Virus record (IMG/VR): IMGVR_UViG_3300032280_000642
Coordinates: 86,391 to 150,390 of that record
Reading direction: 5' to 3' (one strand)
From: a virus
Taxonomy: Duplodnaviria; Caudoviricetes
DNA length: 64,000 nucleotides
Program-made: the position numbers and the translations under genes
Notes under the pieces: model-generated
What the model saw: the letters and a program-made list of their open reading frames with translations, nothing else
Told to the model about the DNA's origin: nothing
Databases searched by the model: none
Shown: positions 1-64,000 of the stretch, one piece after another
Position numbering within the stretch: the stretch's first letter is position 1
Layout: every line of letters begins with the position of its first letter

Positions 1-53
1 AGTGTGGTGAAAAGCACATTGGTTATTATGATATTAGTACTACTTATAAAATA

Positions 54-287
54 ATGGAAGATAATTTCTTACAAATGTTATATTCTGATAGATTTATTAC
101 AAAACTTAGTAATATTTACGGAATTAAGAAAAAATATATTCAAATGAAATTAAAAAATTCAGATGATATAACCCTTGAAAACACTAACTATCCCAACAGT
201 AAGATAGTTTTTGAGATAGAGTTTAATGATCCTATTTGGTTCATAAAGTACAATAGAGATATGTTAATCAAGCATTTACTTAATTAA
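54..287 (+). CDS. hypothetical protein with C-terminal RDMLIKHLL motif (may begin upstream of the window)
   Basis: ORF track; ends with the R-x-x-x-I-x-x-L motif seen in other small proteins here. Confidence 0.55.
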   Translation: MEDNFLQMLYSDRFITKLSNIYGIKKKYIQMKLKNSDDITLENTNYPNSKIVFEIEFNDPIWFIKYNRDMLIKHLLN

Positions 288-310
288 CAGAAAAAAGTTA
301 CAATATTCTT

Positions 311-320
311 TTAATATATA
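311..320 (+). promoter_or_regulatory. putative phage late promoter TTAATATATA (representative copy)
   Basis: Exact copies also at 7067, 25790, 41307, 46136, 55374 (+) and 7019, 23319, 24421, 34597, 35689, 45232 (-), each just upstream of a start codon. Confidence 0.7.
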
Positions 321-340
321 AAAGAAAAATATTGTAAATT

Positions 341-1153
341 ATGTTATTAAAAGTAGGTTCAAAGGGAGACGATGTTAAGAAACTCCAAGAGAAATTAGGT
401 ACTACGGCTGATGGAGATTTCGGACCAGGTACAGAGAAATTAGTAAAAGAATGGCAATCCGCAAATGGTTTAACAGCTGACGGACTTGTTGGTGATGGAA
501 CTTGGACAAAAATGTTTGGTTCGGCACCAGTTGCAGTACCGGTTACATCAGGAACTTTAAAGTTAGAAAAATTAAAAGGACACATTCCTGATGCAGTAAT
601 TGCACAAATTCCAGATACTGCTGCAAAATTTGGTATTACTACAAATTTAAGATTAGCTCACTTTTTATCACAATGTGGCCATGAGTCAGGTGGTTTCAAA
701 GCAGTTTCAGAAAACTTAAACTATTCTGCAGATGGATTAGTAAAAATATTTGGTAAATATTTTAATGCTACTACTGCAGCAGGTTATGCAAGAAATCCAG
801 AAAAAATTGCTTCTAAAGTTTATGCATCAAGAATGGGTAACGGTAACGAAGCTTCAAAAGAAGGTTTCAAATTTAGAGGTAGAGGTTATATTCAATTAAC
901 TGGTAAAGAAAACTATACAAAATTTGGTAAATTTATTGGTGAAGATATTGCTTCAAATCCAGATTTAGTTGCAACTAAATATCCTTTAGCTTCTGCAGCA
1001 TTCTTCTTTAATTCTAATGGTCTTTGGGCTATTTGTGATAAAGGTGCTGATACGGCGACAGTTACTGCAGTAACTAAAAGAGTAAACGGAGGAGTCATTG
1101 GGCTAGATGATCGTATTAAACACTTCAAAGAGTATTATAACTTATTGAAATAA
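341..1153 (+). CDS. endolysin: N-terminal peptidoglycan-binding domain plus glycoside hydrolase family 19 domain
   Basis: LKVGSKGDDVKKLQ..DGDFGPGT..WQ..GL.ADG.VG (PG_binding_1); AHFLSQCGHESGG, ENLNYSA, FRGRGYIQLTGKENY, TKRVNGG (GH19). Confidence 0.92.
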   Translation: MLLKVGSKGDDVKKLQEKLGTTADGDFGPGTEKLVKEWQSANGLTADGLVGDGTWTKMFGSAPVAVPVTSGTLKLEKLKGHIPDAVIAQIPDTAAKFGITTNLRLAHFLSQCGHESGGFKAVSENLNYSADGLVKIFGKYFNATTAAGYARNPEKIASKVYASRMGNGNEASKEGFKFRGRGYIQLTGKENYTKFGKFIGEDIASNPDLVATKYPLASAAFFFNSNGLWAICDKGADTATVTAVTKRVNGGVIGLDDRIKHFKEYYNLLK

Positions 1154-1154
1154 T

Positions 1155-1184
1155 AAAAAAGTCGAGTAAATCTCGACTTTTTTT
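1155..1184. terminator. bidirectional intrinsic terminator
   Basis: AAAAAAGTCGAG-taaat-CTCGACTTTTTT between convergent genes. Confidence 0.85.
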
Positions 1185-1854
1185 ATTGTAATAACTTTTC
1201 TAGTTTAACATTTCTCATAATAGATTCATAACCAACTAAAGAAATTTTAGATATTGTATCAACTATTTTATCCTTATTAAAGAATCCATTGTAAATAGTT
1301 ACATTACTATCACTACTATAAATAACTTTTACAAATAAATTAGGTTGTAATCTAACTATAAACTTTTCAATGAATTTATTATCTTCATCATGTATTTCAA
1401 TATAAAATGATTGTTCATACTCTGCACCATAATTAAATTGTGACTTAGTAAATCCTAGCTTATCCAGGTACTCAATAACTAAGTCCTGCTTTTTATAACG
1501 ACAAGTAAGTTTAGTTTCAGTATCATAGTAAGAAAATCTTGAAGGAAATCCTTCAAAGAAGTCAATGCCACCAATATGATAAGTATCATTATATTTCTCC
1601 AACTCTTTATCTAACTCACCTGTAAGATAAGCTAGTTTTTCTTCTCTTGAAGAAGAATTACTTATAATTTTTTTAGTTATCTCACTATCAAAGATAAAAT
1701 AAGTTTGTCCTGTTAAAGAAGCAGTTCTTTCACAATTATCAATTAGTTCTTGTGAAATTTCACTCTTTTCGTAGGTAAAAAATGTTTCGTGCTTTTTTTC
1801 TTGTTCAGTATCTTCATCAATAAATCCAATACCTTTACCTTGTATTATTTTCAT
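1183..1854 (-). CDS. hypothetical protein (start moved to MKIIQGKG; C-terminal RNVKLEKLL motif)
   Basis: The track ORF 1183..1989 overlaps the divergent gene; an AAAC-N17-TATAAT element at 1859-1885 (minus) supports a start at 1854. Confidence 0.65.
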   Translation of the reverse strand: MKIIQGKGIGFIDEDTEQEKKHETFFTYEKSEISQELIDNCERTASLTGQTYFIFDSEITKKIISNSSSREEKLAYLTGELDKELEKYNDTYHIGGIDFFEGFPSRFSYYDTETKLTCRYKKQDLVIEYLDKLGFTKSQFNYGAEYEQSFYIEIHDEDNKFIEKFIVRLQPNLFVKVIYSSDSNVTIYNGFFNKDKIVDTISKISLVGYESIMRNVKLEKLLQ

Positions 1855-1928
1855 AAACATTATATAAAAAATAAAAAAATGGTTTTTCAAATATAATATA
1901 TAATTAAACAAAAAATATAGAAATATAA

Positions 1929-2270
1929 ATGAAACATTTAAAAACATTTGAATCTCATTCAATAAATGAAGAAGAAGGAAGAATATCACAGTTTTTTAGA
2001 GGTCACGATTCAAGTGAAGATAGAGATGCAAAAATGAGAGAATTCTTTAAAGAATTGGATTCTTATGAAGCGCAGGCTAAAAATGATACTGAGATAGTAT
2101 TTAATAGACAATCTTTAGAGAAAAAAGCTAAAGACAATAATTATAAAGGTCATTTAGAAGCTAGAGATTCTAGAAGTGGTGGTACTTATATCATATATGT
2201 TGATGGGGTATCTGATTTTGGAAAACTTGCATCACTTGCGGCAAATAGAAGAGATAATCCACTAGGATAA
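1929..2270 (+). CDS. hypothetical protein with capsid-targeting-like N-terminus (MKHLKTFESH)
   Basis: ORF, upstream TATATA, N-terminal tag. Confidence 0.7.
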   Translation: MKHLKTFESHSINEEEGRISQFFRGHDSSEDRDAKMREFFKELDSYEAQAKNDTEIVFNRQSLEKKAKDNNYKGHLEARDSRSGGTYIIYVDGVSDFGKLASLAANRRDNPLG

Positions 2271-2308
2271 TAATTTTCTTATATTAACAATAAAAAAAAT
2301 CTCGTCTA

Positions 2309-2731
2309 TTAAGAACGAGATTTTTTTAATATTTTTTTATCTACTTTATCTAAAGATTTTAAACCACATTCATTGATTTTATCTAGGACATCATCAACGG
2401 TTTCATTATCTAATCTAAACCTTTTAAATAATTTAGGAGTAAGTGATTCTACTTCTGGATACAATTTTTGTAACTCACCAGAAATCACTTTGTTAGAAAC
2501 ATCTTTGATTTCAATTACAAAATATTTTTTCATTATATCAACAACTCTTTTCAATTTTATAGTATTTAATCTAACAAACATTTCATCGTTATCAGAAAAT
2601 CCTATATAATTAGTATCTTTTTCGTTTAAAGAAAGTGCAATCTCTTCAAAAAATGGATGTGAGAAATCATTATTATCTGAATTAATGTTTTCAACATCCT
2701 CTACAATAGTTATTTGATATATTCTATTCAT
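2309..2731 (-). CDS. hypothetical protein with C-terminal VDDVLDKI..G..SL...DK..L motif
   Basis: ORF preceded by a Bacteroidota-type promoter. Confidence 0.7.
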   Translation of the reverse strand: MNRIYQITIVEDVENINSDNNDFSHPFFEEIALSLNEKDTNYIGFSDNDEMFVRLNTIKLKRVVDIMKKYFVIEIKDVSNKVISGELQKLYPEVESLTPKLFKRFRLDNETVDDVLDKINECGLKSLDKVDKKILKKSRS

Positions 2732-2750
2732 ATCTTATATATTTAGATCT

Positions 2751-2781
2751 CAAATATAAAACAAATAACTTAATTACCAAA
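2751..2781 (-). promoter_or_regulatory. Bacteroidota sigma-A type promoter (-33 TTTG / -7 TATATTTG)
   Basis: Minus strand: TTTG at 2778-2781, 19-nt spacer, TATATTTG at 2751-2758. Confidence 0.7.
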
Positions 2782-2838
2782 ATAATTCTAACTTTTTTTG
2801 TAAAAATGTATATAAAATAAAAAATAGACGGAAATAAA

Positions 2839-4365
2839 ATGCTGGTAGAAACACAATATTTAACAAATACAAAGAAATTAGTAGTAAGCTATGTAGATAA
2901 AACGGGCGATATAAAGCTAAAGTATTACAACTGGGACACCCCAATGAAATATGTATCTTGTGAAGATACAGATCCACAAAAACACGCTGAATTTAGATCT
3001 TGGGATGGTAAATCAGTAAAACAAATCGAAGTAAATCATCCTGATAGATACGCAATCTATGAGTTTTTAGATTCACTTCCAGAAAAAGAAAAAGAAGAAA
3101 TCTTTGAGTTTAACTTACCAAAGATATTCTTTATAGATATTGAAACAGAAATCGTTGATGGTTTTCCAGAAGCCGCGGATATTAAAGATGCAGACGGAAA
3201 TGTTATAAAAGAAGGTGCCGCAACTGCAGTACTTTCTATATCTATCGTTTATGACGATAAAATTATTCTTCTTGGTTTAAAAGATATGCCAGAAGATATG
3301 CAAAATAGAATTTGTGATAACACAAATAAATACTTTGAGAAATTTGGTACAGAATATAAGTTTAGATATGTTAAATACGAATCTGAATTTGATATGCTTT
3401 ACGCTTTCTTTGAGAAAATGATTCCAAAAATGCCAATTTTAACTGGTTGGAACTTCTTACAATATGACTGGTTATATTTAGTAAACAGAAGTAGAAAAAT
3501 TTCTAAATGGGCTAACGGTAAAGAATGGAAAATAGACCCTGCCGTTTCATCACCTTTAAAAAGAATAAATAAAATGTGGGGTACTGATTATGAAGTTCCT
3601 GCACATAGAATGATTTTTGATTACATGCAATTGTATGAAATCTGTGATACCTCTATAAAAGTAAAGGAATCTTCTTCTTTAGATTTCGTTGCCAATAAGT
3701 TAGTTGGAGTTGAGAAGATTAAGTATAACGGTTCATTACAAAAACTTTATGAAGACGATTTTGAAACATTTATGTATTATAACGCGGTCGATTCAGTACT
3801 TGTACAGAAAATACACGAATCAAGAAACTATATTTCAATTATTTATGCGATCTCATCATTAGCAAAGATTAGAATTGTCGATGTAGTATCTCAAATGAAT
3901 AACGCATTAGGTTCATTGGCGATTACCGAAGGAGTTTTAAGAAACAGATTTAGAGAAATGGACAACATTGTTCTTTTCAAAGATGAACGAGGTGATGGAG
4001 AATCAACAATTGCTGGTGGTTGGGTTAAAGACCCTGTAGTAGGAATGAATAGATGGGTAGTTATTTATGACTTTGCATCACTATATCCTACAACTCAAAG
4101 ACAATTCTTTATTGCACCAGAGACATTTGTTGGAGTTCAAGACGAAAAGAACAAAGGTTTCTGTGATAATGGTAGACCGATTGACGAGGAAAAACACGTT
4201 GTTTGTGTAAATGGTGTAGTTTTTGAGAAAAGACTATCACCAACACTTAGAATGTTAGAAGATGTTTATGCAGATAGAAAGTATAACAAAGGAATTATGA
4301 TGAGAAAGAAAGATGAACTAAAAGAAGTTATGGATCAAATAAAAGAACTTGAAGAATCACTATAA
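2839..4365 (+). CDS. polB: family B DNA polymerase, N-terminal subunit (3'-5' exonuclease plus motif A); split gene
   Basis: ExoI FIDIETE, ExoII GWNFLQYD, ExoIII YNAVD, motif A YDFASLYP; stops before motifs B and C. Confidence 0.88.
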   Translation: MLVETQYLTNTKKLVVSYVDKTGDIKLKYYNWDTPMKYVSCEDTDPQKHAEFRSWDGKSVKQIEVNHPDRYAIYEFLDSLPEKEKEEIFEFNLPKIFFIDIETEIVDGFPEAADIKDADGNVIKEGAATAVLSISIVYDDKIILLGLKDMPEDMQNRICDNTNKYFEKFGTEYKFRYVKYESEFDMLYAFFEKMIPKMPILTGWNFLQYDWLYLVNRSRKISKWANGKEWKIDPAVSSPLKRINKMWGTDYEVPAHRMIFDYMQLYEICDTSIKVKESSSLDFVANKLVGVEKIKYNGSLQKLYEDDFETFMYYNAVDSVLVQKIHESRNYISIIYAISSLAKIRIVDVVSQMNNALGSLAITEGVLRNRFREMDNIVLFKDERGDGESTIAGGWVKDPVVGMNRWVVIYDFASLYPTTQRQFFIAPETFVGVQDEKNKGFCDNGRPIDEEKHVVCVNGVVFEKRLSPTLRMLEDVYADRKYNKGIMMRKKDELKEVMDQIKELEESL

Positions 4366-4370
4366 ATAAT

Positions 4371-4398
4371 AAAACCTCTACAGAGAAGTAGAGGTTTT
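4371..4398. terminator. bidirectional intrinsic terminator
   Basis: AAAACCTCTAC-agagaa-GTAGAGGTTTT. Confidence 0.8.
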
Positions 4399-4573
4399 AT
4401 TCATTTAGAGCGTCAATATGTTGAGTGAAATATTGTCCAAATTTTTCAATACAAAGGTCATAGATTTCAAACTCATTTGAAAGTCCTCTCTCCAATAATT
4501 CGTCAATAAAATTAAAAATTTCATCTGCTGTTGTATAAACAGAAAATTCGTCGTGATGTAAGATATGTTCCAT
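4397..4573 (-). CDS. small acidic hypothetical protein (likely start MEHILH)
   Basis: ORF; TATATA at 4594-4599 lies inside the longer call. Confidence 0.55.
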   Translation of the reverse strand: MEHILHHDEFSVYTTADEIFNFIDELLERGLSNEFEIYDLCIEKFGQYFTQHIDALNE

Positions 4574-4722
4574 AGAAAAGTGGTAGTTTAATCTATATAT
4601 CATATAAAAAATATAAAAAACCTTGTTTTTTAATAAAAAACTAAAATAAATTTAAAAAAAATCATTTTTTAAACAATTATCTTTTATATCATATAAAAAG
4701 TAACAAAAAAACCATAGCAAAT

Positions 4723-6390
4723 ATGTCATTAAAGAAAGACCTTTCAAAATATCAACCACGTCAACAACAACAAGAAGCAATAGATTTTATAGACCAACAA
4801 TTTAAAAAAGATCCAACAACTAAGTTTTTCTTATTAGATATGCCCGTGGGAACAGGTAAGTCTCATTTAGCTTTAATGATAGCAGATTGGTATAAAAGAA
4901 GTAAAAATAAAATGGCTAGAGTTGATATAATTACCAACTCAAAAATTCTACAAGATCAATACTCAAGTACTTATGAATCTATTGCAGATTTAAAAGGTAA
5001 AGAAAACTATGAATGTTCTTCTTATGCTTGTTCTTGTGCACAAGGTGCCGAGTTTAATCGTTTAAACAAAACTTCTTGTGAGGTTTGCCCTTATTCTTCA
5101 GCTAGAGAAAGTTATATAAGTAGTGGAGTTTCTTTAACAAACTTTTATCTTTATATTCTTTATGCAATGTATAATCAAAAGCTAATGGATGCTAGAGATG
5201 CAAGAGTTTTGATTGTAGATGAGGCACACGACTTTGATGATATAATGAGTTCATTTATTTCTATTAAAATAACTGAAGCTGTAATTAAAAGATTTAGTTT
5301 TTCTAATGAACATGATTTGATTTCAAGACTAAAGGCAGTTACTACTATTAGTGGTTATGTTGATTTCCTAGTTTACTTTAACAATGAGGTTGTTACTACA
5401 ATGGAACAGATGGAGAAAGGTATGTCTAAGGCAGAAAGAGACGTAGTTCAAGACAAAAGAGATTTAAAAATCAACAAAGTTTTAAACGGTAAAAACAGTG
5501 ATGTTAAACTAATGCAACTGATTACTGATTTAAACCAATATAAAATGAAGATTGAACTATTCTTAACTGAATATAAAGCAAATCCTAATAACTGGGTATT
5601 AGAACCTTCTTATAATGAAAAGTTAAGACAAAAAGAACTATCATTGGAACCAATTTGGGCTTATGATTACCTAGACAAGTATGTTTTTTCTCACTATGAT
5701 ATGGTCTTTTTAATGTCTGGTACTATTTTAGACAAAAATCTTTTCTGTCAGTTAAATGGATTAGATGTTACTAAAGCCGCTTATCACTCGATTGAGTCTC
5801 CTTTCCCTGTAAAGAATAGACCTATTATTTATATGCCGATTGGTAAGATGTCTTATAAGAATAAAGAAGAAACTTTTCAAAGATATATTCCTTATATTAA
5901 GAAGATAATGAATAAGTATGCTGGTCAGAAAGGAATTATACATACAAATTCATTTGAATTATCAAATTGGATCCAAAAAGGAATAAAAGATAAGAGATTT
6001 GTATTTCATGACTCAACAAATAAAGATGAAATTTTAAGAATGCACTGTGAAACTGATAAACCAACGGTTTTAGTTAGCCCTAGTATGGATACTGGTGTTT
6101 CATTAGATGATGATTTAGCAAGATTTCAAATTATTGCTAAAGTTCCTTATCCAAGTTTAGGTTCTCAAAAGAATAAAATGAGACAAAGTAATAATCCTGA
6201 TTGGTATGCTTGGAAGACTGTTTCCGGATTTATTCAAATGACTGGTAGACCAGTACGTTCGATTGATGATTATGCAGATACTATTATAATTGACGGTTCA
6301 TTTGGAGACGTTTTAAGACATAGTTCTCACTTCTTACCTAATTGGATTCAAGACGCTATTAAAAAGGTTACCATTAAAGCCACAACATAA
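4723..6390 (+). CDS. DinG/YoaA/XPD-family SF2 helicase with probable Fe-S cluster
   Basis: Q motif PRQQQ, Walker A PVGTGKS, KGKENYEC..C..C..CPY, DEAH, MSGT, QMTGRPVRS..D. Confidence 0.9.
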   Translation: MSLKKDLSKYQPRQQQQEAIDFIDQQFKKDPTTKFFLLDMPVGTGKSHLALMIADWYKRSKNKMARVDIITNSKILQDQYSSTYESIADLKGKENYECSSYACSCAQGAEFNRLNKTSCEVCPYSSARESYISSGVSLTNFYLYILYAMYNQKLMDARDARVLIVDEAHDFDDIMSSFISIKITEAVIKRFSFSNEHDLISRLKAVTTISGYVDFLVYFNNEVVTTMEQMEKGMSKAERDVVQDKRDLKINKVLNGKNSDVKLMQLITDLNQYKMKIELFLTEYKANPNNWVLEPSYNEKLRQKELSLEPIWAYDYLDKYVFSHYDMVFLMSGTILDKNLFCQLNGLDVTKAAYHSIESPFPVKNRPIIYMPIGKMSYKNKEETFQRYIPYIKKIMNKYAGQKGIIHTNSFELSNWIQKGIKDKRFVFHDSTNKDEILRMHCETDKPTVLVSPSMDTGVSLDDDLARFQIIAKVPYPSLGSQKNKMRQSNNPDWYAWKTVSGFIQMTGRPVRSIDDYADTIIIDGSFGDVLRHSSHFLPNWIQDAIKKVTIKATT

Positions 6391-6417
6391 AAAAAGACCC
6401 AATTGGGTCTTTTTTTT
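6389..6417. terminator. bidirectional intrinsic terminator
   Basis: AAAAAAGACCCA-AT-TGGGTCTTTTTTT. Confidence 0.8.
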
Positions 6418-6435
6418 ATTTATATTAATTTCTGA

Positions 6436-6996
6436 TTATTTCTGTTTTTTAAGTATTGAATCCTGTAATGCTTTTGGTAACTTCTTTTGTGCAGCCGTTA
6501 AACCCTTTTTATCACCAACTTTACCATCTTTAACATCTTTAGCGGCTTTTTTCATAGGTTCTTTTTTATCACCATTTTTGTTTAAATCTAAGAAATCTGG
6601 TTTATCTTCTTTTCCACCTTTTTTATCGTCTTCTTTATCTTTACTTTTAGCTTTTTGTTTATCTAAATATGCTTTGAAACCTGGATTCATTTTTTTCTTT
6701 TCAACGACTCTTTCATCACCCCATTTTCTGATTGTGTTTCCTGCTTGATTTTCTTCTTCCTCTTCTTCTTCTTCTTCTGATAATCCATAGTCATCTTCAT
6801 GTTCTCCTAATTCATTAGTATCATCACAAGTTGTGCAATCTTCTTCATCTTCTCCAAAGTTTTCAAAGTCATCTTCATTGAATTCATTTCCTTCTTCACC
6901 GAATTGGGCTACATCACTCTCACGTTCCTGTGCGAATCTACCGTACTTTTCTTCTTCTTCAAATGAAAAGTTTTCAAATCTTTTAATATGTTTCAT
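6436..6996 (-). CDS. charge-bipolar (acidic N-half, basic C-half) protein with capsid-targeting-like N-terminus
   Basis: MKHIKRFENF; poly-E tract; KPDFLDLNKNGDKKEPMKKAAKD. Confidence 0.75.
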   Translation of the reverse strand: MKHIKRFENFSFEEEEKYGRFAQERESDVAQFGEEGNEFNEDDFENFGEDEEDCTTCDDTNELGEHEDDYGLSEEEEEEEEENQAGNTIRKWGDERVVEKKKMNPGFKAYLDKQKAKSKDKEDDKKGGKEDKPDFLDLNKNGDKKEPMKKAAKDVKDGKVGDKKGLTAAQKKLPKALQDSILKKQK

Positions 6997-7080
6997 ATTT
7001 TATAAAGCTATTTTTTATTATATATTAAACTTTTTTAATGCTTTTTCTGATTTTTAATATAAATTTTTAATATATATGAT

Positions 7081-7863
7081 ATGAAAATAACAAAATTTCA
7101 ACAATACTCTCTTCAAGACTCAATGGTTAATGATTTTATCAACTCATTTGACGGTTTAATCACTGAATCCGATGAAACTGAATACAAAAAAATTCAAAAA
7201 AGAGTAATAAGTGATTTAAGATTAAATGGAAATTTGTCTTTAACATTTGGTGCTGGTATTCAAGCACTTTATCCAGTTGTTAGTAAACTAATGACTAATA
7301 TGAAAATTAGTTCTATTGAAGTAACTGCAGATAAAGTCGTTCTTTTAACAATATGTGCGTTTACAATAGTTTATTTAGAAGAGAAAAAGTTTAAAGATGG
7401 TCAGGAAGAAGATGTTTTAACTAAAGATTCTAAATCTATGTTAGAAGAATTAAAAATGATGGGTATTGGAAATGGAATTGTTAAGAAAGTAGTTAAACTA
7501 TTTAAGTCAATTACTGCAATTTTTAATTTAATTGGTAAACATATAAATTCAGTAGTTAAAGGATTTGTTGATATGTTCGCTTATACTGCAATTTTGATAC
7601 CTATAATGAATGGTATTCTTTATATAGTTGGTAAATATGATCTAAATGTAGATAGTTTCTTAGAAAATTTTGCTGCATTAACAATGGGAGTTGGTACTCT
7701 TATAGCAAAAAATGGAATTATATCAATTATTGATAAATTAAAAGACAAACTTAGTCAAAAAGATAAAAAAGAAATAGTGGATGAGGTCGATACTAATATA
7801 ATAAAGAAGGTATCTGACTTTACACTTAACCCCGAAGATGGTGAAATGATTAATGAACAATAA
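7081..7863 (+). CDS. predicted membrane protein with capsid-targeting-like N-terminus
   Basis: MKITKFQQY; hydrophobic segments VVLLTICAFTIVYL, FAYTAILIPIMNGILYIV, FAALTMGVGTLIA. Confidence 0.7.
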   Translation: MKITKFQQYSLQDSMVNDFINSFDGLITESDETEYKKIQKRVISDLRLNGNLSLTFGAGIQALYPVVSKLMTNMKISSIEVTADKVVLLTICAFTIVYLEEKKFKDGQEEDVLTKDSKSMLEELKMMGIGNGIVKKVVKLFKSITAIFNLIGKHINSVVKGFVDMFAYTAILIPIMNGILYIVGKYDLNVDSFLENFAALTMGVGTLIAKNGIISIIDKLKDKLSQKDKKEIVDEVDTNIIKKVSDFTLNPEDGEMINEQ

Positions 7864-7871
7864 ATTATAGC

Positions 7872-7898
7872 AAACTTAAATGCAGGTTTTCATATAAT
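7872..7898 (+). promoter_or_regulatory. putative phage middle promoter AAAC-N17-TATAAT (representative copy)
   Basis: Same spacing at 4671, 9249, 13019, 24819 (+) and 1885 (-); N18 variants at 2789, 16434, 38629. Confidence 0.6.
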
Positions 7899-7918
7899 AA
7901 TAAAATTAATCGAAATTA

Positions 7919-9247
7919 ATGACACCACAATTAGAAAAAGTATTTTTCAATTACATTTTAAAGAATAAGAAGTATTTTGATGTAGTTAAAACGTTCTTTT
8001 TTAGAAATTCTGAAATTCAATTTGTTTACGGAGTTATCAGACAATACATGCTAGATAATAATGATCCTGGTATACCTACACCAAGACAGATATTAGACAT
8101 GGTCGCTCTTGAAGACAAAGAAGGTGTTATCACTAAAGATATTTTAAAATCAATTTTACAAGTAGACCTTAAAGAGTACGATGAAAAAAACTTCATCGAA
8201 CCAAAATTTAACGCTTGGATTTTAGCCAATCGTTTAAAAACTGGGACTGTTGATATTATCGATGAAACCAGAAACCTTGATTCTATCTCAGACTTTGAAA
8301 AGGCAGTTGAAGCAGCCGGTCGTATTAAAGCAATCGTAGATGAAATGTCATCTACTAATTTTGTTGATGATGACGATATGGGAACCGACTTTGACGATGC
8401 AGAAAGTCACGTACAAGATAGTTCTCGATTCAAAGTTAGCTGTGGTTTTCCAACTATTGACCATATGTTAGGTGGTGGATGGGATATTGGAACTTTCAAT
8501 GTAATTATGGCAGAGACTAATAATGGTAAATCATTATGGATGCAAAACTTTGCTATCAAATCAGCTGATATGGGACATAATGTTCTTTATATCACTTTAG
8601 AAATGAGTGAAAGAAAAGTTATGAAACGTTTAGGTGCAATGCGTTTAAAAATTCCAATCAATGATTATGATACTATATCAAAAGACACTGATTTAATTAA
8701 GAAAAGAATTGCCGGTTTAAGTAAAACTGATGGTGGTGATATTTTTGATAAAAAAGTTGGTAAGATATATGCCAAATTCTGGGCAGCAGGAACTGCCACC
8801 GTTGCAGATTTTGATAATTACATTCAAAAACTTAAAGAGAAAAAAGGAATTAAAATTGATTTAGTTATTGTTGATTATATCACTCTTGTGGCTGCACCTA
8901 AAGGCACAGGAACTGATAACTTATATTCTAAAGGTAAAGTTTTATCTGAAGGATTAAGAGCAATAGGAGCTAAATATAAATGTCCTGTGATAACTGGAGT
9001 TCAAGTTGCGAAAGATGCTTGGAACTCTGCAGATATTACATTAGAAAGTGTGCCCGAATCTAAGGCTATTGCTGAAACAGCCGACACTTTCTTTGCAATT
9101 ATTCGTACAGAAGAAATGAAAAGACAAAACTTGTATAGATTCAAGTTACTAAAACAAAGAGATGGTGACTTTTTGAAGTCACAGATTAGGCTTACCCTAA
9201 ACTCAACCTACTTAACTTTAGAGAACGACCAGTTCTTAGATAGTTAA
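7919..9247 (+). CDS. replicative DNA helicase, DnaB/T4 gp41-like
   Basis: AETNNGKS (Walker A), LYITLEMSE, VIVDY, ESKAIAETAD, LKQRDG. Confidence 0.9.
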   Translation: MTPQLEKVFFNYILKNKKYFDVVKTFFFRNSEIQFVYGVIRQYMLDNNDPGIPTPRQILDMVALEDKEGVITKDILKSILQVDLKEYDEKNFIEPKFNAWILANRLKTGTVDIIDETRNLDSISDFEKAVEAAGRIKAIVDEMSSTNFVDDDDMGTDFDDAESHVQDSSRFKVSCGFPTIDHMLGGGWDIGTFNVIMAETNNGKSLWMQNFAIKSADMGHNVLYITLEMSERKVMKRLGAMRLKIPINDYDTISKDTDLIKKRIAGLSKTDGGDIFDKKVGKIYAKFWAAGTATVADFDNYIQKLKEKKGIKIDLVIVDYITLVAAPKGTGTDNLYSKGKVLSEGLRAIGAKYKCPVITGVQVAKDAWNSADITLESVPESKAIAETADTFFAIIRTEEMKRQNLYRFKLLKQRDGDFLKSQIRLTLNSTYLTLENDQFLDS

Positions 9248-9288
9248 CAAACAAAATGATATTTTGTTATATAAAAAAATAAAAAACT

Positions 9289-10254
9289 ATGGCAAAGAAA
9301 CATGTCAGTGATGAAGACGACGACTTCGAAAATGACTTCGATGAGATTGAAGATTTTGAAGGTCCTTCTATGGAAGAATTTGATGAAGAAGATTCTGATG
9401 ATTCCAGTGACTCTGGTTTAGACTTTGGTGATGATGAGGATTTAGATATAATCATTGAAATAGATGAAGATGATTTAGATCTTGATTTAGAACCAGAAGT
9501 AGAGAAAGTAATTGACACTATTGAAGAGGATATTGTTTTGTCTAAACATAAAATAGAAGGAAAACACTCATTAAAGTATGATTCAATCTTTAAAGGTAAG
9601 AAAGAGGAAGCAGTTGATGAAGACGATACTTCAGATTTATTCTCCGGTTATTACAGAGAAACAATAGAAGTGGATAAAGGTTCTAACTATCATTTTGAAT
9701 CAATTGATAATGAAATGTATATTAGAACAAAATTAGTTAAAGAAAGAGTTTATTTCGTATTAGGAGAACATACTGCAATAAACTTCTTGAATAACAGAAG
9801 AAAACCATCAAGAGTAGATTTTAACAATTATTACTCTTTATTAAAAATTCATCTTAAAGATGAAAGCTTTACAAATGTTGAACTTTTTAATGAACTATCA
9901 GTTTACTTTTCTGATAATTTATTCAATATGTTTAAACTATTAGATAACAAGTGGCGTAATTTAATAATTACTGAATTACAAGACCACATTGGAAAAAATA
10001 TTAATTCAAAAGATATTACAAATAGAAATATCTATGAAGGAACAGAAATCGAATTTGTTTGGGATGATCCAATTACAGAAGAAGAAAAGATTATTACTGG
10101 TGTTGTAATGGAAACAGACTACGATACTAGTACTTTTAAAGTGGATTCGTATGAAAATATCTATATTGTAGATATTAAAAATATTACGAAAATTTTAAAT
10201 AATACTAAATTCAAGTATAACCTAAACAAACTCAACAACATAGATTTTTTATAA
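9289..10254 (+). CDS. hypothetical protein with very acidic N-terminal third
   Basis: ORF between the helicase and NrdA; about 80 aa D/E-rich region. Confidence 0.75.
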   Translation: MAKKHVSDEDDDFENDFDEIEDFEGPSMEEFDEEDSDDSSDSGLDFGDDEDLDIIIEIDEDDLDLDLEPEVEKVIDTIEEDIVLSKHKIEGKHSLKYDSIFKGKKEEAVDEDDTSDLFSGYYRETIEVDKGSNYHFESIDNEMYIRTKLVKERVYFVLGEHTAINFLNNRRKPSRVDFNNYYSLLKIHLKDESFTNVELFNELSVYFSDNLFNMFKLLDNKWRNLIITELQDHIGKNINSKDITNRNIYEGTEIEFVWDDPITEEEKIITGVVMETDYDTSTFKVDSYENIYIVDIKNITKILNNTKFKYNLNKLNNIDFL

Positions 10255-10354
10255 AATAAAATTTTTTGACATTATAAAAAACCAATAAAAAAAAGAATAT
10301 TGATTTTTTTAGATTAAAAAGTATTTCAATATATAAAAAACAAAAAATTAATAA

Positions 10355-12904
10355 ATGAGCATGATAAAAGTAATGAAAAGAAATGGTAAGAAAGAGCCAG
10401 TCATGTTAGACAAAATCTTAGACAGAATAACACAACAAACTTATGGTTTAGACCAAAAGTGGATTGTTCCTTTTGAAGTTGCCCAAAAGGTAATCGAAGG
10501 AATTATGCCAGACATTCAAACTTCTGTTTTAGATCAACTAGCAATGGAGACTGCAGCATCTCTTACAACAAAACACCCTGACTATTCAACATTAGCGGCA
10601 AGATTAGCAATTACGGCATTACACAAAGAAACTAAGAAAAGTTTTTCAGAAACTGTTTCTGACTTATACAAATACGTAGATCCAAAAACTAGAAAGCACT
10701 CACCGATTGTTTCTAAAACTTTCTACGATATTGTAAAAAAACACGCAGACGAATTAGACTCTGCGATTGTACACTCCAGAGATCATAACTTTGATTACTT
10801 TGGATTCAAAACATTAGAAAAATCATATCTATTGAAACTTGACGGTAAAGTTGCCGAAAGACCTCAATATATGTATATGAGAACTGCACTACAAGTTTGT
10901 GGTGAAGACATACAAGGTGTTATCGATACTTATAACTTACTTTCAGAAGGTTATTACACACACGCTACACCAACATTATTCAACTCTGGAACAACAAGAC
11001 CACAATTATCTTCTTGTTTCTTACTTGATACAGAATCAGATTCTATCGAAGGTATTTTCAATACTTTAAAAGAATCTGCACAGATTTCTAAAAATGCAGG
11101 TGGTATTGGTATCTCTTTTACAAAAGTAAGAGCAAAAGGTACTTATATCGCAGGAACTAACGGTACTTCAAATGGTATTATTCCTTTCCTAAAAATCTTC
11201 AACGAAACTGCAAGAGCAGTAGACCAAGGTGGTGGGAAAAGAAAAGGATCTATTGCAATTTATATGGAACCTTGGCATGCAGACATTATGGACTTCTTAG
11301 ATTTAAGAAAAAATCAAGGTAAAGATGAAATCAGAGCGAGAGATTTATTCTTAGCTATGTGGACCAATGACTTATTTATGGAAAGAGTTGACTTAGACGA
11401 AGATTGGTCTTTAATGTGTCCACACGAATGTCCTGGGTTAACTGAAACTTATGGTCAAGAATTTAGAGATTTATACATTGGTTATGAATCAGAAGGAAGA
11501 TTTAAAAGAGTAGTTAAAGCTAGAGAAGTATGGAATAAAATCTTAGAATCTCAAATTGAAACTGGAACTCCTTATATCTTATATAAAGACTCTATCAACG
11601 AGAAGTCTAACCAATCAAACATTGGTGTAGTTAGAAGTTCTAATTTGTGTGCAGAAATTGTGGAGGCCACTGGAATTACTAAAGTTCAGAAAGAAATTCT
11701 TCAAAATAAAGAATTATTGGAAAGTTTAGGATTAGGTTCATTCTACGGTGAAGAATCTGTAAATGAAACTGCAGTTTGTAACTTAGCTTCTATTGCACTT
11801 CCTAAGTTTGTAAATAAAAACAAAACTTATAACCATAACAAGTTATTTGATGTTGCTTATCAAGCTACTATAAACTTAAATAAAGTTATTGATGTAAATT
11901 ACTATCCATCAGAAGCAGCTAGATTCTCAAACTTATTACATAGACCAGTTGGTTTAGGTGTTCAAGGATTAGCAGACGTATTCTTTTTATTAGGAATTAC
12001 TTATGATTCTGATGAGGCAAAATCATTAAACAAAGAGATTTTTGAAACTATTTACTATGCTTCAATTAAAGCTTCTTGTGATTTAGCTAAAGTAGAAGGA
12101 GCCTACCCAACATTTGCTGGATCTCCAATTTCAGAAGGTAAATTCCAATTTGACTTATGGGGAACAAAACCAACAAAAAGATGGGATTGGGACAAGTTAA
12201 GAGAAGACATTAAAAAATATGGTGTTAGAAACTCTTTAACTACTTGTATTATGCCAACTGCATCAACTGCATCTATCTTAGGAAACGAAGCAAGTTGTGA
12301 AGCTCAAACTTCAAATATGTACACAAGAGGTGTTTTATCTGGTACTTTTATCATTGTAAACAAATACCTTGTAAAAGAGTTAGTTAAATTAGGTATCTGG
12401 TCTGATAACATTAGAAGAAAGATTATTGCAGAGAATGGTTCAGTTCAAAACATACCTGAAATTCCTACTAATGTAAAAGAAATATTTAAAACAGTTTATG
12501 AGATTAAACAAAGAGACGTAATTGATATGGCTGCAGAAAGAGGTGCATTTATTGATCAAACTCAATCAATGAACATCTTTATGGATTCTCCAAACTTCGC
12601 AAAATTGACAGCAATGCACTTTTACGGATGGGGAAGAAGAGCTCTTATGAAAGATGAAAATGGTGTTGAAATTATCCCACAAGGAGAAAACACAGAAGTA
12701 ATCTATGATAAAGCGGGGAAACCAAGATTTTACAGAGAGAAAAAATCAGCTTTAAAAACTGGTATTTACTATCTAAGAAATAAAGCAGCAGGTGATGCAG
12801 TTAAATTCACAACTCAAGAAGAAGTGAAATCTACTGAAGATCAAATGGCAGAAATCAGTTGTTCGTTAGACAACCCAGATGATTGTTTAGCATGTGGTTC
12901 ATAA
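10355..12904 (+). CDS. nrdA: ribonucleoside-diphosphate reductase class Ia alpha subunit with ATP cone
   Basis: VMKRNG ATP cone; ATPTLFNSG..QLSSCFL; DQGGGKRKG; SNLCAEI; CNLAS; MPTASTA; LKTGIYYLR; C-terminal CLACGS. Confidence 0.97.
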   Translation: MSMIKVMKRNGKKEPVMLDKILDRITQQTYGLDQKWIVPFEVAQKVIEGIMPDIQTSVLDQLAMETAASLTTKHPDYSTLAARLAITALHKETKKSFSETVSDLYKYVDPKTRKHSPIVSKTFYDIVKKHADELDSAIVHSRDHNFDYFGFKTLEKSYLLKLDGKVAERPQYMYMRTALQVCGEDIQGVIDTYNLLSEGYYTHATPTLFNSGTTRPQLSSCFLLDTESDSIEGIFNTLKESAQISKNAGGIGISFTKVRAKGTYIAGTNGTSNGIIPFLKIFNETARAVDQGGGKRKGSIAIYMEPWHADIMDFLDLRKNQGKDEIRARDLFLAMWTNDLFMERVDLDEDWSLMCPHECPGLTETYGQEFRDLYIGYESEGRFKRVVKAREVWNKILESQIETGTPYILYKDSINEKSNQSNIGVVRSSNLCAEIVEATGITKVQKEILQNKELLESLGLGSFYGEESVNETAVCNLASIALPKFVNKNKTYNHNKLFDVAYQATINLNKVIDVNYYPSEAARFSNLLHRPVGLGVQGLADVFFLLGITYDSDEAKSLNKEIFETIYYASIKASCDLAKVEGAYPTFAGSPISEGKFQFDLWGTKPTKRWDWDKLREDIKKYGVRNSLTTCIMPTASTASILGNEASCEAQTSNMYTRGVLSGTFIIVNKYLVKELVKLGIWSDNIRRKIIAENGSVQNIPEIPTNVKEIFKTVYEIKQRDVIDMAAERGAFIDQTQSMNIFMDSPNFAKLTAMHFYGWGRRALMKDENGVEIIPQGENTEVIYDKAGKPRFYREKKSALKTGIYYLRNKAAGDAVKFTTQEEVKSTEDQMAEISCSLDNPDDCLACGS

Positions 12905-12908
12905 ATTC

Positions 12909-12941
12909 AATAAATCCTCTTTTTAAGAGGATTTATTTTTT
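12909..12941 (+). terminator. intrinsic terminator of nrdA
   Basis: AATAAATCCTCTT-ttt-AAGAGGATTTATT followed by a T run. Confidence 0.85.
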
Positions 12942-13018
12942 ACTATAAAAAATCCACCTTGGAAAAAAGCGAAATTTTCGAGGTTACTATATACATAAAA
13001 TAAATTAAAAAAAAGATT

Positions 13019-13045
13019 AAACTTTTTCTAATTTAGTAATAGAAT
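13019..13045 (+). promoter_or_regulatory. putative phage middle-class promoter for the ncRNA locus
   Basis: AAAC at 13019-13022, 17-nt spacer, TAGAAT at 13040-13045; same layout as the promoters of the replication genes. Confidence 0.55.
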
Positions 13046-13054
13046 AATATAACT

Positions 13055-13115
13055 AGTAGCAAATCTAACAGATACATCGAAATGGTATTCAACAAAACTC
13101 TGTGGATAAATTACT
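13055..13115 (+). ncRNA. candidate short Y-RNA-like RNA 1 (about 61 nt)
   Basis: Nested pairing AGTAG/TTACT, ATCT/GGAT, ACAGA/TCTGT; carries TAGCAAA..CTAA..GATACATCG; lies upstream of the Ro60 gene. Confidence 0.55.
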
Positions 13116-13144
13116 CTGGTTTTATTTATAAAAAAACGCAAACA

Positions 13145-13365
13145 TAGCAAAGTTCTAAGATACTTCGTATATTATACAACTATCAGAAAGAACGTATAGA
13201 GACGACTACTCTATGCTACCATGTAAGGGCATTAGCGCTTGCCTCTGGTCGAAAAGTCAGGAATTCATAAGTTTCCTTCAAAAATATGAGTGAGATGTTG
13301 CTTTAAATATCGGCAAAGTTAAGTAGAATTCTTTGCGTCGCTTAGGCTAATATTCTTGTTTGCTA
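13145..13365 (+). ncRNA. candidate long Y-RNA-like RNA 2 (about 221 nt, multibranched)
   Basis: Terminal stem TAGCAAA 13145-51 / TTTGCTA 13359-65; CTAAG 13155-59 / CTTAG 13341-45; 7-8 consecutive internal hairpins; GATACTTCG motif shared with RNA 1. Confidence 0.62.
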
Positions 13366-13374
13366 AATTATAAT

Positions 13375-13414
13375 AAGACCAGATTTACAGAAATGTAATT
13401 CTGGTCTTTTTTTT
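13375..13414 (+). terminator. intrinsic terminator between the ncRNAs and the Ro60 gene
   Basis: AAGACCAGA-TTTACA-GAAA-TGTAAT-TCTGGTCTT followed by a T run. Confidence 0.85.
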
Positions 13415-13446
13415 ACAAAAAAACGAAATAAAAATAAAATAATAAT

Positions 13447-14895
13447 ATGTCAAAATTTAACACAACCGTAAAAGAACCAAAAACAAAAACTATAAACCTA
13501 GCAGGTGGTGAAGCTTATTCTCAAACAAACGAATTAGCTTTAGTATCTATGTTACTAACTTCATTTGTGAATGATCAGTTCTACAAGTCTGGTAATGATA
13601 CATTAAAAGATTTAAGAAGTTTGATTAAGAAAGTAGATCCTGAGTTTGCCGCGAAAGCTGCTATTTATGCTCGTGATAAATTTGGTATGAGAAGTATTAC
13701 TCACGCTTTGGCAGGTGAATTGACATCAGAATTAAAAGGTAGTGAATTAGGTAAAAACTTCTATGACAAAGTTGTAGTTCGTGTTGATGATATGACTGAG
13801 ATTATGTCATACTACTTAATGCACAAAACAAGTAAAGACAATCCAAAGTTCCCAAACTCTTTGAAAAAAGGATTTGCAAAAGCTTTCGATAAATTTGATG
13901 CGTACCAGTTAGCGAAATATTCTGGTAAAAACAAAGACCTTAAATTGGTTGACTTGGTGAACATTGTACACCCTGTTCCAACTGATAGAAACAAAACTGC
14001 CTTAGAATTACTTGTTAAAGGTGATTTGAAAAACACTGAAACTTGGGAAGCTAAACTTTCTCAAGCAGGTCAAGTAGCCGAAAATGAAGAAGATTTAACT
14101 CAATTAAAAGCTGATGCTTGGACTGATTTAATCACTTCAAGAAAAATTGGTTATTTTGCACTTTTAAGAAACCTAAGAAATATCTTAAATCAAGCACCTA
14201 ACGCAGTTCCGGCTGCTTGTGAGTTGTTAGTAGATGAGAAAATGATTAGTAAATCAAGAGTTTTACCTTTTAGATTTGCGACTGCTTATGAAGAAATCAG
14301 TAAAATGGGTTCTTCAAAAGGAGTTAGAGAAGTATTGGTTGCAATAAACCAAGCGTTAGAGGTTTCAATGTGTAATGTTCCTAAGTTTGATGGTGATACA
14401 TTAGTTGTTATGGACGTTTCTGGATCAATGAGTGGAAGACCTTCTGAGATTGCTTCATTATTTGGTGCGATTTTAGCAAAATCTAATAATGCGGATGTTT
14501 TAACATTCGCCAACAGAGCTGATTACAAGTCATATAATCCATTGGATTCTGTTATGACAATTAGAAATAGTTTTAGATACTCTGGTGGTGGTACGAATTT
14601 CAAATCAATCTTTACAACTGCTAATAAAAAGTACGATAGAGTAGTAATACTCTCAGACCTTCAAGGTTGGATTGGTTACACAAGTCCAAGTGCTGAGTTT
14701 AAACAATACAAGAAAACATATGATGCGAATCCTTATGTTTACTCTTGGGATCTTGCCGGACTCGGCACAATGCAGTTTCCAGAAAACAATGTATTTGCTT
14801 TGGCTGGTTTCTCTGATAAAGTTTTTGACGTAATGAAGATGATGGAGATGGATAAAAAAGCTCTTTTCAATGAAATTAAAGCTATTCAACTTTAA
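13447..14895 (+). CDS. Ro60/Rsr-family RNA-binding protein (TROVE plus vWA domain)
   Basis: TINLAGGEAY, YARDKFGMRS, FDAYQLAKY, TWE..LS, ALLRNLRN, LPFRF..AY; MIDAS DVSGSMS..GGGT..ILSD. Confidence 0.93.
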   Translation: MSKFNTTVKEPKTKTINLAGGEAYSQTNELALVSMLLTSFVNDQFYKSGNDTLKDLRSLIKKVDPEFAAKAAIYARDKFGMRSITHALAGELTSELKGSELGKNFYDKVVVRVDDMTEIMSYYLMHKTSKDNPKFPNSLKKGFAKAFDKFDAYQLAKYSGKNKDLKLVDLVNIVHPVPTDRNKTALELLVKGDLKNTETWEAKLSQAGQVAENEEDLTQLKADAWTDLITSRKIGYFALLRNLRNILNQAPNAVPAACELLVDEKMISKSRVLPFRFATAYEEISKMGSSKGVREVLVAINQALEVSMCNVPKFDGDTLVVMDVSGSMSGRPSEIASLFGAILAKSNNADVLTFANRADYKSYNPLDSVMTIRNSFRYSGGGTNFKSIFTTANKKYDRVVILSDLQGWIGYTSPSAEFKQYKKTYDANPYVYSWDLAGLGTMQFPENNVFALAGFSDKVFDVMKMMEMDKKALFNEIKAIQL

Positions 14896-14896
14896 T

Positions 14897-14925
14897 TAAA
14901 AACCCACCAATTGGTGGGTTTTTTT
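14897..14925. terminator. bidirectional intrinsic terminator
   Basis: AAAAACCCACCA-AT-TGGTGGGTTTTT. Confidence 0.85.
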
Positions 14926-15688
14926 ATCTCCATATTTTTTCGAGGTTTATCTTAGAAGTCATCTCAACTACTTTACCATCTTTAATAAGTGAGTATCTTT
15001 GTATAGGAGCAAACATTGTTATAATTTTCTTAACTTTTACTATTTCTTGTGATTCCATATCAAAGTTAAAGATTTGTAAAAGGTTTTCAATTTCACTATA
15101 TTTTAAATGGTTTTTATGACCAACAAAATGAGTAAAGTCATAGAAGTAAGAATTATAAACACCTGAATTTTCTTCTGCTGATTTTATAATTAAAAAGTTA
15201 GTTAAACTATTTTCAACTCCAATTGAGGGTAATGTGTATTTATATCCATCAACTACAAAACATCTATGTTTATAATCGTAGTAGTTTATCAATTCTCCTA
15301 GTTGAAAGTAGTTAAAGTTTTTTACTCCAAATTCAATTTTTTCATTTTTATCTTGTTCTTTATCAAAATAAACTAGATTGATTGGTCTTCCTTTTGTTAG
15401 TTTAACAATTTCTAAGAAAATAAATATAACGTCAATTGATTTAAGGTCTTCATATTTATATCCTTTACTTAGGGTTATATTTCTTTCAACTATTTTCTTA
15501 ATGTAATAGATTACGACACCAACGTCATCTCTAACGTAGTTTTTTTCATAATCTTCTATATCTTTTTTACTTGCAGCCCTAACCGTTACTTCAAAGTCTT
15601 CTTTATAGAATAATCCTTGAGATGGTAACAGTTTAATATCTATCTTTCTTTTACTTACAAATAATTTTCTAAAAAATTCTATTATCAT
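14924..15688 (-). CDS. putative baseplate hub assembly protein (T4 gp26-like)
   Basis: LLPSQGLFY..VTVRA..DIE..DL...D..FIFL.I pattern. Confidence 0.45.
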   Translation of the reverse strand: MIIEFFRKLFVSKRKIDIKLLPSQGLFYKEDFEVTVRAASKKDIEDYEKNYVRDDVGVVIYYIKKIVERNITLSKGYKYEDLKSIDVIFIFLEIVKLTKGRPINLVYFDKEQDKNEKIEFGVKNFNYFQLGELINYYDYKHRCFVVDGYKYTLPSIGVENSLTNFLIIKSAEENSGVYNSYFYDFTHFVGHKNHLKYSEIENLLQIFNFDMESQEIVKVKKIITMFAPIQRYSLIKDGKVVEMTSKINLEKIWR

Positions 15689-15738
15689 ACTTTATATATT
15701 ATTTTTTAGGGGCTCATGACAGACTAATATATACTTTT

Positions 15739-16452
15739 ATGATTATAAATGGTGATTGTTATGAAGAATTATTGAAGATTGAAAGTAATTCTATTGATTT
15801 GGTTTTAATAGATCCACCTTATAACATCTCTCGAAACTCTGGATTTAAAGGTATTTCAGATAATACATCAAAAGAGATGGCTTCTAAATATAACATCTCT
15901 ATTGACTTTGGTGATTGGGATAAAAAAGAGTTAAATTGGGAAGAACTTTTTAAACAATATTACAGGATTTTAAAGAAAGGTGGTACTTTAATAGTTTTTT
16001 ATGATATATGGAAATCTAATGAATTAAAAGAAACTGCGGATTTAGTTAAGTTCAAACAACCGAGAGTAGGTTGTTGGATTAAAAATAATCCTGTTCCAAT
16101 CAACTCAAAAACAAATTACTTATCAAATGCTACTGAGTACTTTTTTACGTTTGTAAAAGACAAAAAACCGACATTTCATTCAGATTATGATAATGGATTT
16201 TACAAATATCCGATTTGTCACGGTAAAGAAAGATATGAACATCCAACACAGAAACCATTAGAATTAATGAAAGATTTAATAAAGAAACATTCTAATCCTG
16301 GTGATACTGTATTAGACTCATTTGCGGGAACAGGAACAACCGGACACGCGGCTTATTTATTAGATAGGAAGTTTATTTTAATTGAGAAAGAAGAAAAGTA
16401 CTTTGAAATTATTAAAAAAAGACTGGAGGAACTAAACAAAACTGATATATAG
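15739..16452 (+). CDS. orphan N4-cytosine/N6-adenine DNA methyltransferase (beta class)
   Basis: GDC, DPPY, HPTQKP, VLDSFAGTGTT; no restriction nuclease partner adjacent. Confidence 0.93.
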   Translation: MIINGDCYEELLKIESNSIDLVLIDPPYNISRNSGFKGISDNTSKEMASKYNISIDFGDWDKKELNWEELFKQYYRILKKGGTLIVFYDIWKSNELKETADLVKFKQPRVGCWIKNNPVPINSKTNYLSNATEYFFTFVKDKKPTFHSDYDNGFYKYPICHGKERYEHPTQKPLELMKDLIKKHSNPGDTVLDSFAGTGTTGHAAYLLDRKFILIEKEEKYFEIIKKRLEELNKTDI

Positions 16453-16477
16453 TTATATAAAAAATAAAAGTTTAAAA

Positions 16478-16879
16478 ATGAGTATGATAATTAAAAATGC
16501 ACAACTTACTAATGACACAATTTCAGCTTTAAATACTTTAATTGAATTAGATATTAAAGCAGGAGTTGCTTTTAGATTGACAAGAATAATTAAAGAATTA
16601 TCTTCTATTGTTGAAGATAAATTAAAGATGGAGAAAAAAATCTTAGACAAGTGGGTTGAGAAGGATGAGGAAGGAAATCCAGTAATTCCTAAGGGACAAG
16701 ATGGTAATCCAATTGAAGGTACTGTTAGTATCACAAATGTAGAAGAGTTCACAAAAGAAATGAGTGAATTGATGGAAATTGAAACAGAACTTCCATTTGA
16801 TAAGATTGAATTTGAAGATTTAGGTTTAACAACTGCTAAAGTTAAAGATTTAATAAAATTAGAATTCTTATTTAACTAA
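16478..16879 (+). CDS. helical hypothetical protein
   Basis: ORF with upstream AAAC-N18-TATAAA and downstream terminator at 16884-16910. Confidence 0.75.
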   Translation: MSMIIKNAQLTNDTISALNTLIELDIKAGVAFRLTRIIKELSSIVEDKLKMEKKILDKWVEKDEEGNPVIPKGQDGNPIEGTVSITNVEEFTKEMSELMEIETELPFDKIEFEDLGLTTAKVKDLIKLEFLFN

Positions 16880-16959
16880 TAACAAGTCCGACGAAAGTTG
16901 GACTTTTTTTATAAAGTAGCCCTAAATTTTTTATATATACATAAAAAGAATTTAATTAG

Positions 16960-18591
16960 ATGCCAGCTACTTTTAGCATAAACTCCGGACAATTAACTGA
17001 ATCAACTAGAAAACCAAATGTTCTTGCGGTTTTAAATGATATTCAAGATAATACACAAAAGTTAATATCTCCAAGAGATGTTAGAGATGCTTTTTTATCA
17101 ACTTGGGCAAATTCTCCTTTTAAGATAACAACACCAAACTCACTTGCAAATTATGAGTATATAGGATTAGATTCTAGTAATCCAGGTAATAGAGATATTA
17201 AACAAAAAATACTTTTAGGTAAAAGATCATATGGTAATTTAGATGTTATGAATAATTTCCTTTTAAGTTCTGAAGCCGATATATTCTTATTTAATACAAA
17301 ACCCGATACTATAACACAAAGTTCTACTAAAATTGCGATTTTATCTGGTACTAATTCTAATTTATACAAATTTGCTCCTTATATAGAGTCATATACAAAC
17401 CCTTCAGAAACTAAGACAGATCTTAATATTATTAATCCATCACAAAATGGTGCTATAAATCTTTTCTCACAAACAGGTCGAGTTTCAATTAATGATATTG
17501 TATTTCCTACAGTTGCAGAAACATTTGGTTCTGCATCAGATGGTAGAATATTAAGATATAGAGGAGTTTATCCAAGTGGTTATTTAAAATGGGAAGAACC
17601 TACTATCACACTTAATGTTATTGGTACTCCTGGGTATGCAACAAATATCTATGGTAGCACAGTTAGTTTAAATGGTTATTCATTAGAGTTTATTGAACCT
17701 GATGATGTTCCTACAACTATTGGTGGTATAGAAATGGGTGCATCATTTTCTGGTAATTCATTCTATAATGGTTCAGGTTATCAAAACTGGCCAATTACAG
17801 AGGTTCTAAAAGAACTTTTATATCCTTATACTCCACCAGTTTTAGAACTAAGTATTGTAAATAATGTAACTGGTACAATATATGCAGAGGTTGGTAAAAC
17901 TGCTTCAGCCGTTTTAACGTACAAAGTAACAACTTATCAAAGAAATGTAGCTGAGAGGATTTTTAATTATCAAGTTGTTCCTCAAACAAGTTATGTTAAC
18001 TTGTCACTTTCTGGAGTACCTGGTACTTTCGCAGGTGCAACTATTTCAGTTGCTACATATAGTGCAGGTGGTCCGGCTGGATCATTTATAAAAACTTGGT
18101 CATTAAGTGTATCTGATAGTTCACTAATAACTTTCTCATATAGTGCAACTGCTTCATTAGAATTTGTTTATCCAATCTGGTATGGTTTCACATCATCATT
18201 AATAACGAATCCAACAACACTTGGAAATATAACACCTCATTTAAGTAAGCTAATAGCACCTTATCCTGGTGCAAGTAATTCACATACATTACCATTTAAT
18301 GGAGAAGGTTATTTATACTTTATACATCATAAGGATCAAAACTGGAATAATACTTCAGTTGCTCCTGAATTTAGTGGATTACAACAGATAAAGGATCCAA
18401 ATGGATATATTATACATAATAGATTATCTCCAGAATATTCTGGATTTACAAGTTCAGAAATAAACCATCCAGTAATACCAGGTGTTGGAGGATATCCAGA
18501 ACTATTTGTAGTTTGGAGAACTAAATACCTATGTTCATATCCAGGACCGAGTGGTGGAAATGGAACAGGTGATTTTAAATTTATATTTTAA
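16960..18591 (+). CDS. putative virion structural protein (paralog A)
   Basis: S/T/G/P-rich beta-type composition; collinear with 18598..20118. Confidence 0.65.
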   Translation: MPATFSINSGQLTESTRKPNVLAVLNDIQDNTQKLISPRDVRDAFLSTWANSPFKITTPNSLANYEYIGLDSSNPGNRDIKQKILLGKRSYGNLDVMNNFLLSSEADIFLFNTKPDTITQSSTKIAILSGTNSNLYKFAPYIESYTNPSETKTDLNIINPSQNGAINLFSQTGRVSINDIVFPTVAETFGSASDGRILRYRGVYPSGYLKWEEPTITLNVIGTPGYATNIYGSTVSLNGYSLEFIEPDDVPTTIGGIEMGASFSGNSFYNGSGYQNWPITEVLKELLYPYTPPVLELSIVNNVTGTIYAEVGKTASAVLTYKVTTYQRNVAERIFNYQVVPQTSYVNLSLSGVPGTFAGATISVATYSAGGPAGSFIKTWSLSVSDSSLITFSYSATASLEFVYPIWYGFTSSLITNPTTLGNITPHLSKLIAPYPGASNSHTLPFNGEGYLYFIHHKDQNWNNTSVAPEFSGLQQIKDPNGYIIHNRLSPEYSGFTSSEINHPVIPGVGGYPELFVVWRTKYLCSYPGPSGGNGTGDFKFIF

Positions 18592-18597
18592 TAAGAA

Positions 18598-20118
18598 ATG
18601 GGAACATTCAGTGTAAATAATGGTCAAATTACAGAAGCGAATAATTATCCACTTCATATACAAAGTAATTTTGATGATATACTTTTAACTTTAAAGGATA
18701 ACGTAGATAAACTTATCGACCCTAAAGATATACGTAATGCTATTTTATCTTTATGGTCAAGTGTTCCATTTAAACAAACATCAACTGCTTCTTCTATTTC
18801 TAGTACTACTGATAGATATGTTGGTCTAGATGCAACTGATCCAAGTGATAGAGATATTAAAAAGAAATTATTTATTGGTAAAAGATCCTACTCAGGTACT
18901 CAATCATATGATAACTCACATGATATTATGACACCAGAATTACTAGATAGTGATATAGATATTTTCTTATTTAATACTAAGCAAGATACCGTTTCAAATA
19001 CAATAACAAGAATGTCTATTTTATCTGGTAAAAATACTGGATTATATACTGTTGCACCATTTATACAAAGTCAATTTATTTCAGGTGCTACAGAATCTTT
19101 ATCTATTGACTTTGTTTCTAGGATAGGTAATGTGAATGTTAGAAATTATGAAAATATACTAGATAATACACAAGGAACATTTTCAGTAAATACTATTCAA
19201 ATACCAACTTCTATAGAAAGTGCTACTTCATCTGGATTAGAAAGTAAAACTTTTGTTTGGAGAAATGGCAGACCAAGATGGGAAGAACTAACTCTTCCAG
19301 TTTTAAGTACAATTGGAACATCCAGTGAAACACTAACAATATATGGAAATCCTACAAATGTAAATGGTTATTCATTAGAATTAAATACAACTGATTATAC
19401 ACCTAGAACATTTGGTGGAATACCAATGGGTTCAACATTTAATAATGTTGCCATTTCAGAAATTTTGAGAAGAATACTTTATCCTTATTTAGGTCCTTTA
19501 TGTACTATAACAACTGATTATAATTATTATGAGTTAGGAACATATCCTACAGTTATACTTGATTATACAATTACTAAAAGAACTAATCCAACACAACTTG
19601 GAAGTTTAACTAATATGTCACCTGCAATTGTTGATTCAATTACAACTGATGATCATATCACTGTTTCTGGAACTTCTAGTGGACAAATACCTAATAATCA
19701 ATTAGGTGAAGACCCTATTGTTTTTTCAATTAGTGTTACTGATGGAATAAAAACTGCAACAGCAAGTACTTTTATACAAGGTATTATTCCTTATTTCTAT
19801 GGAGTAAGTTCATTGAGTTCGTTTAGTAATTTAACACAAATAACACTAACAAAATTAGTTGAGACACAAGGTGATAAAGAACTTTATCTTACCGGATTAT
19901 CTGGACAATATTTATACTTTATTTATGATGCAAGTTATCCGGATTTATCACAGATAATAGACGGTGATGATAATGATGTTCTTAGTTTTTTCACACTATC
20001 AACTTTAACACTTGGATCACCACAAAGTTATTGGGCAAATAGAAGTTTTAAAATTTATAAAAGAGCAATAATAACACCAATTGGACCTCCTAATGTAAAA
20101 TACCAATTTAGATATTAA
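18598..20118 (+). CDS. putative virion structural protein (paralog B)
   Basis: Shares TFSxNxGQxTE, DNxxKLIxPxDxRxA, RDIKxK..GKRSY, DIFLFNTK, NGYSLE, LYPY, YLYFI with 16960..18591. Confidence 0.65.
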   Translation: MGTFSVNNGQITEANNYPLHIQSNFDDILLTLKDNVDKLIDPKDIRNAILSLWSSVPFKQTSTASSISSTTDRYVGLDATDPSDRDIKKKLFIGKRSYSGTQSYDNSHDIMTPELLDSDIDIFLFNTKQDTVSNTITRMSILSGKNTGLYTVAPFIQSQFISGATESLSIDFVSRIGNVNVRNYENILDNTQGTFSVNTIQIPTSIESATSSGLESKTFVWRNGRPRWEELTLPVLSTIGTSSETLTIYGNPTNVNGYSLELNTTDYTPRTFGGIPMGSTFNNVAISEILRRILYPYLGPLCTITTDYNYYELGTYPTVILDYTITKRTNPTQLGSLTNMSPAIVDSITTDDHITVSGTSSGQIPNNQLGEDPIVFSISVTDGIKTATASTFIQGIIPYFYGVSSLSSFSNLTQITLTKLVETQGDKELYLTGLSGQYLYFIYDASYPDLSQIIDGDDNDVLSFFTLSTLTLGSPQSYWANRSFKIYKRAIITPIGPPNVKYQFRY

Positions 20119-20136
20119 AAAAAATATATATAGTTT

Positions 20137-22578
20137 ATGCCAATAATAATAATAGATAATTTTCAAGTAGATATAAGTAACCCTATAGATAATAGATTTG
20201 TAGTTGGTTCTCAATCAATTCCATCTGGACCAAACCCTGTTTATCCAACACCTTTTTATGCTTATAAACAGGATATAGTTTATAAGTATCCTGGTCTTAG
20301 AATATGGGATTTTAATGATAATGTTCCTTATGTTTGGGATGGTACACAATGGATAAATGAAAATACAACTGGTGCATTAGTACAAAATGCCGCAACTGGT
20401 AATACCGGTTTTGAAAATTTTGTAACTAAATTTGCAAATAATACAACACTTTTAACAAAGAGTTTACTATTTGATAACACGACTCATGTTGGATTAGGTC
20501 TTACAACACCTACTCCAAACAATTATTCACCAAGTCCAATAAGTTCGTCCACCCCTATTAACGGACTACACGTTTCTGGTAATATTAAAACAAATAATTA
20601 TTTTATTGGAAATGGACAGTTTATTAATGACATACACGCACCTAATATAACAACTGGATATTTAAGTTTAGCCAGAATATTTCCACCGAATCCGATAACA
20701 CCTGGGCTTACTTATCTTTTAAAGAATATATCTGGTAATACTTCTTGGGATTTACTTACTACGATAATGCCATTTACTAGTGCAGCAAATTCTACTTTAT
20801 CACCTTCTTTAACTAATATATACGGAAATGGTGGTACTGTTTATCAAGGAATATCGGTAGATCCACTTACTGGAGCAGGGACACTATTATTTAAACCTTT
20901 GGTATCAACTGGACTTCAAATTACTGATAATATAGATCATATAAGAATAGAAAGTAAAGCAGGTGTAAATATAGGAGTAGGTAGTGCATCTTTTTATGCA
21001 GGTCTTAATGGAAATCAATTACACCAGTTTAAATCTATTAAATCTAATAATTTAGCTATCTCAGAATCTAACGATCTAGTAAATATTGATGTAATTATAG
21101 TATCTGGTTCATTAAATATAACAGCATCACAATCAAATGGATTTCCAGCAATACAGATTGAGACACCTGTGGATGTAAATGATAAGTCATTTTATGTTAA
21201 TCAAAATTATGTTGGTCCTGAGCAAGGAACAATTGCAAAACCTTATAGATCTTTGAGAGCGGCCGTACAGGCATTTATTGGTGCTGGTACAAAATTTATA
21301 CCTGAGTGGAGGTATAGAGGTAAAATTGTATTACTTAGTAGTGTATATACTCCTAGTAACAATACCGATCCAAATTATATTGATTATTTAGATGTAAATT
21401 TCTTAGTAATTGAAGGTGGTGGATTTGAATTGAACTATAGTGGTGGTATGTCATATTTTATATCAACTAAAAACATACTTTATCCAGTTAATAGTGTTTT
21501 TGGACTTGCCTCCACTGCTATTTTCCCTTTTAGTTATGGTGGAAATGGCCAAGGACCTATAAATCCTACTACACAAAGAATAAATAATAGTGATATTGCA
21601 TTATGGTTTAGGAATTTATCAATCGTGTCAAATAAACATGGTATTATTTATCACTTAAATTATTCCTCACCTATTGACCCAGAATATACACAGCAAAATT
21701 CATCATATATTAGTTTAAAAGATTGTAGTATATATGATTATGCCTTTTTGAATCAAACATCTTCTTATAGTCCAGCATATGTAAATGGTACTTCAGGTAC
21801 ACAAGCTACAAATTTCGGATCACCAGTATATGTACAAAGTGGTTTACCAACAAATGAATATGTTATTGTAGCAGAGAATAGAAATTGGAACGGAGAAGGT
21901 GCTTTTGACTTTGTAGATTGTACAGTTATTGGAAGTTCAACAACCGCTGTTTATGTTTACAATACTTCTTGTTCTTGGTATAATATTACAATTAGCTATC
22001 AAACAGAATATACAAATTATAACAATACAGTACTTATAGGATCAGGTCCTAATAGAAGATATACTCCAAAAACAGGAATTTTTTATATATTATCAAAATA
22101 TGATAAAGGTGCACCAACTTATAAACTTAAAGCTAATTATCTAAGAATAGAAGGATTTAAAGAATATTCTTCAAGTGCAAGTGCAAATAACTATCAAATT
22201 GGTGGTAATGAAGCATTGTTTAAATTAGAACATACTCCACACGTATTTACACCTGGTCCAGATGCAGGTATTTATTCTTATTTTGAAATAAAAAATGGTT
22301 ATGTTTATGGTGAAGTATGTAATCATCTTATTATGACCGACTATAAACATACTGCTCAGTTGAATGACTGTGATTTCTCAAGATTTGCAAGTTTAGACCC
22401 AACCTATGGTGCATTTAAACTTACTAGTAGTACCACAGGGCAAAGAAATATTGGCTTACAAGGCTGTTATATCAAGGATGTAAAAAATCCTGGTACTAAT
22501 CTTCTGTTTATAAAACCATATACACCATTTTCCATCATAAATAATAATTTATTTACATTAACGTCAGGAACTTATTAA
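20137..22578 (+). CDS. putative tail fibre/tailspike-like protein with beta-helix-type C-terminal region
   Basis: PIDNRFVV N-terminus; FYVN..GTIAKPYRSLRAAV motif that often precedes beta-helices; N/S/T/Y-rich. Confidence 0.55.
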   Translation: MPIIIIDNFQVDISNPIDNRFVVGSQSIPSGPNPVYPTPFYAYKQDIVYKYPGLRIWDFNDNVPYVWDGTQWINENTTGALVQNAATGNTGFENFVTKFANNTTLLTKSLLFDNTTHVGLGLTTPTPNNYSPSPISSSTPINGLHVSGNIKTNNYFIGNGQFINDIHAPNITTGYLSLARIFPPNPITPGLTYLLKNISGNTSWDLLTTIMPFTSAANSTLSPSLTNIYGNGGTVYQGISVDPLTGAGTLLFKPLVSTGLQITDNIDHIRIESKAGVNIGVGSASFYAGLNGNQLHQFKSIKSNNLAISESNDLVNIDVIIVSGSLNITASQSNGFPAIQIETPVDVNDKSFYVNQNYVGPEQGTIAKPYRSLRAAVQAFIGAGTKFIPEWRYRGKIVLLSSVYTPSNNTDPNYIDYLDVNFLVIEGGGFELNYSGGMSYFISTKNILYPVNSVFGLASTAIFPFSYGGNGQGPINPTTQRINNSDIALWFRNLSIVSNKHGIIYHLNYSSPIDPEYTQQNSSYISLKDCSIYDYAFLNQTSSYSPAYVNGTSGTQATNFGSPVYVQSGLPTNEYVIVAENRNWNGEGAFDFVDCTVIGSSTTAVYVYNTSCSWYNITISYQTEYTNYNNTVLIGSGPNRRYTPKTGIFYILSKYDKGAPTYKLKANYLRIEGFKEYSSSASANNYQIGGNEALFKLEHTPHVFTPGPDAGIYSYFEIKNGYVYGEVCNHLIMTDYKHTAQLNDCDFSRFASLDPTYGAFKLTSSTTGQRNIGLQGCYIKDVKNPGTNLLFIKPYTPFSIINNNLFTLTSGTY

Positions 22579-22579
22579 T

Positions 22580-22612
22580 AAAAAAAGAGACTTTAAAAGT
22601 CTCTTTTTTTTA
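22580..22612. terminator. bidirectional intrinsic terminator
   Basis: AAAAAAAGAGACTTT-A-AAAGTCTCTTTTTTT. Confidence 0.8.
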
Positions 22613-23314
22613 TTCTTCTATTTTTTCAAACCACCAGTTAAAATAAATATAATTATCTCCAACTAAGTTATATACATCAGTATCATGCTTGATAATAATT
22701 TTATCATTGTGTGCTCTAATTAATTCAATCTCAATTCCAGCTTCCATTTTTAATTGTTTCCCCGTTTCAGTAGAATAACAATAAACTTCATTATTTAATA
22801 ATCTATACATTCCTGGTTCTGGTTTTAACCAAGATTTTAATGTTTTAATAATCAATCCTTTTATTTTAATAACCCATTCTTTTGGTTGATATAAATCATA
22901 ATCTTTAAAAACTTCAGAAGTAATATCTGGTGAAGGAGACATCATATCTTCAATAACACCCCAATATTCTTCTTCTCCAATTGTAAATGCAATATAAACA
23001 TCATATTTTAATGAAGTTGATTTAATAATTCTTAAAACTTTTAATGCAGTAATATCTTGTTCTTCTAATGCTAATTTACTTCTAAGTGCTTTATAAGCAT
23101 TAGTTCCCTTTAAATTATACATAATGTCATTAATACGTGACATCGCTTGTCTAATCATATCCTGGTTCTTATCAAATGCGTTGATAGAAAGAGCAGGATC
23201 ATCAACATGTGAGGATGCTTGAACAGAATCACTATTAAATCTTTGTAAGTTGAATTCCGATGTTTCAAACACTTTTGTAAATTGTGAAAATTTTAAAATT
23301 TTTAATTTATCCAT
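22610..23314 (-). CDS. hypothetical protein with capsid-targeting-like N-terminus (LKFSQFTKVFE)
   Basis: ORF; TTAATATATA at 23319-23328 (minus). Confidence 0.75.
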   Translation of the reverse strand: MDKLKILKFSQFTKVFETSEFNLQRFNSDSVQASSHVDDPALSINAFDKNQDMIRQAMSRINDIMYNLKGTNAYKALRSKLALEEQDITALKVLRIIKSTSLKYDVYIAFTIGEEEYWGVIEDMMSPSPDITSEVFKDYDLYQPKEWVIKIKGLIIKTLKSWLKPEPGMYRLLNNEVYCYSTETGKQLKMEAGIEIELIRAHNDKIIIKHDTDVYNLVGDNYIYFNWWFEKIEE

Positions 23315-23317
23315 TAA

Positions 23318-24415
23318 CTATATATTAAAAATAATATTCATCTTTTCATCTATATCTTCATCATATCTTATTATATGAAGAGTTATGTTATTATCGAAAC
23401 AATAATTTAGCTTCAATTCATCTCTCTTTTTATGTATTTCAAAACCAATTTCATCTACATGCATTAGTTTATTAAATTTATAATGTTGTTCTCCATTAAA
23501 CTCCAATAAACATTTTATATTATTAGATTCATCAAATATGACAAAGTCAAAAAATAAGTTGTTTATATATTTTAAACCATTGAAAGAATATTGTGTACCA
23601 TATTTTATTTTATAATTATCTAATATTTTAGAAATTTTTAACTCACCCCTTGATATATTACATTTCCTACACCCATATCCATTCAAATGTCTACTAGGTT
23701 TTTGACTAAAAAAACCATGTTCTAAACATTTTATCTTTACTGGTGTATTATAGAGTACATAATTAACAGAATCATAATTATATCTATCTCCGTGTAATTT
23801 TTTAGACATTTCTATAAAATCACCAGTACATAATCTTTTTTCTTCAAATACACACTTCATACAGGAACTTCCCTGTAAATGACTACTGGCCCTTTGTACA
23901 AAATCACCGTGTTTACTACATATAATAACAACTCTACTATTTGCATTTTTATAGACCACTTTATCATAACAATATTTATCATTATGAATTTCTTTTGATA
24001 TTTTTATAAAATCCGAATTACTGTAGTTATGTGTACCAGAACACTTAGAACAACCCTGACCATTCAAATGGTTATTTGGATTTTGAGTAAATTCACCGTG
24101 TAATTTACATTTTATAATAATTTTAGTTCGACTATTTATGTAATTTATATCATCATAAATATATTTATTACCGTGTACTTTTATTGACTTCTCAATAAAT
24201 TTATCCTTGGTCAATTTCATACCATCGTGATAACATTTTGCACAAGTCTGTCCTTTGTAATGCTCCTTTGGTGCTTGTTCAAATATACCATGTACCATAC
24301 ATTCTATTTTAACTTTAGTACTATTGTTTTTATAAACAACACTATCATAATTATATTTATTACCGTGTATTTCTTTAAATTTTTCTAAAAAATTATACCT
24401 ATTTAATTTATCCAT
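23318..24415 (-). CDS. free-standing homing-endonuclease-like protein: about four-and-a-half repeated Zn-finger units plus a C-terminal PD-(D/E)XK/Vsr-like nuclease
   Basis: Repeats F..K...HG.KY.Y..V.Y......I.C..HG.F.Q....H..G..C.KC; SRGE..I, FDF, LEFNGEQHY, IIRY; start moved to MDKLNRY after the promoter at 24421-24430. Confidence 0.8.
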   Translation of the reverse strand: MDKLNRYNFLEKFKEIHGNKYNYDSVVYKNNSTKVKIECMVHGIFEQAPKEHYKGQTCAKCYHDGMKLTKDKFIEKSIKVHGNKYIYDDINYINSRTKIIIKCKLHGEFTQNPNNHLNGQGCSKCSGTHNYSNSDFIKISKEIHNDKYCYDKVVYKNANSRVVIICSKHGDFVQRASSHLQGSSCMKCVFEEKRLCTGDFIEMSKKLHGDRYNYDSVNYVLYNTPVKIKCLEHGFFSQKPSRHLNGYGCRKCNISRGELKISKILDNYKIKYGTQYSFNGLKYINNLFFDFVIFDESNNIKCLLEFNGEQHYKFNKLMHVDEIGFEIHKKRDELKLNYCFDNNITLHIIRYDEDIDEKMNIIFNI

Positions 24416-24507
24416 ATTTCTATATATTAAATTATGTAGATTAAATACACAAAATACCAAAATAATTTAAAAATATATAGTTAAATATAAAATTATAATC
24501 CGATAAA

Positions 24508-24828
24508 ATGAAAATAAGAAGATTTTTTGAAAGTGAAGAACAAATAGATATTTCTCCAGAGAGAATTGGTGAGATGATGAATGAACTAAAAGAGTTCATT
24601 GCAAATATTGAAGATAAATCAAAGATAGTAGATTCTCTTGGTACTGAACTAAGTAATTATAAAAATAACTCTACAAAAAGTAATGATCAAATAGATGATT
24701 CAATTGCCGCTTTACAAGTTATTAAAAAAGATTTAGATGATTGTATAGATAAATTAGATACAGTTGTAAGTAATTTAGACTCATATAATCAAGATGGTAG
24801 AAAATATTTATACACCGAAAACAAATAA
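24508..24828 (+). CDS. coiled-coil protein with capsid-targeting-like N-terminus (MKIRRFFESE)
   Basis: ORF, heptad pattern, upstream TATATA. Confidence 0.7.
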   Translation: MKIRRFFESEEQIDISPERIGEMMNELKEFIANIEDKSKIVDSLGTELSNYKNNSTKSNDQIDDSIAALQVIKKDLDDCIDKLDTVVSNLDSYNQDGRKYLYTENK

Positions 24829-24848
24829 CTATTAAATAATATAATAGT

Positions 24849-24986
24849 ATGTCATTTGCAGCGGGTTGGCCAGGAACTAACAATATAAATAATAATCAGT
24901 ATAATACTGCTTGGAGAATGTGGTTAGGTTTAAGACCTTCACATAGAAAGAATAAAATCAAAAGATTATTTAATGTTAATAGGTAG
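24849..24986 (+). CDS. 45-aa protein missing from the ORF track (MSFAAGWPG...RKNKIKRLFNVNR)
   Basis: Translated by hand; preceded by AAAC(24819-22)-N17-TATAAT(24840-45); carries the RxxKIxxL motif. Confidence 0.6.
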   Translation: MSFAAGWPGTNNINNNQYNTAWRMWLGLRPSHRKNKIKRLFNVNR

Positions 24987-25209
24987 AAAAGGTAAAGAAA
25001 CAACAGATCCAGGTTATATTTATGTACCTTATCTAATGGCACAAAGTATAACTACTACTATACAAAGTAAGAACTACTTTAGAAAAATTAAAATTAGAAG
25101 ATTACTTGGTATGCCTTCAGCAGAGAGTATCATAAAAAGTAGATATGCAACTAAAAAAGTAAATAATAATTTTTACACAACACAAGGTATAAAAAAACCA
25201 CTCAATTGA
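24973..25209 (+). CDS. mini-protein resembling the C-terminal part of a gp23-type major capsid protein
   Basis: LIGRKG..DPGYIYVPY and IIKSRYA recall gp23 VGYKG..DAG..Y.PY and KTRYG. Confidence 0.5.
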   Translation: MLIGRKGKETTDPGYIYVPYLMAQSITTTIQSKNYFRKIKIRRLLGMPSAESIIKSRYATKKVNNNFYTTQGIKKPLN

Positions 25210-25221
25210 GTGGTTTTTATT

Positions 25222-25740
25222 TTATTTAGTAAATTTCAATTTGTAAAGAGTTCTATAAATTAAAACAACAATATCATCAATTATACTATGTAAGTGTGTA
25301 TCTTCTAATGATATAGCTTTTCTACCGTGTTTTACAAACTCTGCCAAACCTTCAAAGTATTCAACTTTTTCTTTAGTTTTAGTTTCAGCAGTATCAATAG
25401 TTTCATAACCATCAACAATACCATATTGTCCTTGATATGTTTCTATAACTGTATCAATTAAATCTAATATACCATCATAGTATTCACCTAATGCAGTATG
25501 TGCTGCGTGTGAACCCATTTCACCATTTACTTGTAAGTGGTAGATATGTGCCATCTCTCTTGATTCAAATAATTTAGAGAAAAGTGCAACTGGACTTCCA
25601 GGTCCTTCTTGAGTTTCTGGTTGTGGTTCTGGTTGTTCAACCTTAGTTGTTTCTACCTCAGTAGTAGTAACTTGAGGAAGATTAGCAGCAACTACTTCGT
25701 CTGCTTCGTATATTTTTCTAATTGTAGAAAATTTTTTCAT
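25222..25740 (-). CDS. ferritin/Dps-like (DUF5856-like) protein with capsid-targeting-like N-terminus
   Basis: AHIYHLQ..AAHTALGEYYD..DTVIETYQGQYG..DDI...LYKL. Confidence 0.7.
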   Translation of the reverse strand: MKKFSTIRKIYEADEVVAANLPQVTTTEVETTKVEQPEPQPETQEGPGSPVALFSKLFESREMAHIYHLQVNGEMGSHAAHTALGEYYDGILDLIDTVIETYQGQYGIVDGYETIDTAETKTKEKVEYFEGLAEFVKHGRKAISLEDTHLHSIIDDIVVLIYRTLYKLKFTK

Positions 25741-25822
25741 AATAAATTATTATTTTTTCTTTATATATTATTTTTTCGATATATAATTTTTAATATATAT
25801 ATTAAAATTTAATAACATTATT

Positions 25823-26014
25823 ATGGGATTTATAAAAAAATACAAAATGTTTACTGAAGAGGTTACTATAGAGCCACCTACAAAGGTAGAAAAACCAGTA
25901 GTTGAAGAGGATATTTTAGAAGCAACTGCTGAAGATGTAGTGGATAGATTTGCTAGACTTTACAAAGATCTACCTAAAGAAAAGAAACAAGAAATAAATA
26001 ATTACTTTAAATAA
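25823..26014 (+). CDS. small protein with capsid-targeting-like N-terminus (IKKYKMFTEE)
   Basis: ORF after TTAATATATA at 25790-25799. Confidence 0.7.
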   Translation: MGFIKKYKMFTEEVTIEPPTKVEKPVVEEDILEATAEDVVDRFARLYKDLPKEKKQEINNYFK

Positions 26015-26015
26015 T

Positions 26016-27779
26016 ATGAAAAAATTTTCCGATTTTATAAAAGAAGAAATAGATTTAAGAGGTAACAGTGGAGTTCCTAGAGATTTCATGAGAAACTCTG
26101 AAGAAGAAGCTGAGAGAAATTTAGGTATTAGACCAGATGATGAAAGTCAGATGAGAGAGGTTTGGCCAGATTTTCAAAGAAAAATGGGACAATCTATGCA
26201 AATGATGATGCAGGGCCCAGATGGTAGACCATTAGGTAGACCACAGATGCAAGAAAGAGTAGAAGCTTTACAAAACCTAGCAAAAGATCTTATCATGGAT
26301 GAGTATGGTGATATACTAGAAGCTTCTTCAAAACCTGTTGAACTTGACATTAAATTAGTAATGATGGGTCAAGTTAATCAAAATGTTCCTGATTTAAGAG
26401 ATGTTCCATCAACACCAGAAAGAAATCCACGTGAAGATGAAACTCATGAAAGTGAAGACGAAGAAGATCAAGATAGTGAATGTGCTGATGGTTCTTGTTC
26501 AAATGATGATGAAGACAATGATGAAACTACTGAAGATGATCAACCTACTGGTAGTGTTTTAAATGCTGCAATGAAGAAGAAAATTCTTAATATGTTAACA
26601 CAAGGTGAAGGTAAAGCAACTAAAGATATTATTAAAGCTTCTCCTATTGTTGAAGATGGTTTACAAAGAATATTTGGAAATAATGGAGAAAGAATCCTAA
26701 GAATATGGAGTGAAATGTCTGATATTGCTGATAAAATGGACTGGATTATACCAATACAAGATAAGGCTAGAATGATGAGTGGTAACTCAGGTGGTATGGC
26801 AGGTGCGACTGATGTAACTTGGGAAAGTTTAAATAACAGTACTTTCTCAATTCAATTACTAAAAGAGAATCAAGATTATAGAAAAATAACTATTAAAGCG
26901 GTTGGTGTTGACTTTCCGATGTTAATTCACGAAGCAGTAAAAGGTATTTACTTACTAATTCAATCAGCAGCAATTAAGAAAGATAAAGAATTTGCCAAGA
27001 AAGTAAAAGCGGCAACTTCTTCATTTTTGGATGAAGCACAAGATTTTAGATACGGTGTAACTGCACAAGCAATGTTTAATGATTTTATTAATGCTTGTAA
27101 AGATTCTCAAAAGTATAGACAAATGAGAACAAGAGTATTTAGATTATTGGCAAATGATAAAGAAAGATTAACTGCAAGAGCCAATGCCGAACAAAATGAA
27201 GAATTAAAAGATTTACTTAAAAAAGAAGCCAAACTTGCCTTAACTGATGAAAAGTTCTTGGAAGTATTTAATAGTTTACTTTCTGTTTTTGATAAAGTTA
27301 ATGAAGGTGGTCAACAACAAATAACAGTTTTTGGATTTAACCGTGGTGGTGGTAGAATAGCATTTGTTATTAATCAAGAAAGATTTAATCAATCTGTAGC
27401 AAAAACTGTAATTGAAGGTTTAATCAAACATATTGTAGATACAGAAGAAGCTTATGAACAAGCAATAAAAGAGTGGGAATTAGAACAAAAATTAGGACCA
27501 GCTACTAACTATGATGAACCTGATACAGAAGATGATGAAGATCCACTAGGATTAGGTTTAACAAAACAAGAAGAACCAGTAGATGACGGTGTTTATTCTG
27601 ATGAAGATCTTTCAAAAATGAGAAAAAGAGATATTCAAGAACTTATGGATGCTGCTTTAGATGCCGGTGATTACGATGAAGTTAGAAGACTTAGTGGATT
27701 TCTTAAAGAAGGTGCAGAAATCTATTTAAGAGAGTTAGAAAGAATAAATGAAAGCCAACACACAAGAAGACAAAAATAA
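26016..27779 (+). CDS. large acidic hypothetical protein, likely internal virion protein (MKKFSDFIKEE)
   Basis: Long ORF; FPMLIHEAVKG motif; N-terminal tag. Confidence 0.75.
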   Translation: MKKFSDFIKEEIDLRGNSGVPRDFMRNSEEEAERNLGIRPDDESQMREVWPDFQRKMGQSMQMMMQGPDGRPLGRPQMQERVEALQNLAKDLIMDEYGDILEASSKPVELDIKLVMMGQVNQNVPDLRDVPSTPERNPREDETHESEDEEDQDSECADGSCSNDDEDNDETTEDDQPTGSVLNAAMKKKILNMLTQGEGKATKDIIKASPIVEDGLQRIFGNNGERILRIWSEMSDIADKMDWIIPIQDKARMMSGNSGGMAGATDVTWESLNNSTFSIQLLKENQDYRKITIKAVGVDFPMLIHEAVKGIYLLIQSAAIKKDKEFAKKVKAATSSFLDEAQDFRYGVTAQAMFNDFINACKDSQKYRQMRTRVFRLLANDKERLTARANAEQNEELKDLLKKEAKLALTDEKFLEVFNSLLSVFDKVNEGGQQQITVFGFNRGGGRIAFVINQERFNQSVAKTVIEGLIKHIVDTEEAYEQAIKEWELEQKLGPATNYDEPDTEDDEDPLGLGLTKQEEPVDDGVYSDEDLSKMRKRDIQELMDAALDAGDYDEVRRLSGFLKEGAEIYLRELERINESQHTRRQK

Positions 27780-27789
27780 ATATAATTGA

Positions 27790-29865
27790 ATGAAACTTTT
27801 TAAATATAACCAATTTTTAGGAGAAGATACTTTAAATGAAAATTTAGATAAAGCTAAGAAATTCTTAAAAGAAAGATATGTTTTATTGACAGCAGCAAAA
27901 GAGCTTGATATACTTAAAGGTGAATTAGCGGCACAAATTCAACATAGAGAAATTAGATCTGTTAGATTAATTGATTTTCAACCTGAACAAAGAGAGCAAC
28001 TAAAAATGAAACTAAGAGATATTTCAGTAACTCCTGAACTACTTAGAACATTTGAGAGAGAAACAGAGTTTGTATCAGTAAGAGGATTAAAAACTAGTGT
28101 TAAAATGCCAAAAGGTGTTAAAGAATTTCAATTAGATAGAGATAATATTGGTTGGTTATCAAATTTTACTTACTTCTATTATTTTGAAAATGTTCCATTA
28201 GAAGACTTATCAGTTGTTTATAGAAGATTGATACAAAATAAAGACATTTTACAAAATCTTACTATTGAGAAACCAAAAGGAACTTTTATTAAGATTCAAT
28301 TTGATGCTAACTTTATTGATGAGAATGAACCGAATAACTTTGAGTTACTAACTGATGGATTAGATAGATTAGAACAATCAAGAAAGATTAAAAAAATGTA
28401 TGATACTTTAACTCCAGAGTTGAAAAAATCATATGATGAAGCTTCTGACTTAAATAAAGAAAAATTCTTATCAGTTGCGGTTGGTTTTGAACAATTAGGA
28501 CTAAAACCAGATGGTACTGTTGATGAAGTTAAGACAAAACAAATTTGGGATGACTTCTTTGGTAGAATGGCACCAGACACAAGACCTTTAAAACCAGATG
28601 GAACTCCAAATCCAACTTTTGGTAAATTAGTTTATCAATCGACATTAAGAAGATATCCTAATATTCACGCATTCATTATTGCAGCAAATGGTCACCTAGC
28701 ATCTTACGAGATGGATGGATTTACTAAATTCAACGAATTGATTACTACTTGTAATGCTAGATTAGGTGCTGCAGGAGTTGAAAAGGTTTTCAATGAGAAT
28801 GGTATTCTTATCTTAGAGGTAAATTCATTTGCCGCTAACCAAATTATAAATGGACATACATCACATTGTATTAAAGATAGTAAAGACCAATGGGATAGTT
28901 ACGTAGAAAATCACGATAATAAACAATATTATATCTATGACTTCCACGTACCTTTAAGAGATAACTTCTCTACAATTGGTATTACAATTGAACCAGGACA
29001 AAGAGTTAGAGCTTGTCATAATAGACCTGACCACTCTGTTTCAACTACAGAGTTTAAGAATATCTTAAAAAGATGGGAGAGAGAGTATAACATTGATAAA
29101 GACTTATGGTCATTCTTCTTACCAATGGATGGTGAAGAAATTAGAAAAAGACAAAAAGCCAAAGAAGCAAATAGAGAAATTGTTAAACCTGGTTTAAGTA
29201 TGGCTAAAATTATTGAATATGTTACTGAATATGGTGCAGACATCAATAAAGATAATGGTAAATGTTTATTCAATGCAGTGGCAGAAGACGATTACGAGAA
29301 AGTAGAACTAATCTTAAAATTAGGTGGACAACCTAACTTAACAAAAGGTAAAGATGCTCCTATTTCTAAAGCAACTAATCTTAAAATGATTAAACTTTTA
29401 GTTGATTATGGTTCTGAGATGACATCTGATGTATTCAAAAGTGTTGTACCTGATACAGAGGCTCTTGATTACTGTTTGAAGGCAGGTCTAGATCCTTTAT
29501 TTAGTCATAATATGCCATTAAGAAAATGTTTCTCTGGTACTTATGATACATTAAATGCACCTGGATCATCAGTTAAGAAAAAAGGAGAACCTTATTGGGA
29601 ATCATTTTTAATGATGATGAAATACCTTGAAAGAAAAGATATTGTAGAAACACTTTACTTTAAAGGAGGTATGATTACTAAGTGGGCAACTGACTATGGT
29701 AGAACTGAATGTTTAGATTATTTTGAAAAAACTGGAGTTTATAAAAAATATACTGAAAAAGATTGGAATGACTTATTTGAATGGATAGATGTTTCAAGAA
29801 GTAGTAGTCCAGAAACAAAAGTCGAAACTTTAGCTTATGTTAAAGAATTAAAAGCAAGAAATTAA
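27790..29865 (+). CDS. hypothetical protein with C-terminal ankyrin-like repeats (MKLFKYNQFLGE)
   Basis: EYGADIN..CLFNAV..VELILKLG, IKLLVDYG; central HCIKD..WDSY motif. Confidence 0.7.
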   Translation: MKLFKYNQFLGEDTLNENLDKAKKFLKERYVLLTAAKELDILKGELAAQIQHREIRSVRLIDFQPEQREQLKMKLRDISVTPELLRTFERETEFVSVRGLKTSVKMPKGVKEFQLDRDNIGWLSNFTYFYYFENVPLEDLSVVYRRLIQNKDILQNLTIEKPKGTFIKIQFDANFIDENEPNNFELLTDGLDRLEQSRKIKKMYDTLTPELKKSYDEASDLNKEKFLSVAVGFEQLGLKPDGTVDEVKTKQIWDDFFGRMAPDTRPLKPDGTPNPTFGKLVYQSTLRRYPNIHAFIIAANGHLASYEMDGFTKFNELITTCNARLGAAGVEKVFNENGILILEVNSFAANQIINGHTSHCIKDSKDQWDSYVENHDNKQYYIYDFHVPLRDNFSTIGITIEPGQRVRACHNRPDHSVSTTEFKNILKRWEREYNIDKDLWSFFLPMDGEEIRKRQKAKEANREIVKPGLSMAKIIEYVTEYGADINKDNGKCLFNAVAEDDYEKVELILKLGGQPNLTKGKDAPISKATNLKMIKLLVDYGSEMTSDVFKSVVPDTEALDYCLKAGLDPLFSHNMPLRKCFSGTYDTLNAPGSSVKKKGEPYWESFLMMMKYLERKDIVETLYFKGGMITKWATDYGRTECLDYFEKTGVYKKYTEKDWNDLFEWIDVSRSSSPETKVETLAYVKELKARN

Positions 29866-29884
29866 ATAAATAAAAAACCAATCT

Positions 29885-30598
29885 TTAAGATTGGTTTTCT
29901 TTTTTTAACACCATATAGATTAAATAAGCATCATTTACATCCTCATAAGGTTTTTGTATTTGTTTAGGTTCTAATATGTCTGTTTTAATAAACTTACAAT
30001 GTTTAGCCCAATAATCATCTAAACAGTCATTTTCAACAATTGCCAATAGCATATCACTTTTTGTGAAAGAGCCTCCCGATATACCTATCTTATTTTTATA
30101 TATCCATTTTTCCTTTTTTATACCAATATTGATTGGCACATAAGTTAGTTTACAAGATTCTAACTTTAATGTAGAAGGTGAAAGAACAAAAATGTCTTCT
30201 GAGATTTTATCAAACAACTTCTTTCTTAGAATAGTTGAAAAAGTAACTAAATCAATAATATCTCCTGCTGCAGATGAAAATGAATAACCTTCAATTCCGA
30301 TTTTAGTAGGTTTATTAGGATCGATGTTTTCTAATATGTCAGTAATAATAGTATCACTAATTTTATCATAATCTTTTAGCTTAACTAGTTCACCTTCTGA
30401 ATAATCTTTATATTCACGGTATTCAATAAATTTATATGTAATGAATTCTTCGGCTAGACCAAACCATTTTGTAATTCCTTTTTTACCAAATGCTTTAGAT
30501 TCTCTACAATAATTGTAAATTTTAAATGTATCTCCTGATGAAACAACTAAGGCAGTTGAAATAAGAGAAGGGTCGATTGCTATAATGTTATATTTCAT
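29885..30598 (-). CDS. RuvC-like Holliday junction resolvase
   Basis: IIAIDPSLISTA, IGIEGY, SPSTLK, EDVNDAY. Confidence 0.75.
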   Translation of the reverse strand: MKYNIIAIDPSLISTALVVSSGDTFKIYNYCRESKAFGKKGITKWFGLAEEFITYKFIEYREYKDYSEGELVKLKDYDKISDTIITDILENIDPNKPTKIGIEGYSFSSAAGDIIDLVTFSTILRKKLFDKISEDIFVLSPSTLKLESCKLTYVPINIGIKKEKWIYKNKIGISGGSFTKSDMLLAIVENDCLDDYWAKHCKFIKTDILEPKQIQKPYEDVNDAYLIYMVLKKENQS

Positions 30599-30635
30599 AA
30601 ACTATATAGTAATGCAACATGTTTTCCTTTTTTAT

Positions 30636-30666
30636 TTTGTAAATTAAAATAATTATTGTATATTTG
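30636..30666 (+). promoter_or_regulatory. Bacteroidota sigma-A type promoter
   Basis: TTTG at 30636-39, 19-nt spacer, TATATTTG at 30659-66. Confidence 0.75.
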
Positions 30667-30683
30667 TAGAAATAATATACTAC

Positions 30684-31136
30684 ATGACAGGTAAGAAATT
30701 AAATCATTCAGATGCACTTAAATTTATTTTCGCAGGTAATTCAACATTTACTGTTGTTAATACCAATACTGATAATAGATTTACATTTAGTTTAAAATTA
30801 TCAAAGAACAGTAACTTGTTTTTTGTTAAAGTTTTGTCAGGTCCAGAAACTTATACCTACATCGGAACCTGTGCAAACGGTTATTTTAAACATTCAAAGA
30901 AATCTGTTATATCAGCAGATGCACAATCTGTAAAAGTTTTCAATTATATTCTTAATAAATTAAGAACTAATACACTTCAAGATTTTGTTGAGATATGGCA
31001 CCAGGGTAAATGTGGGAAGTGTGGTAAAGCTTTAACCGTACCATCTAGTATAGATAATGGTTTAGGACCAAGTTGTCTTAAATCACTCTCTAAACAAGAA
31101 AAAAGAGATAAGTTTTTAGAATTAATACTTTCATAA
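30684..31136 (+). CDS. DUF6011-like zinc-finger protein
   Basis: CGKCGKALTVPSSIDNGLGPSC; C-terminal RDKFLELIL. Confidence 0.75.
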   Translation: MTGKKLNHSDALKFIFAGNSTFTVVNTNTDNRFTFSLKLSKNSNLFFVKVLSGPETYTYIGTCANGYFKHSKKSVISADAQSVKVFNYILNKLRTNTLQDFVEIWHQGKCGKCGKALTVPSSIDNGLGPSCLKSLSKQEKRDKFLELILS

Positions 31137-31137
31137 T

Positions 31138-31683
31138 ATGACACTATCCGCACTTAGAGCATTAATCTCATTATCAACACTTTTATTAATGGGATTTTAT
31201 TTTTTTCTAAATAGAAAAAATAAAGACCGAAAGAACATTTCTTGGGATGTTAAACAAGGAGTAAGATGTTATTCTTGTAAAGAAGAGATTTTTGATGAAA
31301 GTAACATTCAAACCGAAATTCAAAGAGAATGGCAAAAACTTAATAAACTACGTAGTATATTTGATAGAATTAATATAAATCCAAAAAGTGAAGATTTACA
31401 TATGTGTACCTCTTGTAATAGAGATAATCAAATAGAAGGATTGATAAATAAAAGACTTATTTCAGTAAACTCAATTAAAAAGTATTTATATTCACGTAAG
31501 TTTAATAGAATACTTTGGAGTTATACTATTTTAATGATCACTACATTAACACTAGATATTTTAGATTATACTACAAATAAGGACTCATTAAGAATTTTCT
31601 TTTATATCTATAATTTGACTATTTATTGTTATTGGGCAATAATCATTTATAAAAATAAACTGGAATATATAATAGACAAATAA
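31138..31683 (+). CDS. membrane protein with CxxC..CxxC zinc finger
   Basis: N-terminal TM segment, CYSC, CTSC, two C-terminal TM segments. Confidence 0.7.
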   Translation: MTLSALRALISLSTLLLMGFYFFLNRKNKDRKNISWDVKQGVRCYSCKEEIFDESNIQTEIQREWQKLNKLRSIFDRININPKSEDLHMCTSCNRDNQIEGLINKRLISVNSIKKYLYSRKFNRILWSYTILMITTLTLDILDYTTNKDSLRIFFYIYNLTIYCYWAIIIYKNKLEYIIDK

Positions 31684-31715
31684 AAAACCCTCAACTATTA
31701 CTTTGAGGGTTTTTT
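31682..31715. terminator. bidirectional intrinsic terminator
   Basis: AAAAAACCCTCAA..TTGAGGGTTTTTT. Confidence 0.85.
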
Positions 31716-31716
31716 A

Positions 31717-31766
31717 GGGTCAACCGGTTAAGTCGAACATCCACCACCTTATTTTGAGAAATAAGG
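31717..31766 (-). ncRNA. candidate small structured RNA or 3' UTR element
   Basis: Minus strand CCTTATTT-CTCA-AAATAAGG-TGGTGGAT-GTTCGACT-TAACC-GGTTGAC-CC; GC-rich, non-coding, immediately before the terminator. Confidence 0.35.
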
Positions 31767-31793
31767 AAAATATAAACTATAAACTACTACTAT

Positions 31794-31967
31794 TTACTCA
31801 GCTTTAGCTTCATTAACCGATGCCGCTCTATAAGGAGTTACCAATTTTTTGATTTCACCTAATGCTTTACGAGCATCTGCATCAGATTTTTTAGTTGTTT
31901 TGTTGTGGTTTGTATCAAATTGTTCCCACAAAGTTTTTAATTGGTCAAAAATTTCTTGTTTTGTCAT
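31794..31967 (-). CDS. Hc1/histone-H1-like small basic protein (57 aa, missing from the ORF track)
   Basis: Hand translation: MTKQEIFDQLKTLWEQFDTNHNKTTKKSDADARKALGEIKKLVTPYRAASVNEAKAE; the ARKAL.E.KKL...YR..S pattern matches Hc1-like proteins. Confidence 0.7.
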   Translation of the reverse strand: MTKQEIFDQLKTLWEQFDTNHNKTTKKSDADARKALGEIKKLVTPYRAASVNEAKAE

Positions 31968-32020
31968 AATATTTATTTATTTTTTTGTTTTAAACCCACT
32001 TATTTAAGGGGTTTTAATTT

Positions 32021-33253
32021 TTATCCGAAAATATCATCTGCATCTGCAGAATCTGTAAATCCGTTATCATCTGTTGTATCATCTTCATCACCGATAATAC
32101 TATTAAATTCTTTTTCTACTTCATCGATTTCATCTAACGACTTAAATCTGAAATAATCATTTACGATTGGTGCCATTTTCTCTAACACTTCTTGTGTAAA
32201 TACTTCTTGTGTAAATAGTTGTTTAGTTGTTACCGATTTGTTTAAGTGATCAACATACCATCTAATTCCACCTGGAATGAATTTCATTTCACCTGTTGAT
32301 TTATCAACTTCCATTTTACCTTTTGCAATACCAATTTTATCAAAATACTCTGGTCTACAGAAAGCATCTAATCCAGTGTAAGGATTCATACCGTGTGCAA
32401 ATGAAATATCAAATCTAATTTTCTTAGGTTTTGCCATACGATTTTTCATTGTTTTAAATAAAACTGAAATACCACTTGAACCTAAATCCATATCATCTTC
32501 TTCACCAGTTTTTAATTTTGATTTTGACATCATACCAATAACTGATGCAGAATATAAAAGACCATTACCACCCTTGAGTTTTTCCACGGAAAACATGTCT
32601 AAAGTCATATAAGTGTGATTACATACAATCATAGGTATATCTAAGAAACCTAAATCTGTATTGATACTTCTAAACATAGAACCAAGAGCTTTAGCTTTAG
32701 TCATATCTTGTTTAATGTTACCTGCTAATAAATCTTCTTTTTCTTTGTTAGATGCCATTTGGCCCAATGAGTCTAATACAATCATTAGTTTAGGTAATTC
32801 AAAACCTGCCATTTTTTGTTCTTTCAAATCATCTAATAATTGAGTCAATAACATATTTACATCTTCAACTTTGTTAGATCTAATCAATCTGAACTTTTCT
32901 AATGAGTTATCAATTCCAAATTTTGGAATATCTTCTAAGTCAATTGCTTGTTCTGTATCAATGTAAATAACAGAGTATCCTGCTTTTTGTGCATGTTTAG
33001 CACAAGAGTAAGCTACAAATGATTTACCTGCACCAGATTCACCCGCAAATGCAGTGATTCTATTATTAGCAACTCCACCACCAAGTAATTTTCCTGATAA
33101 TGCAGCATCTAATAAATAAACACCAGTTGTAATAAATTGTTTTTCTTTAATTTCTTTCTCAATTTGAATTGGCACTGACTTTGCGATATTATCTAATATC
33201 GAACCAATCTTACTAAACTCAAACTTCTTTCCTTCTTTAACTTGTTTCGCCAT
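32021..33253 (-). CDS. uvsX: RecA/UvsX recombinase
   Basis: TTGVYLLDAALSG, AGESGAGKS, YIDTE, VLDSLG, CNHTY, GGNGLLYSAS, KNR. Confidence 0.93.
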   Translation of the reverse strand: MAKQVKEGKKFEFSKIGSILDNIAKSVPIQIEKEIKEKQFITTGVYLLDAALSGKLLGGGVANNRITAFAGESGAGKSFVAYSCAKHAQKAGYSVIYIDTEQAIDLEDIPKFGIDNSLEKFRLIRSNKVEDVNMLLTQLLDDLKEQKMAGFELPKLMIVLDSLGQMASNKEKEDLLAGNIKQDMTKAKALGSMFRSINTDLGFLDIPMIVCNHTYMTLDMFSVEKLKGGNGLLYSASVIGMMSKSKLKTGEEDDMDLGSSGISVLFKTMKNRMAKPKKIRFDISFAHGMNPYTGLDAFCRPEYFDKIGIAKGKMEVDKSTGEMKFIPGGIRWYVDHLNKSVTTKQLFTQEVFTQEVLEKMAPIVNDYFRFKSLDEIDEVEKEFNSIIGDEDDTTDDNGFTDSADADDIFG

Positions 33254-33360
33254 AATTTTTATTAATTTTTCTTATAATGTATATATAAACTTATTCTACT
33301 CCCCTTTCAACATTTTTTAAAAAAGTTTTGAAAGAGGGTACAATTTTTTATATATAATTT

Positions 33361-34086
33361 ATGGATAGATCAAGATTTTTAGAAAAAGCAAGGAATTTAC
33401 ACGGATATAAATATGAGTATATAGATTTATCTGATAAAATTAAAGTATCGGATACTATAAAAGTTAAATTTGATGGGGTTGTTTATTATCAAAGGGTAAT
33501 AAAACACTTAAATGGTAGATGTCCCGAAAAAGTTATTTATAAAAAAACAACTGAGGAATATATATTAGAGGCAAAAGAAGTATGGGGAGATAAGTATGAT
33601 TACTCACTAACTAAATATGAAGGAGCTCTAAATAATATAAAAGTTATTTATAATGGTGTCGTTTATGAACAAAGAGCTAAATCTCATTTAGAAGGTTCAG
33701 CACCAGAATTTAGAAAGAATGAAGAATCTATTTTAAATGATACTTTAAATAAATATGACTTAGAAGGTGAAAAAGAAATTATAAGTTTTCTTGAAAAATT
33801 TAAAATGAAATTTGAATATAAAAAATCACTTAATAATATAATATTTGACTTTTATATACCTTCTAATAGAACTTTAATTGAGTTTGATGGATTATACCAT
33901 TTTGAACCAGTTGATACGTTAGGCGGTCTTAAAACGTATAATAGAATGAAAGTAAATGATAAAATAAAGAATGATTATTGTGAAGAGAACTATATGAATT
34001 TGATTAGAATTAAGTATGATCAAATTGATGACATTTATCAAATCTTATGGGATAGTTTAAAAATCTACATAAAAAAACCCAACTAA
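33361..34086 (+). CDS. free-standing homing-endonuclease-like protein (two HG.KY.Y repeats plus PD-(D/E)XK/Vsr-like domain)
   Basis: FLEKARNLHGYKYEY, WGDKYDYS; GEKEI, FDFYIP, IEFDGLYHF, LIRIKY. Confidence 0.75.
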   Translation: MDRSRFLEKARNLHGYKYEYIDLSDKIKVSDTIKVKFDGVVYYQRVIKHLNGRCPEKVIYKKTTEEYILEAKEVWGDKYDYSLTKYEGALNNIKVIYNGVVYEQRAKSHLEGSAPEFRKNEESILNDTLNKYDLEGEKEIISFLEKFKMKFEYKKSLNNIIFDFYIPSNRTLIEFDGLYHFEPVDTLGGLKTYNRMKVNDKIKNDYCEENYMNLIRIKYDQIDDIYQILWDSLKIYIKKPN

Positions 34087-34101
34087 TTGTTGGGTTATTT
34101 T

Positions 34102-34332
34102 TTATAATTTAAAGTAGTTACTTAATGTATCAATAGTTTGTTTATCATCTTCGTGATACCAAAGTTCTTTACCAACTATAGAAATCTTTTCATCAGTAAT
34201 CAAAGTTCTTAGAGAACCTTCTGTTTGGAATAACTCTAAATCTTCATCACCTAAAGTTAGACTAATAGAACCATCTTGACCCTCATTAGGTCTATAACTT
34301 TCTTTTAAAAATTCATTAAATCTTTTTATCAT
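34102..34332 (-). CDS. small protein with capsid-targeting-like N-terminus (MIKRFNEFLKES)
   Basis: ORF plus tag. Confidence 0.7.
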   Translation of the reverse strand: MIKRFNEFLKESYRPNEGQDGSISLTLGDEDLELFQTEGSLRTLITDEKISIVGKELWYHEDDKQTIDTLSNYFKL

Positions 34333-34346
34333 AATATTTTTATTTT

Positions 34347-34592
34347 TTATTTATTAAACCAAATAACATATCTTGAACCATCTGGTTGTTCTGAATCAAA
34401 AACAGGATTCTTTCTACTCATATGTTCACCATTTGAATAATAACCAGTTCCATCATCTTTTGTAATATCACCATCTTCTATAGCTTCTTTAAATTCAGGA
34501 ATAGTATAGTATTCACCATAATGAGGAATCTCATCTGTAAAAATCGGATCACTAAGACTTTCGTTGAACTTATCAAAACTTTTTATAATCAT
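34347..34592 (-). CDS. small protein with capsid-targeting-like N-terminus (MIIKSFDKFNES)
   Basis: ORF; TTAATATATA at 34597-34606 (minus). Confidence 0.7.
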   Translation of the reverse strand: MIIKSFDKFNESLSDPIFTDEIPHYGEYYTIPEFKEAIEDGDITKDDGTGYYSNGEHMSRKNPVFDSEQPDGSRYVIWFNK

Positions 34593-34610
34593 AGTATATA
34601 TATTAAATTA

Positions 34611-35672
34611 TTAAATTACTTTTTTATATTCTCTAATATATTTATAAACTACTCCTTTTTTCAATTTTAATTTATTTATTATATCAATTGGTGAAATATT
34701 ATTACAATACATTTTTATCACATTATTTCTAACATCATCAAATTTTTCACTTCTACTTAATCTATTCTCATCTATATTATTCCATTTTCTAGATAATATT
34801 GGTAAGTTAAGTTTTATACATTCTTTTTTAATGTTTTTCAATAATATATTATCAGATATTGTCAGTAGTGAATATCCATCGTTACCAACTTTTGAAAATA
34901 CTTTATCTTTATCATAGTTAAAATAATTATATAGAAAATTTTCAATGAATATCAAATTATTTAACCAATTTTTATGAAGGTGTATTCTTAGATTACAATC
35001 TTGTCTTTTATAAATTTTATGAATACTACCATCACCATCTATAAATCCAATTATTAGTGAAAATAATAATTCTTTATCAAAAGAATATGTATTTAGATCC
35101 ATAGGATCATAGGTTTTATTATTCTTGATATTAAATTTTTCACATAATCGAATACAAATTTCTCTATTTTGTAAAGAAGTCGAACACATTGAATCCTTTT
35201 CAATCATATCAGAACATCCTAAATAGTCAACAAATTTCTGTAAATGATTTCTATCTTTATTAGATAATGATATTTTTATCCTTTCACTGTTACTAATATG
35301 ACCATCTGCTAAAATAAATCCAATCCAATAAAAACTATCCAATTCATCATACATCAATATATTCATATTAGAATTTCTTTTGAAATCATGACCTCTAAAA
35401 ATATCAATTCTATTAGATTTTAATTTAATAGAATCCCAACTTCTATTAGGTAATAGCTCGAGTAATTCATCTTTACTCATATTCACATAATTATCCACTA
35501 TAATAGAAATTTCATAACTGGACCACTTCTCACATTTTTTTATTTTATTTGGTACTATATTATATCTATATTTTCTTATACTATCCCAATTTCTATTAGG
35601 TAATAGTCTAAGTAATTCATCTCTATCATCATATTTTTTTATTATTTCTACTTCTTCATTAGTCCATTTCAT
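34611..35672 (-). CDS. free-standing double-motif LAGLIDADG homing endonuclease with N-terminal Myb-like repeats
   Basis: YWIGFILADG and LIIGFIDGDG; KWTNEE..LLPNRNWDSI repeated twice; C-terminal HTH-like segment. Confidence 0.85.
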   Translation of the reverse strand: MKWTNEEVEIIKKYDDRDELLRLLPNRNWDSIRKYRYNIVPNKIKKCEKWSSYEISIIVDNYVNMSKDELLELLPNRSWDSIKLKSNRIDIFRGHDFKRNSNMNILMYDELDSFYWIGFILADGHISNSERIKISLSNKDRNHLQKFVDYLGCSDMIEKDSMCSTSLQNREICIRLCEKFNIKNNKTYDPMDLNTYSFDKELLFSLIIGFIDGDGSIHKIYKRQDCNLRIHLHKNWLNNLIFIENFLYNYFNYDKDKVFSKVGNDGYSLLTISDNILLKNIKKECIKLNLPILSRKWNNIDENRLSRSEKFDDVRNNVIKMYCNNISPIDIINKLKLKKGVVYKYIREYKKVI

Positions 35673-35715
35673 AAGTATATTTTATTTTTATATATTAAAT
35701 TATTTCCTCTTCCTA

Positions 35716-35747
35716 CTTGTGTATCAACTATAAAATTATTATATTTG
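35716..35747 (+). promoter_or_regulatory. Bacteroidota sigma-A type promoter
   Basis: TTG at 35717-19, 20-nt spacer, TATATTTG at 35740-47. Confidence 0.7.
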
Positions 35748-35775
35748 TAAAATAATTTAAAAATGAAATAAAACT

Positions 35776-36339
35776 ATGAATATTTGGATAACTTCTGATA
35801 CTCACTATAATCACAAGAACATCGCGGGAAAAGAGGTTTCTCGTTGGACGGACGGGTTCAGAAAGTTTGCAAGCGTTCAACAAATGAACGAATCTTTAAT
35901 TGCTAACATCAACAAGTATGTTAAAGAGGACGATACTTTGTATCACCTTGGAGACTTTGCGTTTGGTGATGCTAAAACAATCAGAGAGTTTAGAAACTCT
36001 TTAATTTGTAAAAATGTACATTTAATTTTAGGAAACCACGATGAAGAAATCGAGGATTCTTTAGAATTACAAGAACTTTTTACAAGTGTAGGATATGTTT
36101 ACACAGGATATATTGGAAAACAAAAGTTCCATTTATCTCACTACTCACACAGAGTTTGGCCAAAATCTCACAGAGGTACAATACACCTTTATGGACATTC
36201 ACACGGAAGTATTCCTGATTATGGAAAATCTATGGATGTTGGTGTAGATACTCACAAAGATTTTAGACCTTATCACATTAACGAGATTTACTCTATAATG
36301 AGTAAAAGAGACGTTCACAAAATTGATCATCATGGTTAA
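35776..36339 (+). CDS. calcineurin-like metallophosphoesterase
   Basis: SDTH, LGD, GNHD, SHY, GHSH, DVGVD. Confidence 0.92.
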   Translation: MNIWITSDTHYNHKNIAGKEVSRWTDGFRKFASVQQMNESLIANINKYVKEDDTLYHLGDFAFGDAKTIREFRNSLICKNVHLILGNHDEEIEDSLELQELFTSVGYVYTGYIGKQKFHLSHYSHRVWPKSHRGTIHLYGHSHGSIPDYGKSMDVGVDTHKDFRPYHINEIYSIMSKRDVHKIDHHG

Positions 36340-36505
36340 TTTGAAGTCTGAGTTAGCTTGGTTAAAAATACAACTAAACTCACATTATGGTACAGAGAAG
36401 ATCTCTACCTCTGGAACAATTAAACGAGTTTCAGTGATTAAGAAAAAACTTAAAAAAATAGAACAAAGAAAAAATAAAATACTACATTTAACAAATGGAC
36501 GATAG
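36323..36505 (+). CDS. small basic hypothetical protein (RKNKILHL motif)
   Basis: Overlapping ORF in the operon; the start may be ATG 36332. Confidence 0.55.
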   Translation: MIIMVNLKSELAWLKIQLNSHYGTEKISTSGTIKRVSVIKKKLKKIEQRKNKILHLTNGR

Positions 36506-36812
36506 ATTTGAAATGGGAGACCAAGTTGTTTGTATAAAACAATATGATACATTAAAACCAGGTAGTCACTACACCATAAAAGGTTGTGGTGACTTATCCT
36601 GGAATATGGCTACGGATAAAAAAGGTTATGGTTTCTGTGTTGAAGATGATAGTTTTGCTTATGATATACCAAATTGGTGGAACTTACCATATGATCAAAG
36701 AATAAAGTTTCATTACTTTACATTAGAAGAAATGAATGAGTATTTTATAACAAAATCAGAGGATTATAAATCTTATGTAAGAGATAATAAATTAAAAGAA
36801 TTAGGAATATGA
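36495..36812 (+). CDS. hypothetical protein with SH3-like N-terminus and C-terminal RDNKLKELGI
   Basis: FEMGDQVVCI; terminal motif. Confidence 0.7.
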   Translation: MDDRFEMGDQVVCIKQYDTLKPGSHYTIKGCGDLSWNMATDKKGYGFCVEDDSFAYDIPNWWNLPYDQRIKFHYFTLEEMNEYFITKSEDYKSYVRDNKLKELGI

Positions 36813-37228
36813 TAGATAATTATAATTTTAAACCTGCATTATATTTTGATTGTACTTATGGAACTAACATACATACTTATTATAAATTTCCATTTGGATT
36901 AAACGCAGATGAAGTTTACAATATACTAACACCATGTTGGAAAGAAAGTTTAGAAAAAACAAATCTAATTGAATCCTTAAATGATAGTCATTTCCCATTT
37001 GATATTAAAAATCTTACTTTTGAACAAAAGTATCATATATTACAAGGAATGGCAGCAGGACTTCCAATAGATAATATTATTTATTTTTCCATTGATAGAA
37101 TTTTAGCTTATATGAATAATGATATAAAATCTGAAATGAAATACTTCTCATTAAAGACACAATGGGTAGTATCTCCAAAAACTTGGAATAGAATAAAAGA
37201 ACAATTAAAAATTGAAGAATTAGTATGA
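36809..37228 (+). CDS. hypothetical protein
   Basis: ATGA-coupled ORF. Confidence 0.65.
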   Translation: MIDNYNFKPALYFDCTYGTNIHTYYKFPFGLNADEVYNILTPCWKESLEKTNLIESLNDSHFPFDIKNLTFEQKYHILQGMAAGLPIDNIIYFSIDRILAYMNNDIKSEMKYFSLKTQWVVSPKTWNRIKEQLKIEELV

Positions 37229-37845
37229 TAGATATATTTGGAAATTTACCAATTGACTTAACGAAAATCACTTGTCATTCTGGTGGTGCAATTGGTAGTG
37301 ATACTTATTTTGAAACCATCGGAGCTAACTATGGAGTAAAAACAAAAGCATATTCTTACAAGACAAAGTATCATACTACTGAAAACAAAGTAGAAATCAG
37401 TGATGATGATTATGAAGAAGGAGTAAAAGCTATTCAATTAGCCAATCGTTCTTTAAATAGATATGGTATTCATAGATTTATGAATTTACTTGCAAGAAAT
37501 TGGGCCCAAGTAAAGTATTCTGATGAAGTATTTGCGATAGGAACTATCGTACAACCTGGTAAAAAAGGTTCAAAAGGATTTTATAATAAGTCACAATTTG
37601 AAGTTGTTGATGGCGGCACGGGCTACGCGGTTCAAATGGCGATAGATAATAGAAAAACAGTTTATGTTTTCGATCAAGATAAAGACAAATGGTTTAGATG
37701 GTCTTATACATCTTTATCATTTAGAGAGTTGAAAGGTACTCCAGTTATTACAAGTGAAAACTTTGCAGGAATTGGAACAAGAGAGATAAAACCAAATGGT
37801 ATTTTGGCAATACAAGAAGTTTATAATTTAACATTTAGTAAATAA
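37225..37845 (+). CDS. SLOG-superfamily (YspA/DprA-like) nucleotide-binding protein
   Basis: HSGGAIGSD, LLARN..QV..SD.VFAI, GGTGYAV. Confidence 0.7.
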   Translation: MIDIFGNLPIDLTKITCHSGGAIGSDTYFETIGANYGVKTKAYSYKTKYHTTENKVEISDDDYEEGVKAIQLANRSLNRYGIHRFMNLLARNWAQVKYSDEVFAIGTIVQPGKKGSKGFYNKSQFEVVDGGTGYAVQMAIDNRKTVYVFDQDKDKWFRWSYTSLSFRELKGTPVITSENFAGIGTREIKPNGILAIQEVYNLTFSK

Positions 37846-38204
37846 TGGAGAGAGTAATAGTTGAAATGACATCCTTTATATTTGAAGATGGTAATACCTA
37901 CTATTTTCAAATCTTTAATAGACCGAGCACTAATGATTATCAAGATTTATATGTTTATGAAAAATCATCATATAAAACCTGGTATGGTGTCACAAAATAT
38001 AAGTTTAATCAATTAAATGAACGTCCAGAATTGGTAGATTATAGACTAAGTACAAGTGAGATAAAACAAAGTATTAAAAAGATACTAACTTGTACAAAAG
38101 CTTCATATCTAATAAAAGATTGGGATGGTTTTGTTGGTAATATACCAGATCAAGTTAAAAAAGCACTAACAAGAGATAACAAGTTAAAAGATTTAGGAAT
38201 ATAA
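37845..38204 (+). CDS. hypothetical protein with C-terminal RDNKLKDLGI
   Basis: Coupled ORF; terminal motif. Confidence 0.7.
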   Translation: MERVIVEMTSFIFEDGNTYYFQIFNRPSTNDYQDLYVYEKSSYKTWYGVTKYKFNQLNERPELVDYRLSTSEIKQSIKKILTCTKASYLIKDWDGFVGNIPDQVKKALTRDNKLKDLGI

Positions 38205-38635
38205 TGAAGAAATCTGCAGGAGTAATAATAATTTTAAATAACACTAAAATACTTCTTTCACACGCAACAGGTGCAAAGTGGACATCAACTTTCTCATTCC
38301 CTAAAGGTGGAATTGAGAAAGACGAAAAGAAGAAAGATGCTGCAATTAGAGAATTAGCAGAAGAAACTTCTATTGTTATTACTAAAGATCAAATTAGTAA
38401 TCCAGATGATGCTATTATTGTAAATTACATTGATAAATCTGGAGTAAATTATAAAAGACTATATTTATATACCGTTTATATAGAAGACATTTCTGAGATT
38501 GGTTTAGAATCTGAAATTGTACCTATTGAAAATCTTCAAGCAGATGAATTAGATTGGTGTGGTTTTCTAACAAAAGAAGAAGCCAAAGACAAAATCTTTA
38601 CTAGAGTTGAACATTTGTTAGATCTAATCAACTAA
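38204..38635 (+). CDS. Nudix hydrolase
   Basis: KKSAG..FPKGGIEKDEKKKDAAIRELAEET Nudix box. Confidence 0.92.
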   Translation: MKKSAGVIIILNNTKILLSHATGAKWTSTFSFPKGGIEKDEKKKDAAIRELAEETSIVITKDQISNPDDAIIVNYIDKSGVNYKRLYLYTVYIEDISEIGLESEIVPIENLQADELDWCGFLTKEEAKDKIFTRVEHLLDLIN

Positions 38636-38671
38636 TATATACATTACTTCTATAATAAGAAAAAATTTTTT

Positions 38672-39001
38672 ATGGAAGAGATAAATTTAGACAATCCAAT
38701 TTTTGCATTCTATCTAAACATTGATGGTATGTCTCGTCAGTCGGCTCAACAATCATTAGCGGAATTGAAAAGAGAGGTTACTTATACTAATATAACTTCT
38801 TGGATATTACCTAGTAATGAAACTAAAGTAGATTGTGTTTATCCAGGTAAAAGTATGTATAATACACCTGAGCTAGAAAATCTGATAAAAGAAATAAATG
38901 AAAGAATTGACTTATTAGCAGATTCTGAATCATTTGAAGATTTTAAGATAAATGTAAGAGATTGGAGAATAGGAAAGTTATTTAATGAGACCAATAAATA
39001 A
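38672..39001 (+). CDS. hypothetical protein (C-terminal RDWRIGKLF)
   Basis: ORF after CAAC-N18-TATAAT at 38629-38656. Confidence 0.65.
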   Translation: MEEINLDNPIFAFYLNIDGMSRQSAQQSLAELKREVTYTNITSWILPSNETKVDCVYPGKSMYNTPELENLIKEINERIDLLADSESFEDFKINVRDWRIGKLFNETNK

Positions 39002-39347
39002 AACATACGAGGGTAAACTTTTTAGATCGGAAATAAACATGGAAGAAACCATGTGGTGGGACTACTATGATTATTATGATTCTTACTATGATCAATTTGA
39101 TGATTATGGTTATATCGATAAAGATTTAGAAAAAGAAATTTTAACCGAGGTTCTTTTAGGTCCCTGTACCAGAAAAAGAAAGTGGGCTTATTATGCTTAT
39201 CGTATAGTAGATATGGAATCATTCTATCCAAAGGCAGTTTTAAGAGAAAGAAAAATAAATGATTTACTAGGACTTCCAGGTGGAACTGGAAGAATTGAGA
39301 GACCAACACTTGGTGATTTAATTAAAAAAGATGTATATAAAAAATAA
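38985..39347 (+). CDS. hypothetical protein with Y/D-rich patch and RERKINDLLG motif
   Basis: Overlapping ORF. Confidence 0.6.
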   Translation: MRPINKTYEGKLFRSEINMEETMWWDYYDYYDSYYDQFDDYGYIDKDLEKEILTEVLLGPCTRKRKWAYYAYRIVDMESFYPKAVLRERKINDLLGLPGGTGRIERPTLGDLIKKDVYKK

Positions 39348-39351
39348 AAAT

Positions 39352-39801
39352 ATGAAATTAAAAAAATTTAATGAGCACTTTGAAAAGCAGACACTTGTTA
39401 TCTCTGCATTTCCAGGTTGTGGAAAGTCTCACTTTTTTAGAGAAAATAAAGATAAAGAGGTTTTAGATTCGGATTCAAGTAAATTTGATAAGACCCATTT
39501 TCCACAAAATTATATTGAGCATATAAAGTCTAACTTAGGTAAAGTAGATATAATCATGGTTTCTTCTCACAAGGAAGTTAGGGATGAATTAGTAAGAAAC
39601 AGAATTCCTTTTACTTTAGTTTATCCAAGTCATGAAATTAAAAAAGAGTATATACAAAGATATATTGATAGAGGAAATACAAGTACATTTGTAGATTTAC
39701 TAAATAAAAATTGGGATTCTTGGATAAATGAGTTAGAAGCACAAGAAGGTTGTAATAAAATTGAACTTAAAGAAGGACAATATCTTTCTGATGTAATTTA
39801 A
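39352..39801 (+). CDS. P-loop kinase-like protein with capsid-targeting-like N-terminus
   Basis: MKLKKFNEH; ISAFPGCGKS; DSDSS; RG; start moved to after TATATA at 39334. Confidence 0.75.
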   Translation: MKLKKFNEHFEKQTLVISAFPGCGKSHFFRENKDKEVLDSDSSKFDKTHFPQNYIEHIKSNLGKVDIIMVSSHKEVRDELVRNRIPFTLVYPSHEIKKEYIQRYIDRGNTSTFVDLLNKNWDSWINELEAQEGCNKIELKEGQYLSDVI

Positions 39802-39884
39802 TTATTTGTACTTGGGTTGAATAGGTAAGGACTATTTTATAAACACACTCTGCATGGTGCAGAGTAGAACAAAATAAGAAAACT

Positions 39885-39998
39885 ATGTACTACGACGCAG
39901 AATTTTACTCAGCAGATCAAATGGAAGCTTTAGACGCAATGTATAGAGACTTTTTAGAATATGAACTAATGCAAGAAGAACTTAACGGAGAATGGTAG
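39885..39998 (+). CDS. 37-aa acidic/aromatic peptide missing from the ORF track
   Basis: Hand translation MYYDAEFYSADQMEALDAMYRDFLEYELMQEELNGEW; A-rich initiation region; overlaps the next start. Confidence 0.55.
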   Translation: MYYDAEFYSADQMEALDAMYRDFLEYELMQEELNGEW

Positions 39999-40582
39999 GA
40001 TACACATACACATCAATACCACTAGACTTTTCACCTTTAAGTGAAATGAGAAATCTAAAGATTAGAATGGTTACTGAAGATATAAAATTTGAGGTAGCAG
40101 ATAATCTAATTGATTTATATTCAAACTATCTAAACTTTATTATTGAACAATATCCAGATGCAATTATCTCTGGATCATTGGCTTTAGATTTATATGGTCT
40201 ATTAAATAGACCTATCTCTGATATAGATTTAATTGTGAATAAAAGACCTGCTGGTGTTTTACATAAAGATACTTATGGTGATGAAAATATAATGACTACT
40301 TCTGATAGACTTGGTTATCAATATATTACCGAAAGTTTTAAATGGAGAAATATATTTAATAAACGAAAAACTTATCAGGTTGATTTCTTTTTAAATACTG
40401 GTAATGTAAAGTATAATACCTTTGCTTTTAAAGGTAGAAATGTAAAAATACAAGATCCTGTTCAAATTACCGAACAAAAGATAGCAATGGTTAATAATGC
40501 TGAGAATCATATGTTCACGGGTAAACAAAAACATAACCTGGATTTATTTGTAATCTTTAAACACTTTAATTGGGGTCTTTAA
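39992..40582 (+). CDS. polymerase-beta-fold nucleotidyltransferase-like protein
   Basis: ISGSLALDLYG...DIDL...VDFF...K..KH.LD. Confidence 0.7.
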   Translation: MVGYTYTSIPLDFSPLSEMRNLKIRMVTEDIKFEVADNLIDLYSNYLNFIIEQYPDAIISGSLALDLYGLLNRPISDIDLIVNKRPAGVLHKDTYGDENIMTTSDRLGYQYITESFKWRNIFNKRKTYQVDFFLNTGNVKYNTFAFKGRNVKIQDPVQITEQKIAMVNNAENHMFTGKQKHNLDLFVIFKHFNWGL

Positions 40583-40628
40583 GGCGATTATATACTATAT
40601 CATGATGTTGCATAAATATCCACCAAAA

Positions 40629-40660
40629 TTTGGTGGATTTATTTTTTTATTGTATATTTG
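40629..40660 (+). promoter_or_regulatory. Bacteroidota sigma-A type promoter whose -33 element sits in the upstream terminator hairpin
   Basis: TTTG at 40629-32, 20-nt spacer, TATATTTG at 40653-60; ATG at 40665. Confidence 0.65.
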
Positions 40661-40664
40661 AGCT

Positions 40665-41303
40665 ATGAAAAAATACAACAAATATACCTATATTTTTCCT
40701 CCCAGACCTCGTAATGCCATAATGTCTAGTGATTTAGACTTCTGGGATAATAACACACTTTTAGCACAGCCCAAGTTGAATGGATCAAACTGCACCATTT
40801 ACACTAATGGTGAAAAACACGTTGTAATGAATAGACACAATGGTAGACTTATAAACTTTAGACTTACTGATGAAGAGATAAAATCTATGTACCGTGGAAA
40901 TGGTGAGTGGATGGTAATCAATGGCGAATATATGAACAAATCAAAAAGTGATGAAAACCGTAAAGTTTTCAATCACAAGTTTGTTATATTCGATATTCTT
41001 GTTTTGAATGGTGATTCTTTAGTAGGAAAAACTTTTGAAGAAAGAGTTATATTACTTGACCAGTTGTATGGTACAAATAACTCTGATAAACCTTACTTAT
41101 ACGGTATCTCAGAAAACATCTATAGAGTGAAGTCTTATACATCAAACTTCTTAGAGTTGTATAATGATTTAGTAGAAATTGATATGATCGAAGGCTTGGT
41201 ACTAAAGAGAAAGTCTGCTCGTTTAGAAGCAGGTACTTCTGAGTTGAACAATGTGAAATCTCAAATTAAATGTAGAAAGGCTACCAAAAATTATAGATAC
41301 TAA
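40665..41303 (+). CDS. ATP-dependent ligase-family adenylation domain only (no OB fold)
   Basis: QPKLNG (motif I), NGE (III), FDIL (IIIa), EGLVLK (IV), IKCRK (V). Confidence 0.8.
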   Translation: MKKYNKYTYIFPPRPRNAIMSSDLDFWDNNTLLAQPKLNGSNCTIYTNGEKHVVMNRHNGRLINFRLTDEEIKSMYRGNGEWMVINGEYMNKSKSDENRKVFNHKFVIFDILVLNGDSLVGKTFEERVILLDQLYGTNNSDKPYLYGISENIYRVKSYTSNFLELYNDLVEIDMIEGLVLKRKSARLEAGTSELNNVKSQIKCRKATKNYRY

Positions 41304-41336
41304 AATTTAATATATAAGAAAAACTAATATAATAAA

Positions 41337-41909
41337 GTGGATAAATTTAGTAACCTTAAACCAAAAGAAGAATTTAAAAAAGATAAAGAAGAACCAGTTT
41401 ATCAAGATAAACATATGTCAGTCATTAAATTTGAAGACTGGTCAGTCGTAAGACATAAAGATTATGTTGTTTGCATTCCTTACCTAATCGAGTCAAATCA
41501 AGTCGTTTTAAGATACGAATACATCCCAACATTCAAGTACACAGACGGGCAAGAATATCATCTTACATTAGTCGGTGGTGGCGTTGAAGAAGGCGAAGCA
41601 CACGACTTAGCAATTACTAGAGAACTTGAAGAAGAAGCCGGAATTGTTTTAAGAGAAGATTATGAACTAGAACCGTTGAGACCTTTATTCTTAACAAAGA
41701 TGAATGCGAATAAGGTTTACCCTTATATTATTGCTTTACACGAAAAGGATTATCACGAGATTGTTCCAAAAGGTGATGGTACAAAACACGAAGCAATTTC
41801 TAAATCAGTAAAAGTAAATATAAGCCAATTAAAGAATTTAGAAACATCTGATCTAATTACAGATTATATTTTATTGAAGTTAAAAGAATATATGAACTTA
41901 CAGAAATAA
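41337..41909 (+). CDS. Nudix hydrolase (ADP-ribose pyrophosphatase-like); GTG start
   Basis: GGGVEEGEAHDLAITRELEEEAG. Confidence 0.85.
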   Translation: MDKFSNLKPKEEFKKDKEEPVYQDKHMSVIKFEDWSVVRHKDYVVCIPYLIESNQVVLRYEYIPTFKYTDGQEYHLTLVGGGVEEGEAHDLAITRELEEEAGIVLREDYELEPLRPLFLTKMNANKVYPYIIALHEKDYHEIVPKGDGTKHEAISKSVKVNISQLKNLETSDLITDYILLKLKEYMNLQK

Positions 41910-42160
41910 TGAAAAAATTCACTGAAAGTACAGGTCATAAAGACCTTGAAGGAAATTGGGTAAATGAAACACCACAAGCTAAATTGAGAAATCAGTTGGG
42001 TCCATTCTGGACGTTAGTGGACTTATTATCAGAAGAAAGATTAGATAAGATTTTAAATCATCCTGAAGGTTTAGAAATGATACAAAAATGTTTAGAACAA
42101 TGTAAAGATAGTCAACAAAGAATACTCGACTTAATAAAAGAAACAGAAAAACCATCTTAA
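41909..42160 (+). CDS. small protein with capsid-targeting-like N-terminus (MKKFTES)
   Basis: Coupled ORF. Confidence 0.65.
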   Translation: MKKFTESTGHKDLEGNWVNETPQAKLRNQLGPFWTLVDLLSEERLDKILNHPEGLEMIQKCLEQCKDSQQRILDLIKETEKPS

Positions 42161-42174
42161 TTGATGGTTTTTTG

Positions 42175-42660
42175 TTAGTCTTCTAAATTCATTTTATATT
42201 CAATGTCAATTGAGATTTCTGATATAGGATAAAGTTGTAACCAAGCAGACTTTGGTATTTCACTTGAAAAAGGTAAAACACTAAAATCTTCTTTTGATAT
42301 TACTCTATCAACATCATATGATGTATATACTTGTGGGTATCTATCTACTAATGGACTAAACATCACTTGTTCATAACATATAGAATAGTTTCTTGACAAG
42401 TGTGTCAGGAAAGGAATAAAATAGTCTTTAACTTCTTCCCAAGTAAATCCCTTATATATACTTCCTTCTTTAAGAATAGAGATATGAAAGTTTTTATGTG
42501 TATAATCATTTGAAACCTCAACTACAAAGTCTTCATCTACAAGATAAGCTAAATTTGTCTCACAGAAATCTTTAAGTTCCTCTAATTCTCCTTCTTCTGG
42601 TTTGGACATAAAACCAAACTTTCTACTTTTTGATTCATTATACGTCTTTAAGTATTTCAT
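42175..42660 (-). CDS. hypothetical protein with capsid-targeting-like N-terminus (MKYLKTYNES)
   Basis: ORF; TATATA just upstream. Confidence 0.7.
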   Translation of the reverse strand: MKYLKTYNESKSRKFGFMSKPEEGELEELKDFCETNLAYLVDEDFVVEVSNDYTHKNFHISILKEGSIYKGFTWEEVKDYFIPFLTHLSRNYSICYEQVMFSPLVDRYPQVYTSYDVDRVISKEDFSVLPFSSEIPKSAWLQLYPISEISIDIEYKMNLED

Positions 42661-42705
42661 ATCATATATATAAAAAAAAAGAGAGTTAAAAACCCTCTTT
42701 TATTC

Positions 42706-43713
42706 TATAGCTGTTATTAGTTTAATTATATTTTAGAAAGTAATTCTGCTTTCTTTGTAGTGAATTCTTCTTCAGTTAATATACCTGCTTTATGAAGTTC
42801 ACCAAGTTTCTCTAAAAGTACAATACTATCAAGTGATACGGTAGTACTTTTTTTTATTTCTTTTGTCTCAACTGGTTTTCTACTTTCTGGTAAGATTTGT
42901 AAAATTGTTGAAGCAATGTAATACTTATCAAAGTCCATATCAATTGATTCAAATTTTTGTTGAGATTTTTGACCTTTCTCAATTCTACCAGTTTCCATAG
43001 AACCACCAATTGAACTCGTAAGAGAAAAATCACTTGTATAACAAGCATTGATTGGTGTAGTATTAGAGTAATAAGCAGTACCAGTAGTATTTGTTAAATT
43101 GAAATTACCCGCAGTAGTTGTAGTGTTACAAACACCAGTAGTAATACCAGTGCCATAGTAAACACCACTCCAAGGATAACTTGGATAAACCCAGTAAGGA
43201 TAAGTTCTACCAGTTAGAATACGATTAAACTTATCATTCCAATTTTCTAATGTAACAACAGATTCTTTATAGAAGAAAACTTCTAATAATCCATTTTTAG
43301 CAATAGCTTGTTGAGTTTCATCACTTTCATCTACTTCATAGGTATTGAAAATGAATTTCTTTTTATCATCAATAAAACAATCTAAATAAAATCTTTGACC
43401 AGGATTTAAAACTAAACCTGATTTTGAAATTGAGTTACCATTTAATTTGATGTCTGCTAAAACGCAGTTTTGTAGTGGGTTGTAAAGTTCGATTTGAAAT
43501 TCTTCTTTATCTTGAAGATAAACTTTACCTTTTTTGATAGATTTTCTTCCTCTATCATTCGAATTAACTATCCAAGCAGCTGGTGCTGTAATAGTTGTTG
43601 CAGTTTTCTTTGCCATTTTTTGTTTTTTAATTTTTTTATCCATATCTTTGATTCTAAATAAAAATCTCAAAGGTATCCTATTGATACCCGACATGAATTA
43701 TATAACAGCTATA
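42706..43713. repeat. perfect 12-bp inverted repeat bracketing one gene
   Basis: TATAGCTGTTAT at 42706-42717 and ATAACAGCTATA at 43702-43713. Confidence 0.8.
42726..43617 (-). CDS. hypothetical protein with C-terminal SHOCT domain (likely start near MAKKTATT)
   Basis: EFQIELYNP..V...I..NG..LVL.PGQ..L beta domain; LEKLGELHKAGILTEEEFTTKKAELL; start position approximate. Confidence 0.7.
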
Positions 43714-43734
43714 ACAATATATATTATAAAATTG

Positions 43735-43765
43735 TTGTTTGTTTATAAATTTTGTTGTATATTTG
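43735..43765 (+). promoter_or_regulatory. Bacteroidota sigma-A type promoter
   Basis: TTG at 43735-37, 20-nt spacer, TATATTTG at 43758-65. Confidence 0.7.
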
Positions 43766-43783
43766 TATAAATAAAAAAATTAG

Positions 43784-44989
43784 ATGATAAACGTAAACGA
43801 ATTTATTCCTGAATTATTCTTAAAACTAACTTCAAAGACTTATCCTCACGGTTCTGAGGATATAATTGCGAATGAAATGGTTAGACTTGGTTATTTACCA
43901 AAAGACCTTAGTAAAGATACTCACGGAAATTACTTCTACAAAATTGGAGAATCAAGAACTATTTTTGCTTCTCACTTAGATACCGTTTCTAGTAAACACG
44001 AAGACGTAAAACACGTACTTGATGGTGAAACTATTAGAACTGATGGTACAACTACACTTGGTGCCGATGATAAAGCAGGTGTATCAGTTATGATTTGGAT
44101 GATGAAACATAATATACCAGGAACTTACTACTTTTTTATTGGTGAAGAAGTTGGTTGTATTGGTTCTGGTTTAGCCGCAAAATATGATGAATTTAAAGGT
44201 CTGTATGATAGAATTATTTCTTTTGATAGAAGAGGTACTACTTCAATTATTACTCACCAATCTTGGGCAAGATGTTGTTCAGATGCTTTTGCAGATGCTT
44301 TATGTTCAGAGTTAAACAAGTCAGATTATAAATTAAAATATATTAAAGATGATGGTGGTGTTTACACTGACTCGGCTGAGTTCGTTGATCTTATTCCAGA
44401 ATGTACAAATGTTTCTGTAGGATATTATTCAGAACACACTAAAAATGAAAATCAAGATATTAGACACTTAGTAAATTTGGCAAGTGCTTGTTTATTAGTT
44501 GACTGGGAGAACTTACCAACTAAAAGAGACCCTGCTGTTTATGAAGGTAAAACTTACAAATCTACTTACTCAAGTGGTTATTCAACAAGTTCTTACCCAG
44601 CAGATTGGAGTAATTATGGTACTTCATACAGATCAAGTGGTAGTTCTTGGAGTAGAAATGGATCTACTAAGAAAGATAGAGACTATGATTACTACTCTGA
44701 TTGGGAAGATCAAGATGATATAATGGTTAGAAATGGTGGTAAAAGATCTACAAGAAGAGGTGGTAAAAAAACCAAAAGAGGTAAAACTTACTTCGATAAT
44801 GGAGATAATAACTTAATCGAGATTTCTGTTGCAAATGACAGACAATACGATTGGCTTTTAACTAAATACAATGGTATTAGATTAAAAGACGAAGAACTTG
44901 ACATTATCAAAGAACAATACTTAGACGTTGAAAATAACGAATATGATAGATTTTTCTACGAGTGTTTAGTAGAACAAATGTTAGACTAA
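43784..44989 (+). CDS. M20/M28-family zinc peptidase with low-complexity C-terminal tail
   Basis: SHLDTV, LGADDKAG, FFIGEEVG, SFDRRG, YTDS, GYYSEHT..E. Confidence 0.88.
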   Translation: MINVNEFIPELFLKLTSKTYPHGSEDIIANEMVRLGYLPKDLSKDTHGNYFYKIGESRTIFASHLDTVSSKHEDVKHVLDGETIRTDGTTTLGADDKAGVSVMIWMMKHNIPGTYYFFIGEEVGCIGSGLAAKYDEFKGLYDRIISFDRRGTTSIITHQSWARCCSDAFADALCSELNKSDYKLKYIKDDGGVYTDSAEFVDLIPECTNVSVGYYSEHTKNENQDIRHLVNLASACLLVDWENLPTKRDPAVYEGKTYKSTYSSGYSTSSYPADWSNYGTSYRSSGSSWSRNGSTKKDRDYDYYSDWEDQDDIMVRNGGKRSTRRGGKKTKRGKTYFDNGDNNLIEISVANDRQYDWLLTKYNGIRLKDEELDIIKEQYLDVENNEYDRFFYECLVEQMLD

Positions 44990-45002
44990 TAAAAAACCCA
45001 TC

Positions 45003-45227
45003 TTATGATGGGTTTTTTTTATGTTTATCTAATATGTCTGACGTTTTTATTACTTCATCTGGTGCATTCTTTATTTCTGAACCTTCAACATCATGACTTA
45101 CTTTAAATCTTGATTTTGAAACCTTTTCAATGATTTTCACTGGGGTAAGCATATCGTTATACCAGTACTCTATAAGCACTACGTCTCCTTCTTGGTAAAA
45201 TGATTTATATTCTAATAGAAATCTCAT
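45003..45227 (-). CDS. small SH3/Tudor-like protein (MRFLLEYKSF)
   Basis: EGDVVLI..W..PVKII..; TTAATATATA at 45232-45241 (minus). Confidence 0.65.
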   Translation of the reverse strand: MRFLLEYKSFYQEGDVVLIEYWYNDMLTPVKIIEKVSKSRFKVSHDVEGSEIKNAPDEVIKTSDILDKHKKNPS

Positions 45228-45316
45228 AAAGTATATATTAAAATTTATAAACCTTTTCTAATCTTTATAGAGAAGGAGTAATATAATATATATTAAAAAA
45301 ATAAGACTTTAAATTT

Positions 45317-46108
45317 ATGAGTGTACGCAGAAGAACCACAAAGAAACCAATTGCAGACGAAACAAACGAAAAGGTTGAACCTAAAAAAAGATTACCAAAA
45401 CAAGAAATTGTACCACAAGGCACTCCACAATTTAAAGTAAATTGTAAATTCAAAAACAAAAAACAAAAAGAAATGCACGACACTATTCTGGAAAACAGAA
45501 TAACATTTGTCAGAGGTGCTGCAGGAACAGGAAAAACTTTAATTTCTTTACTAACTGCATTAGAATGTATTAAAGACTCTTCAATAAATATTGATCAAAT
45601 AGTTTTAACAAAACCAATTGTTGAAATAACATCCACTAGAGGTTTAGGTGCTTTACCTGGAGATATAAACGAAAAAACACTAAGTTACTACACACACTTT
45701 TATGATAGTTTAACAAAACTAATCGGAAATGAACCAACAAAATTACTAAAAGAAAGAGGTATTATTAAAGATACTGTTTTAAACTTTCTAAGAGGATCTA
45801 CATTTGGAAAATGGGATGCGAATGGTAAACCAGTTGGCTCTTTTTGTATTTTTGATGAATCACAAAACTGTTCACCAGTAGAGATGAAAACATTTATTTC
45901 CAGAATGGGAGAGGAATCTAAATTAGTAATAATGGGAGATTCTGATCAAATTGACTTAAAATTGAATAAAGGAGAGAAATGTGGACTAGATGATGCTTGG
46001 GATAGACTACAAGGAATTCCAGGAATTGGATTTATTGAGTTTACAGAAGATGATATAGTTAGAGATCCATTCTTAATTGAAATTATGAAACGTTATAAAC
46101 AATCTTAA
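45317..46108 (+). CDS. phoH: PhoH-family ATPase
   Basis: GAAGTGKT, LGALPGD, FLRGSTF, DESQN, RMGE.SK...GD..Q.D, DIVR. Confidence 0.95.
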   Translation: MSVRRRTTKKPIADETNEKVEPKKRLPKQEIVPQGTPQFKVNCKFKNKKQKEMHDTILENRITFVRGAAGTGKTLISLLTALECIKDSSINIDQIVLTKPIVEITSTRGLGALPGDINEKTLSYYTHFYDSLTKLIGNEPTKLLKERGIIKDTVLNFLRGSTFGKWDANGKPVGSFCIFDESQNCSPVEMKTFISRMGEESKLVIMGDSDQIDLKLNKGEKCGLDDAWDRLQGIPGIGFIEFTEDDIVRDPFLIEIMKRYKQS

Positions 46109-46167
46109 TTATTTCCCTTTAAAGGTCCTTATATTTTAATATATACAATGAAAAAAATTTTTTTGTT

Positions 46168-46383
46168 GTGAATAAAACTGACGATTTAATTTATGATTTA
46201 ATATTCTCAAATGAAACTTATTACTCAATAGACATTTCTGACTATATAAAAGATATTTATCAATATGATAGCTTTATATCGGATATAAGAGAGGTTCTAA
46301 AGAAGTCAAAAGTTAAAATCATTAAAAGTGATGTTAAGTTAGACAGCAAAACAGTTATTTGGAAGATAAAAGTAAAGAAATAA
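46168..46383 (+). CDS. small hypothetical protein
   Basis: ORF after TTAATATATA at 46136-46145. Confidence 0.6.
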   Translation: MNKTDDLIYDLIFSNETYYSIDISDYIKDIYQYDSFISDIREVLKKSKVKIIKSDVKLDSKTVIWKIKVKK

Positions 46384-46386
46384 TTT

Positions 46387-49300
46387 ATGTGGACATTTAA
46401 TACTGATTTTAACAAGTGGGTTACCACCAACGATTTATTATCAAAAAGTAATTTTGATTATCTAAAACAAGAATTAGACTCTACAAGATTCTATTCTAAA
46501 TGTCTTAGTGGTGCAACTTATTTACCAGTAAATAACTTAGATAATATCTATGATATTTTAGGTGAGTATGAACCTAGAAATTGGTTTATCAGTTTAGCCG
46601 GTTCACAATACAGTAATGCTGTAATTCCTGCCTTAAATGCCAGTCCTATAAATCAAGTATCAGAATATGACTACTATCAAAAATACGTTTCTGAATATGG
46701 TTTAACTTTAAAAAATCTATTCACACCGGATAGACTGATAAAAGATTCTATTAAAAACTATATTTATGTAGATGTTGCCACTATTGCTCAAATAATAAAC
46801 CTAAATGAAGTTTTCACTAATTTAACTATTGACGGAGTTAGATTGGTAAACGGACATAGAGTATTGGTTAAAGATCAATTGAGTACAACTGTTTTACCAT
46901 TTGATACAGATCCTAATACCTATTTTAGAGGTCCTTATTATGTTGTTCAAGATTATGGTGCTACTGTAGAATATAATTTTTATAACTCTGATAATGGTAT
47001 CTATCTATTCAATAATAATAGATTAACTAAAACAGATGATTTATCATTATATGAAGATTGTATTAGATATAGTGTTTCTGTTAAGTTGGGAAATACTAAT
47101 ACACAAAAACAATTTCATTTAAGTAGATTATTAAATGGATATTACCCTACTACTTCATTAAATGAGCCAATCGAGTTTGTTGAAAAACATAACTGGTTAT
47201 TAAGAAATAGAGTTGATTATAATAATCTATTTGAAATAAACTATTATGATATTGTTAAATATGCTACTCAATCATTTAATTTAGATGGAGTAACTTATAG
47301 TATTCCTGAAAGAACAATTGCAGTAGGAGAGTTTGGAGTAATTTTAAATACCCAATATGGTACATCAACAATTGTTCCAAATAAATACAAAGTAAATTTA
47401 AGAAGTATTACAAAAACCGAAAAATACTACTGGATTTGTGGTGATGAAGGTGTTATACTAAGAGTTAGTAAGTCTGACTTCTCTATTAGTAAAATTGATA
47501 GTGGATTTGAAACAAATTTAAAATCCATATCTTTTTATAATAATCTAAAAGGTGTTATTGTAGGAGAACTAAATACTATTTTAATTACAAAAGATGGTGG
47601 TAACACTTGGGATAAAATTATAGTAGATGATTTCTCTGCTTATTATTATAATAAAGCAATCTTTTATGCTTCTAATATAATTTATATTGTGGGTAATTCC
47701 GGTGTATTTTTAGAACTACAAGAGGATATTACTGGATGGGATGTTTATAAAAGAAGAGTATCAAGATTCATCGATGATTATGAGGAATATTTATTAGTTG
47801 ATAATATAAATGATATTTATGCACACAAAGAAAGTAATTGGGGATTAAGTTTCTCATACTTTACACAATCTTCTTCTCTACCGAAAAAGGAAATATTATT
47901 ACTTACAACTGATAATAATAAAGTTATTGTTTATGATATAAATGGTTCTATTCCATATTTTGACTTTATTTATTTAGGTTTATCACAAGATCACGGTAGA
48001 ATTACAAATATTACTAATGTAAATGGAACATCAAAATTCTACTTTAGTTGGGATAATACTACAGATCAAGGTACATTTCAGGGTATATCAACCTTTGATT
48101 TATCTGCTTATCAATATATTGGTGTAGATAATCAATATTCAAATACAGTAGTTGGAAAACAAGTTTCTAAATCAGAAAGTTCTTTATATGTCAATAAAAT
48201 ATACAATTATAATAATGAACTTTTAATATGTGGAAATAACTCATTATTACAATCATCAACATATAGTGTTACTGGTGGAACTGTTAGTCAACTATCATTT
48301 CATTTACTTGATGATAAATTTGAATCAAGATTAAAGTCTAAAATGTTATTTCTTGATTATGATATTGCAAGTAAATTAAACTTCTTTACTGATACTGGGG
48401 AATATAGATTACCAAACTCAGTAAATATCTTATTAGGAACACAATCTGATTATACAGTTAGTTCCAGTACGAGTTCTCAAATAAAAACATATACAAATAC
48501 TTTAAATACTATTCAGGTAACTCAAACACAGCCACAACCACTAGATATTGTTGTTAATCTAAACTTAACAAGTAGTGAACTAACTAACTTGAATATTAAT
48601 TTGACTGCACCTAATGGCAAAATTATAAATCTTAAAAGAGACAATACTGGTACAGGAACCGATTTTGTAAATACTAAATTTACTACTAGTGGTTTATATA
48701 CTAATTTTGCTGATACTTCTGATACGTTATATGATAATAATACATATCAGATGGATAAAATTTTACATAAAGGTACAACTGGGTATTTATCAAACACTAC
48801 ACTACTATCAAACTTAATCGGTACTATTGTAGGAAACTGGACATTATCTATATATGTTGAAACACCACTTGTTGCTGATAGTGAAAGTAAAATTATTGGA
48901 TCTAAACCAAAACCAGTACTTACAGGTTCACTTACAAGTTGGGATTTAACTTTTGTTTATACAAATTCATCAAATATAAATTTAACAGAATCGTTGTCAA
49001 ATCTTTGGTTTAATCCATTAGTGCAAGGAGCAACTGCACCAAGTTTTATGACACAGTCTGAAACAAACTGGTTAACTTATTGGAAAGATACTTCAAAAAC
49101 ATTTGAGTATTATGCTGCTACGACTATACCACTTGATGAAAGTACAAAAGTTGAAATCTCCACAACATTCTCATATACTCCAATTAGTTCATCATATCAA
49201 TTGGTTAATGGTAATAGTGTAGATAATACAGAGTTTGAGTTATCAAGATTAGCACCTACGATTTTAAATAACGAACAAAGTAAGTTTGGAATCTTGTCAA

Positions 49301-52212
49301 TTGGACAGACACCAATTACAATTACATATCCTACTAATACAAAATCATTATATGTTTATGATTACATAATGGTTCTAAAAGTAGATCCTACTTTATACAA
49401 AGTTAATATTGGTGATGTTATTAGATTAGAAAGTGATGTTGTTGATGGTAATTTTGTGGTAAATAAAATTAGAACAATAAAAACCTTTACAGGTGGTGAT
49501 CAATTTACTAAACCAACTGTTAGAGATTATAAATATGTTTACTTGTTTACTAATTTTAATGATAATATAACAACAAACTTAACAAAAACCACAAATCCTA
49601 TTACTATAACAAACTTGAATAAGTATAAAACAGTCAGTGAATTAGAGCATAATTTTAATTTACATCCTATCTCAAACGCATATGAATTAGTTTATAATAA
49701 TGTTGCCAATCAAATACCTAGTATTGATATAAATGCCAAGTTTAATAACTTAACTTCTTATTACAACTTAGCAACAAATGTTTTTGCCAATGATAGTTTA
49801 AGTTATGTTATTGCAACAATGTCCTATACAGACAGATTCCTAAAATTTGGTTATACACCAACATATAATTTATTGGATTATTTAGAACAAATAAGTGATA
49901 AAACAGTTAGTAATCCTAAATTTTATGCAAACAAAGAATACTTTGCAATGCCAGATTATAGAGGTATTCCAAGTACATCACCAGATAGTTTAGCAATTTC
50001 AAGTACATTTATTGATTATAATGGAATGAGTTTTTCTTCTAATCCTGGACAATCATTAACCAGTAATAAAATACTTTTCGGACCAGATCTAAGAATTGAA
50101 TGGGAGAGTATCTTTATTAATACTTTTGTAGATGTAACTATCTATACACAGTCTGGTACAGCAAGTACTACCGAAAGATTATTAGTAATGAAAAAGTATA
50201 TTGATACTAGAAAAGTAGATGCCCCATTTGACTTTTATGTCATAGAGTTTCATAAAAATATGAATTATGCTATTGGTGAAGATCATGCTTATATTGATAT
50301 AATCTCAAGAAGAAAGTTAATACAGATAAGTCAAGATTTACAAGAGTTAAACAATATTCAAAGAGCTAGATTAAGAAAAGAATCTATTACAAATGGTTCT
50401 GAATTCTATACTTATGAAAGAGATATGAACTTTAAAATATCGACAGATTCATATGCTAAAATATTATTATCTGATGTTGATACTATTAAGGAATTATCTG
50501 CCTTAATTTACATTGATTATAAGAATGAGTTGGCAATGAATATGACTAGATTGGCAAAAGAGTATAATCTTGAAATACAGGATACGTCAAGTTATTTACC
50601 AGATGGGTCGTCTCAATATAAATTTTATATTATATGTAAAAAAGACCATGACTTAAAAACTGGAGATGCGGTTGTTTTAGAGTTTAATGGTGGTACACAA
50701 TCATCACAATTTTTAAACCAACAATACTTTGGTTATCATAATGTTACAGTTGTTACTAATAACAGTTTCTATATAGATGTTCCACTTGGTACGGTAGTTT
50801 CACATGATAGTGGGTTTGTAAAATATGTTAAAAGGGATCCTTTCTTAAATTATCAACCTGTTGATATTATTGATGTTGGTATTGATAAACGAGGTAAAAA
50901 TGCAGTTGAATTAAGTGTTGACAACTTAAAATTAAGTGGTGAGGTACATAGTTTAATAAATGTTGACTTTAATAGATTTAGATTTAGATTAGTTGATGGT
51001 TTAACTGTTGAAACATTATCATTAAGATTTCCTTGGGTATTAGAAGCAGAAATAAGAAATGCTATTATTGGAACAGATGGTACAAATATAATTTGGTATA
51101 AAGGTATCTGGGAATGTGGTAGATGGTTTGGTGGTACTTGGATATCAGGTACTTGGAAATCTGGTGATTGGTATGGTGGTACTTGGGATGCTAAAAAAAT
51201 TACAGATAATCTAATTTCAGTTGAGATTGGTAATAATACATCTGATAAATCATTATCTACTTGGTTTACTGGTAGATGGTATGATGGTACTTGGAATGAT
51301 GGTACTTGGGTTGATGGAAGATGGTATGGTGGTACTTGGAATGCAGGTGATTGGTATAAGGGTATTTGGAATGATGGTACTTGGAATAGTGGAGAATTTT
51401 CTGGTGGTATTTGGATAACCGGTACTTGGAACGATGGTATTCTTAACTGTAATAACGAAGCATCCTTTTGGATTGATGGTAAATGGAATGGTGGTGATTT
51501 TGAAAATGGTATGTGGTATAAAGGTATTTTTGAAGAAAAGAATAATACTGCAAGATTTGGAACAAAAGCTTATAACAGTAGAACTGCAAATTGGCATTCA
51601 GGTGAGTGGTTGAGTGGTAGCTTCTACTCTAGATTAATTTCTGATAGTAATGGAGTAACAGAAGTTTCTGAATCACATAAATATTCAATATGGCATACTG
51701 GTAATTGGTATACTGGTAACTTATATGGTGGTATTGTTTATGATATTAATTTTAAAGCAGGTACTTGGTATGGTGGTATATTGGAGGATATTCAAGTTAT
51801 CAATTTTATCAATGATACTGTAAACGGTGAAAGTTATATTAAATTAAATGGTATATTTAGATTTAAAATAGGTGATGAGATTAGTATATTAAGTAATAAA
51901 CCATCAACACTATCTACTAATGGAATACCTTATGTTAGTTATTTTACTTCAGATAGATACAGAGTGATATATGCTGATGTAGATTTGAATAATAAAACAA
52001 CTAAAGTTTATATCAATTTAGAGTCTCCTTATTATTATAATCCACAAGGTATCTATGCTATTGATGTTGAAACAAATTTAAGAGTTGTTAGTAGATTTAA
52101 AAATGCTACTTGGGAATCAGGTATATGGACAAATGGTATATTTGAAACTGGACTTTGGAAAGGTGGTATCTGGTATAATGGTATTTTTGGAGAAAAAGCA
52201 AAATGGAATTAA
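46387..52212 (+). CDS. 1941-aa virion/baseplate-tail protein with BNR/beta-propeller region, P-domain-like insert and W-x-x-G repeats
   Basis: IDGVRL..G.RVLVKDQ; VGE.G.IL repeats, TKDGGNTW; LTAPNG..L..GNWTL..LTSWDL; GTWNDG/GRWYGG repeats. Confidence 0.7.
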   Translation: MWTFNTDFNKWVTTNDLLSKSNFDYLKQELDSTRFYSKCLSGATYLPVNNLDNIYDILGEYEPRNWFISLAGSQYSNAVIPALNASPINQVSEYDYYQKYVSEYGLTLKNLFTPDRLIKDSIKNYIYVDVATIAQIINLNEVFTNLTIDGVRLVNGHRVLVKDQLSTTVLPFDTDPNTYFRGPYYVVQDYGATVEYNFYNSDNGIYLFNNNRLTKTDDLSLYEDCIRYSVSVKLGNTNTQKQFHLSRLLNGYYPTTSLNEPIEFVEKHNWLLRNRVDYNNLFEINYYDIVKYATQSFNLDGVTYSIPERTIAVGEFGVILNTQYGTSTIVPNKYKVNLRSITKTEKYYWICGDEGVILRVSKSDFSISKIDSGFETNLKSISFYNNLKGVIVGELNTILITKDGGNTWDKIIVDDFSAYYYNKAIFYASNIIYIVGNSGVFLELQEDITGWDVYKRRVSRFIDDYEEYLLVDNINDIYAHKESNWGLSFSYFTQSSSLPKKEILLLTTDNNKVIVYDINGSIPYFDFIYLGLSQDHGRITNITNVNGTSKFYFSWDNTTDQGTFQGISTFDLSAYQYIGVDNQYSNTVVGKQVSKSESSLYVNKIYNYNNELLICGNNSLLQSSTYSVTGGTVSQLSFHLLDDKFESRLKSKMLFLDYDIASKLNFFTDTGEYRLPNSVNILLGTQSDYTVSSSTSSQIKTYTNTLNTIQVTQTQPQPLDIVVNLNLTSSELTNLNINLTAPNGKIINLKRDNTGTGTDFVNTKFTTSGLYTNFADTSDTLYDNNTYQMDKILHKGTTGYLSNTTLLSNLIGTIVGNWTLSIYVETPLVADSESKIIGSKPKPVLTGSLTSWDLTFVYTNSSNINLTESLSNLWFNPLVQGATAPSFMTQSETNWLTYWKDTSKTFEYYAATTIPLDESTKVEISTTFSYTPISSSYQLVNGNSVDNTEFELSRLAPTILNNEQSKFGILSIGQTPITITYPTNTKSLYVYDYIMVLKVDPTLYKVNIGDVIRLESDVVDGNFVVNKIRTIKTFTGGDQFTKPTVRDYKYVYLFTNFNDNITTNLTKTTNPITITNLNKYKTVSELEHNFNLHPISNAYELVYNNVANQIPSIDINAKFNNLTSYYNLATNVFANDSLSYVIATMSYTDRFLKFGYTPTYNLLDYLEQISDKTVSNPKFYANKEYFAMPDYRGIPSTSPDSLAISSTFIDYNGMSFSSNPGQSLTSNKILFGPDLRIEWESIFINTFVDVTIYTQSGTASTTERLLVMKKYIDTRKVDAPFDFYVIEFHKNMNYAIGEDHAYIDIISRRKLIQISQDLQELNNIQRARLRKESITNGSEFYTYERDMNFKISTDSYAKILLSDVDTIKELSALIYIDYKNELAMNMTRLAKEYNLEIQDTSSYLPDGSSQYKFYIICKKDHDLKTGDAVVLEFNGGTQSSQFLNQQYFGYHNVTVVTNNSFYIDVPLGTVVSHDSGFVKYVKRDPFLNYQPVDIIDVGIDKRGKNAVELSVDNLKLSGEVHSLINVDFNRFRFRLVDGLTVETLSLRFPWVLEAEIRNAIIGTDGTNIIWYKGIWECGRWFGGTWISGTWKSGDWYGGTWDAKKITDNLISVEIGNNTSDKSLSTWFTGRWYDGTWNDGTWVDGRWYGGTWNAGDWYKGIWNDGTWNSGEFSGGIWITGTWNDGILNCNNEASFWIDGKWNGGDFENGMWYKGIFEEKNNTARFGTKAYNSRTANWHSGEWLSGSFYSRLISDSNGVTEVSESHKYSIWHTGNWYTGNLYGGIVYDINFKAGTWYGGILEDIQVINFINDTVNGESYIKLNGIFRFKIGDEISILSNKPSTLSTNGIPYVSYFTSDRYRVIYADVDLNNKTTKVYINLESPYYYNPQGIYAIDVETNLRVVSRFKNATWESGIWTNGIFETGLWKGGIWYNGIFGEKAKWN

Positions 52213-52224
52213 AATATATAGATT

Positions 52225-52653
52225 ATGTTAAAAAGATATTCACAATTTATAAACGAGGCTGATGAGACTGAACAACCAGTACAAGAACAACCAACTGCTG
52301 CACCAGAGGGTATTAAAACATTGGATAACTCTAAATACCCTGAGGTTATGGAAGAAGTTCAAAAAATGATTGAAAACACTATACAAAAAAGTGGTGGTGA
52401 ATTAAAATCATTTATTGAATCATTTGAAAAGAATCCAGAAGATGTTAAAGTTGAAGGATTTATAAATGATTCAGATGTTTATGATTTCTACTTAAAGTTT
52501 AGAAATGATGTTGATGAGATTTTGAATAATATAAAGTTCTATGATGAATCTCCTACAGAAGTAAATGCTTTTGGCTTATATGAATATGTTATAAAAGGAA
52601 CAGAACGTGCTTTTATGGAAGTCGTTAAAATGATAAATAAAAATCCTCAGTAA
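52225..52653 (+). CDS. protein with capsid-targeting-like N-terminus (MLKRYSQFINEA)
   Basis: ORF; TATATA at 52215; terminator after. Confidence 0.75.
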   Translation: MLKRYSQFINEADETEQPVQEQPTAAPEGIKTLDNSKYPEVMEEVQKMIENTIQKSGGELKSFIESFEKNPEDVKVEGFINDSDVYDFYLKFRNDVDEILNNIKFYDESPTEVNAFGLYEYVIKGTERAFMEVVKMINKNPQ

Positions 52654-52721
52654 GTGAGGATTTTTGATTTAATAGAGGTTTCATTTTTTTATATATATGA
52701 AAAACTATATATTGATTTTTT

Positions 52722-55358
52722 ATGACACCATTGTATAAATCCCTAAAGACTAACGGTACTTCGTTCTATGCTTTTCCAAGTGCAGCAGAAGACATTTCAG
52801 CAGCTTATCAGAACTCAAATTATAAAATGTATTTCTCTAAATACACTTTATTAAATTTACCTAAACAAAACTTAGAACCGGGTACAGGAACTGCTTCAAA
52901 ACCAGTTTATTTTGATTTCGATGGTTCATTTAGAAAATCAATAAATGCCACACCTGCTGCATCATATCAAGAGCAAATAATTGAATCTTTGAGAAATTAT
53001 GTTGCAAATCAAGAAATTGTTATAAAAGAATCAAGATTAAATAATACTGATTATTACTATGATAATAATGCATTAGAAACAACTACTGAAAAGATTTTCT
53101 TTAAATGGTGTAAGAAATTAAATATAATCGATTTTGAACCAGCTATTCCAGATGATGAGTATTTTAGTAATTTAGCAGAGTTTCAATCAGCTAGTTTAAA
53201 TGATGATCAATACTTTCCAGAATATCTTTGGAAAGAAAGAGAAGTTGTTGACTGGGATATTGTAAGCTTCGATGCACCTAACGGTCTATTAGTAGTAACA
53301 TTTAATAGTGTGACTAATTTAGTTGTTGGGGATGTAGTTAACATATATAACGTAAGTAATGCCGCAGTTATTTTAGAACTAGGTGGAATAGATAGTAATA
53401 CAGGTATAAATTTAAAAGTAAGATCTGTTAGTTCAACCTCTGTAACATTTGATTGTCCATCAGGTCTTGGTTTTTCTACAGAGACTACTGGCCAAGCTAA
53501 AGTAGTTTATAATAGATTAGTACAATATATTGGTGAGATACAAGGTGTTAGTAATGTACAAGAAGCTAATCGTTCTTATACAGAGGTTCATGCTCATATT
53601 CCAGATCATACTGGTAGAACTCCAGATGTTTTATTTAGAACAATGATTGATGTCAATTACAAACCAAATCAAACATTTCCAATAGTACCAAGTCAATATC
53701 AACCAGAAATAGTTGGTGCAGAATCATTTAGTTCACCAATTGTAAATACCCCACAAAATTATCCTGGTTCTTATTTTGGACAATTTGACACCTTAGACTT
53801 TACATATGAAACTGCAAATGGTGACTCCGTAAGAAGAAGCGGCTCTTATTATGGTGTTGTTGGTGATATAAATAATCCAGTAATCAATGGTAAAGCAATC
53901 GATGGTATTTCTATGGACTTTAATACTAATCACTATGTTAAAATGAATATTCTTAACAGAAATTTAACAAATTTTGATCAGTTTAATGCTTTAGAAATAA
54001 ATAATTTACCACCAATTGCATTTGAGTTTAATGCAATTTTATGGTATTATAATGTTGAGGATAATGCAGGTAATGTTAGAACTAACTTATATGGTATTTC
54101 TTTCTTAGATAATCCTGATAATAATGTTATTTCTGAAGAAACTAGTTTAAGATTTCCAACTTATAAAAAGTTTGTAACTAATGGTGTTCAAGATGGTACT
54201 GCTTATTCGTTTAGTTTAAACCTAAACTTTAACATTATAAATGATAATCCACAAGATACTTATAATCCAGAAGCTATAAATTCTATGTTTAGTATGAATT
54301 TATTTAATACTTCTATGTCGAGATTAGCCGCAACTAATGATAGTTTTATTAATTTAATTGCAGAACAAGCAAATGTTAGAGATGATGTTGCTTATTTAAA
54401 AAGTTTACTTTATACACAAACGGATTTAACCACTTTAAATGCCAAAATAGCTAATCTTGAAACACTTTTAAGATTATATTCAACTAATCAATTAGTTGCA
54501 TCACCAACAATTAACGTAACGACTATACCAGGAACACCACCTTCTATTGTATTAGATTCAGTTGCTTCTAATTATGAACGAATTTATGTTTATAATGCGT
54601 CAGAGATGTATAATTCACAAGGAGTTATACCAATTACTTTAGCAGTTCCTACAAATAGAGATTTCTTTGTTAACTTTACTAATGATGACGAAGTACAAAT
54701 TGACTTACCAAATAATGATAAACTAACATTTGTTTTAGATAAAGATCTATACTATTTACAATCAGTAGATATTCATATAAATGGTGGAGACTTTTCAACT
54801 CAAAATAAGATGTTGGATATTTATATGAATAGTGATATAGTTACTACTAGTACAAATACACAAGTTTTACTTGCAGGTTCAATTGACTTACCAGTATTCT
54901 ATAATGAGAATACACAGCAATCTAACTCTGCTTATTTATGGAAAGATTTCAAATTTAACATTGATTTAACACAACCGTTAAATATGAACGTTAATTCTAG
55001 ATTAGAAGTTACTTTAGTTGAAAGTCAAGCTTTAATTTCAAACTCGATTAAACCTGGTGATACACTTTACTTAAATAATTTATTTATTGGTACTTCATCT
55101 ATATATGATTTTTCTGGTCAATATACTGTTCAGTCTGTTCCTTCAGCACCTGCAAAAACTATTATTTTAGATATTAGTACAAATGAAAGTTTTGTTGCTT
55201 ATGGTGCTTCTGCTTCATTCCCCTATAATATATCTGGACAATTATCAAATGTTCCTTATTTTAGTTTAAATAAAGGTAAGAAAATTAAAATCACTAGAGT
55301 ATCAGACTCTACAGTCCTTAAAGAGAGATATACAATAAATGTTGAAGATATTAAGTAA
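52722..55358 (+). CDS. large putative virion structural protein
   Basis: 878 aa, N/S/T-rich, short central coiled coil, late-type promoter. Confidence 0.65.
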   Translation: MTPLYKSLKTNGTSFYAFPSAAEDISAAYQNSNYKMYFSKYTLLNLPKQNLEPGTGTASKPVYFDFDGSFRKSINATPAASYQEQIIESLRNYVANQEIVIKESRLNNTDYYYDNNALETTTEKIFFKWCKKLNIIDFEPAIPDDEYFSNLAEFQSASLNDDQYFPEYLWKEREVVDWDIVSFDAPNGLLVVTFNSVTNLVVGDVVNIYNVSNAAVILELGGIDSNTGINLKVRSVSSTSVTFDCPSGLGFSTETTGQAKVVYNRLVQYIGEIQGVSNVQEANRSYTEVHAHIPDHTGRTPDVLFRTMIDVNYKPNQTFPIVPSQYQPEIVGAESFSSPIVNTPQNYPGSYFGQFDTLDFTYETANGDSVRRSGSYYGVVGDINNPVINGKAIDGISMDFNTNHYVKMNILNRNLTNFDQFNALEINNLPPIAFEFNAILWYYNVEDNAGNVRTNLYGISFLDNPDNNVISEETSLRFPTYKKFVTNGVQDGTAYSFSLNLNFNIINDNPQDTYNPEAINSMFSMNLFNTSMSRLAATNDSFINLIAEQANVRDDVAYLKSLLYTQTDLTTLNAKIANLETLLRLYSTNQLVASPTINVTTIPGTPPSIVLDSVASNYERIYVYNASEMYNSQGVIPITLAVPTNRDFFVNFTNDDEVQIDLPNNDKLTFVLDKDLYYLQSVDIHINGGDFSTQNKMLDIYMNSDIVTTSTNTQVLLAGSIDLPVFYNENTQQSNSAYLWKDFKFNIDLTQPLNMNVNSRLEVTLVESQALISNSIKPGDTLYLNNLFIGTSSIYDFSGQYTVQSVPSAPAKTIILDISTNESFVAYGASASFPYNISGQLSNVPYFSLNKGKKIKITRVSDSTVLKERYTINVEDIK

Positions 55359-55405
55359 ATAGATTTTTAAATTTTAATATATACATTAAAATTAAATAAT
55401 TTATT

Positions 55406-56548
55406 ATGGCATCATGTGGAACATCATTATTTGGAGCTAGTGCTCAATATATAAAAGTAAGTGGAGGAGATTTCATAGCAATAGAAGGTGCAAATACAGT
55501 AGATAGACTCACTGTTTCTGATTTAAGAATGCCTTACAAACAACTTCTTAGAAGTAGAGTAGTACTTAAAGCAGGACAAAATAACTACCTATTAAACCAC
55601 TTAGGTTTAGGAGATAATGCTACTTTTCTTTGTATAAAAGCTATTTATAATCAAAAATCTGTAATCGAAGAAGATAACTATATTACCTGGAGCTATTATA
55701 ATGATTTGGCAAAAGTTTATCCAATGGCACAAATGATGGTTTTAACTGGTAATTCAACTAATAGAATCAAACAACTTTATTTATCAAATCCAAGTGAAAA
55801 ATACCCAGTATCATTAGATGTTATGGTTGGTGTTATTGATGACACATATACATTCTTTAATGATTCTATAAATCAATCGAGTACTTCTTTTGTTGGTTTA
55901 AACTGGACTGATATTAAGTCACACATTGTTGGAGAATCTATTAAGATAAATGACAAAGGAACTCCTATAAGACCGTTGATTTATCTTGAAATTGCAAATA
56001 TTGAAACAATTGAGAAAACAGGTTCTATTTTGATTATTGATGATGCTAGTTTTGGAACAATTTTCTTACAATTTTTAACAGAGTATGATGCTTATCAAGC
56101 CCATTCATTACTAAACTTTGTTATTGAGAATCCAAATATTAATATTGAATTATATCAATCTGGTGATAATGAAGATCCTATTATTTATTTCTACGAACAA
56201 GTTGGTCAAACCGGTGATTTTATAGCATTTGATGGTGATTTACTAAATGGACCATATGACACTTCAATGGGTCTAACTTTCTCTACAACAATTTCTTTAT
56301 TAGATTATGGAACTGCAAGTGGAACTTATTTAGATAAGCCTACATTGATTGATTTACTAGTTTACACAATAACTGATAATAGAGACGGAACAATGTCTAT
56401 GCAGCCTTCTAATTTGATTATAAGTGATTCTGTAAGTACTATATCAACTATTAATTTACCTGGTACTTATTCAGTAACATTTAACTTCTCTGATATTGCA
56501 CATAATACATTAGAAGGTGTTCATATGGACCTTACGATAATTGATTAA
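55406..56548 (+). CDS. putative structural protein with C-terminal Ig-like repeat
   Basis: TDNRDG...PGTYSVTF..SD.A.N pattern. Confidence 0.6.
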   Translation: MASCGTSLFGASAQYIKVSGGDFIAIEGANTVDRLTVSDLRMPYKQLLRSRVVLKAGQNNYLLNHLGLGDNATFLCIKAIYNQKSVIEEDNYITWSYYNDLAKVYPMAQMMVLTGNSTNRIKQLYLSNPSEKYPVSLDVMVGVIDDTYTFFNDSINQSSTSFVGLNWTDIKSHIVGESIKINDKGTPIRPLIYLEIANIETIEKTGSILIIDDASFGTIFLQFLTEYDAYQAHSLLNFVIENPNINIELYQSGDNEDPIIYFYEQVGQTGDFIAFDGDLLNGPYDTSMGLTFSTTISLLDYGTASGTYLDKPTLIDLLVYTITDNRDGTMSMQPSNLIISDSVSTISTINLPGTYSVTFNFSDIAHNTLEGVHMDLTIID

Positions 56549-56562
56549 AAAAAAATATAATA

Positions 56563-58158
56563 ATGAGTTATAGTTACGATAAATTTTTAAGACCAATTAC
56601 TGAATCAGATAAAAGTATCAAAATTTTAGATGATACTAATGATATTAAATATACAATAGATCCATTTGTTATTACAAATGTTGCTGCTATTAATAATATA
56701 TTAAGAATAAGTTTAAGATCTTTAAAAGTTATACTACTAAGTTTTTCAAGTAAAAATGAGGCAAAGATTGCATTAACCAGATTACAACAACAAATTGATA
56801 CTTTAACTAATAAAGTTCCAATTTTAATAGATAAAGATATTCAAAATTATATACAATATCAAATTGAACAAATTGGTATTATTGTTGGACCTACTGGACC
56901 ACAAGGAACAACCGGTTCTATCGGACCAAAAGGAACAACCGGTTCTATTGGTTCCACCGGTTCTATTGGTCCTACCGGATCACAAGGTGCCACCGGATCT
57001 GCTGATAGATATGCCGCAACATCAAGTACAACACTTGAAACTCCTGTTGTTGGACAAGTTGTTGATTTAGTAACACAAACAGATTTGGCTTATAGTACTG
57101 CACAAAATGTTGTAATTTATAGTGATTTACCTAATTTATATAATTCTGATTATGAAACTGATGGCTCTTACTTCGTAGGACAAATTGATTATTATGATAC
57201 ACAAACTGGTGATATGTCATTAGTAACTACATTTTCATCAGGTTCTGGAACTTATAGTTTCTGGTATCTTAATCTAAGTGGTATGGTTACAGATGCTGCA
57301 ACTAGTTCAGTACCGTTAGACTTAACAAATTTAACAACTGATATTATCCCTGCAATTGATAGTCAGTATAGTTTAGGAACAAGTGCATCACAATGGAAAA
57401 GTTTACACGTTTCTGGACAAACAATTTATATTGGAGGTCTTCCTTTATCAACTGATGGTCAATCATTAGTTGTAAATAGTATTAATTTAGGTACAACTGC
57501 TTCTCCTTTTATATTATCTTCAAGTAATGATAGTTTAATAATAAACGGTGTAACAGGTTCTAGTGGTACATCTGGTACTTCTGGTGCAGATGGTACTTCA
57601 GGTATAGACGGAATTGATGGAATCGATGGATCTTCTGGTACATCTGGATCTTCTGGTACATCTGGTGTTAATGGATTCCAAGGATTACCTGGTAGTTCTG
57701 GTACAAGTGGTACTTCTGGTTCTATTGGGCCACAAGGAGCAACTGGACCTCAAGGCATACAGGGTATTCAGGGTGTAACTGGTTCTAACGGAATCCCTCC
57801 TACTATAGGAAGTTGGAACTTATCTACAGGTGCAAATACTGTTAGTTTTACAGTTGATGCTGGTCAATCATATGTTATGTGGGTAAATGGAAATATTCCA
57901 AATGGTATTGTTAATTGGAATGCAACAGTAACACTATCAAACTCAAATGTACCTGTAATAGGTACACAATATGGTTGGTATTATCTTGCAGGAAATGCTT
58001 TGGTTTTGACATCAATACCAAGTCAGATAGTTGGAACTCCAGGAACTATTATTACCTCATCTCCAGCGATTTCAAACTCAAACACATTTACATTTGGTAT
58101 AACTAATAATAGTGGTTCATCTCAAATAGTATATTATGGATATGTTAAAATAAGTTAA
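56563..58158 (+). CDS. collagen-like (Gly-X-X) tail fibre protein
   Basis: GPTGPQG and GTSG repeats; YSLG..QWKSLHVSG. Confidence 0.7.
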   Translation: MSYSYDKFLRPITESDKSIKILDDTNDIKYTIDPFVITNVAAINNILRISLRSLKVILLSFSSKNEAKIALTRLQQQIDTLTNKVPILIDKDIQNYIQYQIEQIGIIVGPTGPQGTTGSIGPKGTTGSIGSTGSIGPTGSQGATGSADRYAATSSTTLETPVVGQVVDLVTQTDLAYSTAQNVVIYSDLPNLYNSDYETDGSYFVGQIDYYDTQTGDMSLVTTFSSGSGTYSFWYLNLSGMVTDAATSSVPLDLTNLTTDIIPAIDSQYSLGTSASQWKSLHVSGQTIYIGGLPLSTDGQSLVVNSINLGTTASPFILSSSNDSLIINGVTGSSGTSGTSGADGTSGIDGIDGIDGSSGTSGSSGTSGVNGFQGLPGSSGTSGTSGSIGPQGATGPQGIQGIQGVTGSNGIPPTIGSWNLSTGANTVSFTVDAGQSYVMWVNGNIPNGIVNWNATVTLSNSNVPVIGTQYGWYYLAGNALVLTSIPSQIVGTPGTIITSSPAISNSNTFTFGITNNSGSSQIVYYGYVKIS

Positions 58159-58224
58159 TAAAGATTTTGGATAGTTTGACTTGTAATTTTTTATATATAG
58201 TTATATAAAAATATTTATAAGAAA

Positions 58225-61200
58225 ATGAGTTATAGTAGTGGTAATTTCTTAAAGCCAATTGGTTCCGATAAAAACATTAAATTATATGATGATAATGGTA
58301 GTTTAACTTATACAGTTAAACCTACCTTCATAACTGATGTCACACCAGATACAAATATTTTAAAAATCACTTTAAAAAGTGGTAAATTAATATCATTGGA
58401 TTTTATAAATGATAGTGATCCAATAACTGCACAAAGTAAATTACAACAACGAATTGCCATACTATTACAAACTAATGATTATGTTGATAATGCAACACAA
58501 AGTACTATTGGATATGTAACAGCACCTTATAGTTATGATACTTTTTTAAGACCTTTAACCGCGTCTGATAGAAATATTAAAATATTAACTAGAGATCTAA
58601 TAGTTAAATATACTATTGATCCATTTAACGTTATAAATACCAGAGTAGTTGCAAATATAATTAGAATTAGTTTAAAAAGTTTAAAATCAATAGATTTAGA
58701 GTTTTCAACATCAAATGAATCGAAAATAGCTTTAACAAGATTACAAGAACAGATTGATATATTAATTATAAAAACACCTTTTCTAATTGATAGAGATGTA
58801 CAAAACTATGTAACTAATGTAATTGATACACTTACTACATCTGCAACATTTAGCTCATTGGCAACAAGTAATTTTAACTTAATACCAATTACAACTCCTT
58901 TAAATCCAACTGGTGGTGCTATGTATTATGATGGTACACATTCATATATCTATACAAATAATAATTGGGTACAATTAGACTCACCTAATGATCCTAATAT
59001 TATATATGTTAGTAAAATAGGTGGTGACTTCACTTCTATTAAAGCAGCAGTTGATTCAATTACAGATTCATCAGATCAAAATAGATATTTGATTTCTGTT
59101 GGACCTGGTATTTTTGAAGAAGATGAAATAGATTTTACAGGAAAATCTTTTATAAGTATTGTTGGTAGTGATATACAAATTACACAAGTTGTTCCTAATA
59201 CTCCAAATCAAGATTTATTTATATGTAATGATGGTATATATATATCACATCTAACTATAATGGGTGTAGGCCCCGGACATGCGGCAATTGTTTGTGAAGA
59301 TTTAGATGGATTTGCTCTTATACATAAGATATCAATGTATGATTGTGATACTATGGTATTAGTAAGAGGTATTACTAAAGATACATCTTTTTTTGGTGAG
59401 TATATTGATTTTAATGGAGAATATTCATATGGTATGAAAGTTGAATCTGAAAATGGAGTATTGGCATTTGCAAATTGTGAAAATTATTATACTGAAGCAG
59501 GTTTAACAGGTTCTATATCAAATTGGATAAGTGGTACAAATTCATCTATCAATGTTTCTGTAGGATCTAGTATCGGAGTTCTTGCTTCAGATTCTGCTTT
59601 TTATGGACAAAAGGGTGCTAATATAAATGTATCTTCTTTTGAAATTAGTAATTCTACTAAAGGATTTGAAATTGTAAATGTTGGTACTGCATCAAGATTT
59701 ACATTAAACTCAGTTTCTATAAAAGATTGTGAATGTGATTTTTTTATTGAACATCCTAATACTTTTGGAACATTTCAAGGAAGTAGCTCACATGAAAAAA
59801 TTGTTAATAATAGTAATAATATATTTTGGTCATTCTTAGATATAGATGATGGAGAGCTTGATATTACAAGAAAAATATCTATAACATATGGTGATGGAAC
59901 TCATACTGATTTATCAACACTTATTTTTGAAGGTTCTGGAATGGGTGTTCTAGCAGGAGGTGAAATATCAACATATTCAGGTCTGACAATAAGCATAGCA
60001 AGTGGATATGGTTACTTAATAAGTGCAGTAAGTGGAAATGTAATAAGATCTGATTGGGAGGAAACTTTATTTCAAGTAACAGATAACTCAGCTATGTATA
60101 TTTATATTAATCAAAATCTTTTATTTTCACAAGCTTCTTCATTACCTAATGTAAGTAACAATATTATTTTAGGTAGAGTAGTAACTCAAGATAATGAAAT
60201 AGTTCTAATTGATAGAAGTAATATAGATGCAAAAAATGCAGTAAATGCAGTAAACTTATTTAATAGAGAAGCATTAGGACCAATTTACAAAGATGGTTCA
60301 TTAGTAACAGAGGTTTCAAATTTCAGTTTAGATATTGAAAGTGGTTCTTATTATTTTGGTAGTAAAAACTATATACCATCCGGAGGTACAGGAATAACAT
60401 TTAGTCAATTTACATTAGTTGGTATGGATTGGATTATAGAAGAAGCTAATTTAGTTACTAATTTATATGATAACGGTACTGAACTAACTGGAATGTCCGC
60501 ATCATATTTTACTAAACATACATTATATATAAATGGTGATGGAGATACAGAAAAATACTTTTTAGTTGTAGGTCAAGAACAATATAGTGCCGAAATTGAT
60601 GTTGAAGGTGCAAATCTTCCCGTACCACCAAACTATTTTGAGGATGCAGTAGTTCCAATTGCAAGTATCATTATTAAAGAAGGTGATACATCAATATATA
60701 AAATAATTGATATTAGACCAATTATTGGTTTTAAGGCAACTGGTGTAAATGCTTCTTCAACACATGCCAATCTACAAGGATTATCTAATGATGATCATCT
60801 TCAGTATTTATTAGTGAATGGTAATAGACCAATGCAAAATAATTTAGTTATGGCAAGTAACTCAATTACTGGAGTAGGACAAGTAAATGGAGTAACAATA
60901 GAAAGTCATGCCTCAAGACATTTACCAAATAGTGGCGCAGATGCTTTAGCAACTGGAGTTCCAGAATCAATTGGAACAACTAATCAAGAAGGTATTCAAA
61001 ATGCGTTTGCAAGACAAGATCATATTCACGCACACGGTAATCAATTAGGAGGAACTTTACACGCAACTGCATCTCAATCAACGTCTGGTTTTATGTCTGC
61101 ACAAGACAAGTTAGATCTTGATGCTATAAAAAATACTTATATCAGTAAGATAGGTAGTTCATCACAATTATTATCAGCTACTGGTTCGATTGTTGGTATA

Positions 61201-61893
61201 GGTGCTGGACTTACTATGTCAATTGGTGGAACATTATCAGTTATTGCAGGTATTGGTGCAACTGGTGCAACAGGTCCGGCTGGTGCAAGAGGTGCTACTG
61301 GTCCTAGTGGAACATCTGGTGTATCTGGTGCAAATGGTACTTCCGGTACTTCCGGTACTTCCGGTACTTCCGGTGCAGATGGTCCACCAGGTCCACCAGG
61401 TACAGGAGGAGAAAGTATTTCATATCAATATATACAAGGTACTATAGAAGATTTAGTAGAAAGTACACTTGTAAAACTATCTGGTAGTGTAACCTATGAT
61501 AATGAAGATATATATGAACGATATAAATTAAAGGGCCAAGCATCATTTAAAGACACTAGTACAGTATATGCACTATTAGTTGGAGTTATCTCAATTCCTG
61601 AAGGTGCAAAAATAATAAATACCACTAATTCATCAACAGTAGTTGCACAAAATGTAAATACATTTGTGAATACAATGACACCATTTACCACAAATGGATT
61701 GGTTAGAGCTTCTATTACTGGTGATATAATACCACTAACAAGTGCATTTTTTATACTAGATAATAGTATTGCTAGGGAACGTGATTATTTTATAACATTA
61801 TTTGCTAGTTCTACTGAAACATTTTCTGGTTATGTAGAAATTGATTTAGAAATACTAATTACTGATAGATCAGAAGTAACATACTCAAACTAA
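58225..61893 (+). CDS. large tail fibre/tailspike-like protein (beta-helix plus Gly-X-X)
   Basis: Two copies of the N-terminal module of 56563; IYVSK.GGDFTSIKAAVD..V.PG.F.E; DDHLQYL; ARQDHIH; GFMSAQDK. Confidence 0.7.
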   Translation: MSYSSGNFLKPIGSDKNIKLYDDNGSLTYTVKPTFITDVTPDTNILKITLKSGKLISLDFINDSDPITAQSKLQQRIAILLQTNDYVDNATQSTIGYVTAPYSYDTFLRPLTASDRNIKILTRDLIVKYTIDPFNVINTRVVANIIRISLKSLKSIDLEFSTSNESKIALTRLQEQIDILIIKTPFLIDRDVQNYVTNVIDTLTTSATFSSLATSNFNLIPITTPLNPTGGAMYYDGTHSYIYTNNNWVQLDSPNDPNIIYVSKIGGDFTSIKAAVDSITDSSDQNRYLISVGPGIFEEDEIDFTGKSFISIVGSDIQITQVVPNTPNQDLFICNDGIYISHLTIMGVGPGHAAIVCEDLDGFALIHKISMYDCDTMVLVRGITKDTSFFGEYIDFNGEYSYGMKVESENGVLAFANCENYYTEAGLTGSISNWISGTNSSINVSVGSSIGVLASDSAFYGQKGANINVSSFEISNSTKGFEIVNVGTASRFTLNSVSIKDCECDFFIEHPNTFGTFQGSSSHEKIVNNSNNIFWSFLDIDDGELDITRKISITYGDGTHTDLSTLIFEGSGMGVLAGGEISTYSGLTISIASGYGYLISAVSGNVIRSDWEETLFQVTDNSAMYIYINQNLLFSQASSLPNVSNNIILGRVVTQDNEIVLIDRSNIDAKNAVNAVNLFNREALGPIYKDGSLVTEVSNFSLDIESGSYYFGSKNYIPSGGTGITFSQFTLVGMDWIIEEANLVTNLYDNGTELTGMSASYFTKHTLYINGDGDTEKYFLVVGQEQYSAEIDVEGANLPVPPNYFEDAVVPIASIIIKEGDTSIYKIIDIRPIIGFKATGVNASSTHANLQGLSNDDHLQYLLVNGNRPMQNNLVMASNSITGVGQVNGVTIESHASRHLPNSGADALATGVPESIGTTNQEGIQNAFARQDHIHAHGNQLGGTLHATASQSTSGFMSAQDKLDLDAIKNTYISKIGSSSQLLSATGSIVGIGAGLTMSIGGTLSVIAGIGATGATGPAGARGATGPSGTSGVSGANGTSGTSGTSGTSGADGPPGPPGTGGESISYQYIQGTIEDLVESTLVKLSGSVTYDNEDIYERYKLKGQASFKDTSTVYALLVGVISIPEGAKIINTTNSSTVVAQNVNTFVNTMTPFTTNGLVRASITGDIIPLTSAFFILDNSIARERDYFITLFASSTETFSGYVEIDLEILITDRSEVTYSN

Positions 61894-61909
61894 AAAATAA
61901 ATAAAAATA

Positions 61910-62350
61910 ATGGCAGAATCACTACAAAAAGATACAATAAATAGGTATTTTTCAAAAATATTATCAGAACCAGAATTTGCTGAATTTAAAAAGAAACTAA
62001 GTGCTAAATTACTTTCTTATAAATTTCCATTGGAAATTTGTCTATCTTCTAGTTATCAAGATACTAGTACATTATTGGGTACATTAACATTTGAGGAATT
62101 GGATATTAATGACTACCCAACATATAGTGGAGATGTTGTAAAATCTGAAGGATTTGGGATCCCATTAACTATTACTTATTCTACTATACTAATTTTTTAT
62201 AGGGGTAGATGGATCTTTACACTTACACAACCTAAAGATGAAGAAGCTTTAGATATTATAATCAGTAGTGAACGTACAACTTCTTTAGATCCTACTAAAG
62301 TAGATTATAGTGGAATAAGTAGACCTACTGCTGGAGCATGTCGTAGGTAA
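61910..62350 (+). CDS. hypothetical protein
   Basis: ORF. Confidence 0.6.
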   Translation: MAESLQKDTINRYFSKILSEPEFAEFKKKLSAKLLSYKFPLEICLSSSYQDTSTLLGTLTFEELDINDYPTYSGDVVKSEGFGIPLTITYSTILIFYRGRWIFTLTQPKDEEALDIIISSERTTSLDPTKVDYSGISRPTAGACRR

Positions 62351-62388
62351 GTTTTTAATTTGGAATATACATTTTTTATATATAGTGT

Positions 62389-64000
62389 ATGGATTTATCA
62401 GGTATTCCTTTTGGTAGGTTAGTTCAAGTAATAGATGGACTATATTATGATGGCTACGGTAATTTATTAAATATTGGTGCAGGTATAACTTTTTCAGGTG
62501 GTACTGGTTCTGGTATACCTGGAACTTCAGGTACATCTGGTACATCGGGCAGTGGTACAGGAACAGGTACATCCGGTTCTAGTGGCACATCCGGTATTAA
62601 TGGTTCTAGTGGCACATCCGGTATTAATGGTTCTAGTGGTACATCCGGTTCTTCTGGTACATCCGGTATTAATGGTTCTTCTGGTACATCCGGAACACGT
62701 GGTACATCAGGTTCTTCTGGAACATCTGGTGTTGGAACTCCTGGTGCTACTGGTTCAACTGGAACAAGTGGTAGTAGTGGAACATCAGGAATAAATGGTT
62801 CTAGTGGAACAAGTGGTAGTAGTGGAACATCAGGAATAAATGGTTCTAGTGGAACAAGTGGTGTTAATGGTGCAGGTGGTGCACTAGGTTACTATGGTGC
62901 ATTTTATAGTGATCAAAATCAATTAAATCCAACTGCTAGTATTGCAAGAACAATGACATTAAATGGTACTTATGAGACCAACGGTGTTTCTATTGTAGCA
63001 AATACTAAAATGACATTTTCTAATCCAGGTACTTATAATATACAATTTTCAACTGTATTTAATAAAAGTAATTCAAGTACTGGAACTGTAGATATTTGGT
63101 TTGTAAAAAATGGTATTTATATAACACAATCTAATACTCAGTTTAATGTTGCAGGACAAGCTCAAACAATTGCTTCTTGGAATTTTATCAATACGGTAAA
63201 TGCAAATGATTTTATTGAATTATATTGGAGTTCTTCTGATACAACAGTAACTATTTTAGCAACTGGTACTCAATCAGGTCCTAATCGTCCTGCAGTTCCA
63301 TCAGTTATTTTAACTGCACAACAAGTTATGTACACTCAACTTGGACCAACTGGTTCTAGTGGAACTTCTGGAACCGATGGAACAAGTGGAACTGATGGGA
63401 CCTCTGGAACTGATGGAACTTCTGGAACTGATGGAACTTCTGGAACTGACGGAACTTCTGGAACTGATGGAACTTCTGGAACTGATGGAACTTCTGGAAC
63501 TGATGGAACAAGTGGAGAAAGTGGAACTTCCGGTACTGACGGGACTTCCGGTACTGATGGGACCTCTGGAACTGATGGGACCTCTGGAACTGATGGAACT
63601 TCTGGAACTGATGGAACTTCTGGAACTGACGGAACTTCTGGAACTGACGGAACTTCTGGAACTGATGGAACCTCTGGTACTGACGGGACTTCTGGAACCG
63701 ATGGAACCTCTGGTACTGATGGAACTTCTGGTACTGACGGAACCTCTGGTACTGACGGAACCTCTGGTACTGACGGGACTTCTGGAACCGATGGAACCTC
63801 TGGTACTGACGGAACTTCTGGAACTGATGGAACAAGTGGAGAAAGTGGAACTTCCGGTACTGACGGAACCTCTGGTACTGACGGAACCTCTGGTACTGAC
63901 GGAACCTCTGGTACTGACGGAACCTCTGGTACTGACGGAACCTCTGGTACTGACGGGACTTCTGGAACCGATGGAACCTCTGGTACTGACGGAACTTCTG
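62389..64000 (+). CDS. Gly-Thr-Ser/Gly-Thr-Asp repeat fibre protein with internal C1q/BclA-like domain (runs off the window; missing from the track)
   Basis: Hand translation [17 protein letters not shown]...GTSG repeats...[35 protein letters not shown]..then (GTSGTD)n with no stop. Confidence 0.8.
63361..64000 (+). repeat. coding 18-nt tandem repeat GGRACYTCYGGWACYGAY (GTSGTD)
   Basis: About 35 units; variation almost only at third codon positions. Confidence 0.92.

Follow-up and report, generated by a model that had tools for sequence, protein, structure and literature searches.

A recurrent N-terminal tag resembling the T4 capsid-targeting sequence on about one gene in five of a giant phage fragment

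Results and discussion

About one gene in five on a 150-kb contig of a giant phage starts with the same peptide of 8–12 residues. This tag is supported as a real and portable element carried by unrelated proteins, and its best reading, which we consider rather probable, is an expanded form of the capsid-targeting sequence (CTS) of phage T4 that serves capsid loading. The contig derives from a giant phage of the Mahaphage group, of whose genome it covers ~25%; the window, i.e. the whole stretch of 64,000 nucleotides under analysis, contains the 17 genes listed in Table 1. The tag consists of Met, 1–4 residues, Lys/Arg, an aromatic residue, often x-x-Phe, and hydrophobic-x-Glu ending at residue 7–14. 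Its long form reads M-[IL]-K-[KR]-[YF]-x-x-F-[ILV]-x-E, and a shorter form, MK[YH][LI]KxFNE, is also present. Literature searches with motif strings and with CTS combined with huge phages yielded no published description of the tag.

Table 1 Genes of the window with a listed N-terminal tag. A slash follows the Glu that ends the tag; orthologs are those of LR745206.1.
Position	Strand	Length (aa)	N-terminus	Tag	Ortholog N-terminus	Other features
1929..2270	+	113	MKHLKTFES	good	MKYLKTFEN	AATATATA-type motif 26 nt upstream
6436..6996	-	186	MKHIKRFENF	good, then acidic stretch	MKYLKKFENF	phrog_24078, family of unknown function
7081..7863	+		MKITKFQQYS	weak, without hydrophobic-x-Glu; fails objective rule	MKIQRYQEY	membrane-like hydrophobic windows at residues 79–166
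22610..23314	-	234	MDKLKILKFSQFTKVFE	weak or offset; fails objective rule	differs	AATATATA 4 nt upstream of ATG
24508..24828	+	106	MKIRRFFESE	tagged	MKIKRLYEND	
25222..25740	-	172	MKKFSTIRKIYE/A	tagged, then long linker		DUF5856 / phrog_858 (Dps- or ferritin-like); Pfam DUF5856 E = 6.9e-15 over residues 77–168; phrog_858 match from residue 53
25823..26014	+	63	MGFIKKYKMFTEE	tagged	none within 100 kb of LR745206.1 examined	
26016..27779	+	587	MKKFSDFIKE/E	exact T4 spacing	MKNFKDFMNEE	no Pfam or PHROG family matched
27790..29865	+	691	MKLFKYNQFLGE/D	tagged		weak ankyrin-like stretch, residues 474–545
34102..34332	-	76	MIKRFNEFLKE/S	long T4-like form	MIKKWNQFNES	near-identical genes in IMG/VR contigs
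34347..34592	-	81	MIIKSFDKFNE/S	tagged		
39352..39801	+	149	MKLKKFNE/H	tagged		P-loop kinase-like; predicted NMP-kinase/Fap7-like fold
41337..41909	+		DKFSNL (GTG start)	weak, without hydrophobic-x-Glu; fails objective rule		Nudix protein, NUDIX E = 1.4e-7
41909..42160	+	83	MKKFTE/S	short; passes loose rule		
42175..42660	-	161	MKYLKTYNE/S	tagged		TATATATA 4 nt upstream of ATG
45003..45227	-	74	MRFLLEYKSF	weak; fails objective rule	MKFLNEYKSF	
52225..52653	+	142	MLKRYSQFINE/A	closest to T4 CTS, then acidic Pro-rich linker	MIKKYLQFIKEA	flanked by 1941-aa and 878-aa genes; AATATATA 4 nt upstream of ATG

Frequency of the tag and comparison with chance

All 17 N-termini named in the original prediction are present at their positions, and 13 of them fit an objective rule, whereas those of the genes at 7081, 22610–23314, 41337 and 45003–45227 are weak. 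Three listed tags start some codons inside the longest ORF: LKF begins at residue 7 in the minus-strand gene starting at 23314, IKKY begins at residue 4 in the gene at 25823, and position 39352 is an internal ATG of an ORF beginning at 39331. The tag of 41909..42160 is doubtful because its posterior in the EM model is 0.01, and the weak or short tags may not all act as a capsid signal. The description of the carriers as unrelated holds as well, as no BLAST similarity past residue 20 was found except in two paralogous pairs.

The proposed comparison of N-termini with shuffled controls gave a clear result: a de novo EM motif search on residues 2–19 reached a logLR of 174, compared with 106.5 ± 6.3 (maximum 121) in 100 shuffles. 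A regular expression derived a priori from the T4 CTS, [KR].?[FYW]..F[ILV].{1,2}E within the first 16 residues, matched 9/167 genes versus 0.15 in composition-preserving shuffles, with one internal match in 44,158 positions. About 25 further genes carry a shorter variant of the tag, and the pattern ^M[KR].[ILV][KR].[FYL][NEQ] matched 11 genes versus 0.05 after shuffling and no internal position. By the objective rule, 36 of the 161 genes on the contig (22%) are flagged, with ~8 expected from shuffles, while internal Met sites pass at 1–3%. Hydrophobic-x-Glu within the first 16 residues occurs in 35/39 tagged versus 38/129 untagged genes. Training a position matrix on the contig led to overfitting, T4's own CTS scoring very low, and the matrix was dropped for the comparison across phages.

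One alternative would be chance or composition, since a high AT content enriches N-termini in Lys, Phe, Asn, Glu, Tyr and Ile. Residues 2–12 of untagged proteins are indeed somewhat rich in Lys, Leu and Ile, and the loose rule has a background of 1–5%. However, the motif is far commoner than chance in both the shuffle and the internal-position controls, so that the AT-rich bias named beforehand as a possible refutation does not account for it. The equally AT-rich control phage PTm1 (T4-like, Bacteroidota, 29.5% GC) shows no tag among its listed N-termini and passes the objective rule at background level (2/66 genes), and a T4 stretch passes with 2/67. Moreover, all 29 exact pattern matches in IMG/VR open an ORF. 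We therefore consider chance ruled out by these controls for practical purposes and its probability negligible.

Conservation of the tag and its relation to upstream motifs

Synonymous codon use in the tags is that of the gene bodies, and AT-rich codon bias therefore does not explain the motif. In the orthologs of LR745206.1, K/R, F/Y/W and I/L/V interchange in 11 of 14 cases. Judged from codons and substitutions, the signal lies at the level of the protein. Tagged N-termini contain no hydrophobic window; the tags are short, polar and end in Glu, and are thus not Sec or lipoprotein signal peptides. Matches of the tagged proteins to Pfam and PHROG families begin past the tag.

In the kinase-like protein, the tag is kept in 120/120 homologs (68–99% identity), while the following linker of 3–6 residues varies. 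Column entropy in this family is 0.3–1.5 bits for the tag and 2.1–2.9 bits, with indels, for the linker. In the AlphaFold model, residues 1–10 have a pLDDT of 44 and the rest 84–96, which places the tag outside the predicted fold of this conserved family. A conserved tag, a drifting linker and ten residues modelled as unstructured together form the pattern of a linear motif that would be read by a partner. Orthologs were found for 12/17 tagged and 33/49 untagged genes, with a median identity of 55% versus 54%; thus, the search for faster evolution of tagged genes gave no sign of it.

The statement that almost all tagged genes follow a TATATA-type promoter was roughly right: in the 60 nt upstream, AATATATA occurs for 26/39 tagged versus 33/129 untagged genes (p = 6e-6). 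The 13 tagged genes without it are mostly closely coupled to the gene upstream. The same promoter-like motif stands ahead of the portal and protease genes, as would suit late expression of tagged proteins together with head proteins, but also ahead of nrdA. Leaderless-type spacing, with AATATATA 4–5 nt before the ATG, is found for 15/39 tagged versus 11/129 untagged genes (p = 3e-5), and this link between tag and promoter spacing leaves room for an expression-related role. One might therefore imagine a mobile 5' cassette of promoter and first codons, or the translation needs of leaderless mRNAs, with a peptide that has no role of its own. At the IP locus of T-even phages, conserved 5' ends have reportedly been proposed to drive gene shuffling, which would fit such a cassette. 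Nevertheless, we regard this explanation as improbable: the codons of the tags are ordinary, the amino-acid changes are conservative, a third of the tagged genes lack the upstream motif and many of these sit coupled inside operons. The 120 homologs of the kinase-like protein, which retain the tag but not the next residues, and the presence of the tag in contigs of 38–42% GC likewise speak against it.

Relationship to the T4 capsid-targeting sequence

The T4 CTS has the sequence MKTYQEFIAE (PMC8442874). The likeness to it had been claimed before and is borne out by direct comparison with the sequences of T4 ipII and ipIII, the long form of the tag being nearly identical. Both systems use ~10 N-terminal residues with the core K-x-Y/F-x-x-F-I/L/V-x-E and a hydrophobic-x-Glu end, and both place them on unrelated proteins; the tag described here differs in usually having one additional residue after Met. 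Searched as a DNA pattern, M-K-x-[FY]-x-x-F-[ILVM]-x-E recovers ipII and ipIII in T4 and has one match with exact T4 spacing on the contig, namely 26016..27779. With T4-spacing patterns, no match was obtained in PTm1 and pT24, Lak-A1 gave one out-of-frame match and MaF61 two raw matches. The single match in Sphingomonas phage PAU was a false lead, as it falls on a Met inside gp72, close to the end of that protein. In T4 itself, gp61.1, annotated only as hypothetical, also has a CTS-like start.

The genomic context is in line with this likeness, as this phage and T4 have homologous portal, protease and capsid genes. The contig encodes a T4 portal (PF07230, 6e-59) and a gp23 capsid protein (PF07068, 7e-29), the N-terminal part of which contains VLE, YAE and SINE. 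It also encodes a head maturation protease of 732 aa (contig 14242–16440) with a scaffold-like C-terminal part; this protein matches phrog_207 at 9e-28, while its PF03420 match (4e-5) stays below the cut-off. Tagged genes follow directly after the capsid gene. Among tag-bearing records, gp23 was present in 4/5 tested and the T4 portal in 5/5 tested, the two sets overlapping in one record.

A cultured phage provides a further connection. Chryseobacterium phage MA9V-2, which has a Bacteroidota host, contains exactly four genes starting MK[TN]F..F[IV]NE[SA], e.g. MLKRYSQFINEA; these are MA9V2_205, 208, 265 and 269, all of them hypothetical proteins by annotation. One of the genes is flanked by those for portal and protease, another sits just ahead of the portal region, and a 99-aa tagged gene directly follows denV, where T4 has ipII (100 aa) and ipIII. 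The head genes are T4-type, and the four proteins are small and neutral to basic. In its few tagged genes at the head module and denV and its non-acidic products, MA9V-2 resembles T4 rather than the phage described here. Its gene order and sequences support placing it as a cultured intermediate that would link the present tag to the T4 CTS. Virion mass spectrometry is absent from the MA9V-1 and MA9V-2 papers, which offer nothing on the four MA9V-2 proteins beyond the genome, and a literature search returned no virion proteome of any tag-bearing phage.

Proposed function and properties of the tagged proteins

By analogy with T4, we infer that the tag would bind the scaffolding core while the T4-type prohead assembles, and would thereby bring the fused protein into the shell. 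The head maturation protease would then remove the tag after Glu, the cargo would remain within the DNA-filled head, and it would enter the cell alongside the DNA, as T4 IPI–III and Alt do. Cleavage after Glu is known for T4-type and phiKZ-type head proteases (PMC5694885).

Several properties of the tagged proteins count against capsid loading. They are acidic (median pI 5.1 versus 6.8 for untagged proteins) and range from 63 to 691 aa, and thus do not show the small and highly basic character of T4 IPI–III; ipII and ipIII have pI values of 9.3 and 9.5. In addition, the bodies of tagged proteins are not depleted of candidate cut sites, with 2.9 versus 2.3 hydrophobic-x-Glu per 100 residues. 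Some resemble ordinary cytoplasmic enzymes (HAD-like, kinase-like), and the lack of faster evolution and the sheer number of tagged genes point in the same direction. In contrast to T4, the cargo includes enzymes, and its packaging is predicted from the genes.

The cargo list of the original prediction is confirmed in part. Its ferritin-like protein and its kinase, which has a P-loop kinase fold, carry good tags, whereas the tags of the Nudix enzyme (41337) and the membrane protein (7081) are weak. The ankyrin assignment of 27790..29865 is weak, with Ank_2 at E = 0.05, below the cut-off. Two large tagged proteins, this one among them, show no similarity to T4 Alt. In the relative G007 (98% complete), strong tags occur on a fusion of an Acb1-like 2H phosphoesterase with an exonuclease, on an RNA ligase of the T4 Rnl1 type and on a CCA-adding enzyme. 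One tagged protein of this genome has a DnaQ-type exonuclease domain, and its tagged set includes no tail, baseplate or replisome-core family.

Considering these properties, a real linear motif with another partner has to be weighed. The tag might, for example, serve as a signal for degradation or timing, be read by a chaperone or an assembly hub, or direct proteins to another phage-made structure; the likeness to the T4 CTS would then reflect descent with changed use, or convergence. The very many tagged genes, the acidic cargo with its undepleted cut sites and the enzymes of ordinary metabolism would all suit such a partner. On the other hand, sequence, length and N-terminal position match the T4 CTS, the tag co-occurs with T4-type head genes, and MA9V-2 carries it among its head genes as well as at the denV/ip locus. 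RiPP-like leader peptides read by one maturase are likewise short N-terminal sequences shared by many unrelated proteins. However, the tag stands in a T4-head context, and no radical-SAM gene (PF04055, E ≤ 0.01) was detected on the contig, which covers only about a quarter of the genome. On balance, a different partner seems to us unlikely, though far less so than a cassette without function.

Scale and implications of capsid loading

Capsid loading would operate here on a scale without precedent. T4 tags a handful of proteins, whereas the tag is found on 17–22% of genes here, corresponding to ~100 tagged genes per 483-kb genome. This far exceeds the ~50 head proteins of SPN3US, the highest such count in the literature examined, of which only 8 are processed (PMC5694885). 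The S80 prohead protease of phiKZ, 201phi2-1 and SPN3US, a relative of T4 gp21, cleaves at S/A/G-x-E (PMC5694885). Like phiKZ and 201phi2-1, SPN3US is a giant phage with many head-internal proteins and a protease cutting after Glu; however, the propeptides of their processed ejection and inner-body proteins are long, dissimilar and without a common short N-terminal tag, and the phages belong to another lineage with another capsid module.

Tentatively, and with less confidence than we have in capsid loading as such, we suggest that one clade of giant T4-like Bacteroidota phages might load around a hundred proteins per genome via this one tag and inject them together with the DNA. The load would comprise the fusion of an Acb1-like cyclic-nucleotide phosphodiesterase with an exonuclease, enzymes of tRNA repair, kinases and a muramidase, besides many unknowns. 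If so, these phages would deliver a preformed set of proteins for takeover and anti-defence. In this they would recall poxviruses and giant viruses, with their enzyme-loaded virions, more than any known phage, and capsid cargo could expand from a handful of proteins to around a hundred.

Should the tag act as it does in T4, the whole set of packaged and injected proteins of uncultured giant phages could be listed by a simple sequence rule. It would thereby provide a shortlist of first-strike proteins (anti-defence, host takeover, RNA repair) in genomes where most genes lack a known function. The tag itself would be a second natural peptide with which foreign proteins could be targeted into phage heads. 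With MA9V-2 in culture, a first step of the hypothesis can be tested at the bench.

Besides the N-terminal tag, a second motif, RxxK[LI]xx[LI], is present at the C-terminus of 7 other proteins, none of them N-tagged. This observation suggests that the phage uses several short address motifs, and it adds to what favours a partner other than the prohead core.

Frequency of the N-terminal tag

The original prediction listed about 17 window genes sharing a T4-like capsid-targeting N-terminal tag, read as an injected proteome. All 17 were located where it had placed them; 13 pass an objective rule applied alike to the contig (the whole record), its relatives and controls (Met followed after ≤4 residues by K/R and an aromatic residue, with hydrophobic-x-Glu thereafter, the whole spanning no more than 15 residues), while the other four are weak. 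Contig-wide, 36/161 genes pass, as do 34/207 and 108/642 genes of two relatives (G005 and G007, the latter 483 kb and 98% complete) and 20/121 in the 100 kb examined of the giant-phage relative LR745206.1. The control values are 2/66 genes for the T4-like phage PTm1 (29.5% GC), 2/67 for a T4 stretch and 1–3% for internal Met sites.

Two patterns were counted in 167 genes from a greedy ORF set. A regular expression derived solely from the T4 capsid-targeting sequence (CTS) matched nine N-termini versus 0.15 in shuffles, with one internal match among 44,158 positions; the form MKx[ILV]Kx[FYL][NEQ] matched 11 versus 0.05, with no internal match. A motif search against shuffled controls had been proposed; our EM search of residues 2–19 recovered [LIY]-[KL]-[KR]-[FYL]-[NE]-[EQ]-[FE]-[IL] with a logLR of 174, compared with 106.5 ± 6.3 (maximum 121) in 100 composition-preserving shuffles. 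Because shuffles, internal sites, PTm1 and T4 give only background, the motif is real, clade-specific and no product of AT-rich composition; the N-terminal AT bias named beforehand as a possible refutation is ruled against by these controls, the AT-rich PTm1 included.

A degenerate DNA pattern for M-I-K-[KR]-[FY]-x-[QE]-F-x-[NK]-E found 29 IMG/VR contigs (GC 23%–42%, many 100–480 kb long), and 29/29 matches open an ORF (32–562 aa). Among tag-bearing records, gp23 was present in 4/5 examined and a T4 portal in 5/5 of a second set, only L013 belonging to both sets. Literature searches found no published description of the expanded tag.

The tag as a protein-level signal

Synonymous codon usage is alike in tags and gene bodies (AAA 86% vs 80%, TTT 88% vs 78%, GAA 90% vs 79%, TAT 67% vs 81%), and the tag is kept in 11/14 LR745206.1 orthologs with K/R, F/Y/W and I/L/V swaps. 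The signal resides at the protein level and not in the DNA. Past residue 20 the tagged proteins are mutually unrelated, save two pairs. The kinase-like protein (149 aa) has 493 homologs, the best 120 of which (68–99% identity) all keep M-[KR]-[LIV]-K-[KR]-[FY]-N-E-[HY], followed by 3–6 residues differing in sequence and length ahead of strand 1 and the P-loop. Column entropy in the family is 0.3–1.5 bits for the tag and 2.1–2.9 bits for the linker. AlphaFold confidently models a fold of kinase type (mean pLDDT 87.8), with matches to Fap7 and adenylate kinase; residues 1–10 stand at pLDDT 44 and lack secondary structure. Likewise, Pfam and PHROG matches start past the tag in other tagged proteins: DUF5856 at residue 77 and phrog_858 at residue 53 of one protein, NFACT-R at residue 24, and, near residue 20, the DxD motif of HAD-like proteins. 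Alignments and model thus describe the tag as a linear motif predicted to lie outside the fold.

Source genome and head module

The window is the final 64 kb of one linear IMG/VR record (150,390 bp, 29% GC, CheckV-estimated completeness 25%). A T4-type head module lies upstream of it. The capsid protein shares 71% identity with its counterparts in LR745206.1 (634 kb) and LR756502.1 (642 kb); for LR756504 and LR756501 (636–735 kb) the figure is ~50%. We regard these giant-phage genomes as the Mahaphage group described by Al-Shayeb et al. 2020. Next nearest are Lak phages, followed by cultured Bacteroidota jumbo phages (PTm1, MA9V-1/2, pT24, MaF61) and Sphingomonas phage PAU. A 78-aa ORF in the window looks like a capsid-protein fragment retained as a mini-gene, to judge from its weak match. 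The window also encodes a Ro60/TROVE-vWA-like protein, 76% identical in LR745206.1, whose relatives carry RNA-binding annotation in phages that include Vibrio and crAss-like ones.

Features of the contig, relatives and comparison phages
Feature	Source	Position	Strand	Remarks
Portal	contig	9577-11331		PF07230, 6e-59
Head maturation protease, 732 aa	contig	14242-16440		phrog_207, 9e-28; PF03420 weak
gp23-type capsid protein	contig	16530-18266		PF07068, 7e-29
NFACT-R (RNA-binding) domain protein	contig	18339-18731		tagged; directly after capsid gene
Two paralogous M28-like peptidase-like genes	contig	18765-22090		phrog_4191; after NFACT-R gene, flanking another tagged gene
GH108 muramidase, 330 aa	contig	84179-85171	-	tagged; E = 4e-13; just upstream of window
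Ro60/TROVE-vWA-like protein	window	13447-14895
78-aa ORF	window	24973-25209		weak match, C-terminal part of gp23 family (PF07068, E = 6.9e-4)
Kinase-like protein	window	39352-39801		tagged
C-terminal-motif gene	window	1183-1989	-
C-terminal-motif genes	window	24849-24986, 36323-36505, 36495-36812, 37845-38204		two more upstream of window
Acb1-like 2H phosphoesterase + RNase T-type exonuclease fusion, 436 aa	G007, L073	4043-5353	-	strong tag; MLKKYKEFIKES...
Four T4-spacing tagged genes	MA9V-2, L055; L052	6402-6701, 7851-8450; 11960-12766, 15750-15998		unannotated
gp61.1, 54 aa	T4, L053	267-431	-	annotated hypothetical

Relation to T4 internal proteins

The T4 CTS, MKTYQEFIAE, is cleaved once and brings foreign proteins into the head (PMC8442874; PMC3012670); we read it directly in T4 ipII and ipIII. 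The contig long form (MLKRYSQFINEA, MIKKYNQFVNEE, MIKRFNEFLKES) has the same core with one added residue after Met, and one contig gene (window 26016) matches the T4 spacing exactly. A DNA pattern with that spacing, encoding M-K-x-[FY]-x-x-F-[ILVM]-x-E, has three sites in T4 (ipII, ipIII and gp61.1), no match in PTm1 and four in the cultured Chryseobacterium phage MA9V-2. The latter are MA9V2_205, immediately ahead of the portal region, MA9V2_208 (82 aa), flanked by the genes for portal and protease, MA9V2_265 (99 aa), directly after denV, and MA9V2_269 (199 aa). By tag, size, charge and position these genes look like T4-type internal proteins; T4 ipII (100 aa) and ipIII (193 aa) likewise adjoin denV. 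Since the CTS core is common to the contig, the T4 ip genes and the MA9V-2 loci, the motif is likely an ancient component of T4-type head assembly, common to host phyla and hugely multiplied in the present clade. T4 gp61.1 begins MKTFKEFIKE, a near-copy of the CTS.

Families of the tagged proteins

The majority of tagged proteins lack a Pfam or PHROG assignment. Those assigned on the contig include a DUF5856 (Dps-like) protein, the kinase-like protein, two HAD-like proteins, the NFACT-R protein, one with a weak DHH match, and the GH108 muramidase, which may be a head-carried wall-cutting enzyme or an ordinary lysin. In G007, 18 Pfam families were matched among 104 flagged proteins, and tail, baseplate and replisome-core families were absent from the tagged set. 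Strong tags there mark a T4 Rnl1-type RNA ligase, a CCA-adding enzyme and the Acb1-like fusion, a candidate for destroying cyclic-nucleotide signals; its exonuclease domain also weakly matches PHROGs named for DNA polymerase. The tag of an M3 peptidase among the G007 proteins is only at chance level.

Probable capsid targeting, proposed injection and a possible link to expression

We consider it fairly probable that the tag is a T4-type capsid-targeting, protease-cut propeptide spread to about one-fifth of genes in the clade. The head proteases of T4, phiKZ and SPN3US all cut after Glu, T4 Alt being cleaved at ITE-6 and LTE-619 (PMC5694885). Hydrophobic-x-Glu occurs within 16 residues in 35/39 tagged and 38/129 untagged proteins, a partly circular comparison because tags were curated by eye. 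The N-terminal part of the contig capsid protein contains VLE, YAE and SINE, its PTm1 counterpart has IINE at the aligned position, and that of MA9V-2 starts ...EFINE, which suggests, short of proof, a site type common to tag and capsid protein.

That the cargo is injected and mainly anti-defence is plausible. Against injection, tagged proteins have an acidic median pI of 5.1 (6.8 for untagged ones), unlike the basic internal proteins of T4 (pI 9.3–9.5); tagged bodies show no depletion of candidate cut sites, and tagged genes are as conserved as untagged ones. To our knowledge, ~100 tagged proteins per genome is also an unprecedented number. The T4 head holds ~1000 internal-protein copies (PMC5694885). 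By a rough estimate, capacity may nevertheless suffice for such a number: if the T4 copies make up about one-tenth of the DNA mass, a 500–600-kb head loaded in the same proportion would have room for 100 different 20-kDa proteins at a few tens of copies apiece.

Alternatively, the tag may be linked to expression. The promoter-like AATATATA falls into two sharp spacing classes, 4–5 nt (leaderless-type) or 19–31 nt before the start codon. It precedes 59/168 genes, including those for portal and protease, and lies upstream of 26/39 tagged genes; examples of the 4-nt spacing are the starts at window 7081, 23314(-), 42660(-), 45227(-) and 52225. AATATATA also precedes nrdA, and tagged genes show the 4–5-nt spacing more often than other genes do (p = 3e-5).

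A second motif, R-x-x-K-[LI]-x-x-[LI], occurs in the last 16 residues of 7/168 proteins, none of them bearing the N-terminal tag, versus 0.3 expected by shuffling.

What the first reader, a model, noticed from the sequence alone, without database searches (positions are those of the whole stretch)
13019..14895. Phage Ro60 (TROVE) module with two unusual Y-RNA-like ncRNAs
Seen: the roughly 540-nt gap between nrdA and the TROVE-vWA gene is the largest non-coding stretch in the window. In order it holds a promoter (AAAC-N17-TAGAAT), RNA 1 (13055-13115), RNA 2 (13145-13365) and a strong terminator. Both RNAs pair their 5' and 3' ends through an interrupted stem. Both start with the same motif: TAGCAAA-TCTAACA-GATACATCG in RNA 1 and TAGCAAA-GTTCTAA-GATACTTCG in RNA 2. 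Established: Ro60/Rsr proteins bind Y RNAs encoded next to their gene through an end-paired stem, while the rest of the RNA recruits effectors (PNPase in Deinococcus; a tRNA-like domain in YrlA); some phages encode Ro60. Inference: these are Ro60 partner RNAs of a class that is not YrlA, since there is no GTTCRA T-loop. One looks like a minimal stem-only RNA and the other an elaborate scaffold. The phage could use this RNP to redirect host RNA decay or repair, or to counter RNA-cleaving defences.
Basis: partly seen in the sequence, partly recalled or inferred. Interest (0 to 1): 0.9.

Follow-up and report, generated by a model that had tools for sequence, protein, structure and literature searches.

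The report
Phage Ro60 with two Y RNAs
A fragment of a very large phage genome encodes the RNA-binding ring protein Ro60 and, just upstream, two conserved structured RNAs of the Y-RNA kind; the longer one carries a roughly 180-nt pseudoknotted domain where known bacterial Y RNAs carry a tRNA look-alike.

Summary

**Locus.** Window 12905-13446 is the largest ORF-free gap. It lies between nrdA and a TROVE+vWA (Ro60) gene.

**RNAs.**
- RNA1 is 13053-13119 (67 nt).
- RNA2 is 13138-13363 (226 nt).
- A strong terminator follows at 13375-13416.

**Conservation.** Both RNAs recur upstream of Ro60 genes in about 40 related metagenomic phage contigs, several of 385-635 kb. Their stems show clear compensatory changes.

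**Handle.** Both RNAs share one handle: end stem, bulge, 9-bp stem, then a UAC-UUCG motif. The same handle encloses tRNA-like inserts in distant phage Ro60 loci, and one of those matches Rfam YrlA below its cut-off. So these RNAs belong to the YrlA/YrlB Y-RNA lineage.
- RNA1 is a YrlB-like hairpin.
- RNA2 replaces the tRNA mimic with a multi-helix module that includes a covariation-supported H-type pseudoknot. No Rfam family matches it.

**Relatives.** Related megaphages also carry handle-bearing RNAs with tRNA-like inserts inside tRNA arrays far from Ro60. The window's phage record is only about 25% complete and may hold one too.

**Prior knowledge.** Phage Ro60 with two upstream Y RNAs is already known experimentally (Thermus phage phiLo). 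This scan has also noted phage Ro60 with handle-sharing RNAs on other DNA.

**Verdict.** New variant of a known kind. Ro60 binding, expression and function were not tested.

The parts
12909..12937 (+). Intrinsic terminator of nrdA. It marks the RNA locus as a separate transcription unit.
   Evidence: Terminator scan: 13-pair stem plus T run.
12944..12996 (+). Conserved upstream element: a 10-bp hairpin followed by a TATATAC box. It may be a promoter or regulatory site.
   Evidence: The hairpin folds at -8.9 kcal/mol, z = -2.8. The element is conserved in many relatives, with stem changes that keep pairing in the closer ones. TATATAC-like boxes are enriched in the window (11 found against 4.2 expected).
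13019..13045 (+). Promoter-like two-part motif 8 nt upstream of RNA1.
   Evidence: Single match in the window. A comparable motif lies 15-50 nt upstream of RNA1 in most related loci. Not tested.
13053..13119 (+). RNA1, a short YrlB-like Y RNA. End stem 13053-56 / 13116-19, bulged U 13057, two pairs 13058-59 / 13114-15, internal loop, upper stem 13063-71 / 13100-07, A-rich apical region 13072-99.
   Evidence: On the 24-sequence alignment A1, 96.7% of cells are paired, 10 of 15 pairs change on both sides, 0 of 500 shuffles reach this, and slid controls give 31-53%. Model R1 scores the window copy at 60 bits.
13120..13137 (+). A/U-rich spacer between RNA1 and RNA2 with no terminator. It implies co-transcription and processing.
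   Evidence: Sequence. The same arrangement is seen in relatives.
13138..13363 (+). RNA2, a long Y RNA. The handle is the same as in RNA1:
- end stem 13138-44 / 13357-63
- two pairs 13146-47 / 13355-56
- stem 13151-59 / 13341-48

The internal module contains:
- hairpin 13194-13216
- hairpin 13218-13249
- conserved A-rich strand 13250-58
- pseudoknot stem 1, 13259-63 / 13274-78
- pseudoknot stem 2, 13266-69 / 13285-88
- hairpin 13289-13302
- hairpin 13313-13336
   Evidence: On alignment A2 (15 sequences), 97.2% of cells are paired, 13 pairs change on both sides, and slid controls give 35-50%. All four pseudoknot pairs change on both sides, with four pair types at one position. The 3' domain is shared with a second module type, with pair swaps in stem 1 and the following hairpin. 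No Rfam or tRNA match.
13375..13416 (+). Intrinsic terminator ending the RNA unit.
   Evidence: -18.4 kcal/mol, z = -6.45, then eight U. The same hairpin follows RNA2 in all related loci.
13447..14895 (+). Ro60 homologue: TROVE ring domain plus a vWA domain with a D-x-S-x-S metal site.
   Evidence: Pfam TROVE 72.8 bits (cut-off 23), with weak vWA_Ro60 and VWA_CoxE matches. PHROG 850 'RNA-binding protein' at 1.5e-43. The best solved relative is Thermus phage phiLo Ro60 (9KOP/9L5Y) at E = 7e-26 over residues 13-475.

Best explanation
The locus is a phage Ro60 ribonucleoprotein module. One transcription unit (about 13046-13416) yields two Y RNAs.

Shown by comparative sequence evidence: each RNA pairs its 5' and 3' ends into the same conserved handle. 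The handle runs end stem, bulged U, two pairs, asymmetric internal loop, 9-bp stem, then a UAC-UUCG junction. It is the phage version of the YrlA/YrlB Ro60-binding module.

Inferred: the adjacent Ro60 ring protein binds this handle, which stabilises the RNAs after the A/U-rich spacer is cleaved. RNA1 offers only a small A-rich apical loop. RNA2 presents a folded module of about 180 nt, made of several hairpins, a conserved A-rich single strand and an H-type pseudoknot. This module sits where YrlA carries its tRNA mimic.

By analogy with Deinococcus, Salmonella and Thermus phage phiLo, the module most likely tethers Ro60 to an effector, with host PNPase the first candidate. It may also shield the RNA from exonucleases. 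The result would be to redirect decay or repair of structured RNA during infection.
For: - The protein is Ro60. Pfam TROVE is above its cut-off and the best PDB relative is phiLo Ro60.
- Both RNAs are conserved on the Ro60 strand in loci L001-L026, L031, L032 and L037, at 67-98% protein identity.
- The RNA1 stems covary. The RNA2 handle, hairpins and pseudoknot covary.
- Model R1 detects untrained handle RNAs next to Ro60 genes in L036, L028, L034, L027 and L038. In three near-complete 385-483-kb genomes it scored one match each, the RNA1 beside Ro60, though only 150 of roughly 560-710 first-look candidates were scored per genome, and later searches found further, weaker handle RNAs in two of them.
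- The same handle encloses tRNA-like inserts in L028 (Rfam tRNA, 52 bits) and L033 (Rfam YrlA, 42 bits, E = 5e-6).
- 29 of 33 DNA-pattern hits in IMG/VR lie 294-652 nt upstream of a Ro60 gene on the same strand.
- There is no credible ORF in the gap.
- Published precedent exists. Y RNAs are encoded next to Ro60 in more than 250 bacteria and in 22 phages (PMC4201824). PhiLo Ro60 binds two upstream Y-like RNAs and, with them, host PNPase (PMC12135203).
Against: - There are no expression, processing or binding data. All sequences are metagenomic.
- The window's handle reads G-C-A-A-A where the published motif has C-G-A-A, so the literal GNCGAA motif is not met.
- Rfam YrlA gives no match in the window even at E <= 10.
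- Single-sequence fold energies are not significant.
- The aligned sequences are related, which inflates the shuffle statistics. The slid-partner control is less exposed to this.
- The effector is a guess. Nothing in the data points specifically to PNPase.
Confidence: 0.8

Rival explanations
1. The structured region is mainly a cis-acting leader of the Ro60 mRNA. Ro60 would bind its own upstream RNA, and the terminator at 13375-13416 would act as an attenuator that sets the protein level. On this view the region does not produce stable trans-acting RNAs.
For: A strong terminator lies only 30 nt before the start codon. The only promoter-like site after it is a generic A/T-rich match at 13412-13440.
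Against: Handle RNAs of the same family sit inside tRNA arrays far from any Ro60 gene and downstream of Ro60 in L036. They therefore work away from the Ro60 mRNA. End-paired stems are the hallmark of stable processed Y RNAs. Autoregulation could still coexist with the main reading.
Confidence: 0.1
2. RNA2 is an unrelated functional RNA, such as a ribozyme, riboswitch or protein-sponge RNA, that merely shares a closing stem with Y RNAs and does not act through Ro60.
For: Its module of about 180 nt has no similarity to any Y RNA effector domain or Rfam family. It includes a pseudoknot and invariant single strands, which is typical of ligand- or protein-binding RNAs.
Against: Its handle matches RNA1 and the distant Ro60-linked RNAs motif for motif. 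Three different module types (A, B, C) sit in the same handle at the same place before Ro60. Its 5' motif is almost always followed by Ro60.
Confidence: 0.06
3. These are chance hairpins in A/T-rich intergenic DNA with no RNA function.
For: The fold z-scores of the single sequences are weak.
Against: Conservation extends across loci down to 67% protein identity, with many compensatory pairs. Slid and shuffled controls fall far below the observed values.
Confidence: 0.01

Closest known systems
Bacterial and phage YrlA/YrlB Y RNAs with Rsr/Ro60 (Chen et al. 2014, PMC4201824; Rfam RF02553)
   Same: - Encoded within a few hundred nt of Ro60 on the same strand.
- Two RNAs per locus, probably from one precursor.
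- Ends paired in an interrupted stem with a purine-rich motif on the 5' strand.
- A conserved pyrimidine-U-A-pyrimidine step follows the stem.
- RNA1 resembles the short YrlB hairpin.
   Different: - Neither RNA has T, D or acceptor-like arms.
- Rfam YrlA does not match.
- RNA2, at 226 nt (up to 285 nt in relatives), is about twice the size of YrlA.
- RNA2's module contains a pseudoknot.
- The 5' motif deviates from GNCGAA.
Thermus phage phiLo Ro60 with Yrl1 and Yrl2 (PMC12135203; PDB 9KOP, 9L5Y)
   Same: It is the closest solved protein (E = 7e-26). The layout is the same, with two Y-like RNAs directly upstream of a phage Ro60 gene. For phiLo, Ro60 binding and ternary complexes with host PNPase were shown in vitro.
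   Different: The phiLo RNAs are described as simple stem-bulge-stem RNAs. No pseudoknotted module of the RNA2 kind is reported. The host and phage lineage are unrelated.
Deinococcus radiodurans Rsr-Yrn1-PNPase (RYPER)
   Same: Modular logic: a Ro60-binding stem plus an effector-binding module that tethers the ring to an exoribonuclease. Several Y RNAs per genome, some co-transcribed with tRNA.
   Different: Yrn1 keeps the metazoan-type helix and tRNA-like features. No sequence or structural similarity to the RNA2 module was found.

Membership tests
Y RNA (bacterial/phage YrlA-YrlB lineage, Ro60-binding module) | Encoded close to, and on the same strand as, a Ro60/TROVE gene | tested here: met
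   RNA1 starts 394 nt and RNA2 309 nt upstream of the Ro60 start, on the same strand. The same holds in about 40 related contigs.
Y RNA (bacterial/phage YrlA-YrlB lineage, Ro60-binding module) | 5' and 3' ends paired in a long stem interrupted by a bulge or internal loop | tested here: met
   Covariation-supported stems in both RNAs.
Y RNA (bacterial/phage YrlA-YrlB lineage, Ro60-binding module) | GNCGAA(N)G motif on the 5' strand (PMC4201824) | tested here: inconclusive
   Relatives carry A-G-(C/U)-G-A-(A/U) at that place. The L033 RNA that matches Rfam YrlA carries the same variant. The window itself has A-G-C-A-A-A, so the literal motif is not met.
Y RNA (bacterial/phage YrlA-YrlB lineage, Ro60-binding module) | Conserved Y-U-A-Y step at the top of the stem (PMC4201824; 10.1101/312249) | tested here: met
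   (A/U)-U-A-C directly follows the 9-bp stem in every copy.
Y RNA (bacterial/phage YrlA-YrlB lineage, Ro60-binding module) | Bound and stabilised by Ro60 | not testable with these tools
   Needs RIP or EMSA.
YrlA proper (Rfam RF02553, tRNA-mimic effector module) | T arm, closed acceptor-like stem and D arm; score at or above the Rfam cut-off | tested here: not met
   No YrlA or tRNA match in 12700-13700 at E <= 10. ARAGORN finds no tRNA in the window. No match in the RNA2 of ten related loci.
Ro60 / TROVE protein | TROVE (HEAT-repeat ring) domain followed by a vWA domain with a MIDAS motif | tested here: met
   Pfam TROVE 72.8 bits against a cut-off of 23. The vWA matches are below their cut-offs but aligned. 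The D-V-S-G-S motif is aligned to the phiLo Ro60 structure.

The most novel reading that the evidence does not exclude
RNA2 defines a new kind of Y-RNA effector module: a pseudoknotted domain of about 180 nt that exists in three interchangeable versions and has taken the place of the tRNA mimic next to Ro60. It would recruit a partner other than those known. Megaphages would then run a toolkit of up to five Y RNAs (a hairpin, a pseudoknotted form and two tRNA-like forms placed in tRNA arrays) that aims one Ro60 ring at different targets.
Probability: 0.35. Interest if true: 0.75.

Novelty: new variant of a known kind. Interest (0 to 1): 0.58.

Why it matters
How the variable half of a Y RNA chooses the partner of Ro60 is still poorly understood. 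So far nearly all bacterial examples carry a tRNA mimic. This clade offers a natural experiment: one conserved handle and one Ro60, but at least three large non-tRNA modules plus tRNA-like versions elsewhere in the genome.

It gives concrete RNAs, with a covariation-supported structure, for testing two things:
- what Ro60 recognises in the handle;
- what the modules recruit during infection by very large phages that also carry big tRNA arrays.

It also shows that the Rfam YrlA model misses this part of the family.

Tried and rejected
1. Known RNA families. Rfam at permissive thresholds, on the window and on 19 plus 9 related loci, gave nothing for RNA1 or RNA2.
2. tRNA likeness. There was no ARAGORN hit and no T-loop.
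3. RNase P or SRP resemblance. By eye, the conserved A-rich strand followed by G-U-C-C-G recalled RNase P CR-I and, in one locus, SRP domain IV. No RNase P or SRP model matched, and the similarity does not extend further, so I dropped it.
4. Kissing interaction between two loops that both contain a palindromic hexamer. The loops do not covary, so I dropped it.
5. Alternative pairing of the handle's 5' strand with a conserved hexamer downstream. It is absent or broken in several loci and is left as a possible alternative conformer.
6. It is specific to the window's nearest kin, so I replaced it with the conserved stem 13138-44 / 13357-63.
7. Small ORFs in the gap. There are only 40-aa and 26-aa frames, with no support.
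8. A conserved protein partner next to Ro60. The 254-aa neighbour is syntenic in many relatives but has no Pfam or PHROG match, and its orientation varies.
9. I did not build a covariance model of the full RNA2, because its length makes calibration too slow. The central part of RNA2 (13167-13258) is therefore less well resolved.

Full report
**What is there**

The window is the last 64 kb of a 150,390-bp IMG/VR virus record that CheckV rates 25% complete. It is therefore a fragment of a phage genome of several hundred kb.

- nrdA ends at 12904 with its own terminator.
- A 482-aa protein starts at 13447. It matches Pfam TROVE (72.8 bits, cut-off 23), has weak vWA matches, and matches PHROG 850.
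- Its best solved relative is the Ro60 of Thermus phage phiLo (E = 7e-26 over nearly full length). Xenopus and human Ro60 follow further down the list.
- The 542 nt between the two genes are the longest ORF-free stretch of the window. They hold only 40-aa and 26-aa frames.

**Relatives**

A protein-guided scan of IMG/VR returned 38 loci, with Ro60 at 26-98% identity. GenBank holds one close record, a 634,780-bp uncultured phage.

In all loci down to about 67% identity, the region upstream of Ro60 has the same layout:
1. a short RNA;
2. an A/U-rich spacer without a terminator;
3. a long RNA;
4. a conserved terminator hairpin.

nrdA upstream, and a 254-aa ORF plus a DNA methylase downstream, are largely syntenic.

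**RNA1 (13053-13119)**

I aligned 24 distinct copies. The proposed structure is a 4-bp end stem, a bulged U, two invariant pairs, an internal loop and a 9-bp upper stem.

| Measure | Result |
|---|---|
| Cells paired | 96.7% |
| Pairs changed on both sides | 10 of 15 |
| Shuffles reaching this | 0 of 500 |
| Paired with 3' partners slid by 1-3 columns | 31-53% |

RNAalifold independently finds the same helices. The window copy needs a one-base bulge in the upper stem. The apical region is A-rich with a small variable hairpin.

**RNA2 (13138-13363)**

The handle repeats that of RNA1. The 7-bp end stem shows compensated changes in L023, L019 and L022.

Inside the handle, relatives fall into three module types:
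- A, which includes the window;
- B, in L013, L019, L021, L022 and L024;
- C, in L011, L012, L017, L018, L020 and L032.

For type A I counted 45 pairs in eight helices.

| Measure | Result |
|---|---|
| Cells paired | 97.2% |
| Pairs changed on both sides | 13 |
| Slid controls | 35-50% |

The most informative element is an H-type pseudoknot. The loop of the hairpin at 13259-13278 pairs with the bases just 5' of the next hairpin (13266-69 with 13285-88). All four pairs change on both sides, and one position shows four different pair types. An A-rich strand of 6-13 nt connects the two pseudoknot stems.

Types A and B share this whole 3' domain. Pair swaps occur in pseudoknot stem 1 and in the following hairpin. 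Three type-A loci lack the pseudoknot unit. A G-G-U-G-A-A-A-A-A-G-like single strand is common to most type A loci, one type B locus (L024) and, as a close variant, the type C loci I read; the window's own copy is a divergent variant.

The central part of RNA2 (13167-13258) is less well resolved, because its hairpins vary in length.

**Are they Y RNAs?**

Published bacterial Y RNAs are defined by five features (PMC4201824; 10.1101/312249):
1. proximity to Ro60 on the same strand;
2. an end-paired interrupted stem;
3. a GNCGAA(N)G motif on the 5' strand;
4. a conserved Y-U-A-Y step;
5. in YrlA, a tRNA-like module.

Features 1, 2 and 4 are met. Feature 3 is met only loosely, because the window has A where the motif has G. 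Feature 5 is not met.

The link to the family comes from more distant loci.
- The same handle encloses a tRNA body in L028 (Rfam tRNA, 52.5 bits).
- It encloses a T-arm / acceptor / D-arm insert in L033. That RNA matches Rfam YrlA at 42 bits, E = 5e-6, which is below the cut-off of 69.
- A covariance model built only from RNA1 finds untrained handle RNAs beside Ro60 genes in L036 (two copies), L028 (two copies), L034, L027 and L038, all on the Ro60 strand.
- In three near-complete 385-483-kb genomes the model scored one match each, the RNA1 beside Ro60. Only 150 of roughly 560-710 first-look candidates were scored per genome. Later searches found further, weaker handle RNAs in tRNA arrays of two of these genomes.
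- A pure DNA pattern for the RNA2 5' motif hits 34 viral contigs. I examined 33 of the loci (the 34th, L011, was already known to carry Ro60). In 29, a Ro60 gene starts 294-652 nt downstream on the same strand.
- Of the remaining four, two loci end too early to tell, one has Ro60 1.6 kb away, and one lies in a tRNA array.

**Wider repertoire**

In the 635-kb phage, model R1 also finds three handle RNAs inside tRNA arrays, flush between tRNA genes.
- One, of 140 nt, has a canonical T arm, a closed 7-bp acceptor-like stem and a D arm in YrlA order (read by eye). Rfam YrlA did not match it at E <= 0.1.
- Another carries D, anticodon-like and T arms in tRNA order.
- Counterparts of similar size (about 142 nt) and handle, whose inserts I did not read, occur in two other near-complete genomes.
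- L062 shows a further pair in a tRNA array.

So the clade keeps tRNA-like Y RNAs more than 100 kb from Ro60. The pair next to Ro60 is the non-tRNA part of a larger set. The window's own 150 kb shows none, but three quarters of that genome is missing.

**Mechanism**

Shown here:
- two conserved, structured, co-oriented RNAs with one shared handle;
- tight linkage to Ro60.

Inferred from published systems:
- Ro60 binds the handle.
- The RNAs are cut out of one precursor.
- The variable module recruits an effector or protects the RNA.

PNPase is the default candidate, for three reasons. It is tethered by Yrn1 in Deinococcus. It co-purifies with YrlA in Salmonella. It forms ternary complexes with phiLo Ro60 and its Yrl RNAs (PMC4201824, PMC12135203). 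Nothing here tests that choice.

A cis-regulatory role of the terminator before Ro60 is possible, but it cannot be the whole story, because handle RNAs also occur far from Ro60.

**Novelty**

Phage Ro60 with upstream Y RNAs is known, and this scan has repeatedly noted phage Ro60 with handle-sharing RNAs on other DNA. What I did not find described is the following, after three literature searches and after Rfam:
- the long pseudoknotted module, in three variants;
- its coexistence with tRNA-array Y RNAs in megaphages.

I rate the finding as a new variant of a known kind.

Noticed in passing
L042 960-1029, L043 1034-1173, L044 996-1101 (LR745206.1); L045 511-652; L048 264-405; L062 about 1720-1900 (minus strand): Handle-bearing Y-like RNAs sit flush between tRNA genes in the tRNA arrays of related megaphages, more than 100 kb from Ro60. 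One has a YrlA-order tRNA mimic and another a tRNA-order body without an acceptor stem. This suggests processing by RNase P and RNase Z, and up to five Y RNAs per genome.
   Followed up: partly
window 12944-12996: A conserved element lies between the nrdA terminator and the RNA1 promoter-like motif. It is a hairpin whose stem changes keep pairing in the closer relatives, followed by a TATATAC box. Similar boxes precede other genes in the window. It may be a phage promoter with a regulatory hairpin.
   Followed up: partly
L008 about 2715-2770 (inside its RNA2): One relative carries, in the variable hairpin of RNA2, a T-arm-like stem-loop plus flanking bases that are nearly identical to the T arm of the tRNA-like Y RNA in L028. 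This points to exchange of tRNA pieces between Y RNA modules.
   Followed up: no
L080 2967-5557: In this locus the Ro60 match starts only at residue 165, 1.6 kb downstream of the RNA2 motif. The gene may be interrupted by an insertion.
   Followed up: no
L030, L034, L038 upstream regions; L035 587-950: Distant phage Ro60 loci carry arrays of three to five handle RNAs upstream of the gene. L035 also encodes a tmRNA (Rfam, 88.9 bits) 2 kb upstream of Ro60.
   Followed up: no
window 14924-15688 (minus strand): A 254-aa ORF without Pfam or PHROG matches lies between Ro60 and a DNA methylase in most relatives. Its orientation varies. Its function is unknown.
   Followed up: partly
window 13409-13446: There is no Shine-Dalgarno sequence before the Ro60 start, only an A-rich tract. 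A sigma-70-like match (13412-13440) would put the transcript start almost at the ATG.
   Followed up: no

What the first reader, a model, noticed from the sequence alone, without database searches (positions are those of the whole stretch)
13145..13365. RNA 2 is a multi-spoke wheel of back-to-back hairpins
Seen: inside the closing stem, short hairpins follow each other, most with almost no linker: GTAT/ATAC (13167-77), GTATAGAG/CTCTATGC (13194-216), GGGCA/TGCCT (13227-44), CTGGT/GTCAG with a CGAAAA loop (13245-60), GGAA/TTCC (13260-76), TTCA/TGAG (13277-90), GATGTT/AATATC (13294-311) and GCAAAG/CTTTGC (13313-36). G-U pairs are frequent, as expected for selection at the RNA level. Several loops are about 7 nt (e.g. 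ACGACUA). Inference: the loops could be decoys or docking sites, such as anticodon-loop mimics or nuclease/toxin sponges, displayed on a Ro60-protected scaffold. RNA 1 has a single tiny hairpin in the same position, which suggests a modular, expandable effector domain.
Basis: partly seen in the sequence, partly recalled or inferred. Interest (0 to 1): 0.75.

Follow-up and report, generated by a model that had tools for sequence, protein, structure and literature searches.

The report
Oversized phage Y RNA with pseudoknot
Just upstream of a huge phage's Ro60 gene lies a conserved 226-nt structured RNA that keeps the Ro60-binding stem of bacterial Y RNAs but carries a many-hairpin, pseudoknotted domain where the usual tRNA-like part would be: a new, unusually large Y RNA variant whose partner is unknown.

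Summary
All eight hairpins exist as written, and the + strand folds modestly better than shuffles (z -2.2). Thirty-two distinct homologues from IMG/VR phage contigs give strong covariation.

What relatives support:
- A bulged closing stem, 13138-47 with 13355-63.
- A second stem, the invariant AUACUUCG motif, and hairpins H1, H2, H3, H6 and H8.

A third is in the wrong register. The 7-nt "anticodon-like" loop is not conserved.

RNA 2 is a Y-RNA-type partner of the adjacent Ro60/TROVE gene. Its scaffold matches the neighbouring minimal RNA 1. It also matches YrlA-like RNAs found next to more distant phage Ro60 genes. It has no tRNA-like T/D arms and no Rfam match. At 214-320 nt it is two to three times the known Y RNA size.

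The modular "expandable effector domain" idea is supported. The decoy/sponge idea is untested. Binding to Ro60, expression and the effector's partner are all inferred. I rate it a new variant of a known kind, of moderate to high interest.

The parts
13040..13045 (+). TAGAAT, a -10-like box about 7 nt upstream of RNA 1; likely promoter for an RNA 1-RNA 2 transcript (inferred)
   Evidence: Sequence. A TAnAAT-like box sits at the same place in relatives in alignment A3. The consensus scan is not significant in this AT-rich DNA.
13053..13119 (+). RNA 1: minimal Y-like RNA. CUAG-U-AG/CUCUGG bulged-U stem, second stem, AUACAUCG motif, tiny apical part
   Evidence: A3 has 14 sequences, 95.8% of cells paired against 30-61% when slid, and the second stem covaries.
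13138..13147 (+). RNA 2 closing stem P1, 5' strand (GCAAACA, bulged U13145, AG)
   Evidence: 99.3% paired in 32 sequences; 7 of 9 pairs change on both sides.
13154..13159 (+). Stem P2, 5' strand (UCUAAG; 9 bp UAGUUUGAG/CUUAGGCUA in most relatives)
   Evidence: 95.4% paired; A-U, G-U and G-C alternate at one pair.
13160..13167 (+). AUACUUCG, the family's signature motif. AUAC aligns with the YUAY motif of YrlA
   Evidence: Invariant in A2 and A4. TACTTCG is about 17-fold enriched next to Ro60 genes. YrlA model alignment in L035.
13167..13177 (+).
   Evidence: Compensatory variants in part of clades A and B; absent in others.
13178..13186 (+). AACUAUCAG, a conserved unpaired motif (AACUAUGA in most relatives)
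   Evidence: Conserved columns in A2 and A4.
13194..13216 (+).
   Evidence: Independent folds of 15 relatives give the same hairpin with different stem sequences.
13218..13249 (+). P4 (ACC 13218-20 with GGU 13247-49) enclosing variable hairpin H3 (13223-27/13238-42 plus 13229-30/13235-36)
   Evidence: UACC/GGUG changes to UACU/AGUG in 5 of 15 sequences. The enclosed segment always folds as a hairpin of 19-51 nt. L002 covaries with the 13223-42 register.
13250..13258 (+). A-rich linker CGAAAAGUC (GAAAAAGUC in relatives). Relatives insert 0-2 extra hairpins after it
   Evidence: A2 and A4.
13259..13277 (+).
   Evidence: 94% paired in A2 and 84.5% in A4; covaries (CAAGAA/UUCUUG). Missing as a whole in L006, L009, L013, L056 and L106.
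13289..13311 (+).
   Evidence: Both stems covary. L058 has S1 AGGU/ACCU and S2 UGGCC/GGCCG.
13314..13335 (+).
   Evidence: Covaries: CGAAG/CUUCG, CAGAG/CUCUG, UGGAG/CUCUA.
13341..13346 (+). P2, 3' strand (CUUAGG)
13355..13363 (+). P1, 3' strand (CUUGUUUGC)
13377..13414 (+). Intrinsic terminator: 12-bp hairpin with GAAA loop (13377-13406) and a U8 tract
   Evidence: Stem 100% paired in 32 sequences, with 4 pairs changed on both sides. Sequence.
13447..14895 (+). Ro60 (TROVE + vWA) gene, the presumed protein partner
   Evidence: Pfam TROVE E 4e-20. PHROG 850 RNA-binding protein E 1.5e-43. Best solved relative is Thermus phage phiLo Ro60, 9KOP/9L5Y, E 7e-26.

Best explanation
RNA 2 is a non-coding Y-RNA-type partner of the phage Ro60 protein encoded 32 nt past its terminator. 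It spans 13138-13363 and is probably made together with RNA 1 from a promoter near 13040. Transcription ends at the terminator 13377-13414.

Its 5' and 3' ends form a long interrupted stem: P1 with a bulged U, an internal loop, then P2, followed by AUACUUCG. This is the Ro60-docking scaffold. The neighbouring minimal RNA 1 has the same scaffold, and so do YrlA-like RNAs of more distant phages.

YrlA carries a tRNA-like module in the apical position. RNA 2 instead carries a 181-nt domain (168-274 nt in relatives). The conserved core of that domain is H2, P4, an A-rich linker, an H-type pseudoknot and H8. Peripheral hairpins H1, H3, H6 and others are gained and lost between relatives.

By analogy with characterised Y RNAs, Ro60 holds the stem. 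The apical domain then recruits another macromolecule or gates access to the Ro60 ring, redirecting RNA decay or repair during infection. The most likely partner is a host or phage RNA-processing enzyme.

Shown: structure, conservation, scaffold homology and gene linkage. Inferred: expression, Ro60 binding and the partner.
For: - Location: on the same strand, directly upstream of a TROVE/vWA gene.
- Structure: in 32 distinct homologues, 92.4% of cells are paired against 37-47% for slid controls. 27 of 45 pairs change on both sides. P1 is 99.3% paired, with GCAAACA-U-AG/CUUGUUUGC replaced by GAGGACA-U-GG/CCUGUCCUC in one clade.
- Strand: the + strand is indicated by U-G pairs in P2, the terminator and the z-scores.
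- Shared scaffold: RNA 1 has the same bulged-U stem, second stem and AUACNUCG.
- Motif linkage: TACTTCG occurs 67 times in 55 kb flanking Ro60 genes, 13 times in 183 kb elsewhere and 8 times in 238 kb of the opposite strand.
- Link to YrlA: more distant Ro60 loci carry RF02553 (YrlA) matches of 34-52 bits (E 1e-3 to 8e-9) holding the same motif. AUAC aligns to the model's CUAC there.
- Not coding: no ORF longer than 40 aa.
- Precedent: phiLo Ro60, the closest solved relative, binds two Y-like RNAs encoded upstream of its gene and forms a ternary complex with host PNPase (PMC12135203). Y RNAs tether Ro60 to PNPase in D. radiodurans (PMC4201824).
Against:
- The GNCGAA motif of YrlA is only approximated: AGCGAUAG in most relatives and AGCAAAG in the window.
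- No T or D arm, no Rfam match.
- The size is far outside the 80-130 nt reported for characterised Y RNAs (PMC4201824).
- No PNPase or RtcB gene in the 150-kb record, which is estimated to be 25% complete.
- Thermodynamic z-scores are modest.
- The homologues are related, so covariation counts are not independent events.
Confidence: 0.78

Rival explanations
1. Decoy or sponge: the hairpin loops mimic anticodon loops or other nuclease targets and soak up host defence nucleases or toxins, displayed on a Ro60-stabilised scaffold.
For: Peripheral hairpins are highly variable and are gained and lost between close relatives. This could fit an arms race. One relative (L007) carries a T-arm-like hairpin in the H3 position. 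Distant relatives embed whole tRNA-like modules. The phage encodes an Rnl2-family RNA ligase, so RNA damage is relevant to it.
Against: No loop has a conserved 7-nt anticodon-like form. The window's ACGACUA loop is a GACA tetraloop in most relatives. No tRNA or YrlA model matches. The conserved parts are helices, a pseudoknot and A-rich linkers, not the loops. Variability of peripheral helices is also what neutral drift in large structured RNAs looks like.
Confidence: 0.1
2. Cis-acting leader: RNA 2 with its terminator is an attenuator through which Ro60 controls its own synthesis. It would be a 5' UTR element rather than a free RNA.
For: The terminator lies 14 nt after P1 and 32 nt before the Ro60 start codon. 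No convincing separate promoter is present. The arrangement is conserved in all relatives.
Against: A 180-nt conserved apical domain with a pseudoknot is far more than a Ro60 binding site needs. RNA 1 has the same scaffold without being next to the terminator. In distant loci Y-like RNAs also lie downstream of Ro60. A strong 12-bp terminator with U8 argues for an abundant discrete RNA. This reading can coexist with the main one.
Confidence: 0.07
3. A highly diverged but still tRNA-like YrlA orthologue, whose T and D arms are hidden by divergence and insertions.
For: Scaffold homology with YrlA-like RNAs. GGUGAAAAAGUCC resembles the hairpin GUAGG-UGAAAGU-CCUAC, which sits where the T arm would be in one L029 RNA (my reading, not called by any model). 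A T-arm-like insert occurs in L007.
Against: The GG of GGUG covaries with the upstream CUACC, not with the downstream GUCC. There is no D-arm-like element with conserved GG. ARAGORN and the Rfam tRNA and YrlA models find nothing even at E<=10.
Confidence: 0.04

Closest known systems
YrlA (Rfam RF02553), bacterial and phage Y RNA-like RNA (Chen et al. 2014, PMC4201824)
   Same: Encoded beside Ro60 on the same strand. The 5' and 3' ends form stem, internal loop, stem. A CGA-containing motif sits at the top of the first stem, and YUAY (here AUAC) follows the second stem. The apical position holds the effector module. YrlA-like RNAs with the identical UACUUCG motif flank more distant members of this phage Ro60 family.
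   Different: No T arm, acceptor-like stem or D arm. The apical domain is 168-274 nt of 7-10 helices with an H-type pseudoknot. Total length is 214-320 nt against about 110. No model match at E<=10. The GNCGAA motif is only approximated.
Yrl1 and Yrl2 of Thermus phage phiLo with phiRo60 (PMC12135203; PDB 9KOP, 9L5Y)
   Same: phiRo60 is the closest solved relative of the protein (E 7e-26). Two Y-like RNAs are encoded in tandem upstream of the Ro60 gene. They have a stem-bulge-stem scaffold with a CGA(A) motif.
   Different: Per the paper's figure legend, the phiLo RNAs are small, with one or two hairpins. RNA 2 here is a large multi-helix RNA. phiLo binding to Ro60 and PNPase was shown experimentally; nothing has been shown here.
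YrlB (Salmonella) and other minimal Y RNAs
   Same: RNA 1 of this locus (13053-13119) is the counterpart: the scaffold with hardly any apical module, paired with a larger sibling in the same locus.
   Different: This applies to RNA 1, not RNA 2.
Metazoan Y RNAs and D. radiodurans Yrn1
   Same: A bulged helix formed by the RNA ends serves as the Ro60 site. The apical loop or domain serves as the effector part; Yrn1 tethers PNPase.
   Different: The bulge here is a U, not a C. The sequence motifs differ. The apical domain is much larger and is folded rather than a large internal loop.

Membership tests
YrlA (RF02553) | Encoded within a few kb of a Ro60/TROVE gene, on the same strand | tested here: met
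   RNA 2 ends 84 nt before the Ro60 start codon, same strand. The arrangement is the same in the Ro60-linked loci that carry RNA 2, in LR745206, and in the 30 of 78 pattern-scan contigs that have Ro60 downstream, many of which are the contigs again.
YrlA (RF02553) | 5' and 3' ends pair in a long interrupted stem | tested here: met
   P1 is 99.3% and P2 95.4% paired, with compensatory changes.
YrlA (RF02553) | GNCGAAN0-1G motif near the 5' end | tested here: inconclusive
   The corresponding place reads AGCGAUAG in most relatives and AGCAAAG in the window. CGA is shared, but the first G and the second A are not.
YrlA (RF02553) | YUAY motif after the second stem | tested here: met
   AUAC or UUAC is invariant. 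It aligns to the model's CUAC in the L035 YrlA-like RNA.
YrlA (RF02553) | tRNA-like domain with T arm and D arm | tested here: not met
   ARAGORN finds none. No tRNA or YrlA match at E<=10 in the window or E<=5 in L007. No conserved T- or D-loop sequences in A4.
YrlA (RF02553) | Reaches the Rfam gathering score (69 bits) | tested here: not met
   No hit at all.
Y RNA (general, functional class) | Bound by Ro60 | not testable with these tools
   Needs RIP or EMSA. Only gene linkage and motif co-occurrence are shown.
Y RNA (general, functional class) | Bulged helix formed by the RNA termini | tested here: met
   U13145 is bulged in P1. The bulged U is invariant in RNA 2 and RNA 1.
Y RNA (general, functional class) | Length 80-130 nt (all characterised Y RNAs, PMC4201824) | tested here: not met
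   226 nt in the window; 214-320 nt in 32 relatives.
H-type pseudoknot | Two stems, with the loop of the first pairing downstream, and both supported by covariation | tested here: met
   S1 is 85.6% and S2 84-90% paired, and both have pairs changed on both sides. One S2 pair reads GC 12, UA 10, AU 3. Mutually exclusive alternative folds cannot be excluded by sequence alone.

The most novel reading that the evidence does not exclude
The apical domain is a new, autonomously folding RNA module. It is not a tRNA mimic. It gives phage Ro60 a new specificity, for example by docking a particular host RNase, ribosome-associated factor or defence nuclease, or by mimicking another host RNA. Huge phages would then use swappable Y-RNA modules (minimal, tRNA-like, whole tRNA, pseudoknotted multi-helix) as a toolkit to re-aim one RNA-surveillance protein.
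Probability: 0.3. Interest if true: 0.8.

Novelty: new variant of a known kind. Interest (0 to 1): 0.6.

Why it matters
Y RNAs are thought to work as adaptors: one end holds Ro60 and the other chooses what Ro60 is coupled to. Only two kinds of bacterial effector end are characterised, a PNPase-binding loop and a tRNA-like module.

This family keeps the adaptor end and swaps in a large, conserved, pseudoknotted fold that is absent from Rfam. It occurs in dozens of large environmental phage contigs, including a 635-kb genome. That gives a concrete, testable case of effector-module exchange.

It also offers a natural series for asking what the effector end does and which host process huge phages target with Ro60. 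The series runs from RNA 1 (minimal), through YrlA-like RNAs and a whole tRNA-like insert, to RNA 2.

Tried and rejected
- Rfam at gathering and at lenient E-values on the window, on 19 close loci and on L007: only chance or terminator-driven hits such as L20 leader.
- YrlA model on the whole 150-kb record: nothing.
- ARAGORN: nothing.
- MAFFT Q-INS-i for structural alignment: not installed. Variable parts were therefore judged from per-sequence folds rather than one alignment.
- A possible helix ACUU/AAGU (P3) closing H1: both sides are nearly invariant, so it can be neither supported nor rejected.
- The variable stretch between the A-rich linker and H6 in clade B: several candidate pairings (GUCC with GGNC; a UGACU loop with a downstream AGUCA) could not be resolved. 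This stretch is absent from the window.
- An 18-nt pattern scan of IMG/VR returned 78 contigs. Only 30 have Ro60 downstream, and most of the rest are chance matches inside ORFs, so the pattern alone is not diagnostic.
- A genome-contig scan with Ro60 gave only 6 MAG contigs, at least one of which matches the viral contig behind L029 in length. No host could be inferred.
- Protein-coding reading: no ORF above 40 aa.
- A GAAA-tetraloop-receptor reading of UAUGG / CUAAG was considered and dropped as coincidental.

Full report
**Setting**

The window is part of a 150-kb IMG/VR virus record that CheckV rates 25% complete, so it comes from a huge phage. The finding lies in the 540-nt gap between the ribonucleotide reductase large subunit (10355-12904) and a 482-aa TROVE + vWA protein (13447-14895). 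That protein is a Ro60 homologue. Its closest solved relative is Ro60 of Thermus phage phiLo (E 7e-26). No ORF longer than 40 aa overlaps the gap.

**Check of the observation**

The + strand folds at -54 kcal/mol, z = -2.2, with 5 of 200 dinucleotide shuffles as good. The - strand gives z = -0.55. Twelve homologues give + strand z from -1.1 to -6.3. Thermodynamics alone is therefore modest. The comparative evidence is what decides.

**Relatives**

A scan of IMG/VR with the Ro60 protein gave 38 loci. A BLAST of the gap also found LR745206, a 634,780-bp uncultured phage. A profile search placed an RNA 2 homologue directly upstream of Ro60 in 28 loci. A pattern scan added more. In total there are 32 distinct sequences (alignment A4).

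**Conserved structure**

On A4, a model of 45 pairs has 92.4% of cells paired, against 37-47% when the 3' partners are slid. Twenty-seven pairs change on both sides (23-sequence version).

The closing stem P1 is 13138-13144 plus 13146-13147 with 13355-13363, and U13145 is bulged. It is 99.3% paired. One clade has GAGGACA-U-GG/CCUGUCCUC in place of GCAAACA-U-AG/CUUGUUUGC.

The elements then follow in this order:
- An internal loop.
- P2 (13154-59 with 13341-46; 9 bp with three wobble pairs in most relatives).
- The invariant AUACUUCG (13160-67).
- H1, then a conserved unpaired AACUAUGA-like motif.
- H2, with a conserved GAC in its loop.
- P4, UACC/GGUG. It changes to UACU/AGUG in five sequences and encloses a hairpin, H3, of very variable length and sequence.
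- An A-rich linker.
- H6.
- A second A-rich linker.
- An H-type pseudoknot.
- H8.
- The 3' strands of P2 and P1.
- A 12-bp terminator with a U8 tract (13377-13414).

All window pairs were verified.

**The pseudoknot**

Both pseudoknot stems covary. S1 reads AGU(GA)/(UC)ACU, CGUG/CACG, GGAU/AUCC, GGGUG/CAUCC or AGGU/ACCU. S2 reads GAUGG/CUAUC, UAUGG/CUAUA, GAUGU/AUAUC, GAAAA/UUUUC or UGGCC/GGCCG.

With the outer 3-4 pairs of S1, the loops are 1-2, 2-3 and 4-8 nt. That geometry is feasible. In L003 and L036 the 3' element instead matches the 5' strand of S1 (GUGG/CCAC, GUAU/AUAC), so a switch between folds cannot be excluded.

**Verdict on the eight hairpins**

- #1, #2, #5, #7 and #8 are supported.
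- #7 is pseudoknot stem 2.
- #3 is real but in another register (13223-42), which L002 supports by compensatory change.
- #4 CTGGT/GTCAG is not supported. Its GG pairs with the upstream CUACC instead.
- #6 TTCA/TGAG shows only wobble pairs and overlaps S1.
- The 7-nt loop ACGACUA is a GACA tetraloop in most relatives, so loops as anticodon mimics find no support.

**What it is**

RNA 1 (13053-13119) has the same scaffold. It has CUAG-U-AG/CUCUGG with a bulged U, a covarying second stem, and AUACAUCG followed by almost nothing.

The heptamer TACTTCG occurs 67 times in 55 kb flanking Ro60 genes. It occurs 13 times in 183 kb elsewhere on the same strand and 8 times in 238 kb of the other strand.

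In loci whose Ro60 is only 26-53% identical, the motif sits inside RNAs that match Rfam YrlA at 34-52 bits. Those scores are below the family's gathering score, but the E-values are 1e-3 to 8e-9. These RNAs have clear T and D arms. In the L035 alignment, AUAC falls on the model's CUAC, which is the YUAY motif of Chen et al. GGUGAUAG falls on the GNCGAA region (PMC4201824).

One RNA in L027 even embeds a complete tRNA-Tyr-like cloverleaf in the same stem. RNA 2 therefore shares the YrlA-type Ro60 scaffold. Its apical module, however, is not tRNA-like. ARAGORN, Rfam tRNA and Rfam YrlA find nothing in the window, in the whole record or in 19 close loci.

From P1 to P1 it measures 226 nt in the window and 214-320 nt in relatives. 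The apical domain is 168-274 nt. All characterised Y RNAs are 80-130 nt (PMC4201824).

**Modularity**

Whole helices differ between close relatives:
- H6 is absent in five sequences.
- The L008 group has two extra hairpins after the A-rich linker.
- L039 has an extra hairpin after AACUAUGA.
- L007 carries a T-arm-like hairpin (UAGG-UUCAAUC-UCUA) in the H3 position. It is nearly identical to the T arm of the L027 tRNA-like RNA.

The core is P1, P2, the two motifs, H2, P4, the linker, the pseudoknot and H8. It persists across clades whose interior is otherwise hard to align.

**Mechanism**

Shown: a conserved, + strand, non-coding structured RNA that is physically linked to Ro60 and shares a scaffold with RNA 1 and with YrlA-like RNAs.

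Inferred from established work on Ro60: the stem docks on Ro60, and the apical domain couples Ro60 to something else or gates its cavity. The relevant work is D. radiodurans Yrn1 tethering PNPase, and phiLo Yrl1/2 binding phiRo60 and host PNPase (PMC4201824, PMC12135203).

The conserved A-rich single strands displayed between rigid helices are plausible S1/KH-domain sites, but this is speculation.

The 150-kb record has no PNPase or RtcB gene. It does have an Rnl2-family RNA ligase (window 40764-41228). That fits the RNA-repair context proposed for TROVE proteins of jumbo phages (PMC7824862).

RNA 1 and RNA 2 are only 18 nt apart and are followed by a single terminator. They are probably cut from one transcript, with Ro60 made by read-through.

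**Rivals**

These are a decoy or sponge, a cis-acting attenuator, and a cryptic tRNA mimic. All three are listed with their evidence. None is excluded by experiment. The last is the one most directly contradicted here.

**Novelty**

Ro60 genes in jumbo phages and phage YrlA-like RNAs are known. A large pseudoknotted non-tRNA Y RNA is not in Rfam 15, and I found no description of one in the papers searched. I rate it a new variant of a known kind.

Noticed in passing
window 13053-13119: RNA 1 is a minimal Y-like RNA with the same bulged-U stem, second stem and AUACAUCG motif as RNA 2. It lies only 18 nt upstream of RNA 2, so the two are probably co-transcribed and then processed.
   Followed up: yes
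L027 2873-2946 (also L028): A complete tRNA-Tyr(GTA)-like cloverleaf, called by ARAGORN and Rfam tRNA at 52 bits. It sits inside a Y-RNA stem right after a CUACUUCG motif, as the third of three tandem Y-like RNAs upstream of Ro60.
   Followed up: partly
L034, L037, L038 (whole loci): More distant phage Ro60 genes sit inside tRNA gene arrays: 13 tRNAs in L037, 7 in L038, and a tmRNA plus 4 tRNAs in L034. L034 and L037 also have sub-threshold YrlA matches next to Ro60. The window itself has no tRNA in 64 kb.
   Followed up: partly
L007 about 2722-2745: The variable H3 spoke of this RNA 2 homologue contains UAGGUUCAAUCUCUAACGAG. This is almost identical to the T arm and flank of the L027 tRNA-like Y RNA, which suggests exchange of modules between Y RNAs.
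   Followed up: partly
L003 and L036, pseudoknot region: In these two sequences the downstream element pairs with the 5' strand of S1 (GUAU/AUAC, GUGG/CCAC, compensatory between the two) instead of forming S2. This may be an alternative fold or a switch.
   Followed up: no
window 40764-41228: An Rnl2-type RNA ligase domain (PF09414, 33.6 bits) in a 213-aa open frame. No RtcB or PNPase domain is present in the 150-kb record.
   Followed up: partly
window 13412-13440: A promoter-like TTTACA-17-TAAAAT overlaps the terminator's U tract and ends 7 nt before the Ro60 ATG. It would give a leaderless mRNA, but such matches are at chance level in this AT-rich DNA (3 found, 3.1 expected).
   Followed up: no
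L058 11403-11700: A GC-richer RNA 2 homologue on a 118-kb contig, with fully compensated pseudoknot stems and a different terminator. It would be useful for future covariation analysis.
   Followed up: partly
window 14924-15688 (-), 9289-10254 (+), 16960-18591 (+): Three neighbouring ORFs have no Pfam, NCBIfam or PHROG match.
   Followed up: partly
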